This document shows positions 1 to 64,000 of a DNA stretch of 64,000 nucleotides, piece by piece. The DNA lies in assembly GCA_963575745.1 (NCBI GenBank), contig CAUYUJ010000265.1, positions 1-64,000 of the forward strand, given 5' to 3'. The position numbers and the translations under genes were made by a program. Each line of letters starts with the position of its first letter. Position 1 is the stretch's first letter. This stretch comes from Prorocentrum cordatum. Lineage: Eukaryota. Below the pieces are notes generated by a model that worked only from the letters and a program-made list of their open reading frames with translations, searched no databases and had not been told where the DNA came from.

Positions 1-1602
1 ATCATCATCGTCATCATCGTCATCATCGTCATCAGCATCATCAGCATCATCAGCATCAACAGCATCATCATCATCGTCATCGTCATCGTCATCGTCGTCG
101 TCCGCCTCAGCATCAGCATGATCAGCAGCAACAGCACCATCGTCATCCTCATCACCATCATCAGCATGAGCATCAACATCCACACCATCAGTATCCTCCG
201 CATCGTCATCCTCCTCCTCCTCAGCATCAGCGCGGTCGTGGATATCGTTGTCAGCATCATCACAACCATCACGATCACCATCACCATCATAATCGTCACC
301 TTTGTCATCATCATCATCAGCATCTTATGGGGCTTCTGGGAACATACTTGAGGGCCCATTCGAGTCCTGTTTGACAGGCGCTTTGGGACAGATGTTGCGC
401 GCGGGGAGCGAAAGCCTGAGGAATCATGTTATCGGAGAGTTTTCTGGTAACATGATGGCGCGTATGAGGGCCCATTTGGAGGATGCCCAGCAAGCATTTT
501 GGTACGCATGGTTGGGGCCGGGGGCGGAAACCTGAAGAATCATGTTCCCAAAAAGCTTCCTGGGAACATGATTGTGGGGTGTCGTTGGGCGCCTCCAGAG
601 GCTTTGGGGCCTGACGCGTTTCCGAGCGTGGCGGACGGTAGCGCTGCTTGGGACTCTCGTTTTTTTTAGCCCTGGCAGGCGTTTAGGGAACATGGTTTGG
701 GCAGAGGGCGGCAACCCGAGAATCATGTTCCTGCGAAGCAGTCCGTGAGCATGATTTGTTCGGCTCTCTTAAGAGGGGGGCCTCTGGGGGCTTACCGAGG
801 GGCCCCTTTTGGCCTTGTCAGCAAGCCTATTGAAAACATGGTTGGGGCGGTGGGCGGAAGCCCAAGGAATCATGCTCCCGCGCAAAAGCTTTCTGGGAAA
901 TACGACTTACCGAAGTGCCTTGGGGGCCCGCAGGGGGCTTCCCTGGAGGCCCCTGGGAGGCCTATTGGGGTTTCTGGGGGGCCTCTTGGGAGCCTCACGG
1001 GGCTTCGTGGGAGCGTCTTGATGGCCTCTGGGGGCGTCCTAGGAGCCTCTCAGGCCGGAGACCTTGAAATGTCGCGCTCTTCGGGCCCTGTTGGGGCGTT
1101 CTTGGGGCTCTCTTGGGGCGCTCCCGAGGCCCTCTTGAATTATCTGGGGAGCCTCCTGGGCCGTCTCTGGGCTTTCTTGGGAGCCTCTTCGGCCGTCTTG
1201 GAGCGATCTGAAGGGCTTCTGACGCGGTCCGGGACCGAGGAACATGGGATTGCGCAAAAATATGTCAACAACCATCGAATAATTTTTGATGTTCGGTTTC
1301 TGGGGCCCTTGGGAGGAGCCTCTGGAAGCACTCTTGAGGCGTTTTGGCCGCGTCGTCGGCCGTCCTGAGGCCATCTTCGGCGTGTCCGGGGCCTCTAGGG
1401 GCTGTCTTGGCAATCTTTAGGGCCCTCTTGGCGTGTCGTGGCGTGTGTGGGAGCGGGCCCGGGCAGTCCTGAGAGCCTTGGGACCTCCCCGATCCCCACA
1501 TGGGGGTGCCCCCCCGGCCTATTCCCCTCTATATATATATATATATATATAACATAATATGGGATAATAGTATACATATATATATATATGTATACAAATG
1601 TG

Positions 1603-1644
<42 letters not shown>

Positions 1645-1689
1645 GCACACACAAACATATATTCATAGAGTGTACCATCTATGGCTTCA

Positions 1690-4330
1690 CTGTCTCAAGT
1701 GCCCCTTTGGGATCATCATCGGCACCCACTTTCGTATTGCAATTTACATATGATTCTGCCCCATCGTCCATCCTAAACATAAATTCGTACCAGCCCAGCC
1801 CAACCGGTATGGGCACCCGCCGTCATCTTTTGGAAAAAACTAATATGCGCGCACGCTCACCTTTCAAAATCATCTATTGTCCAGAACCCTTGGCACACAA
1901 AAGGATGATTATGTCCGCACACGCGCGTCGTCGCGGGAGCATGCCGAAATCCTTCAAAAACCCTAGGTTTAGTAAGGATGTCAGAATCAAATGCTAAAAA
2001 ATCAACATACGTGGCTTGGAGTCACGTTGTTTATCAGCACGCACGTTCTTGCAAATGCTTGTTTGCACAATGTTGCCAGACGGGCTTCGCGCGCGCATGT
2101 CGAAATCGTTCGAACGTCCTTGCGCGCGTACTGTCGCGAGAATTTTGTTTTGCGAAAATGGAACGATGTGCACGCGGGCACGTCGTCGCGCGCACACAAA
2201 ATCAATATCAAGAAAACCTTGGGCGACATGAGAATTTCAAAACCGAGTGTCGCGAAACCATATTAAAACGCATGGTTTCGCAACAACAGATTTTTTACAC
2301 ACCAAAAAACGGCGATCGCGCTCTAGCAGATTGTAAAGAAAACCTGTTCGTTGAATTATGCCAAACGGGCCTCTCGCGCCGCATGCCGAAATCATTCGAT
2401 CGCCCTTGCGAGCGTGCTGGGGGGGGGCACGAGCAGTATCAAACAAACACCATGCGGGCCACTCTCGCGCGTCGGCCGCGCACGCATGTCGAACGCCATC
2501 CAAGACCTTCATCACCGACGCGAGGAGGCCGTCATCGTCGTGATCAACATCGGCGCCGTCACTGGCCATGCCACAGTCTTTGTCGACATCGTCACCAGCA
2601 TCGGTACTACCATCATCGTGTTTACTGTTGTCGACGTTGCCATGATACCGCGCCAGTCCAACTCGCCGACTCGCACTGAAGTGCCCGATGGGATGTGCCC
2701 AGCGGTCAGCGCCACCGCGGCCGCGTCGGTCGCGCTAAGCTAGCTGGCCGCCGCGCGCAGGTGCATGCGCGGGCTGGCGCGGCCGCAGAGATGCACCAGC
2801 GAACACCAAGAACTCACGGTAATCGCCGCCGCTCGTGTTTTGCGAAACAAGTTGCGGGTGGGTGGTGGGATGATTGCGCGAGCAGTACAGTTGACAGCTG
2901 CGAGTTTCACAAGTGAATTCTCCTTTCTGGAAAAAATCTACCCCCCCAGAGTTAACGATCCCCCCTGGGGTATTGCGATTTCGTAATTATTCTGCACACT
3001 CGTCCGCCCTACCTGTGAACTCATACTATCCCAGCCAAACCGGTATCGACCCCCCCCCCGCCATCCTTTGCAAAAAATACTATGCGCGCGCACTCGCTTG
3101 TCAAAAAACATAAATTTCCAAGAATCCCTGGCAAAAAATGATACGAAGTGCACACGCGCGCGTCGTCGCGCGCGCATGCCGAAATCTTTCAAAAACCTTC
3201 GATGTCGGAAGGATTTCAAAAATCGAGTTCCCAAGAAACATATAAAACGCAACGTTTCGCAACACTGATTTTCTAAAAAACTTACACGCGCGTTCTTGCG
3301 AAATCTGAAGGAAACGATAGGTTGTTCAAGATTATCAACAAAAACCAAAAGAAAACAAATAAAGTGCAAAATGGGATTCCCTCGCGCGCAAGTCGAAACC
3401 GTTCGAACGCCATTGCGCGCGTGCCGTCGCGAGAATCGTCTGCAAAAAAAACGAAATGCACGCGCGCGCGTCGTCGCGCGCGCATGCCGAAATCCTTCAA
3501 AACCTTCTGTTTCGGAAGGATTGCAAAATCGAGTGTCCAAAAAATACACAAACACACGGTTTCGCAACACGGATTTCCAACGAAAACGTGCGCGCGCGCT
3601 CTTGCGTCGTCGTCGTCGGCGTCGCCGTCCGCCCTCCTCCCGCGTCGTCGTCATCGCCGTCGTCGTCGCCTGTCTTTCCTCGTCGTCGTCCTCGTCCTCT
3701 TTGGCGTCGTCGTTTCCGTCGTCGTTGTCGCCGTGGTCGTCCTTCCTCCTCCCTCGTCGTCGTCGTCGTCCGTCGTCGGCGTCTCGTCGTCGTCCCTCCT
3801 ATTTGTCGCCGTTGTCGTCGTCGTCGTCTTCCCTCCTCCCTCGTCGTTGTCATCGTCGGCGTCGCCGTCCTCCCTCCTTCTTCGTCGTTCAGGTAGTCGC
3901 CGTCCTCCCTCCTCCCTCGTCGTTGTCGTTGTCGCCGTCGTCGTACTCCCTCCTCCCTCGTCGTCGGCGTTGTCTTCGTTGGCGACGTCGTCGTCGTCTT
4001 CGTCGTCCTCGTCGTCGGCGTCGTCGTCGCCGTCGTCGTCGTCGGCGTCGTCATCGTCGTCGTCGTCGTCGGTGTCGTCGTCGTCGTCGACGTCGTCGTT
4101 GTCGTCGTAGTCGAAGTCGTCGGAGACGTCGTCGGTGTCGTCGTAGTCGTCGTAGGCGTCGTCGTCGTCGTCGTTGTCGCTTTCGTCGTCGGCGTCGCGG
4201 TCGTTGCCAAGTGCCATTTGGTACCCACAGTCACGGTCTTAAGAAGTCTTGCGACCAAGTTGCGGGCGGGAGGGTGGGATGTTTGCACGAGCAGTGGAGA
4301 GGACAGCTTCAAATTGAGCAAAAGATTGAT
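1690..4330. repeat. Two related dispersed repeat copies (about 1690-2930 and about 2960-4330), the second with a (GTC)n tract
   Basis: Shared CATGCCGAAATC(C/T)TTCAAAA and CAAGTTGCGGG.GGG.GGTGGGATG motifs. Distant reverse-complement similarity to module A. Confidence 0.6.
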
Positions 4331-4419
4331 TGCACCACATAGGTTGCACCACATAGATTGCACAACACATATTCCAAGAAGCATACAAATTGGGGTCAAC
4401 GCTGGCTAACAGTCTTAAC

Positions 4420-4530
4420 GCTGGAGAACCCATACATCTGAGTCAACACGCCGGACATCCGCTGCACGTCGTTGATACACCCCCTCAGCTCCGCGGAGGT
4501 CCTCGGGTAATTGATGCCGACGAGGAGCGC
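4420..4530 (-). CDS. Metacaspase (peptidase C14) exon, start of the p20 domain: ALLVGINYPRTSAELRGCINDVQRMSGVLTQMYGFSS
   Basis: Classic metacaspase ALLxGINY..L.GCINDV..M...L...YGF motif. AG acceptor at 4532-4531, GT donor at 4419-4418; 111 nt, phase 0-0. Downstream exons (HG and DC catalytic motifs) were not found in the window. Confidence 0.93.
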
Positions 4531-4807
4531 CTCGCGGAGCACACCGGCGGCGACAAGAAGACTGAGGAGGGAGGAGAGGAGGGGAAGGATGGGTCCTTCG
4601 AGGCGGGGGAGGAGTGAGGAGGCGCTTGGAGGCGCTGCCAGGAGGAGCGAGGAGGAGGGAGCGCATCGACGGCTATTTTGCTCCAGGTGCCGGAGAGGGC
4701 GGCCAGCGCAGACCGGGAGGCGAGGCGCGGACCTCCGGAGCGCTCCCCCCTCGGACGGCACTCCCGCGGATGGACAGAAAAGTGCAACCCTTTCACTACA
4801 CTCTCAG

Positions 4808-4985
4808 CTTGGGCATGTCCTCCTGCAGGCGGACTTGTCCTCCCAAAGGGCGGATTCGGGACGAGAAACTCAAAATAGCAGAAGAAATAGCCCTGAGATG
4901 CTCAAAAAGAATCGGGAATCGTCCCCAGACCACTGTTTGACTATGTTTGAACATGTCTCCTGTACAGGGACATGCCCGACTTAGC
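4808..4985. mobile_element. MITE family A, copy 1
   Basis: Inverted ends GGGCATGTCC ... GGACATGCCCGA; about 175 bp. Confidence 0.65.
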
Positions 4986-6617
4986 TTCACTCCCCCCTGC
5001 CCTCCGATTCAGTGTTGGTCCCAGGCATTCGGCGGCACGGAGGCTCAGAGAACCAAAAGAAGGTCAAACCCCAAGGCCTCCGCGAGGCCTGACCCAGCTC
5101 TGAACCTGGGGGGGGTACCGTCCCCTGACAGGAACAAAAAAACTGCGCCCTGGTGGTTCTGAGTCCGCGAAGCTCTGGCCCAGCATTGCGAACGTGTTCT
5201 TATTCGGCGTTTCGACATTGGGTGGAAGAGGGGGGGGAGGGGGGGAGTCTGGCTCCGAACCACTGCTTGATGCGACTGTTTACAGCAGTGCGTCTTATGG
5301 GGGGGACTCCACCTGCTTGAAACAGGCTCCAAAAGTGGCCAATATCTACTCCATGGGAGGGGGGGAGGTGGTGCAAAGGGGCCTGCGCCGATCGGCAAAA
5401 CAGTGAAAAAGAAAACGATCACAGTCCCGCGGCTCCTGCACCGTGGGCTCTCGTCTTGCTCTGGGGCCCGCCCGCGAGACGCCCCAGGCCGAGAAACGTG
5501 GGCCGCCCCGATGTCTTCTCGGGGCCCTGGAGGTGGTCTGCGCCGGGAGGGCAGAGCGAGCGAGCGAGCGAGCGCTGAGTATGTATGGACCGCGCGCGTG
5601 CGCGGCTGCGTGAAACCGGGTCCGCGGAAAGCCCACGGGCCCTTTAGGGCGTGAGCGGCTTGGAGGGCCGCCTCTTCCAGCCCCCCTTCTTCAGCCCCCC
5701 GGCTTGGAGGGGTTTATCACTGCTCCCTATCAATACACACCCCCTCCCACAGGCGACGGGCAGCCAACCACGACCAATGAGGCCCGCGAGCAATGTGTAT
5801 CGTTTTTTGACAGGGACGGCGGGGGTGCCTGCATATTGCCTGCTTTGCGCAGGGCCCGCATACCTTCCAAAAAACCATGCAAAATGCACTTCGAGACAAA
5901 ATCTGGGTCATACGTGGGCACCCCGCGATCTCTGTGCATTGGTTTTTGACAGGGACGGCGGGGGTACTGGCAAATGGCCTGTTATGTGCAGGCCCACCAG
6001 ACGCTATGATGGCCACCCCGTCGCGATTGCGCACCGGTTTTCGACAAGGGTGGTGGGGCCGACACGTTTCACGATGTGTAATGCTGCGTGCGCAGGCGCA
6101 AAGGCAAACTCTGGGCGTGCCCCGAACGTGGCGCACCTCACGCGGCTGGAGCATGCGGCACACATGGCGCACGTGGATTACGCGGTGCATCTGACGCACC
6201 AGGCGTGCCTGGCACGCTTGGGCCACAGGGGTGCCTGGCGCAGCTGGCGCGCGTGGCGTGCCTGGCACGCCTGGCGCACCTCGCCCCAGCGTTGCGCACA
6301 TGGGGTCAGTTTGGATCCCACTAGCTGTCCATCAAAAAACTACCGCTGAATACGCTGCGGCCCAGGTAAAGGTCATGTGTTGGGAGGGCGGCCGTGAGTG
6401 AGCTAGACGGCTTGCGGGCTGGGAGGGTGTCTTGACCACTCTTCCCTATTAATACACACCCCCTCCCCCAGGCGACCAGCGGCCAACCAGGAATCATGCT
6501 CACCCCTCCCCACCATCCCTGTCAAAAAAACCATACAAAACGCACTCTGCCTCCACATGTGGAGCATGCGCGGCCAACCCGATGCGGCCCCCCCCCCACC
6601 ATCCCTGTCAAAAAAAT

Positions 6618-8668
6618 TAGCCTGACGAAAGACCCAACCATACGTAGTTGTGAATAAACGCAATTGTAGATATATTCTTCGGTGGCGCCCCCGGGCCACG
6701 AAACGAGTGAGGGGTGTGCCGAAACGGGGGGGTGGAACCGCATGCGAGCGCAGCCACTGGGGCGCTCGGTGGAGCTCCCTATGGAGCCACGAAACGTGTG
6801 AGGGGTGTGCCAGAATGGGGGGTGGAACCGCATGCGGGCGCAGCCACTGGGGCCTTCGGTGGAGCCCCTATGGGGCCACGAAACTGTGAGGGGTGTGCCA
6901 GAATGGGGGGGGAACCGCATGCGGGCGCAGCCACTGGGGCCTTCGGTGGAGCTCCCTATGGGGCCACGAAACGTGTGAGGGTGTGCCAGAATGGGGGGTG
7001 GAACCGCATGCGGGCGCAGCCACTGGGGCCTTCGGTGGAGCTCCCTATGAGGCCACGAAACGTGTGAGGGGTGTGCCAGACTGGGGGGTGGAACCGCATG
7101 CGGGCGCAGCCACTGGGGCCTTCGGTGGAGCTCCCTATGGGGCCACGAAACGTGTGAGGGGTGTGCCAGAATGGGGGGTGGAACCGCATGCGGGCGCAGC
7201 CACTGGGGCCTTCGGTGGAGCTCCCTATGGGGCCACGAATCGTGTGAGGGGTGTGCGAGAATGGGGGGTGGAACCGCATGCGGGCGCAGCCACTGGGGCC
7301 TTCGGTGGAGCTCCCTATGGGGCCACGAAACGTGTGAGGGGTGTGCCAGAATGGTGGGTGGAACCGCATGTGGGCGCAGCCACTGGGGCCTTCGGTGGAG
7401 CTCCCTATGGGGCCACGAAACGTGTGAGGGGTGTGTGTTGACTGCTGGTCTTAGTGCCAGAATGGGGGGTGGAACCGCAGCGGGCGCAGCCACTGGGGCC
7501 TTCGTGTTGAAGCTCCTATGGGGACCACGAAAAACGTCGTTGAGGGCGTTTTTTGTGCCAGAATGGGGAGTGGAACCGCATGCGGGCGCAGCCATTGGGG
7601 CCTTCGGTGGAGCTCCCTTATGGGGCCACGAAACGTGTGAGGGGTGTGCCAGAATGGGGGGTGGAACCGCATGCGGGCGCAGCCACTGGGGCCTTCGGTG
7701 GAGCTCCCTATGGGGCAACGAAACGTGTGAGGTGTGTGCCAGAATGGGGGGTGGAACCGCATGCGGGCGCAGCCACTGGGGCCTTCGGTGGAGCTCCCTA
7801 TGGGGCCACGAAACGTGTGAGGGGTTTGCCAGAATGAGGGGTGGAACCGCATGCGGGCGCAGCCACTGGGGCCTTCGGTGGAGCTCCCTATGGGGCCACG
7901 AAACGTGTGAGGGGTATGCCAGAATGGGGGGTGGAACCGCTTGCGGGCGCAGCCACTGGGGCCTTCGGTGGAGCTCCCTATGGGGCCACGAAACGTGTGA
8001 GGGGTGTGTGAGGGGGTGGCCAGAATGGTGGGTACCGGGCGCAACGATGCGGGCCAGCCACTGGGGCCTTCACGGTGGAGCTCCCTATGGGGCCACGAAA
8101 CGTGTGAGGGGTGTGCCAGAATGGGGGGTGGAACCGCATGCGGGCCAGCCACTGGGGCCTTCGGGTGGAGCTCCCTATGGGGCCACGAAACGTGTGAGGG
8201 GTGTGCCAGAATGGGGGGTGGAACCGCATGCGGGCGCAGCCACTGGGGCCTTCGGTGGAGCCCCTATGGGGCCACGAAACGTGCGAGGGGTGTGCCAGAA
8301 TGGGGGGTGGAACCGCATGCCAGCGCAGCCACTGGGGCCTTCGGTGGAGCTCCCTATGGGGCCACGAAACGTGTGAGGGGTGTGCCAGAATGGGGGGTGG
8401 AACCGCATGCGGGCGCAGCCACTGGGGCCTTCGGTGGAGCTCCCTATGGGGCCACGAAACGTGTGAGGGGTGTGCCAGAATGGGGGGTGGAACCGCATGC
8501 GGGCGCAGCCACTGGGGCCTTCGGTGGAGCTCCCTATGGGGCCACGAAACGTGTGAGGGGTGTGCCAGAATGGGTGTGGGAGGGGGAGGGGGGGGGAGGA
8601 GGAAGGAAGGCGGAACGCGGGGACCGTCTCTTCAAAACGAGGACCCAACAACACAGGTTGGTTGGGAA
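6618..8668 (+). mobile_element. Array-carrying non-autonomous element, copy 1 (leader, about 21 x 90-bp units, purine tract, hairpin end)
   Basis: Leader TAGCCTGACGAAAGACCCAACCA. End TCTCTTCAAAACGAGGACCCAACAACACAGGTTGGTTGGGAA. Same ends as the copies at 14071 and 37583. Confidence 0.8.
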
Positions 8669-10134
8669 CAGCACATGTCAAGTGCGCAGGCGCACCTGAC
8701 ACATTCTACACGTGCCCCGAACGTGGCGCACGTGGCGCGGCTAGAGTATGCGGCACACCTGGCGCACGCGGAGCACGTGGCGCATCTGGTGCACCAGGCG
8801 TGCCTGGCACGCTCGGGCCACAGGGGTGCCTGGCGCGCGTGGCGCGCCTGGCACGCGTGGCGCACCTCGCCCCAGCGTCGCGCACATGGGGACGGTTTTG
8901 GCGCCCAGTAACTGCACATCCAAAGACGACCGCTGAACATGCTCAGGCTCGGGTGTTACTTATGCGTTGGCACGGCGGGTGGGGGTGAGCTAGACGGCTT
9001 GCTATCCAGGGGGTGTCTTGATCACTGTCCCCAATTGATATACACCACCTGCACCCACCCGGCCGGCGGCCAACCCAGAACCATGACAACCACATGATGG
9101 CCACCACCCCACCATCCCTGTCAAAAAAATACAAAACGAATTCTGCCTCCACATTTGAGCATAAGCGGCCGCCCCACGACCAGTTTGCATTGGGGCGCAC
9201 GTAGAGCACGTGCCGCACCTGGCGCGCCTTGCACGCTTGGGCCTCCAGGGTCTGGCGCATCTGGAACCCGTGGCGTCTGCGGCGTTCTTTCGCGATATGC
9301 TGACTCCCGGGTGTTACGTATGTGTTGGGAAGTGAGCAAGACGGCTTGCAGGCGGGTGGGAAGCTTGACCCCTCCCCCTACCCCCTCCCCCTGGACCTGC
9401 AGGGGGAAGGCCGTGGGTCGTTAGAGAGTCCAAAACGGCCTCTGTGAGAATTCCAAATTAATTGATTTTACTATGGTTTTGGCCACGTGTTGGCATCCTG
9501 CGGGAAGGGCGCAATTGAATACGGCACCTGCTTTGATCGATCTCCTCCAAGATTGTCTCAAGATGGCCCACAACGTCCCCACCGGTACCCCAAGACGGTC
9601 CCAAGAGGCGCCGAGGAGACCCCAAGAGGCCTCCCAAGAGGCCCGCAAGATGCCTCCGAGAGATTCCCAAGAGACCCCCTAGAGGTCTCCCAGGGGCACC
9701 AAAGACGCCCCAAGAGGCCTTGGCGAGAAGGCCTAAGTCATTGATGTTACCTAAATGGTTTGGTCTCACTTTGGCCTCCTGGGGGGGCTAATTGATGAGC
9801 TCCCCTCCTTTAATCGGTCTCCTCCAAGATGGCCCCCAGATGGCCCTTGAGGCTCCCAAGAGTGCCCCAAGAGTCTCCCAAGAGGTGCCCAGAAGGCCCC
9901 CAAGAGGCCCCGAAGCTGCCCCAAAAGATGCCTCCAAGAGGCCCCAAGAGGCTCCCAAGAGACACCCAAGAGGCTCGAGAAGGCTCCTCCAAGGCACCCA
10001 AAGACGCTGCAAGAGGCCCTCAGGGCCGCCACGAGGCCCCCGAAAGTCCCCAAGAGACCTACAAGAAGCACTCAAGAAGCATCCAGAGCGACTCGGAAAA
10101 GCATCCAAGAAACCTCTGGCCTTTCTGCGCGCGC

Positions 10135-10924
10135 TCCTCCTCCTCCTCCTCCTCCTCCTCCTCCTCCTCCTCCCTCCCATCCTTTCCAGCCTCCTCCTCC
10201 TCCGCATCCTACTCAATCCTCCTCCTCCCTCCTCATCCCCTCATCACTCCTCCTCTCATCCTCCTAAGTATCTAATCCTCACCACCTCCTCCGCCCTCTC
10301 CTCCTCATCTCCTCCCTCCTCCTCCTCCCATCCTCTCCCCTCCTCCTCCTCCTCCCTCCTCCTCCTCCTCTCCTACTCACTCCGCCGCTCCTCCTCTCCC
10401 TCCTCCCCCCACTCCTCCTCCTCATTCTCCTCATTCAATCCTACTCTTCCTCCTCTCCTTCCTCCTCCTCCCTCCTCCTCTCCTCTTCCTCCTCCTCCTT
10501 CCTTCCTCCCTCCCCCTCCTATACTCACTCTTCCTCCTCTCCTTCTCCTCCACCTTCCTCGTCACTCCTCCTCCTACTCATCCTCCTCCTTCCTCCCTCT
10601 CAATCTTCATCATCATTCATCCTCATCATCATCATCAGCATCATCATCATCATCATCATCATCATTCATCATTCATCATCATCATCATCATCATCATTCA
10701 TCAGCAGCAGCTAGCAGCAGCATCATCATCATCATCATCATCATCAAAACACCAACACCACCACCACCGCAACCACCACCACCACCACCACCACCATCAT
10801 CATCATCACAGTCATACATTCATCACATCATACCCAGGCCCATTGTGCACAGTTGTTCATCACTCAGACTCATCATCATCATCATCATCATCGTCATCAT
10901 CATCATCATCATCATCATCAGCAG

Positions 10925-10971
<47 letters not shown>

Positions 10972-11181
10972 GCATCATCAGCATCATCAGCATCAGCATC
11001 ATCATCATCAGCAGCATCATCATCGGCAGCAGCATCATCAGCATAATTATAATCATCAGCATCAGCATCATCATCACCACCACCATCATCATCCACCACC
11101 ACCATCAGCATCAGCATCATCATCAGCATCATCATCATCAGCATCAGCATCAGCATCAGCATCATCATCATCATCATCATC

Positions 11182-11212
<31 letters not shown>

Positions 11213-11323
11213 GTTTCATCATCAGCATCAGCATCAGCATCATCATCACCATCATCCACCACCACCACCACCACCATCATCAGCATCAGCATCATCATCA
11301 CCATCATCATCACCATCATCATG

Positions 11324-11360
<37 letters not shown>

Positions 11361-11570
11361 GCAGCATCATCATCACCACCATCATCCATGTCATCCGCCT
11401 CCTCTTCCTCCTCCTCCTCCTCCTCCTCCTCCTCCCCCTCCTCCTCCCCCTCCCCCTCACCCTACTCCTCCCCCTCCCCCTCCCCCTCCCCCATCCCCCT
11501 TCTCCTCCTCCTCCTCCTTCTCCAACTCTTCCTCCTCCTATTCCTCTGATTCCTCCTCCATCCTCCACCT
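10135..11570. repeat. Low-complexity (CCT)n/(CAT)n microsatellite block
   Basis: Direct inspection. Similar blocks at 1-325, 32490-33010 and 49857-50585. Confidence 0.9.
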
Positions 11571-12422
11571 CTTGTGGTATGACGGCTTCCCACCCGTTAT
11601 TCCACGGCGTGCTCCCCCCGCATACCTGATCAGGGAAGCTCGCCTAGGGCATCGTTTGGGCTGCTGGGTTGCGCGAAGCGTCTAGAATTGTTCGGACCAC
11701 CTTGTCAGAGGGCGATCGCGGGCTCTTCGCCCGTCAGGGGTCCAGTCGTGGACTCCCGGGGCCCACCAGTCAGAGGGCAGAAGCAGAGACAATCAGCATC
11801 GAACCGGGGCACCAGTCGAATCGAAATGTGCGAAGGATCGTGTCGAATCGGCACGGAGTCGAAAACGACAAAAATCATCGGCTACGCCAGGGTACGAAAC
11901 TACGCTGCGCAAGCATCGCGCTGCATCGGATCACCGCGAAATCGAAATCAAGTCGGACCTGGCTGGCCGAAATTGAACTGGTATCGAATCGGATCGCTCG
12001 GATCGAAAAATCGATCCTTGGAGGGAAGAGAAGCAGGATACTGACCTCCGACGACTCGGGTTCTTCCAGCCGCTGGACCCACAGCCGAGCCGACAGCGAG
12101 ACCGAGACCGACCGAAACCGACGGACCGAACGCAGCCTGGAGGGACGCAGCGGCACAGCAGCCGACGGAATTCGAACGGGCCGAAGCCAGCCCACCTCGA
12201 GGCAGCCGAAGCGACCGAAGCGCGGGCGCCACCCCGAGAAGGCCCGCCCCCCGCTGCCCTCCCCCCTCGGCGCGCCGAGGCAGCCTTGGGAGCACAAGAG
12301 GGAAGCCAACAGCTGCCGAGGCCGTTGCTCCCCAGACCTCTCCAGGGGCGCGGCCTGACCAGCATCTCGAGGCGCCTCCGGCCGTGGCGGCCGGAGGCCC
12401 AAGAGGGGGGAAACAACGAGGC

Positions 12423-12595
12423 CAGGGTTAGATCGGGCATGTCCCCCTACAGGCGGATTTTGGACGAAAAATAGAAGAAGTCAAAAAAAGATTCAATCAG
12501 ATTCCAAAAGTAGTCGTAACATTGTCCCCTGACTATCTGTAAAAAAGTGTATGTTTCATATTCCTCCTGTAGAGGGACGTGCCCGATTTAAGGGC
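12423..12595. mobile_element. MITE family A, copy 2
   Basis: TTAGATCGGGCATGTCCC ... GGGACGTGCCCGATTTAA. Confidence 0.7.
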
Positions 12596-12670
12596 AGGGT
12601 AGCGGTAGTGGCCACTCGCTGGGCCCCAGGCGAGCCACCACCCCGGCGCGCGCGCTTGCGCGCGCGGCGC

Positions 12671-12748
12671 CTTCTTGCGGCCCGAGGGCGGCGGGCCGGG
12701 CTGGCCCACCGTGGCCGCCTGCTGCACGCCGAGGGGCTGGTTGTACAC
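12671..12748 (-). CDS. Metacaspase exon, prodomain end: VYNQPLGVQQAATVGQPGPPPSGRKK
   Basis: AG|G acceptor, AAG|GC donor. Splices in frame to 4530 to give the canonical GRKK|ALLVGINY across an intron of about 8.1 kb (GC-AG). Confidence 0.88.
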
Positions 12749-12793
12749 CTCGGGAGTCCCCGTCGAGGTCATCGTCGTCGCGAAGGAGGAGAA

Positions 12794-12824
<31 letters not shown>

Positions 12825-13961
12825 GACAGAGACAGAAACAGAAACAGAAACAGAAACAGAAACAGAAACAGAAACAGAAACAGGAACAGGCATCAGACAG
12901 ACAGACAGAAACAGACAGGGAGAGAGCGAGAGAGGGGCTCATCTTGAAATATTGATGATAATTTGGTTGCTGTTTAGATATATATATAATATATATATAT
13001 ATATTATATATATATATATATATGTATATATATACATACATATATATATGTATACATATATACATATATATACATATATATACTAAAGAGTATAAAGTAA
13101 CATTAACCATCTATATATATATATCGTTTTGGAAACACTTGTTATTGGCAGGTTCTCTGGGTCCCGCCCGCGGACGGGCCACACCTCACAGGCGCGCCCC
13201 AGCCGTGCCTCGGGAATGAGGCCATGGCACGGAGCGCCGCACGGATTCCAGGCCAGCTCAAGAAGTGAAACGGCCCGGCTGTGCCTGGGGCCCTGGCCAG
13301 ACTGCACTGGTGCGATCGCATCGCACCAGCGTGCTCCGCCAGACAGAAAGACAGGCAGACAGAAAGACAGACTGACGAAAGAAGATGAAGAGAGACCAGC
13401 GTTGATCCAAGACGCATCAACGCTGTTGCAACAAACCCTCACTCCACGCTTCCTCTTCATAAACAATGTGTTGCAAACATGTTTGCAATTGCGGGAAGTG
13501 CCCATTGGGAATCCTCAATCGAACCAAAACACAATTCTTGGGACTGCAACTACGCGAATCAGAGTGACTGCTGCGTCCTGACAATCCTAGATCGTGCCAG
13601 TAAACATGTTCAGGGACTCCGAACCGCGAATCAACGTCACTGGTGCGTCCGAACGGCCCTAAGATCGTGCCAGAACACCATTTCTGGGACTTCACACCGC
13701 GAACCAACGTGATCGCTGCGTCCTTACATTCCTAAGCCATGCCAGAACAGCGTTCCTGGGACTTCCATCCTACGGATCCGCGGCGCTGTTGCAAACCTTC
13801 CACACAAATGTGGGCGGCACCAAGGCGAGAGCAACATTTGGAGCAAGGCTCGCCCTCCCTCCGTGAAACTACCGTAAGCTTTCAAGACGACCGCGCGCGG
13901 CACACAGGCGACAGCCACTTTTTTATATATTAAAACCATAAATAATAAGTATTACATGTTC

Positions 13962-14026
<65 letters not shown>

Positions 14027-14070
14027 ATATATAATATATATATATATATATAATATATATATACAAACAA

Positions 14071-16595
14071 TAGCCTGACGAAGGACCCAACCATGTGCAG
14101 GTGTGAATACCGCAGTTGACACTACCAATTTCGGTGGGGCTCCCTATAGGGCCAAGAAACGTGTGAAGGGGATGGGTGTGCGGGACGCATGCGGGCGGCA
14201 GCACTGGGGCCTTCGGTGGAGCTCCCTATGGGGCCACGAAACGTGTGAGGGAGTTGACGAAATTGGTGTGGCTGACGCATGCGGGCGCGGGCACTGGGGC
14301 CTTCGGTGGAGCTCCCTATGGGACCACGAAACGTTTGAGGGGTGTGCCGAAATGGGTGTGGCTGACGCATGCGGGCGCGGGCACTGGGGCCTTCGGTGGA
14401 GCTCCCTATGGGGCCACGAAACGTGTGAGGAGTGTGACGAAATGGGTGTGGTTGACGCATGCGGGCGCGGGCACTGGGGCCTTCGGTGGAGCTCCCGATG
14501 GAACCACGAAACGTGTGAGGGGTGTGCCGAAATGGGTGTGGCTGACGCATGCGGGCGCGGGCACTGGGGCCTTCGGTGGAGCTCCCTATGGAGCCACGAA
14601 ACGGGTGAGGGGTGTGCCGAAATGGGTGTGGGTGACGCATGCGGGCGCGGGCACTGGGGCCTTCGGTGGAGCTCCCTATGGAGCCACGAAACGTGTGAGG
14701 GGTGTGCCGAAATGGGTGTGGGTGACGCATGCGGGCGCGGGCACTGGGGCCTTCGGTGGAGCTCCCCATGGAGCCACGAAACGTGTGAGGGGTGTGCCGA
14801 AATGGGTGTGGGTGACGCATGCGGGCGCGGGCACTGGGGCCTTCGGCGGAGCTCCCTATGGAGCCACGAAAAGTGTGAGGGGTGTGCCGAAATGGGTGTG
14901 GGTGACGCATGCGGGCGCGGGCACTGGGGCCTTCGGAGGAGCTCCCTATGGAGCCACGAAGCGTGTGAGGGGTGTGCCGAAAGGGGTGTGGGTGACGCAT
15001 GCGGGCGCGGGCACTGGGGCTTCACGCGACCGTTCTATGGAGCCACGAAAAAACGTGAGGGGGGGTGCAGAATTGTGTGTGGCTGGAATGACGCATGCGG
15101 GGCGCGGGCACTGGAGGGCCTTCGGTGGAGCTCCCTATGGTTTGCACCGGGGGGGAAACGGTGAGGGGTTTGGCCGAATTGGGTGTGGCTGACGCATGCG
15201 GGCGGCAGCACTGGGGCATTCGGTGGAGCTCCCTATGGGGCCACGAAACGCGTGAGGGGTGTGCAGAATTGGATGTGGCTGACGCATGCGGGCGGCAGCG
15301 GTGGGGCCTTCGGTGGAGCTCCCTATGGGGCCACGAAACGTGTGAGGGGTGTGCCGAATTGGGTGTGGCTGGCGCATGCGGGCGGCAGCACTGGGGCCTT
15401 CGGTGGAGCTCCCTATGGGGCCACGAAACGTGACGATGATTTGCCGAAATGGGTGTGGCTTACGCATGCGGGCGCGGGCACTGGGGCCTTCGGTGGAGCT
15501 CCCTATGGAGCCACGAAACGTGTGAGGGGTGTGCCGAAATGGGTGTGGCTGACGCATGCGGGAGCGGGCACTGGGGCCTTCGGTGGAGCTCCCTATGGAG
15601 CAACGAAACGTGTGAGGGGTATGCCGAAATTGGTGTGGGTGACGCATGCGGGCGCGGGCACTGGGGCCTTCGGTGGAGCTCCCTATGGAGCCACGAAACG
15701 TGTGAGGGGTGTGCCGAAATGGGTGTGGGTGACGCATGCGGCCGCGGGCACTGGGGCCTTCGGTGGGGCTCCCTATGGAGCCACGAAACGTGTGAGGGGT
15801 GTGCCGAAATGGGTGTGGGTGACGCATGCGGGCGCGGGCACTGGGGCCTTCGGTGGAGCTCCCTATGGAGCCACGAAACGTGTGAGGGGTGTGCCGAAAT
15901 GTGTGTGGGTGACGCATGCGGGCGCGGGCACTGGGGCCTTCGGTGGAGCTCCCTATGGAGCCACGAAACGTGCGAGGGGTGTGCCGAAAATGGGTGTGGG
16001 TGACGCATGCGGGGCGGGGGGGGGCACTGGGGCCTCGGTGGAGGCTCCCGAGCTCCCTTATGGAGCAACGAAAAACGTGTGAGGTGTGTGCGAATTAGGT
16101 GTGTGGGTGACGCATGCGGGGCTAGGGCACTGGGGCATTCGTTGACGATACCATAAACACGTATATCTAGTATACTTTCGTGTTCATTATAATGGGCCAC
16201 GAAAACGTGTGAGGGATGTCCGAATTGGGTGGGGTGACGCATGCGGGCGCGGGCGGCACTGGGGTTCGGTGGAGCTCTTCTATGGGAGCCACGAAAACGT
16301 CGTGGCTGGTGTGAGGGGCACATGTGCCGAATTGGGTGTGGGTGACGCATGCGGGGGCGGCCACTGGGGCCTTCGGTGGAGCTCCCTATGGAGCCACGAA
16401 ACGGTGTACTGGGTGGGTGAAGAGGAAAGGAGGAGAGGAGGGGAGGAGAGGAGGAGAGGAGAGGAGAGGAGAGGAGAGGAGAGGAGAGGAGAGGAGAGGA
16501 GAGGAGAGGAGAGGAGAGGAGAGGAGAGGAGAGGAGAGGAACGCGGGCCACCGTCTCTTCAAAACGAGGACCCAACACCACAGGATGGTTGGGGG
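14071..16595 (+). mobile_element. Array-carrying element, copy 2 (about 25 x 90-bp units, then (GAGGA)n, then hairpin end)
   Basis: Leader TAGCCTGACGAAGGACCCAACCA. End TCTCTTCAAAACGAGGACCCAACACCACAGGATGGTTGGG. Confidence 0.8.
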
Positions 16596-16676
16596 GAGAA
16601 AAAAAACAACAACAAAAAACAAAACAAAAAAAAAACAAAAAAACAAAAAAAAAAAAAAAAGGAAAAACAAAAAAAA

Positions 16677-16762
<86 letters not shown>

Positions 16763-18968
16763 ACGGCCCGCCCTCCGTCCGTGGAGCTGCTGCGAATTGC
16801 AAGCTCCGGGATCCCGGGATCGCAAGTGCTGGGGGACCCCCCGACGCAACGCCAGGCCCGCCCCACCGACACGCCTGGGAGTGCGAGAGGAGCTATCTGT
16901 GAGGACTAGGACCACGCGCGCCTCGCGCGCGCTCAGGTTCTAGCCCAGCCAAGGGCGCTGTGATGACACAAAGGTGAGGGTTTGCGGGCGACTCGCTGTC
17001 GGAAAGGACTGTGACCGTCTTGGGCCAGTTATGGGATGTTGCAGAGCTTCCATGGACTGGCGTTTGGGCTGTTAGGTACTGTCTTGGGGGGGGGGGGGGG
17101 GGCAGGTGTCTTTGGCCTCAACGGCGCCACCCAGGGTTGCCAGATAGTTGTCACCACACGCAAGTCTTGGCTTGCGGTTCGTCGGGGAGATCGCTGAACC
17201 GCCTTGGGGCATTGACTGGCTTTATGATGGAATGTCGAGGCCGTAGTTTGCTGGTCTTTGGGTGTTGTCACATTTTCTTGGCCTGTCTGGCCGAGCACGT
17301 GCGGGAGGGGCGAGGAACGACGGAGGACGAAAACCTGCCTTGAAAGAGAATACACGCGATGCCACTCCAACTGGTGGAGCACGTGCAGAAGGAACCAGGA
17401 ACGCCAGAGGAAGGAGGGCAAACTGACTTGAGATATATATATATATATATGTGTATGTATATATATATATACATATATATATATATTACACGCGCTCTGT
17501 CACGTCGGGTGGCGGAACACTGGAAGGAAGATCGAGGAAAGACGGAGGAAGGAGGGAACACAGCCTGATTATTGAGTGCATGCGCTGTCACGCCAGCTGG
17601 CGGAGCACGTACAGGACGAAGGAGGGTAGCGGAGTACGGAGAGAAAGCTGCCTTGAAACAGCCTGCACGCGCTGTCCCGCCGGCTGGCGGAGCACGCGCG
17701 AGAGGGACGAGTAAAGACAGAGACACGAGGCAGAAGGATAGAATTATGGTTTCGGAGAGGGACGAGTAAAGACAGAGACACGAGGCAGAAGGATAGAATT
17801 ATGGTTTCGGAGCCCCGTTCGGGGCCTCTTGGGGCTCCTGTGGGCTTCCCGGAGGCCATCTGGGGTCTCTTGGGGGCCTCTTTGTGCACTCTTTTGGGCC
17901 TCTGGGGGGTCTCTTGGGGCCTGTCCTGATGGGCGCCTGTTGGCGGCCTCGGGGGCCACCTGCGAGCAGAGGGCTCCAAATTCCAGCTCGGGCTCCCCTT
18001 CTTGGGCCCATCTTGGGGCCCTCTTGGGCCGTCTTTGGTGCTTCTTGGTCCTTTTGAAGGCCCTCCTGGGCCGTCCTGGGGCACTCTTGAAAGCCTCTTG
18101 GGCAATCTCGGGGCGATTTTGGAGACCTCTGGGGTCGTTTTTGAGCGTGTTGACACCAAAAATGCGCACTGAGTCAAAAAATGCAATTTCCTCAGGGGAT
18201 GGCCGATGTTTGTTTCTCGGGGTCCTCTTGCATGTCCTCTTGGTCGGTCTTGGAGCGTCGTGGACGCCTCCCTTCTGGAGCCGCCTCGACGGCGGTCTGG
18301 GGCGCCTCCTGAGCCGTCCGGAAGCATTGAGAGGCCGAAAAAGATTGAACGCGCAAATCTATCAAAACCTTAAGGGAATAATTGAAATTGGCCTTTCAAA
18401 GCACTCGTCGGGGACACCTTTGAAAATTTTGGGCCGTCTAAGATCCCTGGAGGCCGTCTTCGGGGCAGCTCGGGGCAATCTGGGGCCGTCGGGGTGGCTG
18501 TCTGATCGCTCTGGGACCTGTCTGGCGGCCCCCCAACGGCGGGCCTGGCCCCGAAGACCCCCGGAAAAAGTCGGGAACCCGCCTGGACAGAAAAGTGGTC
18601 TTGAGAGAAGTTTTGAAAAAGAGGGCTGGCCTTGGGTTTGGGGTCTCAGGGGGCCCGCCTCTTGGGGCGTCCTGGCGACGTGTTGGCAGTCCTTGGGACC
18701 GTTTCGGGCTGTGTCGGAACGCTCTTGGGGTCCTTCGAGGCGCGTGCTGGAGGCCTCCTGAGCCGTCTGAAGCCTGGAAGCTGTCTGGTGCGCTCGTTTG
18801 ACGCCCTGGGGCCGTTTCGGAACTCCGGGGGCCGCCCGGGGAGCCCCCGGGGAGAGCGGAGGCCGCTCTGTACAACCGGGCCCCCCCTCTGGTGCCCGGT
18901 CGCAGGGACATCCCTGGTAAGTAGATACGTACATTTGCCGATACGTGCACGCAGTATACGTATACACG

Positions 18969-18999
<31 letters not shown>

Positions 19000-20137
19000 G
19001 TCTATATATATATATATATATACAAGTGGCACGTGTGTGCCCAGGCTCATACAAAAAACTGAAGGGGCGTTTGAAGCAGGAGTGAAATGCAACATCGAAG
19101 TCGCACTCGAGCGCAAGTGGGGTTGACACACCTTGCGATGTGTGTACCAGGACCCCCCAGGAAGCCTCAGGAGGCCCGACTTGGATACCAGAAGAGGCTC
19201 CAGGAGGCCCCAGGATTGTGAGTGTTGTGCGTGTGTGTGTGTGATGTATGCTTTGTGTGGTGCGTGCTTTTTGTGTGTTTTAGGTGTTGTGTGTGTTATG
19301 TTTGTCTAGCGTGTGATGTGTTGGGCGTGATTTGTGTCTCTGTGTGCATGTAGTTCTGAAGCCCCAGGAGGCCCCAGGAAGCCCCAGGCGGCCTCAGGAG
19401 GCCCCAGGAGACCCCAGGAGGCTTCAGGAGGCCCCAAGAGGCTCAGGAGGCCGCAGGAGGCCCCAGGAGGCCCCAGGAGGTTTCAGGAGACCCCCAGGAG
19501 GCTCCGAGGCGGGGTCTGGGGTGCCAGAAGGTTCAGAAAGCTCCAGGAGGCCCCAGGAGGTTCCAGGATGCCCCCAGGAGGCTCCGAGGCGGGGTCTGGG
19601 GCTCGATTTTGGAAGGATTTTTCAAGCGAAACCGCCATTCCCTGAGAATCGGGGTCACAATTATTTGAATTACCATGTGTTTTTGAAGGTTTTATGTTAA
19701 ACTGTTGAAATTCCCATGTGTTTTTGGACCCTGACGTCACGATCTGCGTGAGGGGTGTCACCGATTTTCAGAGTTTCGAGGATGTCCCAAGCGAAACGCC
19801 CAGAAAAATCTCGGACGCGTGCGCATTAATCGCCTCTGAGGTCTACTCCCTCGGAGAGGTGCGTATGATAATATATGTATACATATATACATGTGTACAC
19901 ATACATCCATACCTACCTACCTACCTACCTACCTACCTACCTACCTACATACATACATGCATGCATGCATACATAAATACATACATGCATGCATGCATGC
20001 ATGCATGCATGCACATCTACATACATTTATGCATACATGCATACATGCATACATGCATACATGCGTACATGCATACATGCATACCTACCTACCTACCGAC
20101 CTACCTACCTACCTACCTACCTACCTACCTACCTACG

Positions 20138-20177
<40 letters not shown>

Positions 20178-20389
20178 TGCATGCATGCATGCATGCATAC
20201 ATACGCACGTACGTACGTACATGCATGCATGCATGCATGCATGCATGCATACATGCATACATACTTACATACATGCGTACAAACATGCATGCATACATGC
20301 ATAAACATATCAGAGTGACGGGGCCGAACCGTCATTCGTTGTCCCTGGGTGCGTGGCTGAAATGAGAATCCGTGGTGAAGGTTCTGCTT

Positions 20390-21927
20390 GTTGCGTTGCT
20401 GTTGTTGCTGTTGTTGTTGTTGTTGTCCCTCCCGCGACCCACCCGCGACCCACCCGCGACCCACCCCACGACCCACCCCGCGACCAACCCCGCGACCCAC
20501 CCCGCGACCCACCCCGCGACCCAACCCGCGATCCACCCACGACCCAACCCCGCGACCCACCCCGCGACCCGCCCGCGACCCAGCCGAGACCCGCCAGCGA
20601 CCCACCCGCGACCCACCCCGCGTTCCACCCGATACCCACCCGCGACCCACCGCGACCACCCGCAACCCACCCTGCGACCACCCGATACCCACCCGCGACC
20701 CACCCGCGACCCACCCGCGACCCACCGCGACCCACCCGCGACCCACCCCGCGACCCACCCGCGACCCATCCGCGACCCACCCGCGACCGATCTACATTTG
20801 TTTGAAGAAAAAATCGGCGCCTGCGGCGGGCTCGTTGTATAAGTTGTGAACTTTGGCGCCTGCAGCGGGCTTCTCCAGAGTCTCGCAGACTGCCGACGTC
20901 CCCATCGCCTCCCCACTCTTATCCGCATCTGCTGAATGCCACGTACATAAATACATACATTTAGACATGCATACTGCACTTACATATGTGCATATGGATG
21001 TACGTATGTGAATGTGTGTATGTGTGTATGTATTCATGTATTCATGTATTCATGTATGTATGTATGTATGTATGTATGCATGCATGTATGTATGTGTGTA
21101 TGTATGTATGTATTACTGTATGCATGTATGTGTATGCATGTATGTGTGTGCATGTGTGTATGTATGCATGTATGTATGCACGCAAACATGCATGTATGTA
21201 TGCATGCGCGTACGTATGCATACACGTGCATACGTACAAACCAATAGACACACATACGAATTTCAGCACCCCGCAGCTAATGAGGGGGGCGCTCGTAGGG
21301 CGGGTCGCGGGTGGGTCGCAGGCGAGTAGCGGGTGGGTCGCAGGTGGGTCGCGGGTGGGTCGCGGGGTGGGTCGCTGGTGGGTTGCAGGCGGGTCGCGGG
21401 TGGGTCGCGGGTGGGTCGCGGGTGGGTCGCGGGTTAGTCGCGCGTGGGTCGCTGGCGGGTCGCGGGTGAGTCGTGGGTGGGTCGCAAATGGGCGGCGGGT
21501 GGGTTGCGAGGTGGGTTGCGGGTGGGTCGCGGGTGGGTCGCGGATTGGTCGCGGGGCGGGTCCCCGGTCGGCCGCCGGTGGGTTGCGGGAGGGTCGCGGG
21601 ATGGGTCGCGCGTGGGTCGCGGGTGGGTCGCGGGTGGGTCGCGGATGGGTTCCGGGCGGGTCGCGGGAAGGTCGCGGGTGGATCGCGGGTGGGTCCCAGG
21701 TGGGTCGCGGGTGGGTCGCGCGTGGGTCGCTGGCGGGTCGCGGGTGGGTCGCTGGCGGGTCTCGGCTGGGTCGCGGGCGGGTCGCGGGGTGGGTCGCGGG
21801 CGGGTCGCGGGTGGGTCGCGGGTGGGTCGCGGGGTGGGTCTCTGGAGTGTCGCGGGTGGGTCGCGGGTGGGCCCCGGGAGGGTCGCGAGCGGGTCGCGCG
21901 TCGGATGGCGGGCGGGACGACAACAAC

Positions 21928-21983
<56 letters not shown>
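20390..21983. repeat. Inverted pair of (CCCGCGACCCA)n / (TGGGTCGCGGG)n arrays with outer (TTG)n / (CAA)n
   Basis: Arrays at 20430-20790 and 21300-21900 are reverse complements of each other. Confidence 0.8.
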
Positions 21984-21985
<2 letters not shown>

Positions 21986-21997
21986 TACTAGCACGTG

Positions 21998-23678
21998 GGG
22001 ACACTCCGTTCTCACCAGTGCCAGGGTTTTCATACGACGCCCGCCAATACCCCCACTTTGTGGGGGGGCCGGTTCAAGCTCTACCACATTTCCAAACGAC
22101 TCTTCGCCACCACCCACACCCAGCTTCCCGCCCTATGACGTTCGGACACGTCACTTCGTGGCCTGCGGACGACCGTGGCTACTACACTGGCGCATGGGTA
22201 CAGTGACTTGTGTGACTACGGGTAGAAATTTTGAAAATTCGTACAGATGTTTTTCGAGGACCTACGGTGCGATTCGTATGATTTTATGTTGCGCGGTGCT
22301 AAAATTCCCAAGAAACCCAATGGTTTTTGAAGATTTCGGCGTGCGCGCGCGAAGAAAAAACGAATGTGTCCCGCATGGTATTATTTGACAGGGATGATGG
22401 CCCTGGCAGGTGCGCAACCGTTGTCGCAGAAGTTCGAAAAAGTTGCTCGCAAAAGCCCGTTTGACAGAAATGTTTAAAAGTGTTGGGTTTCCTACGAATC
22501 CGCAAGAGCGCGCGGGATGAAATTTTGACAATTTTTGTTTGAAAAACCATTGGTTTTTTGATGTTTGTATGTTAAAATCGCTACGAAAACTAAGGTTTTG
22601 GAAGGATTTCGTCTTGCGCGCGCGAATGTCCACTTTACCTTATTTTTTGCAAGGGATTCTTGAAGTTTGGTTATGTTAGAACAAGAAATGTCCATTTTAG
22701 CTTATTTTTTGCAAGGGAAAACCGATCGTAACAACTCACCGGATCCGGACTCCCCGTTTTGCCTGAGACTTTCCTCACGAAAATGATGAAAAAATGAGGC
22801 TGCGGGCCTAGGCGCGGCGGGGGGGTTCGTGCACCAGGGCCCCAACAATAAATTATTCTTTAGAAGTATAATGTTCAACAACAACAACAACACAACAACA
22901 ACAACAACAACAACAATCATTTAAGACTGGGGACACTCCGTTCTCACCAGTGCCAGGGTTTTCATAGGAGGCGGGCAATACCCCCACTTTGTGGGGGGGC
23001 CGGTTCAAGCTCTACCAAATTTCCAACGACTCTTCGCCACCACCCACACCCAGCTTCCCGCCCTATGACGTTCGGACACTTCACTTCGTGGCATGCGGAC
23101 GACCGTGGCTACTATTCAGGGCCCCGCGGCCGACGACGACGGCGTGCGCGCGCGAAGAAAAAACGAATGTGTCCCGCATGGTATTATTTGACAGGGATGA
23201 TGGCCCTGGCAGGTGCGCAACCGTTGTTGCAGAAGTTCGAAAAAGTTGCTCGCAAAAGCCCGTTTGACAGAAATGTTTAAAAAGTGTTGGGTTTCCTACA
23301 AATCCGCAAGAGCGCGCGGGATGAAATTTTGACAATTTTTGTTTGAAAAACCATTGGTTTTTTGATGTTGTTATGTTAAAATCGCTACGAACACTAAGGT
23401 TTTGGAAGGATTTCGTCTTGCGCGCGCGAATGTCCACTTTACCTTATTTTTTTGCAAGGGATTCTTGAAGTTTGGTTATGTTAGAACAAGAAATGTCCAC
23501 TTTAGCTTATTTTTTGCAAGGGAAAACCGATCGTAACAACACAACCGGATCTGGTACACATCGTTTTGCCTGAGACTTCCTCACGAAAATTATGAAAATG
23601 AGGCTGCGGCCTAGGCGCGGCGGGGGGGCCATGCACCAGGGGCCCCAACAATAATTATTCTTTAGAAGAATAATGTTC

Positions 23679-23742
<64 letters not shown>

Positions 23743-23766
23743 GCAGCAGCAACAACAACAACAACA
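21998..23766 (+). repeat. Two tandem copies of dispersed repeat module A (about 0.85-0.95 kb), each ending in (CAA)n
   Basis: Start GTTCTCACCAGTGCCAGGG; end CCCAACAATAATTATTCTTTAGAA..TTC(AAC)n. Further copies at 26257-27297 and 33437-34443. Confidence 0.85.
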
Positions 23767-23767
23767 A

Positions 23768-25322
23768 TCATTTAAGACTGTTCGCCCTTATCTGCTCGAG
23801 TGTCGAATAACGCGAATTTCCCAAACCCTCGATACCCGCCCTTTTCGTCTTCGATCGAACCCCTTTTGGGGGGTATACCTTTCTTCCCTGCAGGCCGGGC
23901 CCCGGCAAGCGGCGGGGCGGCCGCGGACCGTCGGCCTGGCCAGCGGCAGCGCTGATCGGCGGGGCGGCCGCGGACCGTCGACCCGACCCCAAGAGGGACG
24001 GACAGGGGACCGACCACGACGACGACGACGACGACGTCGACGACGACGGCAACGACGGCGACGGCGACGACGACGACGAGCGAAAGCGAGAGCGAGAGAG
24101 AACGACAGCAGGGCCACGAAGGACACGAAGTAGGCCACGAAGGGCGACAGCGGGGACACGAAGGGAATGCGTATGGGGCCACGAAGAGCGCGAACGGACG
24201 TGTGGGCCACGAAGGGCAGATAATGCGGGGCCACAGAAGGCAACGATGGGGCCACTGAGGGTAGCACCTGGGCCACGTAGGACAATGAGAGGGCCACAAA
24301 CGGCGACAGCGGGGCCACGAAGGGCATGCACATGGGGCCACAACGGGCGCGAACGAGCGGGGGCCACGAAGGGCATACGTATGTTGGGCCGCGGAGGGTA
24401 CGGACGGGGCCACTGAGGGCAGCAACGGGGACACGAAGGGCAGTGAGGGGGCCACGAAGGGCGACAGCGGGGCCACGAAGGGCATGCATATGGGGCCATC
24501 ACGGGCGCGAACGAGCGGGGGCCACGAAGGGCATACATATATGGGGCCACGAAACAAAGCGAGGGGGCCACGAAGGGCAGCGAGGGGGCCACGAAGGGCT
24601 GCAACGGGGCCACGAAGGGCTGCAACGGGGCCACGAAGGGCAGCGAGGGGGCCACGAAAGGCTGCAACGGGGCCACGAAACAAAGCGAGGGGGCCACGAA
24701 GGGCTGCAACGGGGCCACGAAGGGCAGCGAGGGGGCCACGAGGGGCTGCAACGGGGCCACGAAACAAAGCGAGGGGGCCACGAAGGGCTGCAACGGGGCC
24801 ACGAAACAAAGCGAGGGAGCCACGAAGGGCTGCGAGATCCCGATTCCTAGGTAATCTGTGAAGGAGTCCTAAGCGTGAGCGCGACTCATGGGTGCCTGGG
24901 TGTCGGGAGCGCGGCGCTGGAGTAAATTGCAAGAAACTCCAACGCAAGGGCGCTATTCTTCGGTAAATTGCAAGCAAGTCTCCAGCGAGAGCGCGACTCC
25001 AGAGCGCAGCAGGAGCGATTCCTGAATCATCGTAAGGAAGTCCCAAGCGAGAGCGCGATTCTTGAAGAAAATGCGAGGAAGTCTCGGGCGGGAGCGGGGG
25101 TCCTGGCTAAATTGTGGGGAAGTCTCAGGCGGGAACCGTTGTTGTTGTAACCCAGGGGCCAGGGGGCCAGTTTGAGCAGGAAGACTTTCCTTGACAAAAA
25201 ACAAGGTGCGAGCCCCGGGGGAGGCACTTCAATTGAAAAAATCAATGTGCACTGGTGGGGGGGGGTCAACAATAATTATTCTTTAAGAATGAGAATTCAA
25301 CGCCAACAACAACAACAAAACA

Positions 25323-25419
<97 letters not shown>

Positions 25420-25472
25420 AAAAACAAGAACAAGAACAAGAACAACAATAACAGCAACAACAACAACAACAA
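23768..25472 (+). repeat. Dispersed repeat module B with internal 21-bp GGGGCCACGAA array, ending in (CAA)n
   Basis: Homologous copies at 28690-29670 and (partial) 41195-42070. Confidence 0.85.
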
Positions 25473-26208
25473 CACTCATTTCAAAGACTGTTCGCTCTCA
25501 CTGGTACGCGTGTCTTGCAGTCCGTATACCCCAACCCTCGATACCCGCCCACTTCGTCTTCGATTGCACCCCCTTTCGGGGGGAAGATTTTCCTTGTCGG
25601 CCATTGACTGAAGTGCGAAGAAGTCTCGAGCGAGAGTGCCGTTCCCGAGTTCGGGGGCCTCTCTGGCCAGGGGCTCTCGGAATACATATGAAGAGCTATC
25701 GAACGGGAGTCCTTGTCGCCGTATCTGGGCCTCCACCAACTTGCCTGAATTACGGGAGAATTTCGAGCGAGAGTGCCGTTCCTGAGTTCGGGAGCCTTCT
25801 TGGCCAGGGCCTCTCGGAGTAAATCGTGAGGAAATATCGAGCAGGAGCCCTTGTCGTCGTGGCTGGGCCTCCGCCAACTTAATGGAATTGCGAGGAAGTC
25901 TCGAGCGAGAGCGCCGTTCCTGAGTTCGGGGGCCTCTTAGGGTGCCTCGGGGTAAATTGTGAGAAAATATCGAGCGGGAGCCGTCGTTGTCGTAGCTGGG
26001 CCTCCAAGGGCCCACATTGAGGCTCAAGCCAACGCTCGAGCGGGAGCCTCGTTTTCAGAGAAACTGCAGCCGGCGTCAAGGCGAGAGAGCGCGCGGAACC
26101 GTTTCCGGAGATCAACAATAATATGTATTTAGAAATGAATATTTAGCAACCACAACAACAACAGCAGCAGCACAAGCAGCAACAGCAGCAGTAACCACGA
26201 CGACGACC

Positions 26209-26249
<41 letters not shown>

Positions 26250-26256
26250 CACTTTA

Positions 26257-27297
26257 CCCGAACGCTCAGTGTTCTCACCAGTGCCAGGGTCTTCATGCGA
26301 CGCCAGCCAATACCCCCACTTTGTGGGGGGGCAGTGCAAGCTCTACCAAATATCCACACGACTCTTCGCCACCACCCACACCCAGCTTCCCGCCCTATGA
26401 CGTTCGGACACTTCACTTCGTGGCCTGCGGACGACCGTGGCTACTACACTGGCGTGGAGTACACACCCACAGAAGTTGTTAAGCCTACGTTCGTACACCC
26501 ACAGAAGTTGTTAAGCCTTGTTAACCCACAGAAGTTGTTAAGCCTTCCACAGAACATCTGTTGCATATGATGCATATGGTACATGATTCACATGATACAC
26601 ATGATACACATGATACACATGATACACATGATACACATGATACACATGATCGTGCGCAGTAGTAGGCTACGACGCCAATGGCCCTGGCAGGTGCGCAACC
26701 GTTGTCGCAGAAGTTCGAAAAAGTTGCTCGCAAAAGCCCGTTTGACAGAAATGTTTAAAAAGTGTTGGGTTTCCTACGAATCCGCAAGAGCGCGCGGGAT
26801 GAGATTTTGACAATTTTTTGTTGAAAAACCATTGGTTTTTTGATGTTTTTATGTTAAAATCGCTGCGAACACTAAGGTTTTGGAAGGATTTCGTCTTGCG
26901 CGCGCGAATGTCCATTTTACCTTATTTTTTGCAAGGGATTCTTGAAATTTGATTATATTAGAACAAGAAATGTCATTTTCTATTGTTTTTTTGCAAGGGA
27001 AAGCGGATTACAACAAAACAACCGGATCCTGTACACACCCTCTTTTCTGAGGCTTCCTCACGAAAATGATGAAAATGTAGCTGCGGCCTAGGCGGCGCAG
27101 GGGGGGCGCGCACCAGGGGGCCCAACAATAATTATTTTTTAGAATAAATAATGTTCAACAACAACCACAACCACAACCACAACCACAACCACAACCACAA
27201 CCACAACCACAACCACAACCACAACCACAACAACAAAAATAACAACAACCACAACAACAACAACGACGACAACAACAACAACGACAGCAACAATAAT
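26257..27297 (+). repeat. Module A copy with internal (CATGATACA)n and a triplicated CCACAGAA motif
   Basis: Near-identical to 33437-34330 outside 26470-26680. Confidence 0.8.
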
Positions 27298-28404
27298 CAG
27301 GTTACCCTCACGCGCGATGTTTCCACACGAAGCATGCGACCATCATCATAACCATCCCGATCATTTCGGACCATTGTTCTATAGCGGGCTCCGTCATTCC
27401 CATTCCCAGCTCTCCCGCCCAATGAGGTCTTGCAAACACCTCTGCCGAAGAATTTCAACATATCCCGCCTCGACAGCGCATGCCCGCGCATTGCTGCGCC
27501 GATGCAAGATCGCCAATGGAGCCCCTGCCAAGGGTAAAGCACTAGGAAGTATCGAGCGACAGGATTGCATTGGTGGAGATGGGGGCTGTCGGCGGCGAGG
27601 CAAGGACCTGGCCCTGAAAAGAAAGGGAGGAAGTGTCGAGCAGGGCCGCTGTTGTTGCTGGGAACGGCGCAAATATTCAAGAGAGTAGGGCGGTAGTCCA
27701 GCGAAAAAAAAACGAAACTTCGAGCGGGAACGCTGGTTTTGTTGGGACGGCGGCTGTCGGCGGCGAGGAGGAACACCGCCTTGGGCAAGAAGGAAGGAGG
27801 TCTCGAGCGGGAGCCGTGGTTTTGTCGGGACGGGGGATGTCGGCGGCGAGGAAGAGCACCTTCCTGAGGAGAAAAGGAGGACGCCTCGACCGGGAACTAT
27901 GTTCTTGCTGGGAGCGGCGCCACTTCAAAAGAGCAGGGCGCCAGTCCACCGTAAAACGGAAGGAAATCTCGAGCGGGAGCGCCGGTTTTGTCGGGACGGC
28001 GGTTTCGGCAGCGAGGAGGAGCACCGCCTTGAATTAAAAAGGGAGGAAATCTCGAGCGGGAGCGCTGTTGTTGCTGGGGGCGGCGCCAATGAGAGAAAGA
28101 GTAGCGCGCAAGTCCAAGGTAAAACGGAAGGAAATCTCGAGCGGTAGCGCTGGTTTTGTTGGGACGGCGGCTTTCGGCGGCGAGCAAAAGCACCGGTCCT
28201 GACCGAAAAAGGAAAAAGGATCGAGCGGGAGCGTTGTTGCAATTGGGGGCCCGTTTTGGCGCCACCCCAAACAGTTCGAGCGTGAGCCTCATTTTCAATG
28301 ACAGTGTAGCCGGCGCCGAGACGAGAGCGTCAAAGCGCCGGGGGGGTCCAACAATGATAACTGTTGAGTAATTAGCATTCGAGAACAACAACAACAACAT
28401 CATC

Positions 28405-28435
<31 letters not shown>

Positions 28436-28509
28436 GCATCATCATCATCAGCATCAGAATCATCATCATCATCGTCATCATCATCATCGAAAACAACAAG
28501 AACAAGATC

Positions 28510-28550
<41 letters not shown>

Positions 28551-28551
28551 A

Positions 28552-28586
<35 letters not shown>

Positions 28587-28630
28587 GCAACAACAACAAC
28601 AGCAACAACAACAACAGCAACAACAACAAG

Positions 28631-28687
<57 letters not shown>

Positions 28688-28689
28688 AA

Positions 28690-28935
28690 TTTAAGACTGT
28701 TCGCCCTTATATGCTCGAGTGTCCAATAACGCGTATTTTCCCAAACCCTCGATACCCGCCCTCTTCGTCTTCGATCGAACCCCTTTTGGGGGGTATACCT
28801 TTCTTCCCTGCAGGCCGGGCCCCGGCAAGCGGCGGGGCGGCCGCGGACCGTCGGCCTGGCCAGCGGCAGCGCTGATCGGCGGGGCGGCCGCGGACCGTCG
28901 ACCCGACCCCAAGAGGGACGGACAGGGACCGACCA

Positions 28936-28973
<38 letters not shown>

Positions 28974-29670
28974 GCGACGACGAGCGAAAGCGAGAGCGAG
29001 GGAGAACGACAGCAGGGCCACGAAGGGCACGAGGTAGGCCACGAAGGGCGACAGCGGGGACACGAAGGGAATGCGTATGGGGCCACGAAGAGCGCGAACG
29101 AGCGGGGGCCACGAAAGTGCAGATAATGCGGGGCCACAGAAGGCAACTATGGGGCCACTGAGGGTAGCAACTGGGCCACGTAGGACAGTGAGGGGGACAC
29201 AAATGGCGACAGCGGGGCCACGAAGGGCATGCACATGGGGCCACAACGGGCGCGACTCCTGGGTGCCTGGGTGTCGGGAGCGCGGCGCTTGGGCAAATTG
29301 CAAGAAATTCCAACGCAAGGCCATTCTTCAGTAAGTTGCAAGCCGGTCTCCAGCGAGAGCGCGACTCCAGAGCGCCGGGAGAGCGATTCGTGAATAGATT
29401 GTAAGGAAGTCCCAAGCGAGAGCGCGATTCCTGAATAAAATGCGAGGAAGTCTCGGGCGGGAGCGGGGGTCCTGGCTAAATTGTGAGGAAGTCTAAGGCG
29501 GGAGCCGTTGTTGTTGTAACCCGGGGGCCAGGGGCCCAGTTTGAGCAGGAAGACTTTCCCTGTCAAAAAACCAGATGCGAGCGTCGAGGGGCACAATTCG
29601 ATTGAGAAAAAACAGTATGCACCGGAGGGGGGGGGATCAACAAAAATTATTCTTTAGAAGTGAGAATTCA
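28690..29670 (+). repeat. Module B copy
   Basis: Near-identical to 23768-24350 plus 24880-25300. Confidence 0.8.
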
Positions 29671-30399
29671 AGGACAGGGACCTTCCCTGGGCCCCTGCGC
29701 TCGGACTCCTCCAGCGCTCTCCTCCAGGGGGGGGGGCAGGAATCGTCCCCGGGCCCCGGGGTCCCCCCCCCCCCCCACACACCCACAACAACAACGCCAG
29801 AAATGAATAAAAAACAGAGGAGTCCATCAGGACTCGGACTCCGGTACTGCATCGAAGTGGTGACTTACGTGTGCGCGCGAGAGAAGCGAGGGATTCTATA
29901 GAAACGCTACAGGGATCCTATAGAAACCATACAGGGTTCCCTAAAGAAGCCCGACAGGCATCTTATAGAAACGCTACAGGGATCCTATAGAAACCCTACA
30001 GGCATCCTATAGAAACCCTACAGGCATCCTACAGAAATCCTACAAGGCATCCGATAGAAACCCTATAGGCATCCTGTGGGAACCGTAAAGGGGCCCAACA
30101 AAAACCCTACAAAGATTCTATAGAAACCGTACAGGGATCCGGTAGAAACCGTACAGGGATCCGATAGAAACCCGACAGGGATCCGATGTATGAGAAACCT
30201 GCAGGGGGATCCGGTAGAAAACGTACAGCGACCCGATAAAGTAAAAACCCTAAAAAGGGATCCTATAAAAAAAGCCCTACAGGGATCACATGTAAAAAGA
30301 ACCTACAGGGATTCGAAAGAAACCATACAGGAACCTGTAGAGACCCTACAGCGATCTGATAGGAACCCTACAGGGATCCTATTTTTTCTGCAAAAATTA

Positions 30400-31136
30400 T
30401 CCCAGTGCCCCCTACCTAGGAGTTGGAGCCCCTAGGAAAGCAGCATTAATAGTACCAGTAAAGCTAAGCTAAAGCTAAGCTAAAGCTAAGCTAAAGCTAA
30501 GCTAAAGCTAAGCTAAAGCTAAGCTAAAGTTAAGCTAAAGCTAAGCTACAGCTAAGCTAAAGTTCAGCTAAAGCTAAGTTAAAGCTAAGCTAACGCTAAG
30601 CTAAAGCTAAGCTAAAGCTAAGCTAACGTTACGCCGAAGCTAAGCTAAAGCTAAGATAAAGCTAAGCTAAAGCTAAGCTAAAGCTAAGCTAAAGTTAAGC
30701 TAACGATAAGATGACGTTAAGCTAAAACTAAGCTAAGCTAAGCTAAAGCTAAGCTAAAGCTAAGCTAAAGCTAAACTAAAGCTAAGCTAAAGCTAAGCTA
30801 AAGCTAAGCTAAAGCTAAGCTAAAGCTAAGCTAGAGCTAAGCTAAAGCTAAGCTAAAGCTAAGCTAAAGCTAAGCTAAAGCTAAGCAAAGCTAAGCTAGA
30901 GCTAAGCTAAAGCTAAAGATAAGCTAAAGCTAAGCTAAAGCTAAGCTAAAGCTAAGCTAAAGCTAAGCTAAAGCTAAGCTGGCTAAAGCTAAAGCTAAAG
31001 CCAAAGCTAAGGCTCCCAGGGGACTGGGGGAACCGCGGGGCGGATGCCAGGGGAACCGCCCAGGGCGGGGAACATTGCCCGGCCCTTTAAGCTTACCGAG
31101 TAAGAACCCTTCTAGGCAGAGCCTAGGTAGGAAAAC
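30400..31136 (+). mobile_element. Element carrying an (AAGCTAAGCTA)n 11-bp array, inserted in a GGATCC-rich satellite
   Basis: Subterminal inverted repeat CCTACCTAGG (30411) / CCTAGGTAGG (31122). End AGAACCCTT-CTAGGC-AGA-GCCTAG-GTAGGAAAA. Confidence 0.65.
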
Positions 31137-32019
31137 ATAAAGAAATACACTTACAGGGATCCTACAGAAACCCTATAAGGATCCCACAGGAACCCTATAA
31201 GGATCCTACAGAAAACCGTACAAAGGATCCTACATAAACCCTAAAAGGGATCCTACAGAAACCTTGAAAGGATCCGACAAAAACCTTGTAAGGATCCTAC
31301 AGTAAGCCTATAAGGATCCGACAGAAATCCTATAAGGATCCTACAGAAAACCTGTAAGGATCCTCCTTCTCAATCCTACCAGCTGTGATGAGATCCCTAC
31401 AGGGATCCTACCAGCTGCAATAAGATCCTTATAGGGATCCTACCAGCTGTCATAGGATCCGAATCGGGATCCTACCTGCTACAATAGGATCTTGTGGGGG
31501 TTCGACCAGCTGTAATAGGATTCCTATAGGGATCCTACCACCTGTAATGGGTATGTAAAAAAATCCTACCAGCTGCGATGGGATCCCTACAGGAATACTA
31601 CCAGCTGCAAGAGGATCCCTACAGGGATCCTACCAGCAGTCATAGGATCCCTATTGGGATCCTACCAGCCGCATTAAGATCCCTAGAGGGATCCTACCAG
31701 CTGCGATAAAACCGGCTAGGGATCCTTCCAGCTGCAAGAAGATCCCTACAGAGATCCGACCAGCTATCATAGGATCCGAATCGAGATCCTACCAGCTGCA
31801 ATAGGATCCTTATGGGGGTCCGACCAGCTGTAATAGGATTCCTGTAGGGACCCTACCACCTGTAATAGGCTTCCTATAAATATCCTACCAGCTGCAATAA
31901 TATCGTTCTAGGGATCCTACCAGCTGCGATCGGATCCCTACAGGGGAGCCTACCAGCTGCAAGAGGATCCCTGCAGGGATCTTACCAGCTGTCATAGGAC
32001 CCCAACAGGGATCCTACCA

Positions 32020-32240
32020 TTTGGAGTCCCGAAACGGTGCGGTGATGGACCGTGCGGTGACCTCGAAATCCCCCAAGACCTCACCGCACGGTCCGTCACC
32101 GCACGGTTTTGGGACCTCGGAGGCCCCTGTCGCCCGAGACGTCCTCGGAGAACGACCCGAGTCCCAAAACCGTGCGGTGACCCCGAATCCCCACCGACTC
32201 ACGGCACGGTGTGGTCACCGCACCGTTTGGGGGCCCCCGA
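32020..32240. mobile_element. MITE family B (221 bp, imperfect 26-bp TIR, 5-bp TSD TACCA)
   Basis: Core AAACGGTGCGGTGA / TCACCGCACCGTTT. TACCA at 32015-32019 and 32241-32245; it interrupts a satellite unit at TACCA|GCTG. Confidence 0.8.
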
Positions 32241-32546
32241 TACCAGCTGCAATAAGATCCTTACAGGGATCCGACCCGCTGCAATCGGACCCCTACAGGG
32301 ATCCTACCAGCTGTAAAAAGGTTCCCTATAGGGGTCCGACAAGCTGCACTAGGATCCCGATAGGGATCCTACCAGCTGCAAGAGGTTCCCTACATGGATC
32401 CTACAAGTTGCACTGGGACCCCTTATAGGGACCTCATCAGCTGTTGACCGTGTCTTGGAAGAGACCTGGGAAGACGCCTAGTAGGAGACCATAATCATCA
32501 TCACAACTACCACCACTTCCACCACCACCACCACCAACACCACCAC

Positions 32547-32618
<72 letters not shown>

Positions 32619-33436
32619 CATCCTCATCCTCATCATCATCAGCATGAGCATCCTCATAATAAACATAAACATAATCAGCTTAATCATCATAATCATCATA
32701 ATCATCATCCTCACCATCATCATCACCATCGTCATCACCAACACCACCACCATCATGATCAGCATGATCATCAGCATCATAATCATCATCAGCATCAGCA
32801 GCATCACCACCACCATCATCACCATCACCATCATCAGCATCAGCATCATCATCATCAACATCATCATCATCACCATCATCATCACCACAGTCACCACCAC
32901 CACCACCATCATCATCATGATCATCCGCATCATAATCATCAGCATCCTAATCATCAGCACCACCACCACCACCATCATCATCCCCATCAGCTTCATCATA
33001 ACCATCATCCTTTCCTCAGTCGACGGCGGACCGAGACGATGGGGTGACCGTGGCACGCAGGAGACCTGGGAGGAGGCCGAGCTGGATCCCTACAGGGCGT
33101 CCCCTCGGGTGTCGGGGGGCCGTTGGGGTGTCTGGGGGCGTGGGAGTGCGGGGACGCAGGGGTGTGGGGGGGGGGGGCGCCGAGGCCCCGGTGCGTAGGA
33201 GTCCATCACTCCTCTGTGAACTGCGAAGACGTCTCGAGCGGGAGCCGTCCGCGTTGTTGTGGTTGTGGTTGCTGTTGTTGCTGCTGTTGTCGCGTTGTTT
33301 GGGGGGGGGCGCCGGGGCCAACCATAACAACAACCACAACAACGACAATAACAACAACAGCAGCAACAACAACAACAACAACGGCAACAACGACGACGAC
33401 GACGACGACGACAACAACAACAACAACAACAATCAC

Positions 33437-34443
33437 TTTACCCGAACGCTCAGTGTTCTCACCAGTGCCAGGGTCTGCATGCGACGCCAGCCAATACCCC
33501 CACTTTGTGGGGGGGCAGTGCAAGCTCTACCAAATATCCACACGACTCTTCGCCACCACCCACACCCAGCTTCCCGCCCTATGACGTTCGGACACTTCAC
33601 TTCGTGGCCTGCGGACGACCGTGGCTACTACACTGGCGTGGAGTACACACCCACAGAAGTTGTTAGGACAGCGCGCGCGGGTAGAAATTTTGAAAAGTCG
33701 TGCAGGTGTTTTTCGAGGACCTACGGTGCGATTCGTGTGATTTTATGATGCGCGGTGCTAAAATTCTTAAGAAGCCCAATGGTTTTTGGAGATTTCGGCG
33801 TGCGCGCGCGAAGAAAAAACGAATGTGTCCCGCATGGTATTATTTGACAGGGATGATGGCCCTGGCAGGTGCGCAACCGTTGTCGCAGAAGTTCGAAAAA
33901 GTTGCTCGCAAAAGCCCGTTTGACAGAAATGTTTAAAAAGTGTTGGGTTTCCTACGAATCCGCAAGAGCGCGCGGGATGAGATTTTGACATTTTTTTGTT
34001 GAAAAACCATTGGTTTTTTGATGTTTTTATGTTAAAATCGCTCCGAACACTAAGCTTTTGGAAGGATTTCGTCTTGCGCGCGCGAATGTCCACTTTACCT
34101 TATTTTTTGCAAGGGATTCTTGAAATTTGATTATATTAGAACAAGAAATGTCATTTTATAGTGTTTTTTGCAAGGGAAAACGGATTACAACAAAACAACC
34201 GGATCTGGATCACATCGTTTTACCTGAGGCTTCCTCACGAAAATGATGAAAATGTAGCTGCGGCCTAGGCGGCGCAGGGGGGGCGTGCACCAGGGGGCCC
34301 AACAATAATTATTCTTTAGAATAAATAATGTTCAACAACAACAACAACAACAGCAGCAGCAACTGCAACCGCAACAGCAACAACAACAACCACCAAAACC
34401 ACCACCAACAACAACAACCACGACGACGACAACAACAACAACA
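33437..34443 (+). repeat. Module A copy flanked by (CAA)n tracts
   Basis: Homology to 21998-22917. Confidence 0.8.
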
Positions 34444-36432
34444 ATCCGTACCGCAGCAGCCCACGTCAGCCACGTAGCCAGGAACAGCAAATGCCCGCTC
34501 GGCCCCCTCATATTGACAGACAGACAGACAGACATACACGCATACACACACATACATAGATATATATATATATATAGATATATAATGTATAAATATATAT
34601 ACATATCTACGTGTAAAATGCACATACATGCATGCCTACGTACATACATACACACATACCAGAGAGGACAAAGAGGTGGGAGGGCTGAGGAAAGGTGGAG
34701 ATGAGACAACAGGGAGGGCAGGGGATAAAGAAGTCAAGGGGGCGAGGATGACGAAGAAGAAGGAGGCTGAAGAGGGCGAGGACGACGAGGGGGCGGGAGG
34801 CGCAGGAGGAGGCACGGAGGGCTGCGAGAGGGAGCGAGGACGGCAGGCTGCGTCGCAGCAGCGGCCTGCGCTTCCGCAAGGCGGGAGCACTCGACTCGAC
34901 GAACGGCTGCAGCCAAGTGAGTCGGACGCCTGGCCTACTCCAGAATTCGTAATAAAGGGCGGGGGGTCTCATTTCGAGGGGGGGTCTCTTCCAAGCTATC
35001 TTGGAGGGCCTGGGGGGTCTGGGGACGATGTTTTGGAGGGTTCTCCCACGGGGGAGGTCTGAAATGGCTTGTCTTGGAGGGTCCAGACCCCCTCCCTTTT
35101 ACTACGAAATCTGGAGTAATTAGGAGGATGTGTGGGGCATCTTTGAAGAAAACCTTTGGCACCCTTGGGAACAGCTCGAAGCCTCTTTGGGCCCTTTTCG
35201 GGCCTGTTTGGGCGCCTCGCGGGGCTTCTGCACGGGCTGGTTGAGGGCCTCTCGGGGCCTCTGGGGGCCCTCTTGGGACCCGCTGGCGGTCTGAGAGGCT
35301 CTCCTCGGCGGTATTGAAACCCTCTCGGGGCCTTCCCGTGGCCGCCTCGGGCGCGTCGTCGGGCTCTCTGGGGTCATCTTGGGACTCTTTGGTGGGCCTC
35401 TTGGGCTGTTTTGGGCCGGTTTTGCGGGCCGTTCGGGCCGTCGAGGATGCTATGGAAGCCCGAAAGTCGCATGCGCTGAAAGTGCACGTCTTCCCGCGGA
35501 AAGACAAACTGAATTTCTCGGCGCCCTCTGGGAAAGCCTCCTGGAGTCCTCTTTGGGAGCTGCGGGGGCTCTTGGCCCTACTTGAAGCAACCGTGGCGCG
35601 TCTCGGAGCGCTCGCGGAGCGCCCGGGGCGGCCTCGGGACGGTCATGGCGGCCTCTGGGGCCGTCCGAAAACGCCCGAGGCCCCGCCCAGAAACCCTCGG
35701 CCCGCCCAGGGCCCCCATGCCACGCCGCGGCCGCGGTTCCGGGCCCGCCCCCGACCTGCGCGCATGGCATGCATGCACGTACGTATGCATGTACACTTTT
35801 TGGGGTCTGCAGGGCGAGAGCGAGCCTCTTCCGCTAAAAGCTCCGCGGGACGCGCACAGCTTTAATTGACAGAGTATGTATGTACACACGGGAGGAAAGA
35901 GAGGCGGGAGAGCGGAGGAGCAGGTGGAAATGGGACGACAGGGAGGGCAGGGGTCAAAGGGGGCGGGGATGAGGAAGAGGAGGAGGTTGAAGAGGGCGAG
36001 GACGACGATGGGGACCGAGCGGAGGAGAAGAAGGAGGCTGCGGAGCAGAAAACGTAGGACGAGGCAGGGGAAGCTACGCGAAGGAAGGAGCACGGTAGGC
36101 TGATTCGCAAGAGCAGCTGGCGCTTCCGCGCAAAGCGGGAGCACTTGATTCGAAGGACGGCTGCAGCCAAGTGAGTCAGAGGCCTGGCAGAATTAGGACT
36201 CCAGGAGACGCAAGCATTGAGCAAGCCATATCGTCGGAGATTTGGAAGACAAAAGAGAGAGGGCGAGGCGAGCGCCATCGTCGGGATGGTCGGTTTGGAG
36301 ATACATCGTCAACAATCAGTGTGGCCCAGAAGAGTCCCGCAAGGGACGAAACGTTAGCCCGACACTGACAATGAAACTGCACCGACGTGCTTTGATCGTC
36401 CAGCTTGATCGTGGCGGGGCCGAGGCGCGCGC

Positions 36433-36510
36433 CATCGTCGGGATGGACGGCTGTGGGGCGGCAGCCGGTGCGGGGCAGGCGTTCACCGTCATGCACTTGG
36501 GGCACTTCAC
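36433..36510 (-). CDS. Metacaspase exon, second CxxC of the LSD1-like Zn finger plus Pro/Ala linker: VKCPKCMTVNACPAPAAAPQPSIPTM
   Basis: CAG|G acceptor, ATG|GC donor, 78 nt, phase 0-0. VxCxxCxTVN matches the C-terminal half of LSD1-type fingers in type I metacaspase prodomains. Confidence 0.75.
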
Positions 36511-36583
36511 CTGCGGCGACAGATGGCGGCGGCGACGGCAGCGGCAACGGCGGCGACGTCGACGCAGACGTCGGCGCCGACGA

Positions 36584-36622
<39 letters not shown>

Positions 36623-37582
36623 CTGCAGCGCCGATGGCGGCAGCGGCGCCGGCGGAGTTGGCGGCGGTGACGTGGACGCCCACGGCGACATCGACGGCGG
36701 CGGCAGCGGCGGCACTGGCGTATCACAGATAACAGTTGATTCGTGTCCAAAACTGCCATGTTCTTCCATTGGTGGGCAACCCCGTACTCATGCTCCTTCT
36801 CCTCCTCATCCGAGCGAGCGTCCGCCTTCTTTTCGCTTCTCCTCCCCAACCTCCTCCTCCACCTCCTCCTCCTCCTCCCTCCTCCTCCTCCTCCTCCTCC
36901 TCCTCCTTGTCCTTCTCCGTCTCTTACTCTGCCTGTCCGCATGCGCTTCAAAATTCGCCACTGTGCCCAATGGCAGTAGAATGCCAAATACTGCCTAGTA
37001 GGTTTTCTAAACACACGAACCAAGGGGCCACCCTCCACTCTGCACGCCTTCCTGCAGGCATCCCCCCCTCTGAGCCGCCCGATGCGTCCCCAGTGTTCGC
37101 CAGGGCTCTCCAAGGTTTCCCAGACGGTCCAGGGAGGCAGCCAAGACCGCCCAGACGTCCTCACACGACCTGAAGAGGCGCCCAGAAGCCCCCCAAAAAG
37201 CCCACGAGGCGCCAAAGGGGGCCCAAGACGCTTCAAAGACACCAAGGAGAAGGCTCGAGGGGCCCCCAGGAGTGCCAACATCATTCAAAAACCTACCCCC
37301 GCCATTGCAGATATATTTGCTTGCGGCGAAGCGCCTGGGCTGCCTTGCGGAGGATGCGGAGCTCGAGCGCCGATGTAAGCAACCAGACCTCGGAAGGCTA
37401 CGATTCATCCGACGCAATCAACCCGCCACAGACGCCGACTTTGTGCTAACAGCGTGGGTGTGGAGCGTCGGCGGGGCGCGAGGCTTGAAACCCATTGTCA
37501 AGGATGGCCCTACACGACCGTAATGTGGTTAGCGTGCGGGCCTGGGGAGCCAGTCCAAGAGGCTAAAACTAGTAAAACCAAT

Positions 37583-38437
37583 TTGCCTGGCGAAAGACCC
37601 AACCATATGCAGCTGTGAATAACGCAATTGTGAGTATCGTCTTCAGTGGAGCTCCCTGTGAGGGCACGAACGGTGTGAGGGGTGTGCCGAAGTGAGCGCG
37701 GTGAGCGCATGCGAACGCAGCCACTGGGGCCTTCGGTGGAGTTCCCTATGAAGCCACGAAACGTGTAAGGGTGCGCCGAAGTGGGCACGGTGGGCGCATG
37801 CGAACGCAGCCACTGAGGCCTTCGGTGGAGCTCCCTATGCGGCCGCGAAATGTGTGAGGGGTGCGCCGAAGTGGGCGCGGTGGGCGCATGCGAACGCAGC
37901 CACTGGGGCATTCGGTGGAACTCCTTATGGGGCCACGAAACGAGTGCGGGGTGTGCCGACATGGGTGCGGTGGGCGCATGCGAACGCTGACACAGGGACC
38001 TTCGGTGGGGATCCCCATGGGGCCACGTGAGGGGTGTGCCGAAATAGGTGCGGTGGGCGCATGCGAACGCAGCCACTGTGACATTCGGTGGAGCTCCCTA
38101 CGGGGCCGCGGAATGTGTGAAGGGTGTGCCGAAATGGTCCTGGTGGGCGCATGCGAACGCAGCCACTGGGGCATTCGGTGGAACTCCCTATGGTGCCACG
38201 AAACGTGTGAGGGTTGTGCCGAAATCGGCGCGGTGGGCGCATGCGAACGGAGCCACTGGGGCCTTCGGCGGAGCTCCGTATGGGGCCGCGAAACGTGTGG
38301 GGGGTGTGCCGAAATCGGTAACTGGTGCAGAGGGCAAAGGCAGGGATGGGAGAAGGGAAAAGAGGGGCAGAGAGAAGGAAGGACGCGGGGCGCTGTCTCT
38401 TCAAAACGAGGACCCAACAATCCAGGATTGTTGAGAA
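37583..38437 (+). mobile_element. Array-carrying element, copy 3 (about 7 x 91-bp diverged units)
   Basis: Leader TTGCCTGGCGAAAGACCCAACCA. End TCTCTTCAAAACGAGGACCCAACAATCCAGGATTGTTGAGAA. Confidence 0.78.
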
Positions 38438-38772
38438 TACGCTGTTACAAATGAGTTCATTAAAATGATGTTTGCCGTTTCGGTCTTCAGAGCGACCAAG
38501 ACGTCCACAAGAGAGTCCGCCACCGAGGCCCCAAAGTGGGGCCCAAGACGGCTCCCAGGAGGCCCCCGAGAGGAATCGAGGGAGAACTCGAACTGTCACT
38601 CAGAGCCCCCAACCCCCAGCGGGCCCCCGAGACAGCCAGCAGGCCCCAAAGACGCCACCAAGAGGAAGCCCCCAAGACGCCCCTGAGAGACCCCCTCCTC
38701 CTCGCTCCCCTCATCCTTCTCCTCCTTCTCCTCCTTCTCCTCCTCCATCCCCTGTCCTTGTAGATGACTCCT

Positions 38773-40350
38773 CCCTGTCGCGCCCCCAAACGTGTCGGTA
38801 GGGCGGGCAGGGCGGTTCACCCGAGACACCCTCACGATTTGTGAAGTTGCAACAGTTTCGCGGATGGCGGGCGGGCCGCTTTCAAGCTGTCGTTCTCGCC
38901 TGAGCACCGCGCACATTCGCCTGAAAACTCTGCGACACGTTCACGGGTGGAGGGCAGGCCGCTTTCGAGGCGTTGCTCTTGCCTTACCGCGAGCACATGT
39001 GCCTGAGAAGTTCGCAGCCGCTTCAGGCGTGGACGGCGGCCTCTTTTCAAGATGTGGTTCTCGCATTTGCGCTGCGCACATTGGTCGTACAAGTTCACAG
39101 CAGCTTCACAGATGGAGGACGACTCCATTTAACAAAGCGGTTCTCACCTTAGCACCGTGCACAGTCCTCTTGAATGTTTGCAGCAGTTTCACTGGTTCGC
39201 ACGGCTGAAGTCCCAGAAATGGTGTGCTGACACGTTCTGGGATTGTCGTAACTCAACGGTCACGTTGACTCGTGATGATGAAGTCCTAGGGATGGTGTCC
39301 TGGGGCGATTTGCGATTGTCGGGACGCAACAAGCACGTTGATTCGCGACGCTGAAGACGCGGGCGATTGAAGATTGTCGGGACGCGGCACGCGACGTTGC
39401 TTCACGTTGATTGTGCTGGCACGCTTGAAGATTCTCAAGCGTATAGCCTCCAGTGGAACAGTTCCCGCAATAAGCATACTTTCTTTCAGGGACCTGTAAA
39501 TTAGAGGGAGGGTGTATTGCAACATTGCTAATGCATCTTGGGCTTGGACTGGTCCTCCTCCTTCTTCCCCCCCCTGGGCTCCTCTTCCTCCTCCTCCTCC
39601 TCCTCCTCACCCTCATCCTCATCCTCATCCTCATCCTCCTCCTCATCGTCCTTCTCCATCCCTCTCCTCATAAACAAATCATCCCTGTCGCGCGCCCCCA
39701 GACGTCTCGGCAAGGCGGGCCGAGCGTTTCGCCTGAAAGTGCCTCACCGTTTACGATCATAAAATCTGAAAATCGCAACCGTTTCACAAAATGGAGGGGG
39801 GTGACTCTCGCCTTAGTGCCGCGCGCATTCGTCTTTAAAGCTCGCCACAGCCTCAAAAATCAAGGGCAGGCCTCTTTCAAAAGGTGGCCCTCGCCTTTCT
39901 GCCGAGCACACTCGCCTTGAAAGTTTACAACAGCTTCCGGCATGGAGGGCGGTTCGCTTTTGAAATGTGGTTCGCGCACTATCACCGCGCACATTCGTCT
40001 TGAATGCTTGCAACAGCTTCGCGGGTTCATACTGTTGAAGTCCCAGGCACTGCGTTGTGGCACGAGTTGGGGTTGGTAGGACGCCAGAGTCCCATTCATT
40101 GGCTGTGTTGATGTCCAGGAAAGGTACTCCAGGACGATTTCAAACTGTCAGGACGCAACCGTCACGCTGATTCGCGGCGCTGAAGTCCCTGGAATGAGTT
40201 TTGGCTTTTTGGCTTGGTTGAGGATTATCAGACGGTTGTCTTCCAATGAGGCGCTTGCCGCAGTGGAAACAATTTCTTGCAGGGGCCTATGAAGGGGGGA
40301 CTTGGACGGAAGTTTCAGTGCAACATCGTTGGTACATCCTGGGCTTACAC
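38773..40350. repeat. Tandem pair of a diverged repeat of about 0.7 kb; inverted homolog at 13400-13925
   Basis: Both start CCCTGTCGCGC.CCCCA.ACGT.TCGG (38773, 39682). TGATTCGCG/CAGGACGCA motifs are complementary to 13550-13590. Confidence 0.6.
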
Positions 40351-40645
40351 TGATCCTCATCCTCCTCCTTGCTTCTCTTCCCCCACGTCATCCGCCTCCT
40401 CCCCCTCTTCGCCCTCCCTCCCTCTTCCTCCGCCTCCTCCCCCTCATCCTCCTCCGCCTCCTCCTCCCCCTTCTCCTTTTCGACGACAACAACAACAACG
40501 ACGACGACGACGACAACGACGGCGGCGGCGGCGACGACGACGACGAAGACGACGACGGCGGCGGCGGCGGCGGCGGCGCGGCGCGGCGGCGCAGCGGCGG
40601 CGGCGAGCCCCCCACAGCGCGCTGCCGCCGCGAGCGGCCGGACAC

Positions 40646-40675
40646 CTGGGCGTGCCCTGGTGGGATGCCGAAGAC
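40646..40675 (-). CDS. Metacaspase micro-exon, Zn-finger loop: VFGIPPGHAQ
   Basis: 30 nt, CAG|G acceptor and CAG|GT donor. Joins to give VFGIPPGHAQ|VKCPKC. It is a unique-sequence island between low-complexity tracts. Confidence 0.72.
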
Positions 40676-41194
40676 CTGCGACGGGGGGGGGGGGGAGATT
40701 GACCAGGATCGGCGAGGCTCGGGGAGGGAGTTCGAGGGAGGAAGGCCAGGAGGGCCAGGGGAGGAGGCGAGCGAGGGGGGAGGGGGGGGATCGAGGAGGA
40801 GTCGAGGAGGTCGGGTGAGGACCGATGAGAATCGAAGAGGATCGAAGAGGAGGGATCATCGAGGAAGAGGAGGAGGATGCAGGGAGAGGAGGAGCAGGAG
40901 GAGGAAGCAGGAGAAGGAGGAGGAGGAGGAGGAGGAGGAGGAGGAGGGGGAGGAGGAAGAGGAAGAGAGGGATCGAGGGGTCAGGAGGATCAGGAGGGTC
41001 ACGGCGCGGGGCCGTCGCGAACAGAGCAGGCGGCCCGCCCATGCGCAGGAGAAGAGACACGACGGGAGGAAGGCGGGTCCAGGATCAGATGGAGGAGGAT
41101 CGAGGACGAGGGAGGAGGAGCATCGAGGAGGAGGAGGACTGAGGAGGAACATCGAGGAGGAGGACTGAGGAGGAGGAAACTCGAGGAGGATCGA

Positions 41195-42070
41195 AGGGAC
41201 ACGAAGGGCAGCGAGGGGGCCACGAAGGGCTGCAAAGGGGCCACGAAGGGCAGCGAGGGGCCACGAAGGGCTGCAACGGCGCCACGAAGGGCAGCGAGGG
41301 GGAAACGAATTGCTACAACGGGGCCACGAAGGGCAGCGAGGGGCCAGAAAGGGCTGCAACGGGGCCACGAAAGGCAGCGAGGGGGCCACGAAGGGCTGCA
41401 ACGAGGCCACGAAACAAAGCGAGGGGGCCACAAAGGGCTGCAAAGGGGCCACGAAAGGCAGCGAGGGGGCCACGAAGGGCTGCAACGGGGCCACGAAGTG
41501 CAGCGAGGGGGCCACGAAGGGGTGCAACGGGGCCACGAAGGACAGCGAGGGGGCCATGAAGTGCTGCAACGGGGCCGCGAAGGGCAGCGAGATCCCGATT
41601 CCTAAATAAATCTGTGAGGGAGTACTAGGGAGTACTACGCGTGAGCGCGACTCCTAGGTGCCTGAGTGTCGGGAGCGTGGCGCTGGAGCAAATTGCGGGA
41701 AATTCCAACGCAAGGGCGCTATTCGTAAGTAAATTGCAAGCACGTCTCCAGCGAGAGCGCGACTCCAGAGCGCCGAGAGAGCGGTTCCTGAATAAATTGT
41801 AAGAAGGTCCCAAGCGAGAGCGCGATTCCTGAATAAAATGCGAGGAAGGCTCGGGCCGGAGCGGGGGTCCTGGCTAAATTGTGAGGAAGTCTAAGGCGGG
41901 AGCCGTTGTTGTTGCAACCCGGGGGCCAACAACACAGTTTGAAGAGGAAGACTTTCCCTTATAAAAAGCATGGTGCGAGCGCCGGGAGGGGCACTTCAAT
42001 TGAAAAAAATACGATGTGCACCGGAGAGGGAGATCAACAATCAGTACTCTGCAATAGCGAGAGCTCAACC
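41195..42070 (+). repeat. Module B partial copy (21-bp array plus 3' part)
   Basis: Homology to 24560-25300. Confidence 0.75.
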
Positions 42071-42759
42071 ACAAAACACACCTGATCCTCACCCCCCCTC
42101 TGGGGCGCCCCCGAACTGCGGAGCACGGCCCAGGGCCCCCCGTGCCCTGCCAGGCAGGACGGCGGACCCGCCTCGGAGAACGAAGCAGCCGCGAAGGGGG
42201 GGGGGGGGGGGGCAAAGGCCGCGGAGCGGGGCCCGCGCAGAGGGTCGGCGGATCGGGGCGGGTCCGGGAGCGGGGCCTGGACGCCCTGCGGCACCGATGC
42301 TGCGTGCCAGAGGGGGAGGGCCTGGACACGGCAGCTTCGTGCCGAGACGACCCTGGCATTGGCTCCTGTCACCGCGTGGATCGTTCGGCCTTGAAGGGGC
42401 GGCGTTTTCTGGACACCGGCGGCGTTCAAAGGTGTCAGAAAGGGAAGGAGCAGCAGCAGGAGGAAGGGGGGTAGGGAGGGGCAGGGCAACAGGAGGGGGG
42501 ATGAGGGGGAGAAGCAAGGAGAGAGCCCCCGGAGAGCAGGGGGGAGGAGCATCAGGAGGGAGGAGGGGGAGAAGCAAGGAGAGAGCCCGGGGAGAGGAGG
42601 GGGGGAAGGAGCAGCAGGAAGGGCAGGAGGAGGAGGAGGAGCAAAGGGCGAAGTAGGAGGTGGAAGAACGAGGAGGAAGATCTGGAGCAGCAGGGAAGCG
42701 GGATGGGGAGATGAGGAGGAGGGCAGCGACGAGACAGGAGGGAGGAAAAAGAAGGCCAC

Positions 42760-44120
42760 GATGCTCTTTCTGGCCAGCACCACGGGCCCCAGACTAAGGT
42801 GGGCCGGGCACTCCCGTATCAGCCGGAAGTGGCAGAAGCACCGCAGCCCGGAGTGCGCCAGCATCTTCGCGCACGCGCGCGCCTTCACACCTCCGGCGGT
42901 GAGCCGGGCGGCCGCCGGCGGCGGGCCGCTTGGGGCGGCGGGCCCCTGGGGCGCAGGCGTCGGCACAGCGGGCGGCGGGCCGCTTGGGGTGGCGGGCCGC
43001 TGGGGGGCGGGCGGCGGCACGGCGGGCGGCGGGCCGATCGGGGCGGCGGCCCGCTCAGGCGCGGGCGGCGGCACAGCCGGCGGCGGGCCGCTGGGGAGGC
43101 GGGGTGCGCCGTTCTCCTGGGCCGCAGCCTGCAGCCGCGCTGGCGACGGCGGGCTGCTCGAGGAGCTGGACTCGTCGCCAGACTCGTCGCCGGAGTCGTC
43201 GCTGTCGGACCCGTCGTGGCCAGACCCGTCGCCAGAGTCGTTGCCAGACTCGTCGCTGGCCTCGAGCGGGCCCAGAAGGCCCTGCACGTGCGTCCCGGCC
43301 ACCACACCAGGGGCGCCCGCGGGCGCGACCGCCGCGGCCTTGGGCGGGGGCACGGACTCCTGGGCCTCGCCACCGCCGCCCTGGGGCTTCGCGCCCGACT
43401 CGACGGCAGCCGCAGCCGCCGGGTCCACGGCAGCGGTCGACGGCGGCCTCGTCGATTGGGGCCTGGCCACGGAGGGCCAGCCGTCCGCGGCGGGCCCGGC
43501 GCCCAGGGCAGCGAGCTCCGCCACCAACTGCCGCTCCTGCTCCTTCAGCGCCAGGGCGGCGCCGAAGTCCTCGGCGTCCACGGCCGCGACCTTCTCCTGG
43601 CGCACCTCCGCCAGCCGAGCCTCCAGGCGCCGCCTCTGCTCGGCTCCTTCGCTGGCGGACGCAGGCATCCGAGCCCCGCTGGGCGGCGAGCCGGCGGGGC
43701 CAGCGGGCGGCGCAGTCACGAGCGCGGCGCCGACGGTGGCAGCATCCGCGCCGGATCCGTTGGCGGGGCCGCACAGCCTCGGTGAGCCTCGCGCCACGGC
43801 CTCCCCGCCAAGGGGGGCGGCCGCGGAGGGCTTAGCGCCAGGCCCGTCGCCAGAGTCGCGCGGGCTCGGCGGCCTCTGCACCGCGGCCTCCCCGCGGCCA
43901 AGGGCGGCCACAGGCGCCGCCTCGGCCACTGGTCTGGGCACCAGTGCAGAACACCGAACGCCAGGGTCTTTGTGATACCCTTGGGCCTTGCCGTCGCACA
44001 CATACCATGTGTCGTCTGGCCCTGCCTCTGCGGGGGTCGTAGCAAATGCGCCAGCCCATCGGGCCAGAGGCGTATCATGCTTGGGCGGCGCGGGGACAGA
44101 AAAGCGCTTTGCCCTAGCTG
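42760..44120 (-). CDS. Hypothetical protein, apparently one long exon: UVR-like motif, acidic Ser/Asp tract, Pro-rich repeats and C-terminal Cys/His cluster (CAKMLAHSGLRCFCHFRLIRECP)
   Basis: Non-repetitive part of ORF 42034..44358. RLEARLAEVRQEKVAAVDAEDFGAALALKEQERQL (about 43524-43634) resembles the UvrB/UvrC (UVR) motif. Boundaries are approximate. Confidence 0.55.
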
Positions 44121-44150
44121 TTGCTAACTGTTCCTGGCAACTGCTGGATC

Positions 44151-44200
<50 letters not shown>

Positions 44201-46006
44201 ATTACCTTGAGGCACGTTGGAGCCCCTCTTGGGGCCTCTTGGGCGGCCCAACGTGCCCGAGGCGTGCTAGATAGTGGACCAGCAAGGGGGCGGCAAGCGC
44301 CTTCCCTTGGGATCCCTCGAGGTCTCGTGGTGCCCTTGGAGGGGTCTTGCTCCTGCAACGGATCGGTCGCCTGGCTACCAGCTATCTTAGGGCTCTCTTG
44401 GATCTTGGACCGCCTTGATTCTGGATTGAATCGGTTCGACTTTATTTAACTTTCGGGGGCCTCCCCTGATGTTTGATTCCGGCAGGGTATACTCTCCAAG
44501 CGGCCCCTTGATTGGTAATTTCTTGTTTGACCCTTGACTAATGTTCTCGGCCTCCGTCAATCGAGAGCCTTGTGCTAACGGGAATCTGGAGGTGCAAGCA
44601 ACTTTCACTTCCGTCTCCTCGGCTATAGGCCGCCCTGCCGGGCCATGTATAGGATGCCGGCCTGGAGACGCGATGAGTACCTAGGCTGGCTTCTTTCTAA
44701 AGATTACCACTTCCTCCACTCTCGGCGGAAGGCGCCTAGGACAGTGGTACTCTGAAGTCAGCAACAGCAGAAGAACGCCTTGGAAACGACTTGGTGCTGT
44801 CTTGGATACCATCTGGGGCCCTCAGCTGGGGCCATCTTGAGGCCAGCTCGGGCGATTTGGGCCCTCTTCAAGCTTCTCTGGGCTTCTGGGCAATATTGGA
44901 AGCTCCTGGGGCGATAAATGTCATAAGAATAAAAATTACAGTGGAGGCCCTGCGCTAAACCATCACGAAGCCTGCTGAGATCAAACTGGCGCAATCTTAG
45001 GGCATCGTGCTCCGTCTTGGGAACGAGTCTGCCTGTCTTGAGTGCTTCTTGGAGCCCTTTGGGACTATGATGGTGGCCTCTCGACGACCCATCTGGCCAC
45101 ATTGAGCATTCTAGAGGCATCTGGGACCGACAAAGCCGACAACTTGGCCGAGCCAGGGCGTCGGTGGGACTCCTGGGCCGCGGTCATCGATGCCCCAAAA
45201 GGCTCCTCCTAATTGTATTGATCGCTTTGCTCAGGAAGCGGATCGCTCATGTATCGCTTCGCTCATCCTGTAGCCAGACAGTGTGGTTGCACTGCGTCTG
45301 CGCAAGAGAGCTGCCGCGCCCGAAGGTCGGCCGGAGAAACGAAGGGCCAACTTGGCCAAAGAGCGGCTCAAGCGAAGGGCGAGAGCGGGATTAGTGTATG
45401 TGGCAGGCCTCTTCGGGGAAAACTCTGCCTCCAAGATTGCCGCACGGACGTTCCTAAGAAGCCCCAAGATGCCACCAGAGTGCTCCAAGCGGTCCCAAGA
45501 TTGCCCCAGTACCCAGTATGGCTCAGAATGGCCTAAGGCAGCCAAGTAGGCTGAAAACATAAATCAACATGGCCGGAGACGCCCCACTCAGAGGTTCTCA
45601 AGGAGAACCAACACCATACAGGCTGATATCCTGTCAACATCCCCGAGGAAGAACTACCAATGTGTTGGCATCCTGGCCTGTGCGGGCTCCAGTGGGACTC
45701 TCAACTTCAAGAAGGCCACAAGAGTCCAAATTTTCCACGGGAGCCCAAGAGGGACCCGAAGAGGGCCCCAAGAAGCCCCAAGAGGTCCCAAGTTGGGCTC
45801 CGTTTTGTGCCCATGTGCCCAGGCGTCCAAGAGGCTCCTAAGAGGTTGCCAAGACAGCTCCAAGATGGCCAGGGGCAACTTGGCCTCATGGGCTCTGCTG
45901 GGGCGGCCTCGCGACCGTCGTTTGGGGGTGTCCCGGTCCCTCCCTCAGAGAACGCCATGGGCGGGCGGCGAACGCGGAGCGTGTCGAATAGTAGCTCTCC
46001 AGACTG

Positions 46007-46067
46007 CTTCAGGTATGCGAATCCGCGCTTGTCCCCATCCAACTTGCTGTCGATCTTCCACCGGGAC
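46007..46067 (-). CDS. Hypothetical gene B exon (SRWKIDSKLDGDKRGFAYLK..)
   Basis: AG|G acceptor in phase 2 gives RYLAFAKR|SRWKIDSKL. The 3' end is uncertain. Confidence 0.5.
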
Positions 46068-46267
46068 CTCTGCCGACAGAAATCCGCAGACCACCGCTTG
46101 CTCGGAGGTGGGACAAGGCTGCTGAGTCGTTTGACTGTCCCCTTCCCTCTTTGCCGAGGGCAGGAAATCCACCCCCATAAGAATCTCCCCGACACGCCAA
46201 GTCGCTTAGTAAACACACCCACAGAAGGAATCGAACAGGGCAGGGCTTTTTAGTACACGCCCAGGGC

Positions 46268-46323
46268 CGTTTCGCAAACGCCAGGTATCGGGTTGACTTC
46301 TCCCCAGAGGCCCGAGATCCCCT
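46268..46323 (-). CDS. Hypothetical gene B exon (..SGEKSTRYLAFAK)
   Basis: CG|GC donor in phase 2 fits the next exon. Acceptor position is uncertain (several AGs upstream). Confidence 0.5.
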
Positions 46324-46465
46324 CTGGAGGGTGCCGACGAGCTCGGCAGCGCGCATCCCGGGCCCTGGAGGCCCTCCAGGTGGCCCACACGAGCCCTGGA
46401 GGCCGAGTGGCATGGCGCAGGCCCCGAGGCTACAGGAACCTGGAGGCACGCCCTGGCCCGGCCGC

Positions 46466-46742
46466 CTCGTAGGCGTCGTGCTCGTTGACCAGCCCGGCGC
46501 GACGGACGTAGACCCCGTTGATGGAGGCGTTCTTCCTCTTCGGAGACCGGCCCTCCACCAGGAGCGAGCCCTCCAGCCGGCCCTGCGCCTGCAGCTCCCC
46601 CCTGGCCGCCTCCACCTGCGCGGCCGCCGCCGCCCTGGCCGCCTCCTCCCGCTCCCGCCGCCGCCGCCGGCACGCCGCCCCCGAGAGCCGCTTGGGCGCC
46701 GACTCCGCGGCCGAGGCGTGGTCGCCGAGGCGGCCCCGCTTC
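46466..46742 (-). CDS. Hypothetical gene B exon (KRGRLG...KRLSGAACRRRRREREE...LLVEGRSPKRKNASINGVYVRRAGLVNEHDAYE)
   Basis: Protein-like, GC3-rich reading; AG|G acceptor and GAG|GC donor. Confidence 0.65.
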
Positions 46743-46791
46743 CTCCGAGGAGGAGCAGGAGCGAGGGACTTGCTCGGGGGGGGGGTAGGGT

Positions 46792-46970
46792 GGAGGCCAG
46801 TCCGCAAGAAACCGTCGACAAGAAGCCCAACCCTGAGACCCCAGGACGTCCACCGAGCTTTTGTGTGGGAGCGTCGCGCCTTCCAGCACAAGACCATCGA
46901 AGCCCCAGGAAACCCAGGGCACCCTGGAGGCAGGCAGGGAGTTTCTTGGCATGGGCCTCCACTGCAGCAA
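46792..46970. repeat. Dispersed repeat of about 180 bp; second copy at 51288-51462
   Basis: Shared CAACCCTGAGACCCCAGGACGTCCA...AAACCCAGGGCACCCTGGAGGCA. Confidence 0.75.
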
Positions 46971-47536
46971 AGAAGTGGAGCGGACGATGGGCCCCCGAGG
47001 GGAACATCGCACGTTCCTCCGAAGGGGCGGCGGGGGGGGGCGGGGGCCACGCCCCGACTGAGGATGCGAGGGCGCTCGGGGGTCGAGGGTCCCCCCCCCC
47101 TCCGGGCCGTGGACCCTGATCGGGGCCCCACCAGAAACACGAGGGCGCCCCGGGACGACCAGTCCCGCCCAGAGAGAGCGTGCTCTCCGGTCAGGGGGGC
47201 CCCCCCAAAAAAACGGCGGCGGCCCCCGAGCCTCTCCTGGGGTGTGCTCCGACAAGAGTTTCGAGGCGGATCCCGACGCGGCCACGGGGGCGCCCCAGGA
47301 CGACCAGCAAACGCCCAGGGAGCGAGCACCTCGAACCTCTCGGGGGCGCGCAAACATGGATTAGCAATCCACGGACTCGGCGCGCGGTCGCCGAATCCAT
47401 GGATCGGGGCGGGCGACCCCTCCCCAAAATGCGGCCGCCGCTGCCCCGCTCGGCGGCGGAGATCCGCGATTCCCCATGGAAACGGGACCCGTCGCTGATC
47501 CACGCCCCCTTGATCCATGTTTGCGATCTCCTGAAC

Positions 47537-47580
47537 CTCGAAGCGCGGACCCCGGTGCCCTCGGCCAGTCCTCGCAGCAT
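47537..47580 (-). CDS. Hypothetical gene B, candidate first coding exon (MLRGLAEGTGVRAS)
   Basis: ATG at 47580 and AG|GT donor in phase 2, compatible with the exon starting at 46742. Confidence 0.35.
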
Positions 47581-47628
47581 CCGCCTCCTCGCCGGCCGCC
47601 CCGCACGCCTCTCGCTGGCACGCAAGGC

Positions 47629-47791
47629 TTAGGGGTCGGGCATGTCCTCCTAACGGCGGGTTTTGGAAGAGAAACCAAAACTGGTCAACCACAAAAAATC
47701 AGAAACAGTCGAAAATCCTGCCCACACTGTTTTAGATTTACTGTGTTTGAAGATTCCTCCTGGTTGAGAGGGGCATACCCGACCTAACCCT
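47629..47791. mobile_element. MITE family A, copy 3
   Basis: TTAGGGGTCGGGCATGTCC ... GGGCATACCCGACCTAACCCTG. Confidence 0.65.
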
Positions 47792-50062
47792 GGGCAAGAG
47801 TGGCCTCTGGTGCACGGCTTGCCGACCGCTGCATGCCATGCGCAGCGGCCCGCCCGGGCTCGGCCCCCCCCGCGCACCGAGAAGGCCGCGCACCGAGAAG
47901 GCCCCTCTGGCAGAGGGCCAATCCTGCTCCGGATGGCACCACGATCGGCGGTGGACAAACCTCCCTTTAGAAAACCACCCCTTTAGTGAAAACGTCCTGG
48001 GACCGAAACCGCCGGACATGGACCCGCAAAAACGACGGCCGCGGCGCCCTCTCGCGAACCGAAAACGGCCAACTCGCTACTCGACGTGTCAGGGTAGGCG
48101 GTCTATCAACCTCCGAGATGATCGCAGCACCCTTGGCAGACCAGAGCCGGATCGAACCGCAAGACCGGGTAGGATCGGAAAAAACGGATCGCATCGCCGG
48201 CGAGTCGTTCCGACTCGGACCGCCATCGGATCGCCGCGCCTGGCTCTGGCTGGCCCCGGCCGATGGCCGTGAATGCGAGGATGCCACGACATCGGACAGC
48301 CTAACCATCCAATCATTGAATTCAAATGTGTTCCAACTGTTTGAAACATGCTCTTGTTTGAAAAACATGTGTTTGACGTGTTTAAACCACGTTAAAAACA
48401 TTTTAGAGACACCTGGAACTTATTTGGCAACATGCTTCCTCTTCATTCCCAACTTCGCGCTTCGCGCTGCGCGAAGCGCGAAGTGCGAATAACTTCGCGC
48501 TCTCGCGCCGCCTCCTAGGGAAGACGAGGAGGATGAGGAGGAATCGGAGCCGAAGCACGAAACGCGAAGGGCGAATAACTTCGCGCCCTCGAGGGCGCCC
48601 TTGTTGATGGTCCTCCACAGCCGTTAACTCTCCCGCCGAATCGAATCAGATCGGCATCGCGGCCCAGCCAGCGAGCCGCGTCGCACCGAAGCGGGTCGTG
48701 CGCGGCCCTGCTCCTTGGGTTCGAGGATTGGGGCAGGGCTGAACCTAAACGGTGTTTTTCACTTTCGTATTGTTTTCGTTTTCCCTCGTTTTGTCTTCAA
48801 TCCGCCTTTGCCGCAAAACGAAGTCGAAACGAAAACGGCCCACGAAATCGCCAAAACACCGTTTAGGTTCAGCCCTGGATTGGGGGCGGGGGGGGGGCGA
48901 TGGGCGCGTGCCGTCGGGGGGAGGAGGAGTGGGGAGGTGGGGCTGGCAGGTTTGAAGCTCAAGGTTCTGGGCTAGGTAGGGGGGCGGGTGGGGGGCGGTG
49001 GGGAGAGGGAGGGCGGTGGGGGGTGGGCAGTGGGGGGGATTGGGGGTGGGGCGGTGGGGGGGAGGGGGATTGGGGAGGTGGGGCTGGCAGGTTCGAAGCT
49101 CAGGTCCTGGGCGAGGTGGGGGGGGGAAGGGAATTGTGGACGCGCGTTGAGGTGCGGTGAGGGGGGGGGGGGGGGCGCGCTCCGTCGGAAGGTTTGTCGC
49201 CCCCCCCCCCATTTTAATCACTGTGCCATCCAGAGTACGTTCGAGGCTGGGCGAACGGAGACCACATCAGCTCGAGATCGGTCCCTGGAACCCTCCCTGG
49301 GTCCAGACGCTCCAGTTTTCCGACCTGCGTCCAGCCGTGGCGACATGGGAGCCCCTCGACGGACAGTTCATCCTTGTATCAGTTCGCCCTCCTCTGATAA
49401 TCACTCGAAGAATCAAACACGGCATAAACACAACTTCTCGGAGGTCCGCGCGGATGTCTCGGATCGGCGATGGAACCCCCTCCCTGGCGAGCGGAGCGTG
49501 CCGGGGGCGGCGCTGGAGGCGCCGCCAGAGGGGCCCAGCGCCGATCTACGAAATCCGCGCGGACCTCCGAGAAATCGTGCTTATGAAAGTTGCTGTTGTT
49601 GTTCGATCTGATCCGCGTTGCCGCGCCTCGGGTCCCCGCTTGCCCGCCCGGGCCGCCAAATCGCCCGTGGGGGCGGCGGGAAGCGCGGGGGCGGCCAGCC
49701 CGCCGGGCAGCTGCAGAGAGCCCGCCAGACCCTCCCTGACAGGTCTCTGGCAGGTCGGAGGCGGCGGGCTTGGAGCTTGTTCGTGATTCTTAGCGATAAC
49801 AGACAAGCGCGTTCCCCTACTCGCAGAAATAACTGCTCGCCTGGATCCGCCGCGGACCTCCTCCTCCTCCTCCTCCTCCTCCTCCGCCTCCTCCTCCTCC
49901 CCCTCCTCCTCCTCCTCCGCCTCCTCCTCGTCCTCCTCCTCCTCCTCCTCCTCCTCCTCCTCCTCCTCCTCCTGATCCCCCTCCTCCCCTCCTCTTTCCT
50001 CCCCTCCTCCTCCCCCGCCACCTCCTCCTCCTCCTCCTCCTCCTCCTCCTCCTCCTGATCCC

Positions 50063-50096
<34 letters not shown>

Positions 50097-50304
50097 CTCC
50101 TCCTCCTCCTCCTCCTCCTCTACCTCTCCTCCTCCTCCAACTCCTCCTCCTCATCCTCCTCCTCCCTCCTCCTCCTCCTCCTCCACCTCCTCCCCTCCTC
50201 CTCCTCCTCCACCTCCTCCCCCTCCTCCTCCTCCTCCTCCTCCTCCTCCTCCTCCTCCTCCTCCAACTCCTCCCTCCTCCTCCTCCTCCTCCTCCTCCTC
50301 ATCA

Positions 50305-50353
<49 letters not shown>

Positions 50354-50377
50354 GCATCAGCATCATCATCATCATCA

Positions 50378-50416
<39 letters not shown>

Positions 50417-51219
50417 CCGCCTCCTCCCTCCTCCTCCTCCTCCTCCTCCTCCTCCTCTCCTCCTCCTCCCCCTCCTCCTCCTCCACCTCCTCCCACCTCC
50501 CCCCCCTCCTCCGCCTCCTCCTCCCCCGCCTCCTCCTCCTCCTCCTCCTCCTCCTCCGCCTCCTCCTCCTCCTCCTCCTCCTCCTCGAGTGGGGGGGGAA
50601 CTTCCCCCCCGCTCACGCCCGTGATCGCCAGAGGACAGGAAGCCTGCACCTGGGCGGCGAGCGAGCAGCACACTTGTTGGTCCGCAGCGGGGGGCGGGCG
50701 CCCGCGCGGGCCAGAACGGCCGGCGAGGCGCGCCGTGCAGGGGCACACTGGACGAGTGCAAAAGAAAGAGGGCGGCCGCGGAGGGGGATTGGCGGCGCGC
50801 GGAGGTGGGGTAGGGGCAGGGGGAAGGCCTCCTAGCAGGAGGCTGCTTGGTAGAAGGCGCCAGCCCTGCATCTACAGATGAGGCCCGCGCCTTCTAAGAA
50901 GCAGGGGTGCTTCTAAGAAGCCTTCCCCCCTCCACCTACTGGAGGCCTCCTAGATGGGGTCCGAGTAGACGGGGGATGGGGTCTGAGGATCGCGCCGCAT
51001 CCGCGATGCATCGTCGGCGACGTCGGCGATGCGGCGCGATCCTCCGACCCCATCTGCTCCGACCCCATCCAGGAGGCCTAGACCTGCCCCCCTTTGCGCG
51101 TGGCTGGGGGGAACGCGGGAGGCATCTGGCGCAGAAGGTCTTCGCCGCGAGGTGGGCGCGAGCGGCCTCCGGCACCGAAAGCCGGCGCACGGGAAGGTGG
51201 GCGGCCAGGGAACGAGCAG

Positions 51220-51253
<34 letters not shown>

Positions 51254-53297
51254 CACACACACACTTTTGCGTCGGCGGCTAGAGAGAGGAGGCCAGTCCA
51301 CAGCAAACCTACCACAAGAAACTCAACCCTGAGACCCCAGGACGTCCATTGATTCATGGTGTGGGAACGTCACGCTTTCCATCCTAAAGCCATCGAAACC
51401 CAAGAAACCCAGGGCACCCTGGAGGCAAGCAAGGTGTTTCTTGGCATGGGCCCCCACTGCAGGCAGAGGGTGACTGCGCTGGCGACGAGAGGCTTAAACG
51501 GGGATGCCGCGAGAGCGAATTGTGCCACCATGCAATGCAGGAGGAGGAGCGAGGAAGGACACGGCCGAAGGGAAACAGAGCAACACACACACGCACACAC
51601 CCAAACCTGCAGGGAGAAGGAATGGGGAAGGGCAAGGCGAGGAAGGAGAGAGATAGGTATGGGCGCGAGATGTCGAACCCCGAGGAAGGAGCTCCCCTTC
51701 GAGCGGGGACGCCCATCCGACAACACACACCCAGAGCCCCCGCCCCACCTCGAGAAATCTGGGCGCCGCACTGATATTAGGCGGCGCGCCCATGGGGGAA
51801 GTCAGAAGGGGCGAACCTTCTCAGAAGGCTCGGAGGTTCCCTGGCCTTCTGAGAAGTGTTCTACGCCTTCTCCGAAGACACAAAAAAACCTCTCAAAAGG
51901 CGCGAGGGCTTGTGAGAAGTCCCGCCGCCTTCTGAGAAGGCCTTCTCCTTCTCATTTCCCACCCTCGCTCGCCGCCTAGGTATGGGTGCCAGTCGGATTG
52001 TCAGGACTCAGCCCTGATCTCCTCTCGTTTCTCCCGCCTTGGGCGGGGGTAGTTCGGCGTTTTTCTGGCCCCTGGCGGTCGAGGCCTCTGGAGGCGCTTC
52101 GCTCTTTTTCGGGGTACGTCCTGGGGTGCTCTCTTGTGGTCGCGGCTGGACTCTCTTCGAGATTGTGGCCAGACTGCACCCCTGGACACATCCAGGAGAA
52201 GGCTCTTGACCCCCGAAGCCGGGCCTCGCGTCGTGGAGAACGGAAAAAAAATGACGGCGGAAAGTGCTTGACCCTCACCAGGCCCCAAGGTCGTCATGCA
52301 ACGACTCGGGACGAAGAACCGGTCACCGCGGAAAGAGGCCCACACTGCTGGGGAGCCACGCTGTGAAGCAGTCACGACGACGGATGTCTGGGCCTCTCTC
52401 CTGCCGCGCCGCTGATCGCTGCTCGCGGCCATCAGGGCTGGAACGCAGCCAGGGCCTGAGCAGGCCGATCCCGAAGCCTTGCCCGCCACTCCCGGCGTCC
52501 GGGGGCCGTTCCTGGGCCCCGAGGCCGTCAGGCGACGACCCGCGGGATCAAGGGCCTGCCACGGGGAAGGTCCTCCTCCTCCTCCTCCTCCTCCTCCTCC
52601 TCCTCCTCCTCCTCCTCCTCCTCATCCTCCTCCTCATCCTCCTCCTCTACCACCTCCTCCTACCTCCCAGCGCACCCCCTGTGGCGTCGAGGAAATGCCA
52701 CGCCTGCCACGCCCTGGGAGGGTCGGTGGCAGGAAGAGCTCAAGGTCGACGGAGGCGTGGCTGTGAGGTGCCCCAGCGCGCGTGAGGAGACGCCTGCCCC
52801 CCTCCAGCAGAGCCAGAGCCCCCTGAGAGAGCTCGCTGAGGCCACGGGAGGCCGCCTGGACAGGCAGGGGAGCCTCCTTGACGGCCCCAGGTGCCCCCAG
52901 GAGCCCCGAGAAGCGCACGAGGTGGCCGCAAGCAAGAAAGACACACGGCAGCAAGAAGCATCGACAAGAGAAGGCCTGAAGCTTGTTGTTGTGCTTTTCG
53001 GCTCCGAAGGCTTGTCGGCCCAAGATGGCAGCCAGAGGGCATCGGAAGGCGCTGCAGAGGCCCAAGGAGTGGCCAGAGAACTGCCCGAGGCCCGAGACGG
53101 TCCAGGGTGGCACAAAGATGGCCCCAAGACGACCCGAGAAGGCCTTCGAGGGGCTCCAAGGTGTCGCCAAGATGGCTGAAAACTCCCGCCGGAGTGCGCC
53201 AAGAGTGACCGAGGATCTGAGAGAGGCCCCAGAGGGCCGCAAGTTGCCCCAAGACGGCCCAAGAAGGCTCCCAGAGATCCCTCGGACAGTTCAATAA

Positions 53298-54520
<1,223 letters not shown>

Positions 54521-54589
54521 AGAGTGGCATATGGACAGCTATACACCTAGATCTACAATGATACCGGAGAAAAAGAACTATCAAAGTAT

Positions 54590-55451
54590 TTTTAGGGCTA
54601 GAGGACTATCGGGCTATTGGGCTATAGGGCGATGGGGCTATGGGGGTATCGAGCTATGGAACTATGGGGCCACAGGGCCATAGGGGTCTATAGGGCTATA
54701 GGGCTATAGGGCTATTGGCTCATAGGGCAACAGGGCTGTAAGGCTATGGGGCTCTTGGGCTCTGAGGCTATGGGGCTATAGGGCCATAGAGCCATAGGGC
54801 TATCAGTCTACAGGGCTATGGGGCTATAGGGCTGTAGCACCATAGGGCTATAGGGATAGAGGGCTATGGAGTTAAATGTCTATACGGCTATAGGCATATA
54901 TAGAGCTACAGGGCTATAGGGCTGTAGGGTTATAGGGCTACAGGGCTGTAAGGCTGTCAGGCTATCAGGCTATAGAGCTATAGGGCTATAGGGATATCGG
55001 GCTATAGGGCTATTGGGCTATTGGGCTATTAGGCTATAGTGCCATAGGGTTATAGGGCTATGGGGCTACAGGGATATTGGGCTAGAGGGCTAGAGGGCTG
55101 TAGGGATATCAGGCTATAGGGCTATAGGGCTATAGGGCTATAGAGCTGTATGGCTCTAGGGCGAGAGGGCTTTAGGGCTATAAGACTATAAGGCCATAGG
55201 GCCATAGGCTATAGGGCTATTGAACTATGGGGTTGTAGGGCTATTGGGCTATAGGGATATAGGGCTATTGGGCTATGGGGCTATAGGGCTACAAGGCTAT
55301 AGGGCTATAGGGCTACAAGGTTATAGGGCTATAGGGCGATAGGGCTATAAGGCACCTGGGCACCCGGGTGGGCCGCGGAAATCGGCGGCAAAGCTCACCT
55401 GACCATGTGAATCCGCTAGGACCCCTGCAGAGGCAAGCTCTGATTACGAAC
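54590..55451 (+). mobile_element. Element carrying a (GGGCTATAG)n 9-bp array
   Basis: Array at 54593-55350. End AGGACCCCTG-CAGAG-GCAAG-CTCTG-ATTACGAA hairpin. Left boundary uncertain. Confidence 0.5.
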
Positions 55452-56935
55452 ATATAGATGTGTAAATATATATCTGCATCTGTATATAGTGAGAGATAGG
55501 AAAAGATGTTCTGACCGTCGCGGTACTCATGCAGGGTCCCGAGTGGGCCCTCGTCGGGGTCCCCTGAGGCCGTTTATACGCCGTCTTGGGGTCCTCCTGG
55601 GCCGTCTTGGGGCCTGTGGGGCCGTTTTGGTCCCATGGGTAATCTTGTGGGCCTCTTGGGGCTGTTCTGGGGCGGTCTGGGGGCCCTGTTGGGCTGTCTT
55701 GGGCCCTCTGGGCCGCCTGGACCCCTCCAGGGCCCCCTCTTGGAGCGTCTTAGGGCCGTCCTTGGGGCCCTCCTGGGCGCTTAGTGGGCAATCTCGGAGC
55801 GATCCCGGAGCCGTCTCGAGCGCTCTGGATACCGAGAAACCGAGTATGCGAAACTGGCAGTGAAACCAAGAAGGATAACATATAATTTGTGCCTCCTGGG
55901 GGCCTCTTGGGAGTCGTCTTCGGGCCACCTTGGACCATCTGGGGAGCCCGTTGGGCCGTCGAGTGGCCATCTTGGGCCAATGTTGGGCCATCTTGGGCCC
56001 ATTGTGACCGTCTTGATCGGACCCTCCTGAAGCCTCCGAGGGCCCTTCGGGACCGTCTTCGGGCCACCTGGCGCCGTTTTGGGCCCTCCTGGGGCGCTCG
56101 CGATTCAGGCTCCCTGGCCGGGCCCGAAGCTGTCACGGATCAGTTCTGTATGAATTGAACCGATTATCAATGTACAGCTATAGCTGTAGGTATGTACATA
56201 TAGTACGTGTTAGCAGCATTCGTGTTCTTACAACACTAGTCTTACTCTTACTAGCATGATAAGTTCAAAGATCATGATACTAACACTAACGATACAAATT
56301 CTACGAATACAAAGACAAAACATAATCATACAAATAATGATCACAAAACTAAGACGCATAAGACCAGTAAACATTAGGATGCCAATAACCACGATGATAA
56401 GAATAAGAACGCAAAAAGCAAAAAGTACGAATAAGAAAAATAATAGTGATGCAGATAAGAACTCGAATGAGAGTACGAGTTAAAGGTACTAATAATATGG
56501 GTACGAATGACCATATCCATTGGTACTATCACTGACCTGCAGCGTACCCAACCATTTGAATCAACCGTGCAGGCGACGTTCACTGTTGTGCAAGCAACAT
56601 GGGATGCGCTAACGTGGCACGATTCACGGGACAACGACAGAAGGATGAGGAGCAAGGGCCCAGGCTTGAGGAGGACATGGGGGCGGGAAAAAAGACGCGC
56701 TGGAGGCCGAACCGTCCGCGCGGCAGCAGCAGAGGGGAGGTGGCAGGGGGCAGAAAACAACGATGACGGAAGGAGACCGAGGAGTCTTGCTTGTGTTGAT
56801 AATACGCTAAAGATGCAGCGCTGCCTGCGCCATGTCGCCGCGGCGCTCGACAAAATAATTGAACCTGATTATAGTTAGTGCAAGAAGCGAGCGAGGCCCA
56901 ACTTGCCTGCCAGTTTCCTTGCTTCCTTCCGGCAC

Positions 56936-58242
56936 TTTTCAGTGCGGGAGTTAAGGCGCGCCGCAAGGTTTGCGGGCGACCCGCGACAGCGACCCACTGG
57001 ACCCCCAGCATCCCTCGACAACGGCAACAGTTTTGCAGATCGCAGCCGTACAGGGATGGCGATGTCTAGTCTGAGTCTGGGTGGTGCCTCACTCCGCTGA
57101 ACCCCCTAGCAGGCCTCGAAGCTGGCGACAGTGTCGCAGATCGCAGCCCCACAGAGATGGCGAGGTCTAGTCTGAGTCTGCGTAGCACGCCACTCCGCTG
57201 GACCCCCCAGCAGCCCTCGAAAGTGGCGACAATTTCGCAGATCGCAGCCCCACAGAGATGGCGAGGTCTAATCTGAGTCTGCGTAGCACGTCACTCCGCT
57301 GGACCCCCCAGAAACCCTCGAAAGTGGCGACAATTTCGCAGATCGCAGCCCCACAGAGATGGCGAGGTCCAATGTGAGTCTGCGTAGCATGTCACTCCGC
57401 TGGACCCCCCAGAAGCCATCGAAAGTGGCGACAGTGTCGCAGATCGCAGCCCCGCAGAGATGGCGAGGTCTAATATGAGTCTGCATAGCATGTCACTCCG
57501 CTGGACCCCCCAGCAGCCCTCGAAAGTGGCAACAGTTTCGCAGATCGCTCCGCTTGACCCCCTAGCAGCCATCGAAAGTGGCGACAAATTCGCAGATCGC
57601 AGCCCCACAGGGATGGCGAGGTCTAGTCTACTCCATTTGACCCCCCAGCAGCAATCGAAAGTGGCAACAGTTTCGCAGATCGCAGCCCCACAGAGATTGC
57701 GAGGTCTAATCTGAGTCTGCGTAGCACGTCACTCCGCTGGACCCCCCCAGCAGCCATCGGAAGTGGCGACAGTGTCGCAGATCGCAGCCCCACAGAGATG
57801 GCGAGGTCTAATCTGAGTCTGCGTAGCAAATCACTCCGCTGGCCCCCCCAGAAGCCATCGGAAGTGGCGACGGTGTTGCAGATCGTAGCCTCACAGAGAT
57901 GGCGAGGTCTAGTCTGAGTCTGGGTGGTGCCTCACTCCGCTGGACACCCCAGAAGCCCTCGAAAGTGGCGACAATTTCGCAGATCGCAGCCCCACAGAGA
58001 TGGCGAGGTCTAATCTGAGTCTGCGTAGCACGTCACTCCGCTGGACCCCCCAGCAGCCCTCAGAAGTGGCGACAAATTCGCAGACCGCAGCCCCCCCAGG
58101 GATGGCCAGGTAGGAGGCAAGCTGGCACGCAGGAAGGAGCAAGGTGACAGGGAGGAGAGAAGGGGAGAGAGGGCGGGAGGAAAGGGGTGTGCGACCGCAG
58201 TGCTCTATTCAAAACGAGGATCCAACGCAGTAGGGCTGGGAG
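56936..58242 (+). mobile_element. Related element carrying an unrelated tandem array of about 101 bp units (GAAAGTGGCGACAATTTCGCAGATCGCAGCCCCACAGAGATGGCGAGG...)
   Basis: About 11 units at 57000-58100, then a purine tract, then CTCTATTCAAAACGAGGATCCAAC...GGCTGGGA. Left boundary approximate. Confidence 0.65.
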
Positions 58243-58376
58243 TTAGTATGACTAGTCGTGAAGCTAATATTATTACTGATATTGATCCTTGTTTATTACT
58301 AGTAGCGGGAATGTGTTTGATGTTATGACTCGTAGTATTCGTGTTATTGTCATCAGTACTGTGAAATTAATGGTAT

Positions 58377-58433
<57 letters not shown>

Positions 58434-58434
58434 G

Positions 58435-58468
<34 letters not shown>

Positions 58469-58517
58469 CTACGCCTACTCCTAACCCTGCTACGAGTACT
58501 GCTACTACTACTGCTAC

Positions 58518-58617
58518 NNNNNNNNNNNNNNNNNNNNNNNNNNNNNNNNNNNNNNNNNNNNNNNNNNNNNNNNNNNNNNNNNNNNNNNNNNNNNNNNNNN
58601 NNNNNNNNNNNNNNNNN
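58518..58617. other. Assembly gap (100 N)
   Basis: Run of N; contiguity across it is not guaranteed. Confidence 0.99.
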
Positions 58618-58721
58618 CCCCCCCCCCCCCACCCCTCCCGCAACCTCTCGCTCCTCCCTCCTTGCCTCCCGCCTCCTTTACCAGTCTCCCGCCCTCCCTT
58701 GACCTCAGTTCCCCCGTGCAT

Positions 58722-61044
58722 CTAACAGGCACATTTTTCTGACATCATTCCTCCTGCAATCTGCCTCCTGGCTTGCACGACGGTCTTCGCTGGCCTCCTG
58801 CCCTTCATCACTCTGTAGCCGTTCTCGAACTTCTCACCGCACAGCTTGTCCCAGACTGCCTGGGGCGCAGGGGGGCCCTCTAAAAAAACACTGCTGATAG
58901 CAATGGCACGTTTCAAGCGTGATCTGTTCACGCACACGCACGCACCTCAAACTCAACATGATGATACGTGATGGGACATGCTCCCACTGCCCTCTCTCCT
59001 CTCTCGAGCTGCCATTGCCCTTCCCTCCTCTCCCCTGTCCTCCCCCTCGTACCTCCACTCACACCCTCTTATACACCAAGGCGTAGCCTCCCTCCTCATT
59101 GCCTTCGCTATTCGCCCCCTGTCCCCAGCAACGCGATCCAGCCTCCATGTTCTTCTGTGAGATGCGCATGCCCTCCATCTCGAGCGTCATCGCGATGAGC
59201 GTGCTCTCGAATACCTCCCCTGGTCCTCGCTTCATGCACTTTCCCCCGTACCCTCGCTCACCGCATCCGAGTCTTTCCTTACCCGTACCCTTGCTGCTCT
59301 CCGTCTTTCCTTTGCTCGAGTGGGCGACAAGATCTTGTCGCTCCCTGTCCCCGCTTACCTCCCTCCCCTTACCCTCGGCCCTCTCGGTCCAACCTCACCT
59401 CCAGGCCTGCACCCTGCTATAGCAGCAGGTCCCTCGACCCCTCCATGCATCCCTCCACGCCCTCGCCCCCCTTCCTAACCCTGCACTTCCCTCCATACCC
59501 TCGAGTCTTCGCATCTTATCCTGACCCCCCCCCCGCCCCACCTGCCAGGATTCTGGCTGAGGCCGACAGGAAGAGGACTTCGCTGGATAGCTCGACCAGT
59601 CGGGGATGTCGTCATAGCCTACGGCCGCGGAGGGCGGTCGGGCCCTGAGCCTCATCATCACCCTCGCCCTCAGACTCACCCGCGCCCTCGATCCACATCC
59701 TCATCCTCGCCCTCGATCAGCTTCACTCGCAGCGATGGGGGCGAGGCAGAAGGTCCGCGAGAGTGAGGGTGATGATGAAAACGCCTCCCCCCCTCCCTCC
59801 CCTAACCTCCCGTCCCCGAGAGCGAGGGTGATGATGAGTCCCTCGATCCGCTTTACTCGCAGCGACGGGGACGAGGTCAGCGAGAGTGAGGGTGATGATG
59901 ATGATCATGCTCCTCTATCCTCCCGTCCTCGAGTGCGGTCACATTCCCCTAACCTCGGATCCCCTCCTCTATCCTCCCTCCCCTAACCTCCCGTCCTCGA
60001 GTGCGGTCTCATTCCTCCCCTCACCTGTTCCTCAATCTTTATCCGTATCCATTCCCTTCTTCGATTCCCTTCTTACCCTTCCCTCTCCCACCTCCTTCAC
60101 CCCTCTCTCCTGGCTGGCAACGGCCTGGCAACTTCGGGTGGGTCTCGTCCACCGTGGTTCCGATCGCCTCGCAGGCGGGCGGAGGCAACCGATCGACGAC
60201 AACAACACGACCGCTAACGGGGCTACACATGACCGCCTGTTGCCCCCCTTCTCCCTGGAAATGTCTTCCCCTCTATGCTCCTCGACGTGCTCGTGATCCT
60301 CCTGATCCCCCTCATCCCTCTCGATCTCTACCCCTCCTTCCTCTTCTGTCCCTTCTTTCCTCCCCCCCTGCATCCTCGATTCCTCCTTTTCTTTCTCCTC
60401 CAATCGAGAACGCTCCCATCACAAATGCGGTGGCCTCTGCCGTGAGGGCGAGGTCGATATCAGCCGTTTTCTTGTTCCTCAGCTTTTCCATCGCGGCTGC
60501 AGCCTGGCAATGGACGATCGATCGGGAGAAACAAAGATGATTCGGACGAAGACTCGAGGTGGAGAGGGAAGCGGAGGAGAAGGAGAAGGACGAGGGCGAA
60601 AACGGCCTCGGCTTCGGCCTTGACCAACGCCATGTGCGAGCGATATCGTCGCACGAACTGGCGGCGCGCCCATCTGCACCATCGCCTCGGGATCCGGTGG
60701 CCCTGGGCACCGTCGAGGAATCGATCTGACAAGACCCACGGCTTCGGGACGCCCTGGGGCCCGGAGGAGCAGGAGGAGGAGGATGAGGAGGAAGATCTCC
60801 AGGAGCGGCGCTCAGAGGAGGAGCAAGTTTAAGAATGACGGGGTGGGCGGAGGGGGAGATATTCGAGGAGGAGGAGGAGGATCTCGAGGAGGAGGAGGAG
60901 GAAAAGGCGAGGATCCCAAGAAGGATGGATCGAGGAAGGATGGAGGAGAGAGGATGAGTCCTCGGGGCGCCACTCTGGCACCCCAGCGGCGTCGCACGCC
61001 ATGTCCACCAGCCGCGGCACCTCCTCGAGCGATGGGTGGGCCAT
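58722..61044 (-). CDS. Hypothetical gene C, 8 exons: 61044-61000, 60702-60619, 60503-60435, 60167-60125, 59618-59542, 59432-59399 (tentative), 59219-59143, 58859-58722
   Basis: All exons have AG|G acceptors and G|GC or G|GT donors with consistent phases. Joined product: MAHPSLEEVPRLVDM|GHRIPRRW..ALVK|AAAAMEKLRNKK..TAE|AIGTTVDETHPKLPG|YDDIPDW..WQ|..VFESTLIAMTLEMEGMRISQKNME|AVWDKLCGEKFENGYRVMK..stop. No family recognised. Confidence 0.6.
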
Positions 61045-61774
61045 GGCGCCTCGGGACGGCCGAAATTGATGGATCGACCGTGCCGAGCGGTCGTGCCGAG
61101 CGGTCGTGCCGAGCGGTCGGCGCGACCGCTCGGCACGACCGTTCGGCATGACCGCGCTGGTGGACATGGCGGTCGGCCGCGTGGTCCCCTCTCCCCCCGC
61201 ACGGCCTCCAGGGCGGGCGACGCCGCGCGGCCGCGGCCGCGGGCGGCGCGCGCGCGCGTCGCCGCGCGGCGACGCGCGCGAGGGCGCTCCCGCGCGGGCG
61301 CGCCCTTGAGCAGGGGCGACGGCAGAGCGCGCCGCGAGCGCGCGAGCAAGGCAGGAGGGTCGAGGTGGAAGAAGGAGGAGGAGGAGGAGAAGAAGAAGAA
61401 GAAGAAGGATAATCTAGTTTTTTTTTATATAAAGGATAAACTCTCACGATCGAGTGCGCATTCTGGTGGGTGCCAGCATGGTAAGGCAAGACATCATTGC
61501 CTACTACCAAAAAACAAGACATCTTGGAAAAAAACAAGACATCCAAGAAAAAACAAGACATACCATAAAAAAACAAGACGCGTCGGAATCGAATCTAAAA
61601 ATCAAGCCAATTCCCAAAAAACAAGTCAAACCGTCGTCGTGAAAAAATTGCGACTCTCAGAGGTCTGGGCTACTCCCTACTCCCTACTCCCGAATTCCCT
61701 AACTGAGGAAACCCAGGAGCTTCTGAGGCCTGCGCCCCCCTGGGGCGCGGGGGCTTTGCAAAAATCTGGGGTCC

Positions 61775-62345
61775 TAAAGATGCTCCAAAAATGCTCCAAA
61801 AATGCTCCGCCTCCCGGGTAAGGTCCTGGTCCTCCTCGGGATGCTCAAAATATGCTCCGCGGCTCCCGGGCAAGGTCCTGGCCCTCCTCGGGATGCTCCA
61901 AAAATGCTCCTAAAAATGCTCCTGATGATGCTCCAAAAATGCTCCGCCTCCCGGGTAAGGTCCTGGCCCCCCGGGTAAGGTCCTGGCCCCTCTCGGGATG
62001 CTCCTAAAATGCACTTAAAAATGCTCCCAAAAGATGCTCCAAACTCCAAAAATGCACCACCTCCCGGGTAAGGTCCTGGTCCTCCTCGGGATGCTCCAAA
62101 AATGCTCCTAACAATGCTCCTGAAGATGCTCCAAAAAGCTCCAAAAATGCCCCACCTCCCACCTCCTGGCCCTCCTCGGTTTGTTTCTCAATGTTCTTAC
62201 AGATGCTCCTAAAGTCATAAAAATGCTCCAAAAATGCTCCGCCCCCCCCCGCCCCCGCCCCGGCCCTTCTCGCTTCTCGGGACGCGCCAAAAATGCACAT
62301 AAAGATGCCCCTCAAAGATTCTCAAAAAATGCCCCGCCTCCCGGA
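61775..62345 (+). repeat. ATGCTCCAAAA-based higher-order tandem repeat
   Basis: Recurring ATGCTCC units interleaved with CTCCCGGGTAAGGTCCTGG. Confidence 0.75.
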
Positions 62346-64000
62346 CCCCCGCTCCGCCCTGAAGCCCCGTTAGACCCTAGACCTTAGACCCTAGACCCCA
62401 GACTTTACACTCCAGACTCTAGACTCTAGACCTCTAGACATGAGACCCTGGGCTTAGGACCCTAGACCCCAGACCCTGGACCCTGGACCCTAGATCCCGT
62501 ATCCTTTTCCAGGATGCTCCTGAGCGGACTAACCGACTAACCATTAACCACTAACCCCATAAGCCAGATGCGCCTGCCATCGGAGCCTAGGAAGCACACC
62601 ACTGGCCCAGCCCCAAGCCCACAACCCAGACTCGTCATCCTCCTCGCATCATTCCCTTCTGCCCGCCCTAGAGCCTAGAGAATCAAAATGCTACCAAAAC
62701 CGCGCGAGCATGTTTGGGGCATCGTCGAAATGGAGTGCTCCGCGAGGGGGGAGGCGCCGCCCGGTTTCGGGGCCAGCCCTCCCACCACCCATCCTTTCCT
62801 TCCCCCGCGGAGCAAATAAGACATAAGATACACAGGTCGCCTTGACTGCTTGGCTGCTTGGCCTGGCGCCTGGCGCCTGGCGACATGCCATGGTCCGAGA
62901 CCCTAAGCCCCTAAGCCCCTAAGCCATCAGCCTTAACCGTTAACCCTTTAATCCTTAACCCCATTAGCCCTTAACCTGTAAACCTTAAGCCTTAACCCTG
63001 GTCTCGAATCCCGAACCACATTGGCCGAGTCGTGGCCCCCATGGCCCATGGGCCGAGACCCCATGGGCGGAGACACCAGGGGTCAAACCCCATGGGCCGA
63101 GACCCTATGGCCTACGGGCTGAGACCCCAAAATCGTGAAGACCCATCGGCAACGACTCTATGGGTCGAGACCTTGTACCTTGTGGGCTGAAACGCTGAGA
63201 CCCTGTGGGCCGATACCTCATGGCCCGAGCGTGGTCCGAGCGTGGCCCGAGCGCGGTCCGAGCGTCCTCCGAGCGCGGCCCGAGCGCGGTTCTCCCGCCC
63301 CCCCCCCCCCCCCCCCACCCCACCCCACCCCCCCACACCACCCACCCACCCAGCCACACACACACACACACACACAACACACCACAACACACACACACAC
63401 ACACAACCCACACACACACACACACACACAAACAAACACAAACACACACACACACACCACACACACACAACACCACACACACACACACACACAAACACAA
63501 AACACACAGACACACACAAACACACAAACACACAAACACGCAAACACACACACACAACACACACACACACACACACACAACACACACACACATACACGCC
63601 ACGCCCACACCACCCCACGCACACCACCGCCCCCGCCCCCCACCCCACCCCACCCGCCCCACCCCACCCCGCCCACCCCCCAGACGATATCCGATATCCT
63701 GGCTCCTTGCCCTCTTATCAAGCGACCGAGCGCCCCCTGCCCCCCTGGCATATGTCCAGGCGAACCGCATCACTAGTCCGTTTACGTCGTCTACTGTCAA
63801 ACGCTGCCGCGTGGTTCTGGTTGCAGAGTGATGACGCTCCAAAACTGCTCGCGCGGTGTTGGTCGGACTTTGGCGATGCTCAAAGAATGCTCGCGCGGTT
63901 TTGGCAGCATTGTGAAGGTGTTCGCAAAGGGCCGAGCATCCCGGAAGCATCTTCAACGCGCCCCAGAACCGTGCGCATTGTTTGGAGCATCGTCAAAATT

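What the first reader, a model, noticed from the sequence alone, without database searches (positions are those of the whole stretch)
6618..58242. Family of non-autonomous elements with shared ends carrying interchangeable tandem-repeat cargo
Seen: six loci share the layout tandem array, short spacer (purine-rich in four), RGRAYCC motif, hairpin or G-rich end (ends at about 8668, 16595, 31136, 38437, 55451, 58242). The arrays are unrelated (90, about 101, 11 and 9 bp units). Four loci share TCT.TTCAAAACGAGGA.CCAAC almost exactly. No coding capacity or clear TSD; several sit next to A/T runs. Established: Helentron-derived HINE/DINE-1-type elements and other HUH rolling-circle transposons carry internal tandem arrays and end hairpins without TSDs. 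Inference: a rolling-circle-like mobile system that seeds and spreads satellites through the introns of this genome.
Basis: partly seen in the sequence, partly recalled or inferred. Interest (0 to 1): 0.8.

Follow-up and report, generated by a model that had tools for sequence, protein, structure and literature searches.

The report
Satellite-carrying Helentron-like mobile elements
Several tandem-repeat arrays in this repeat-rich eukaryotic window are the cargo of small non-coding mobile elements built like the rolling-circle HINE/DINE-1 elements of animals, a known kind of satellite spreader seen here in what is probably a marine protist.

Summary
Three loci (6617-8666, 14071-16593, 37582-38435) are copies of one non-coding element. 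They share both ends, the same 90-bp satellite and unrelated flanks. A fourth (array 56997-58111, end 58240) shares only the conserved core at the hairpin end and carries an unrelated 101-bp array. Locus 30397-31131 has the same architecture with unrelated sequence. Locus 54593-55451 is doubtful.

Eight distinct metagenome loci carry the same end module. Four public runs show depth jumping from about 0 to 10^3-10^5 at the borders of the 37.6-38.4 kb copy.

Read on the minus strand, the layout matches HINE/DINE-1 (Helentron/Helitron2-type) elements:
- T-run flank, then a 9-nt 5' subTIR that forms a hairpin with a nested inverted repeat
- conserved core, microsatellite and tandem array
- 3' subTIR about 16 nt from the end, followed by T
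- no target-site duplication

Not met or not found:
- no 3' palindrome in the main family
- no clean empty site
- no Rep/helicase partner in any DNA I could reach
- no evidence that the sites are introns

Verdict: a new member of a known kind. Mobility is well supported. The rolling-circle mechanism is inferred from structure (confidence about 0.6). The main rival is a LINE-tail retroposon.

The parts
6617..8666 (-). Family-A element, copy 1 (2.05 kb), whole element
   Evidence: Homology to copies 2 and 3 starts at 6607-6612 and stops at the hairpin; flanks are unrelated. Borders read.
6617..6692 (-). Copy 1 right flank (RF; 3' end on the minus strand). The 3' subTIR is CCCAACCAT on + at 6633-6641.
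   Evidence: Alignment of 6 RF modules; IR search; flank table. No significant hairpin (z -0.25).
6693..8574 (.). Copy 1 cargo: 90-bp satellite, about 21 units, with 180/270-bp higher-order periods
   Evidence: TRF. Monomers are 92-95% alike within the array and about 80% alike to copy 2.
8575..8611 (-). Copy 1 purine-rich spacer (degenerate microsatellite)
   Evidence: Sequence read.
8612..8666 (-). Copy 1 left flank (LF). Conserved core 8612-8649. Hairpin CCCAAC...GTTGGG 8644-8666, which is the 5' subTIR plus nested IR on the minus strand.
   Evidence: DNA fold z -2.47.
14071..16593 (-). Family-A element, copy 2 (2.5 kb). RF 14071-14129, 90-bp array about 14130-16403, (GAGGA)n 16430-16540, core 16538-16576, hairpin 16571-16593.
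   Evidence: Perfect 9/9 subTIR. Hairpin z -1.33.
16599..16761 (.). A-run of 163 nt directly after copy 2 (T-run on the minus strand)
   Evidence: TRF; sequence.
37582..38435 (-). Family-A element, copy 3 (0.85 kb). RF 37582-37640, 90-bp array 37641-38315, purine-rich spacer 38316-38379, core 38380-38418, hairpin 38413-38435.
   Evidence: Hairpin z -3.11. In 4 of 4 runs depth is 0 in bin 37472-37555 and 4,228-37,030 in the next bin. It falls from 4,995-28,228 (bin 38396-38479) to 10-235 after it.
56997..58240 (-). Partial relative. 101-bp array 56997-58111, purine-rich spacer 58112-58190, core TTCAAAACGAGGATCCAAC 58208-58226, degenerate end to 58240. The other end was not identified.
   Evidence: No hairpin (z +0.33). 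No RF-like module found.
30397..31131 (-). Analogous element with unrelated sequence. 10-bp subTIRs at 30411-30420 and 31122-31131, hairpin 31112-31126, 11-bp array 30459-31011. It lies between A-runs inside a 22-bp host array.
   Evidence: 10 of 200 shuffles reach the IR length; z -2.14.
54593..55451 (.). Doubtful sixth locus: 8/9-bp array 54593-55353 plus a tail with AGGACCC at 55418 and a 5-bp stem at 55428-55442
   Evidence: Hairpin not significant (z -0.10). No subTIR: 95 of 200 shuffles do as well.

Best explanation
The loci are non-autonomous DNA transposons of the Helentron/Helitron2 (HLE2) type. They are HINE/DINE-1-like elements lying on the minus strand of the window.

On that strand each element has, in order:
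- a start directly after a host T-run, with a 9-nt subTIR (CCCAACCAT-like) that pairs with a nested inverted repeat to form a hairpin
- a roughly 40-nt conserved core
- a pyrimidine microsatellite
- a tandem-repeat cargo
- a roughly 60-75-nt right flank holding the inverted copy of the subTIR about 16 nt before the terminus ...CAGGCTA(A), which is followed by host T

Inferred mechanism: a Rep/helicase encoded elsewhere in the genome nicks at the hairpin-bearing 5' end, peels off one strand up to the 3' signal, and inserts the copy between two T's without a target-site duplication. Read-through of the 3' signal (end bypass) or recombination would put new sequence behind the same 5' module. That explains why the same core is found with the 90-bp satellite, a 101-bp array, a 15-bp array, unique DNA or nothing. 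Arrays then expand and homogenise locally.

Shown here: dispersal, defined borders, T/T flanks, no TSD, module order, exchangeable cargo.
Inferred only: the enzyme, the strand, the rolling-circle step and the way arrays are acquired.
For: 1. One family with defined ends. Copies 1, 2 and 3 align from RF to hairpin at about 80% identity, and their flanks are unrelated. The core of 26 or more nt is 100% identical between copies, although the satellites are only about 80% alike.
2. Four runs (one named organism, three marine metagenomes) give about 0 depth on both flanks and 3x10^3 to 4.7x10^5 across 37556-38479. Both end modules have similar depth.
3. The metagenome scan gave 19 loci. Nine of them (8 distinct, since L013 and L019 are the same locus) carry spacer, core, hairpin and A-run. 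The other 10 are bare 19-mer matches.
4. Cargo in the 12 distinct loci that carry the core:
   - 7 hold the 90-bp satellite family (in L016 seen by eye only)
   - 2 hold unrelated arrays (101 bp, 15 bp)
   - 2 hold no array (L005, a 112-bp element with both ends, and L013)
   - 1 is ambiguous (L017)

5. On the minus strand, TT directly precedes CCCAAC in 8 of 10 distinct family-A copies. T follows ...CAGGCTA(A)/...CAGGCAAA in 6 of 6 right flanks.
6. No TSD in 6 of 6 complete copies.
7. The subTIR matches in 8/9, 9/9, 7/9, 9/9 and 7/9 positions in the 5 complete copies. In L005 an A-to-C change is mirrored at both ends.
8. The hairpin has z between -1.3 and -3.1 in 5 of 5 family-A copies folded.
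9. The order subTIR+IR, microsatellite, variable segment, tandem repeats, about 60-nt RF with subTIR is what PMC7492417 describes for oyster Cg_HINE and PMC4067079 for DINE-1/HINE, including related flanks with unrelated arrays (passages). T-T insertion and short TIRs define HLE2 (PMC11417382 and PMC5148889, passages).
Against: - No Rep/helicase or any transposase domain was found: 0 credible Pfam hits in 76 window ORFs and in 21 ORFs of the metagenome loci.
- The long ORF beside L017 has relatives without a Pfam domain, so it looks like a host gene of unknown function and not a RepHel.
- The main family has no palindrome after the 3' subTIR (z about 0 in 3 of 3 copies), although HINE descriptions include one.
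- The subTIR is only 9 nt. In single copies it is not clearly above chance: 11, 52 and 157 of 200 shuffles do as well.
- The hairpin stem is nearly invariant, so it gives no covariation support.
- There is no clean empty site. The paralogous host repeat around copy 1 is only roughly collinear, with 11-19 nt unaccounted for.
- The loci at 58.2 kb and L009 share only one end.
- Read on the plus strand, the A-run after the hairpin (2-6 A, and 163 A after copy 2) looks like a retroposon tail.
Confidence: 0.6

Rival explanations
1. A LINE-dependent retroposon on the plus strand (SINE-like). The conserved core plus hairpin would be the 3' tail recognised by a partner LINE's reverse transcriptase. 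The A-run would be the poly(A) tail. Different bodies (90-bp, 101-bp or 15-bp arrays, or unique DNA) would share that tail, as SINE families share a LINE tail.
For: - A-runs follow the hairpin in most copies: 2-6 A, and 163 A after copy 2.
- The loose-end consensus in two runs continues ...GGTTGGGAAAAAA.
- Two loci share only this end.
- If the host is a diplonemid (a weak hint), LINE-type genes are abundant in the one published diplonemid genome (PMC10161547, passages).
Against: - No TSD in 6 of 6 complete copies; only A-rich ambiguity at copy 2.
- All 6 observed opposite ends are full length, with none truncated.
- The opposite end carries an inverted copy of the terminal 9-mer that co-varies in L005.
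- No tRNA, 5S or 7SL-like head: ARAGORN 0, Rfam 0.
- No RT domain in any ORF examined.
- A conserved A-T(-T) precedes the plus-strand start in 6 of 6 copies, which a retroposon does not predict.
Confidence: 0.17
2. A non-autonomous DNA element moved by some other enzyme not yet linked to it. Candidates are another HUH single-strand transposase, a tyrosine recombinase, or a cut-and-paste enzyme with atypical ends. The enzyme would use the three CCCAAC motifs (direct at both ends, inverted at the hairpin) as recognition sites.
For: - The ends are asymmetric, there is no TSD, and GACCCAAC occurs directly at both ends and once inverted.
- The 3' palindrome expected of HINEs is missing.
- No RepHel was found.
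Against: - Every structural feature seen is already covered by published HLE2/HINE variation. This includes Helitron2 groups that lack a 3' hairpin (PMC5148889, passages).
- The outermost termini are not inverted repeats, and there is no TA, TTAA or other fixed TSD, so cut-and-paste families do not fit.
Confidence: 0.13
3. Not a transposon. Satellite arrays with a conserved junction would be spread by segmental duplication, or by reintegration of extrachromosomal satellite circles.
For: - The window is full of segmental and dispersed repeats, for example 22337-22916 and 23140-23719 at 95%.
- De novo satellite insertions without a known transposase are reported in Chlamydomonas (MSAT-11_cRei; bioRxiv 10.1101/2022.06.16.496473, passage).
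Against: - Homology stops at the same two module borders in all copies, and the flanks differ.
- An array-less 112-bp copy keeps both ends (L005).
- The flanks show a T/T preference.
- The end modules are better conserved than the satellites.
Confidence: 0.07

Closest known systems
Cg_HINE elements of the Pacific oyster (Helentron-derived non-autonomous elements carrying satDNA-like arrays; PMC7492417, passages read)
   Same: - The module order is the same: 5' subTIR, complementary IR, microsatellite, variable segment, tandem-repeat array in a fixed orientation, and a right flank of about 60 nt with a 3' subTIR.
- Related flanks occur with related arrays, unrelated arrays or two arrays.
- There is no TSD.
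   Different: - The subTIR is 9 nt here, against 11-12.
- The main family has no palindrome after the 3' subTIR.
- The 3' subTIR lies about 16 nt from the end.
- The host is not an animal. It is GC-rich and probably a marine protist.
- No autonomous partner was seen.
DINE-1 / mite and mosquito HINEs and their Helentron partners (PMC4067079, passages read)
   Same: - SubTIRs, an IR nested in the 5' subTIR, a microsatellite and central repeats.
- Insertion in TT, with T-strings of variable length at the borders.
- Non-coding.
   Different: - The published HINEs have the 3' subTIR 38-60 nt from the end and a 5-10-bp palindrome 8-35 nt from the end. Here it is about 16 nt from the end and there is no palindrome.
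- There is no sequence similarity.
- The link to a Helentron (Rep/helicase plus endonuclease) is untested.
Helitron2 elements of fungi and green algae (PMC5148889, passages read)
   Same: - Asymmetric terminal inverted repeats, with the 3' copy internal to the terminus.
- A 5' hairpin.
- Some groups lack a 3' hairpin.
- Insertion after a T-run.
   Different: - Those elements are 5-11 kb and coding.
- Their ATIRs are 12-16 bp.
- Tandem-array cargo is not their hallmark.
Canonical Helitrons (HLE1)
   Same: No TSD, a hairpin near one end and non-autonomous derivatives.
   Different: There is no 5' TC or 3' CTRR, no A|T insertion, and the hairpin is not 10-12 nt before a CTRR end. The elements are not members.

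Membership tests
HLE2 non-autonomous elements (HINE / DINE-1-like) | Short (sub)terminal inverted repeats, the 5' one at the terminus and the 3' one internal | tested here: met
   The 9-nt repeat matches in 8/9, 9/9, 7/9, 9/9 and 7/9 positions in the 5 complete family-A copies, with a mirrored A-to-C change in L005. The 31.1 kb locus has a 10-nt repeat. It is shorter than the published 11-15 nt, and single copies are near chance level.
HLE2 non-autonomous elements (HINE / DINE-1-like) | Inverted repeat complementary to the 5' subTIR (5' hairpin) | tested here: met
   The hairpin has z -2.47, -1.33, -3.11, -1.95 and -1.73 in 5 of 5 family-A copies folded, and z -2.14 at 31.1 kb. It is absent at 58.2 kb and 55.4 kb.
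HLE2 non-autonomous elements (HINE / DINE-1-like) | Microsatellite in the left flank, before the central tandem repeats | tested here: met
   (GAGGA)n x23 in copy 2. A degenerate purine-rich stretch is present in copies 1 and 3, at 58.2 kb, and in L002, L006, L009, L016 and L018.
HLE2 non-autonomous elements (HINE / DINE-1-like) | Palindrome or stem-loop after the 3' subTIR | tested here: not met
   Right flanks of copies 1-3 fold no better than shuffles (z -0.25, +0.13, +0.03). At 31.1 kb a palindrome overlaps the subTIR but is weak (z -1.12).
HLE2 non-autonomous elements (HINE / DINE-1-like) | Insertion between T and T, without target-site duplication | tested here: inconclusive
   The flank composition fits: TT before the element in 8 of 10 copies and T after it in 6 of 6. 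No TSD in 6 of 6. No true empty site was available; the paralogous host repeats are only roughly collinear.
HLE2 non-autonomous elements (HINE / DINE-1-like) | Autonomous partner with the same termini encoding Rep/helicase (with or without endonuclease) | not testable with these tools
   No whole genome is held. There were 0 relevant Pfam hits in 76 + 21 ORFs. The metagenome records cannot be searched further, and the viral collection gave 0 hits.
Canonical Helitron (HLE1) | 5' TC, 3' CTRR with a hairpin 10-12 nt upstream, A|T insertion | tested here: not met
   The termini are TTAGCC.../...GTTGGG on +, or CCCAAC.../...GGCTAA on -.
SINE / LINE-tail retroposon | Variable TSDs, poly(A) or simple-repeat tail, frequent 5' truncation, small-RNA-derived head | tested here: not met
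   TSD in 0 of 6. Truncated heads in 0 of 6. ARAGORN 0 and Rfam 0. Only the A-run fits.
MITE / foldback (cut-and-paste) | Inverted repeats at the very termini, plus a fixed TSD | tested here: not met
   The outermost 14-16 nt of the two ends are not inverted copies of each other, and there is no fixed TSD.
Retrozyme-like tandem ribozyme repeats | Self-cleaving ribozyme in each monomer | tested here: not met
   Rfam found 0 matches at gathering score in the whole window. A satellite dimer folds no better than shuffles (z -0.40 and +1.30).

The most novel reading that the evidence does not exclude
The family may not be Helitron-related at all. It could be the non-autonomous form of an undescribed single-strand (HUH-like or other) transposition system of a marine protist lineage. 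That system would use three copies of a CCCAAC motif (direct at both ends, inverted in the hairpin) and a 40-nt invariant core as its origin. It would be so successful that its end modules reach 10^3-10^4-fold summed depth in ocean metagenomes. The missing 3' palindrome, the short subTIR and the lack of any RepHel in reach are all compatible with this reading.
Probability: 0.12. Interest if true: 0.7.

Novelty: new member of a known kind. Interest (0 to 1): 0.42.

Why it matters
Satellite-carrying HINE-type elements have been worked out mainly in animals (flies, mites, mosquitoes, bivalves). Here the same architecture appears in a GC-rich, extremely repeat-rich eukaryote. Relatives of the family are very abundant in marine metagenomes.

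One neighbouring gene points, weakly, to diplonemids. [quoted passage not shown]

If confirmed, the family would help in three ways:
- It would explain part of the dispersed 90-bp satellite load.
- It would give a ready marker (the 19-nt core) for tracing these organisms' repeats in metagenomes.
- It would offer a case of one 5' module paired with several cargos, which is what end-bypass capture by rolling-circle transposons predicts.

It does not change the known picture of how such elements work.

Tried and rejected
- Whole genome: none is held. Genome-wide copy collection, empty sites and a partner search were therefore impossible.
- Earlier-findings look-ups: nothing on this genome or on this sequence. 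A word search returned two HINE-type notes from other genomes, which I did not use.
- Sequencing runs: no run holds the window's unique flanks (best share of sampled words 0.07). No presence/absence test was possible, and the many 'joints' inside the array are repeat artefacts.
- Viral contigs: 0 hits for either end motif.
- Rfam and tRNA scans: 0 hits.
- Satellite RNA structure: not better than shuffles. Aligning six monomer consensus units showed no clear compensatory pattern by eye.
- Pfam: nothing credible in 76 window ORFs, only two sub-threshold low-complexity hits. Nothing relevant in 21 ORFs of metagenome loci.
- The 803-aa window ORF 42034-44445 has no relatives.
- The L017 ORF has relatives without a Pfam domain, so it is not the partner.
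- Searching the records behind the metagenome loci for Helitron_like_N was not possible.
- Second end module for the 58.2 kb locus and for L009: not found.
The other hits were palindromic units of the GGATCC-containing satellites (31.3-32.4 kb), plus single hits at 29765, 30373 and 60689 that I did not pursue.
- Literature: searches found no paper describing this family, or HINE-type elements in haptophytes or diplonemids. I did not open the supplements of PMC10161547 (repeat sections), and they may bear on this.

Full report
**What is in the window.** The window is eukaryotic, about 57% G+C, and extremely rich in tandem and dispersed repeats. TRF gave 217 rows. No tRNA gene and no Rfam family was found. 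None of 76 longer, non-low-complexity ORFs had a credible Pfam domain. I therefore cannot say that any of the loci lies in an intron. No whole genome is held.

**Checking the observation.** At all four places it follows a tandem array and a purine-rich spacer. The three exact sites belong to one family: all three arrays are the same 90-bp satellite.

In a self-comparison of the window, the copies align from this module to the hairpin at about 80% identity and not beyond it. My borders are 6617-8666, 14071-16593 and 37582-38435.

The locus ending at 58240 carries an unrelated 101-bp array. It shares only the core (18 of 19 nt), has no hairpin (z +0.33), and has no recognisable second end.

The locus 30397-31131 shares no sequence with the others but has the same plan:
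- A-run flanks
- a 10-nt inverted repeat at 30411-30420 and 31122-31131
- a hairpin at the array-distal end (z -2.14)
- an 11-bp array

It interrupts a 22-bp host array.

The locus at 54593-55451 has only the short motif and a 5-bp stem that is no better than chance. RGRAYCC is frequent in this DNA: 71 on the + strand, in 2.9% of 35-nt windows. Motif plus perfect hairpin turns up about 3 times per strand in shuffles. The motif cannot by itself link the last two loci to the family.

**Evidence from elsewhere.** One scan of metagenome contigs with the 19-nt core returned 19 loci. Ten are bare chance-like matches. Nine (8 distinct, because L013 and L019 are the same locus) carry the whole module: purine-rich spacer, GGAACGCGGGGCGCTGTCTC, the core, a CCCAAC...GTTGGG hairpin and then A's.

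What lies upstream of that module varies:
- 90-bp-family satellites in 77-, 89- and 120-bp variants in L002, L006 and L018, and by eye in L016
- a 15-bp array in L009
- unique DNA in L013
- poly-G next to an ORF in L017
- nothing in L005, where the two end modules are separated by only about 50 nt, giving a 112-bp element

L006 holds two elements head to tail, 51 nt apart.

I laid four public runs on 36800-39300. Both flanks had about 0 depth. Depth across 37556-38479 was 3x10^3 to 4.7x10^5, with the two end modules at similar depth and the satellite about ten-fold higher. The loose-end consensus continued ...CCACAGGATGGTTGGGAAAAAA. These are short contigs summed over organisms, so they show abundance and borders and not copy number. 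No run held the unique flanks, so presence/absence polymorphism could not be tested.

**Anatomy and strand.** On the minus strand every family-A copy reads as follows:
- host T-run
- CCCAACCAT-like 9-mer, then a 5-7-nt loop, then TGTTGGG (hairpin z -1.3 to -3.1 in 5 of 5 copies folded)
- an invariant core
- a pyrimidine microsatellite
- the tandem array
- a right flank in which ATGGTTGGG, the inverted copy of the first 9-mer, lies about 16 nt before the terminus ...CAGGCTA(A)

TT precedes the element in 8 of 10 distinct copies. The exceptions are copy 2, where extra C's intervene after a T-run, and L016. T follows the element in 6 of 6 right flanks.

The two 9-mers match in 8/9, 9/9, 7/9, 9/9 and 7/9 positions in the five complete copies. 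In L005 an A-to-C change is present at both ends.

No target-site duplication adjoins the ends in 6 of 6 complete copies. Only A-rich ambiguity remains at copy 2 and at 31.1 kb.

This order is what the oyster Cg_HINE paper and the DINE-1/HINE paper describe: subTIR with nested IR, microsatellite, variable stretch, tandem repeats in fixed orientation, and a short right flank with the second subTIR. Those papers also describe T-rich/TT insertion, variable T-strings at the borders, and related flanks carrying unrelated arrays (PMC7492417 and PMC4067079, passages). T-T insertion and short inverted repeats are the stated hallmarks of HLE2 elements (PMC11417382 and PMC5148889, passages). On the plus strand the same ends would give T|A flanks, which fit no described Helitron group.

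**What does not fit.**
- The main family has no palindrome after the 3' subTIR (z about 0 in 3 of 3 copies).
- Its subTIR is shorter than the published 11-15 nt. Judged copy by copy it is not above chance.
- The hairpin stem is nearly invariant, so it offers no covariation.
- The host repeat around copy 1 continues on both sides, but with 11-19 nt unaccounted for, so it is not a clean empty site.
- No Rep, helicase, endonuclease or reverse transcriptase domain was found in any ORF I could reach.
- The ORF beside L017 has relatives without a Pfam domain.

**Mechanism.** The best reading (about 0.6) is a non-autonomous Helentron/Helitron2-type element mobilised in trans by a Rep/helicase. It would copy from the hairpin-bearing 5' end to the 3' signal and insert between T's without duplication. 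Sharing of the 5' module alone (58.2 kb, L009, L013) is what end bypass or recombination would give. Higher identity within arrays (85-95%) than between copies (about 80%) points to local expansion and homogenisation after insertion. Dispersal, borders, flank preference and exchangeable cargo are shown. The enzyme, the strand and the rolling-circle step are inferred.

The main rival (about 0.17) is a plus-strand retroposon whose core plus hairpin is a LINE tail and whose A-run is a poly(A) tail. It fits the A-runs and the one-end sharing. It fails on TSDs (0 of 6), truncation (0 of 6), the inverted 9-mer and the conserved bases before the start.

An unknown DNA-transposition system (about 0.13) and non-transpositional spread (about 0.07) remain possible.

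**Host.** A methyltransferase-like ORF lies next to the array-less element in L005. It is 77% identical to a protein that one source labels as from a diplonemid. The one published diplonemid genome is described as 52% repeats, with long repetitive regions between gene clusters and some Helitron-like ORFs (PMC10161547, passages). This is a hint about the lineage of that contig and not an identification of the window's organism.

**Verdict.** This is a real, abundant, non-coding mobile family that carries satellites. It is built like HINE/DINE-1 elements and is a new member of a known kind. The strand is probably reversed, the six loci are over-unified, and the intron claim and the rolling-circle claim are unproven.

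Noticed in passing
window 24111-25311, 29007-29671, 41196-42078: A second composite dispersed repeat. It has arrays of a 21-bp unit, which shares GGGGCCACGAA with the 90-bp satellite, followed by a tail of about 480 bp made of degenerate 41-bp units. Copies are 70-88% alike.
   Followed up: partly
window 20427-20788 and 21298-21898: Two arrays of the same 11-bp unit in opposite orientation flank a (TATG/CATG)n stretch. The arrangement looks like a foldback.
   Followed up: no
window 21917-34442: Several 0.3-1 kb blocks recur at 87-95% identity, for example 22337-22916 with 23140-23719, and 26678-27264 with 33856-34442. This is a segmentally repeated region that also contains the 31.1 kb element.
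   Followed up: no
window 6088-6575 and 8682-9170: Copy 1 sits inside another repeat family, 78% alike over about 500 nt. The motif CCACCATCCCTGTCAAAAAAA recurs at 6508, 6594 and 9107.
   Followed up: partly
L006:258-1490 and 1538 onward: Two family-A elements lie head to tail, 51 nt apart, on one metagenome contig.
   Followed up: no
L005:20-131 and ORF 212-1123 (-): An array-less 112-bp element lies just beyond the stop of a methyltransferase-like ORF, on the 3' UTR side. The ORF's relatives at 71-86% identity are widespread in marine data, and one is labelled as from a diplonemid.
   Followed up: partly
window 58518-58617: An assembly gap of 100 N lies about 280 nt downstream of the 58.2 kb locus.
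   Followed up: no
window 1074-1137, 9824-9974, 17821-17922, 19361-19585, 38480-38700: Short arrays of 10-11-bp units of the GGGGCCTCTTG / CCCAAGAGGCC type recur on both strands. The stretch 38732-39151 also has raised depth in the four runs.
   Followed up: no
window 16141-16190: A roughly 50-nt AT-rich insert interrupts the 90-bp array of copy 2.
   Followed up: no

What the first reader, a model, noticed from the sequence alone, without database searches (positions are those of the whole stretch)
6618..8668. Left and right ends contain the same motif in direct orientation (ACGA[A]RGACCCAAC)
Seen: leader GACGAAAGACCCAACCA (6624) and trailer AACGAGGACCCAACA (8636). The pairing recurs in copy 2 (14077 / about 16563) and copy 3 (about 37589 / about 38405). 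At the right end CCCAAC pairs with the terminal GTTGGG. Inference: direct subterminal motifs fit nicking/termination or recombination sites of a circle-forming element rather than a TIR cut-and-paste transposon.
Basis: partly seen in the sequence, partly recalled or inferred. Interest (0 to 1): 0.7.

Follow-up and report, generated by a model that had tools for sequence, protein, structure and literature searches.

The report
Satellite-carrying rolling-circle-type transposon ends
The repeated end motif is real and marks the two ends of a very abundant, non-coding mobile element that carries a 90-base satellite; its layout matches non-autonomous Helitron2/Helentron-type (rolling-circle) transposons, a known kind of element seen here in a dinoflagellate-like genome.

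Summary
ACGAARGACCCAAC lies at 6625, 14078 and 37590. ACGAGGACCCAAC lies at 8637, 16564 and 38406. All are on the + strand, at the two ends of three homologous elements. A fourth element (about 56851-58240) carries an unrelated 101-bp array but has the same pair of boxes (56892 and 58215).

Each element has five parts: a 60-100-nt leader, a tandem array, a purine-rich microsatellite, a roughly 55-nt trailer ending in a hairpin, and A-rich flanks.

Read on the minus strand this matches the Helitron2/HINE plan:
- a T-run;
- a terminal inverted repeat, CCCAACCAT, that folds onto a nearby partner;
- a microsatellite;
- central repeats;
- a second inverted-repeat copy, ATGGTTGGG, about 16 nt from the other end.

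Both complement the terminal repeat.

The family is very high-copy in three public runs, with sharp edges, and occurs in five metagenome contigs.

Not met or untested:
- no hairpin at the leader end;
- no autonomous partner;
- no empty site and no circle junction;
- compensatory evidence for the hairpin is thin.

Copy 2 has a 163-nt A-run, which keeps a retroposon reading alive.

Earlier notes of this scan describe the same kind of element on other DNA of this genome. Verdict: a new member of a known kind.

The parts
6615..6692 (-). Copy 1 'leader' (the 3' flank module if the element is read on the minus strand).
   Evidence: the left edge is inferred from the alignment of copies 1-3 and from the edge of copy 3
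6693..8574 (.). Copy 1 central array, about 21 units of 90 bp.
   Evidence: TRF rows 6693-7435, 6693-8574 and 7554-8574; 10 modal 90-bp units, each position at least 80% alike
8575..8611 (.). Copy 1 purine-rich (GGA-like) microsatellite tract.
   Evidence: sequence read
8612..8668 (-). Copy 1 'trailer' (the 5' flank module on the minus strand).
   Evidence: DNA fold -6.7 kcal/mol, z -3.1
14069..14171 (-). Copy 2 leader; left box at 14078-14091, CCCAACCAT at 14086-14094. It is preceded by (TA)n and ACAAACAA.
14172..16405 (.). Copy 2 central array. TRF gives 14172-16141, 21.5 units of 90 bp. Degenerate units with an insert of other sequence follow, to about 16405.
16406..16538 (.). Copy 2 purine-rich tract, with (GAGGA)23 at 16430-16540.
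16539..16598 (-). Copy 2 trailer; right box at 16564-16576, hairpin at 16571-16593, then GGGAG.
   Evidence: -5.1 kcal/mol, z -1.95
16599..16761 (+). A-rich run of 163 nt directly behind the copy 2 trailer. It is the only long period-1 run listed in the window.
37580..37640 (-). Copy 3 leader; left box at 37590-37603, CCCAACCAT at 37598-37606.
   Evidence: contig pieces begin at 37580-37590 and depth is 0 in bins 37386-37547
37641..38315 (.). Copy 3 central array, 7.6 units of 90 bp.
38316..38379 (.). Copy 3 purine-rich tract.
38380..38437 (-). Copy 3 trailer; right box at 38406-38418, perfect 9-bp hairpin at 38415-38433, then AG and AA.
   Evidence: -6.3 kcal/mol, z -4.1; depth falls to 0 in bin 38439-38519
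56851..56996 (-). Copy 4 leader-like module. Its left edge is uncertain. A box-like CGAGGCCCAAC lies at 56892-56902.
56997..58111 (.). Copy 4 central arrays of an unrelated 101-bp unit (56997-57548, 57554-57712, 57639-58111).
58112..58240 (-). Copy 4 purine-rich tract and trailer; right box ACGAGGATCCAAC at 58214-58226. No convincing hairpin.
   Evidence: nhmmer E 1.2e-13; -1.0 kcal/mol, z 0.15

Best explanation
These are copies of a non-autonomous, satellite-carrying transposon of the Helitron-like-element-2 kind (Helitron2/Helentron; HINE or DINE-1-like).

Read on the minus strand, each copy has this order:
- a run of T;
- a terminal repeat CCCAACCAT(CC), which folds back on a nearby partner (..GTTGGG) to give a 5' hairpin;
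- about 30 conserved bases;
- a (TCC)n-type microsatellite;
- a central tandem array;
- a roughly 65-nt far flank holding a second, inverted copy of the terminal repeat (ATGGTTGGG) about 16 nt from the end;
- T-rich flank.

Inferred mechanism, not shown here: a RepHel transposase supplied in trans nicks one strand at the hairpin end and unwinds it. It stops where the far-end repeat competes with the hairpin partner for the terminal repeat. The single-stranded or circular copy is then pasted into an oligo-T site without a target-site duplication.

Shown here: the anatomy, sharp edges, high copy number, different flanks at every copy, A/T-run flanks, and no duplication at copy 3.
For: 1. Modular plan. 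The order is flank with hairpin, microsatellite, tandem array, then a flank of about 60-100 nt, in 4 of 4 window copies. Cg_HINE and DINE-1 are described in the same order: 5' subTIR plus complementary IR plus microsatellite in the left flank, central repeats, and a roughly 60-bp right flank with the 3' subTIR (PMC7492417 and PMC4067079, passages read).

2. Short asymmetric inverted repeat. Leader CCCAACCAT against the outer hairpin arm matches 8 of 9 (copy 1), 9 of 9 (copy 2) and 7 of 9 (copy 3). The leader against the reverse-complemented trailer is reached by 166 and 35 of 5000 shuffles in copies 1 and 2. Copy 3 is not significant (4918 of 5000).

3. Hairpin involving the terminal repeat. 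It is predicted in 7 of 8 ends folded as DNA (-4.3 to -6.7 kcal/mol, z -1.9 to -4.1). This matches the Helitron2 5' hairpin of PMC3627910.

4. Flanks.
- 7 of 8 independent hairpin ends are followed by A, and 6 of 8 by AA (L003 and L005 are counted once).
- All 4 leader ends are preceded by AA.
- On the minus strand this means T-runs on both sides, as for the T|T insertion of these elements.

5. No direct repeat of 5 nt or more flanks copy 3, whose flanks are unique sequence (read by eye; one search finds no second copy of its flanks).

6. Mobility-like spread.
- Five metagenome contigs carry the trailer with different flanks and different cargo.
- In three runs from three studies, summed depth is 1.5e4 to 2.3e6 inside 37548-38438. 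It is 0 in bins 37386-37547 and 38439-38519.

7. The same pair of boxes bounds copy 4, whose array is unrelated.

8. A Helitron2-like RepHel element has been reported in the dinoflagellate Symbiodinium microadriaticum (PMC8788227, one passage read).
Against: - No hairpin is predicted between the far-end repeat and the leader terminus: z-scores are +0.23 to +0.88 in 4 of 4 copies. A 3' palindrome is a stated feature of both Helitron2 and HINE.
- The inverted repeat is only 7-9 bp. That is at or below the stated ranges (8-15, 11-12 or 12-16 bp).
- No RepHel or other transposase domain was found in 33 of the window's 74 ORFs of 200 aa or more. No autonomous partner was found anywhere.
- No paralogous empty site was found, so T|T insertion without duplication rests on flank composition and one copy.
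- Copy 2 is followed by a 163-nt A-run on the + strand. A retroposon tail would explain this more simply.
- The trailer module is shared by elements with different bodies, as with SINE/LINE 3' tails.
- Hairpin covariation is thin. The outer 6-bp stem does not vary in 5 of 8 sequences. All 3 double changes come from copy 4, whose alignment is doubtful.
Confidence: 0.6

Rival explanations
1. The element is a LINE-dependent retroposon (SINE- or SVA-like composite) read on the + strand. It would have a leader, a VNTR-like array, a purine tract and a 3' tail. The terminal hairpin would be recognised by a partner LINE's reverse transcriptase, followed by a poly(A) tail.
For: - A 163-nt A-run lies 5 nt behind the copy 2 trailer. 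It is the only long period-1 run TRF lists in the window.
- Short A-runs follow 7 of 8 hairpin ends.
- A loose-end consensus in run X2 reads GTTGGG plus eight A.
- The trailer is shared by elements with different bodies: copy 4, L002 and L003/L005.
- Trailer-bin depth exceeds leader-bin depth in the 3 runs.
Against: - No target-site duplication at copy 3.
- The A-runs are short (2-8) in all but one copy.
- The leader side is flanked by A as well. This suggests a target preference, not a tail.
- An inverted repeat between the ends and a microsatellite-plus-array core are not retroposon features.
- No LINE with this tail was seen: nhmmer with the trailer profile finds only the 4 window trailers and the 5 metagenome loci at E below 0.01.
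Confidence: 0.2
2. The element integrates by site-specific recombination of a circle (tyrosine-recombinase type, Crypton- or DIRS-like). The 13-14-nt direct box would be the crossover core, duplicated at both junctions.
For: - A direct box lies at both ends in 4 of 4 copies.
- Earlier notes of this scan report tyrosine-recombinase retroelements in this genome (unchecked).
Against: - The box is subterminal. About 10-15 conserved nt lie outside it in the leader and about 17 nt of hairpin lie outside it in the trailer.
- The two boxes differ by an indel in every copy.
- Flanks outside the element show no box-like target.
- No recombinase gene was seen.
Confidence: 0.07
3. The element is not mobile. 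It would be a dispersed satellite whose array edges are conserved because blocks were spread by segmental duplication or gene conversion.
For: - All 4 copies lie on one strand within 52 kb.
- Arrays are homogenised within each copy.
Against: - Flanks differ at every copy, and depth falls from 1e4-1e6 to 0 at the edges.
- The same ends occur with unrelated cargo.
- The same ends occur in metagenome contigs with other flanks.
Confidence: 0.05

Closest known systems
HINE / DINE-1-like non-autonomous Helentrons, including Cg_HINE of the Pacific oyster (PMC4067079 and PMC7492417; passages read)
   Same: - Non-coding.
- The order is terminal repeat plus complementary partner, microsatellite, central satellite-like tandem repeats, then a roughly 60-nt far flank with the inverted repeat copy.
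- T-rich insertion sites with a few T at the edges.
- No target duplication seen.
- Arrays differ between subfamilies while the flanks are shared.
   Different: - The inverted repeat is shorter (7-9 bp against 11-15).
- It lies about 16 nt from the far end, against 38-60 nt in mite HINEs.
- No palindrome was found behind it.
- No Helentron partner is known here.
- The host is a dinoflagellate-like protist, not an animal.
Helitron2 group (Bao and Jurka 2013, PMC3627910; abstract and passages read)
   Same: - The 5' terminal repeat lies next to the end and pairs with downstream bases to form a 5' hairpin.
- A second, subterminal inverted copy lies about 20 nt from the other end.
- There is a T at or before the 5' end.
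   Different: - The 3' hairpin behind the 3' repeat is missing.
- The direct repeat runs about 8 nt beyond the part that can pair with the terminal repeat. The published model does not explain this.
SVA-like or SINE retroposons with a LINE-type 3' stem-loop tail (recalled, no paper read)
   Same: Composite non-coding body with a VNTR-like array; conserved 3' module with a hairpin; one copy with a long A-run.
   Different: No target duplication at copy 3; A-rich sequence on both sides; inverted repeat between the ends.

Membership tests
Helitron2 (HLE2), non-autonomous | Short inverted repeat (8-15 bp) placed asymmetrically: one copy 0-2 bp from the 5' end, the other about 20-30 bp from the 3' end | tested here: met
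   - CCCAACCAT directly follows the T-run at the hairpin end.
- ATGGTTGGG lies about 16 nt from the leader terminus.
- The match is 8 of 9, 9 of 9 and 7 of 9 in copies 1-3.
- Shuffle tests: 166 and 35 of 5000 for copies 1 and 2; not significant for copy 3.
- The length is at the lower limit of the stated range.
Helitron2 (HLE2), non-autonomous | 5' hairpin formed by the 5' repeat and downstream bases | tested here: met
   Predicted in 7 of 8 ends. 85.7% of cells are paired, against at most 60% when the partner is slid. Copy 4 fails.
Helitron2 (HLE2), non-autonomous | 3' hairpin just behind the 3' repeat | tested here: not met
   No consistent stem in the last roughly 20 nt. Folds of 4 of 4 leader ends give z of +0.23 to +0.88.
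Helitron2 (HLE2), non-autonomous | Insertion at T|T or after TTTT, without target duplication | tested here: inconclusive
   Flank composition fits: 7 of 8 and 4 of 4 ends abut A on the + strand. Copy 3 has no duplication. No empty site was recovered.
Helitron2 (HLE2), non-autonomous | An autonomous RepHel-encoding element with the same termini | not testable with these tools
   No genome is held. No domain was found in 33 of the window's 74 ORFs of 200 aa or more.
HINE / DINE-1-like | Microsatellite in the flank that holds the 5' repeat and its partner, followed by central tandem repeats | tested here: met
   The purine-rich or (GAGGA)n tract lies between array and trailer in 4 of 4 window copies, and in L001, L002, L004 and L003/L005.
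LINE-dependent retroposon (SINE/SVA-like) | Target-site duplication and a poly(A) or simple-repeat tail at the 3' end | tested here: inconclusive
   Long A-run in 1 of 8 ends, short A-runs in the others. No duplication at copy 3. The flanks of copies 1 and 2 are too repetitive to judge.
Known self-cleaving ribozyme or other Rfam RNA in the unit or the ends | Match to an Rfam covariance model | tested here: not met
   0 matches at gathering score in the whole window. Only 4 matches, with E of 2 to 4.7, in 6400-8900.

The most novel reading that the evidence does not exclude
The shared box is more than a by-product of the hairpin. On the minus strand, GTTGG-N(1-2)-YCYT(T)CG runs about 8 nt beyond the bases that can pair with the terminal repeat. 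It is kept at both ends, and in two subfamilies with unrelated cargo.

It could be the binding or nick-guiding site of the transposase for both start and stop, in a Helitron-like lineage that has lost the usual 3' hairpin. Such a lineage would end replication only through competition between the two copies for the terminal repeat. This would give a directly testable start-and-stop logic for these little-studied elements.
Probability: 0.25. Interest if true: 0.5.

Novelty: new member of a known kind. Interest (0 to 1): 0.3.

Why it matters
It explains how short satellite arrays are spread through a very repeat-rich, dinoflagellate-like genome: they ride in a mobile element with defined ends. 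It also gives annotators two short end modules with which to find and delimit the family. The end logic (one terminal repeat with two competing partners) is what the published Helitron2 model predicts, so this high-copy family could be used to test that model. My searches found no paper describing satellite-carrying elements of this kind in dinoflagellates. One paper mentions a Helitron2-like RepHel in Symbiodinium.

Tried and rejected
- **Leader and trailer as worn copies of the 90-bp unit.** Rejected. The best local scores are reached by 112 to 1991 of 2000 shuffles. The only hit is the array start, CTTCGGTG.
- **Ribozyme or other known RNA.** No Rfam match.
- **Coding partner in the window.** 33 of 74 ORFs of 200 aa or more were scanned; I left out those lying in arrays or simple repeats. 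Only two sub-threshold Pfam hits appeared.
- **Whole genome.** None is held.
- **Viral-contig scans.** 0 loci with either the trailer or the leader pattern.
- **Genome-contig scans.** The leader pattern gave 0 loci. The 19-nt trailer pattern gave 2 loci in Saprospiraceae MAGs. On reading they are AT-rich bacterial sequence and chance matches.
- **More trailers in the window.** None at E below 0.01.
- **Empty sites.**
  - Chimeric flanks of copies 1-3 find no uninterrupted paralogue.
  - The right flank of copy 1 matches paralogues of its host repeat only weakly and out of register (best p 0.019).
- **Sequencing runs.** No RNA holder is listed. The three runs hold only 0.06-0.07 of the sampled words.
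- **Circle or head-to-tail junctions.** None joins trailer to leader among the 15 joints shown, but 1034 more were not shown. This says nothing either way.
- **The site at 45340.** No other element feature lies around it.
- **A possible far end of the L005 element (GAAGACGTCCAAC).** A pattern search in the window was uninformative.
- **The 236-aa ORF beside the hairpin end in L003/L005.** No Pfam family and no Atlas lead.
Full report
**What is there**

The window is eukaryotic, non-coding as far as tested, and very repeat-rich. No genome is held for it. Earlier notes of this scan call the genome a dinoflagellate, and one names Prorocentrum cordatum. I did not check either.

The interval 6618-8668 is one copy of an element with five modules:
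- a conserved leader (about 6615-6692);
- an array of about 21 units of 90 bp (6693-8574);
- a purine-rich tract (8575-8611);
- a conserved trailer (8612-8666) that ends in a hairpin;
- two A.

Copy 2 (about 14069-16598) and copy 3 (37580-38437) have the same plan. A fourth element (about 56851-58240) has an unrelated 101-bp array but the same purine tract and trailer. All four lie on the + strand.

**The observation**

- The left box ACGAARGACCCAAC occurs 3 times (6625, 14078, 37590), against 0.04 expected.
- The right box ACGARGACCCAAC occurs 4 times (8637, 16564, 38406, 58214), against 0.23 expected.

Because copies 1-3 are homologous, the recurrence is not independent evidence. Within a single copy the leader-trailer match is only modestly unusual: 574, 34 and 267 of 5000 shuffles.

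Independent support comes from copy 4. The relaxed box CGARG-N(0-2)-CCAAC has 6 hits in 128 kb of both strands, against a shuffle mean of 0.93. Five of them are element ends, including one about 100 bp upstream of the copy-4 array (56892). The sixth (45340) has no other element feature.

In the leader the longest invariant block among the 3 copies is GACCCAACCAT. In the trailer the box is no better conserved than the adjoining TCTCTTCAAA.

**Is it a real family with real edges?**

Yes. A 23-nt trailer pattern found 5 metagenome contigs.
- L001 and L004 carry the same kind of array.
- L002 carries another repeat.
- L003/L005 (one locus, two contigs) carry unique sequence with a 236-aa ORF on the opposite strand.
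- All have the purine tract, the trailer, a hairpin and then A-rich sequence.

I laid contigs of three coded runs from three studies on 36900-39300.
- Summed depths were 1.5e4 to 2.3e6 inside 37548-38438.
- Depth was 0 in bins 37386-37547 and 38439-38519.
- Pieces begin at 37580-37590.
- Loose ends behind 38419/38420 read ..GGATGGTGGG AAA.. and ..GGTTGGTTGGG plus eight A.

These depths are sums over contigs and are not copy numbers. They still show a very abundant family with sharp limits at the ends proposed.

**What it is**

On the + strand the element looks like leader, array, trailer and A-run, which suggested a retroposon. Read on the minus strand it follows another published plan.

Passages read in PMC4067079 and PMC7492417 describe HINE/DINE-1 and Cg_HINE elements as follows:
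- a 5' subterminal inverted repeat with a nearby complementary partner;
- a microsatellite;
- central tandem repeats;
- a roughly 60-bp right flank with the 3' inverted repeat and a palindrome;
- insertion in T-rich sites, a few T at the edges, and no target duplication.

PMC3627910 defines Helitron2 as follows:
- a 5' repeat 0-2 bp from the end that forms a 5' hairpin;
- a 3' repeat 20-30 bp from the other end, followed by a 3' hairpin;
- the suggestion that pairing of the two repeats opens the 5' hairpin and sets the end of replication.

On the minus strand the element starts T(n)-CCCAACCATCC-TGT-GGTGTTGGG-TCCTCGTTTTGAAGAGAC. It continues with (TCC)n-like repeats and the array. It ends ..ATGGTTGGGTCTTTCGTCAGGCTAA followed by T-rich flank.
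- The terminal CCCAACCAT is matched in inverted orientation by ATGGTTGGG near the other end: 8 of 9, 9 of 9 and 7 of 9 in copies 1-3.
- The shuffle counts are 166 and 35 of 5000 in copies 1 and 2. Copy 3 is not significant.
- The inner hairpin arm and the far-end repeat both complement the terminal repeat.

I reached this reading from the anatomy and the papers. Only then did I see that earlier notes of this scan describe Helitron2/HINE-like satellite carriers on other pieces of the same genome. Those notes are unchecked and count as leads only.

**Hairpin**

Folded as DNA, 7 of 8 hairpin ends give a stem-loop (-4.3 to -6.7 kcal/mol; z -1.9 to -4.1). Copy 4 does not.

Pair counts on an 8-sequence alignment:
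- 85.7% of cells pair, against at most 60% when the partner is slid.
- 2-3 of 500 shuffles reach the observed values.
- The outer stem CCCAAC/GTTGGG never varies in 5 of the 8 sequences.
- All 3 double changes come from copy 4, whose alignment is doubtful.

The inner stem differs between copies:
- AAC/GTT in copy 1;
- TCC/GGA in L001;
- AATCC/GGATT in copy 3;
- CC/GG or ACCA/TGGT in the others.

This suggests the stem is maintained, but with shifting register. Compensatory evidence exists but is thin.

**Points against membership**

- No hairpin is predicted behind the far-end repeat (z +0.23 to +0.88 in 4 of 4).
- The inverted repeat is short.
- No RepHel was found, and no partner could be sought for lack of a genome.
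- No empty site was recovered.

HELIANO's authors note variants with the stem-loop at only one end, which they call 'HLE2-reverse' (PMC11417382, passages read). So one missing hairpin is not fatal, but it is a defining feature tested and not met for Helitron2 as first defined. I therefore file the element as Helitron2/HINE-like in plan. I do not claim proven membership.

**The A-run of copy 2**

The 163-nt A-rich run starts 5 nt behind the copy 2 trailer. It is the only long period-1 run TRF lists in the window. Chance adjacency is unlikely, so it needs a cause. There are three candidates:
- a retroposon tail;
- an expanded version of the T-string at the element edge;
- the tail of a separate, fully truncated retroelement. 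Earlier notes say LINEs in this genome target such hairpins (unchecked).

Against the retroposon reading:
- The A-runs are 2-8 nt in the other ends.
- The leader side is also flanked by AA in 4 of 4 copies.
- Copy 3, with unique flanks, has no duplication.

I give this rival 0.2.

**Other rivals**

A recombination core (tyrosine-recombinase type) is unlikely. The boxes are subterminal, with conserved element sequence outside them on both sides. A non-mobile satellite is unlikely given the different flanks, the sharp depth edges and the shared ends with unrelated cargo.

**What is unexplained**

The direct repeat runs about 8 nt beyond the part that can pair with the terminal repeat (GTTGGG-TCYT(T)CGT). 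A version of it (GTTGG..CCTCG) is kept at both ends of copy 4. The published model does not predict this. It may be a protein site used at both ends.

**Verdict**

The element is a new member of a known kind, already met by this scan elsewhere in this genome. Interest is modest.

Noticed in passing
window 6036-6617 and 8670-9130; motif copies at 3058, 3119, 5804(-), 5943(-), 6038(-), 6510, 6596, 9109, 22382(-), 23185(-), 29551, 33841(-): Copy 1 sits directly behind the A-run of another dispersed repeat. That repeat's motif CC(A/G)CC(A/G)TCCCTGTCAAAAA occurs 12 times in the window on both strands. Its core CCCCACCATCCCTGT resembles the element's own terminal CCCAACCATCCTGT. This may be chance, or it may point to a related family or a preferred target.
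   Followed up: partly
L005 1104-1814 (-), same locus as L003: An intact 236-aa ORF starts about 190 nt from the element's microsatellite, on the strand on which the element reads as Helitron2-like.
- It has 12 relatives of 143-275 aa in metagenome proteins (36-100% identity; the 100% hit is probably the same protein).
- It has no Pfam family and no Atlas lead.
- It could be cargo or a neighbouring gene; this is unresolved.
   Followed up: partly
window arrays 6693-8574, 14172-16141, 37641-38315; L004; L001: The central repeats share a core of about 45 nt (..CACTGGGRCCTTCGGTGGAGCTCCCTATGGGGCCACGAAACG..). The rest of the unit and its length (77, 89, 90, 114-120 bp) differ between copies. Each array is homogeneous within itself.
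   Followed up: partly
window 38498-38660, 9560-9970, 17821-17922, 19361-19585; L005 415-660: Runs of an 10-11-bp CCCAAGAGGCC-like repeat lie near several element copies. By eye, the stretch right of copy 3 resembles L005 415-480. It is probably another dispersed family.
   Followed up: no
L001 913-1018 (-): A second, inverted partial copy. Here an array unit runs straight into ..ACGTTCCAACGCCACAGGATGGTTTC, without the purine tract or the TCTCTTCAAAACGAGGA block (nhmmer E 0.015).
   Followed up: no
window 58518-58617: A run of 100 N (an assembly gap) lies about 280 bp right of copy 4.
   Followed up: no
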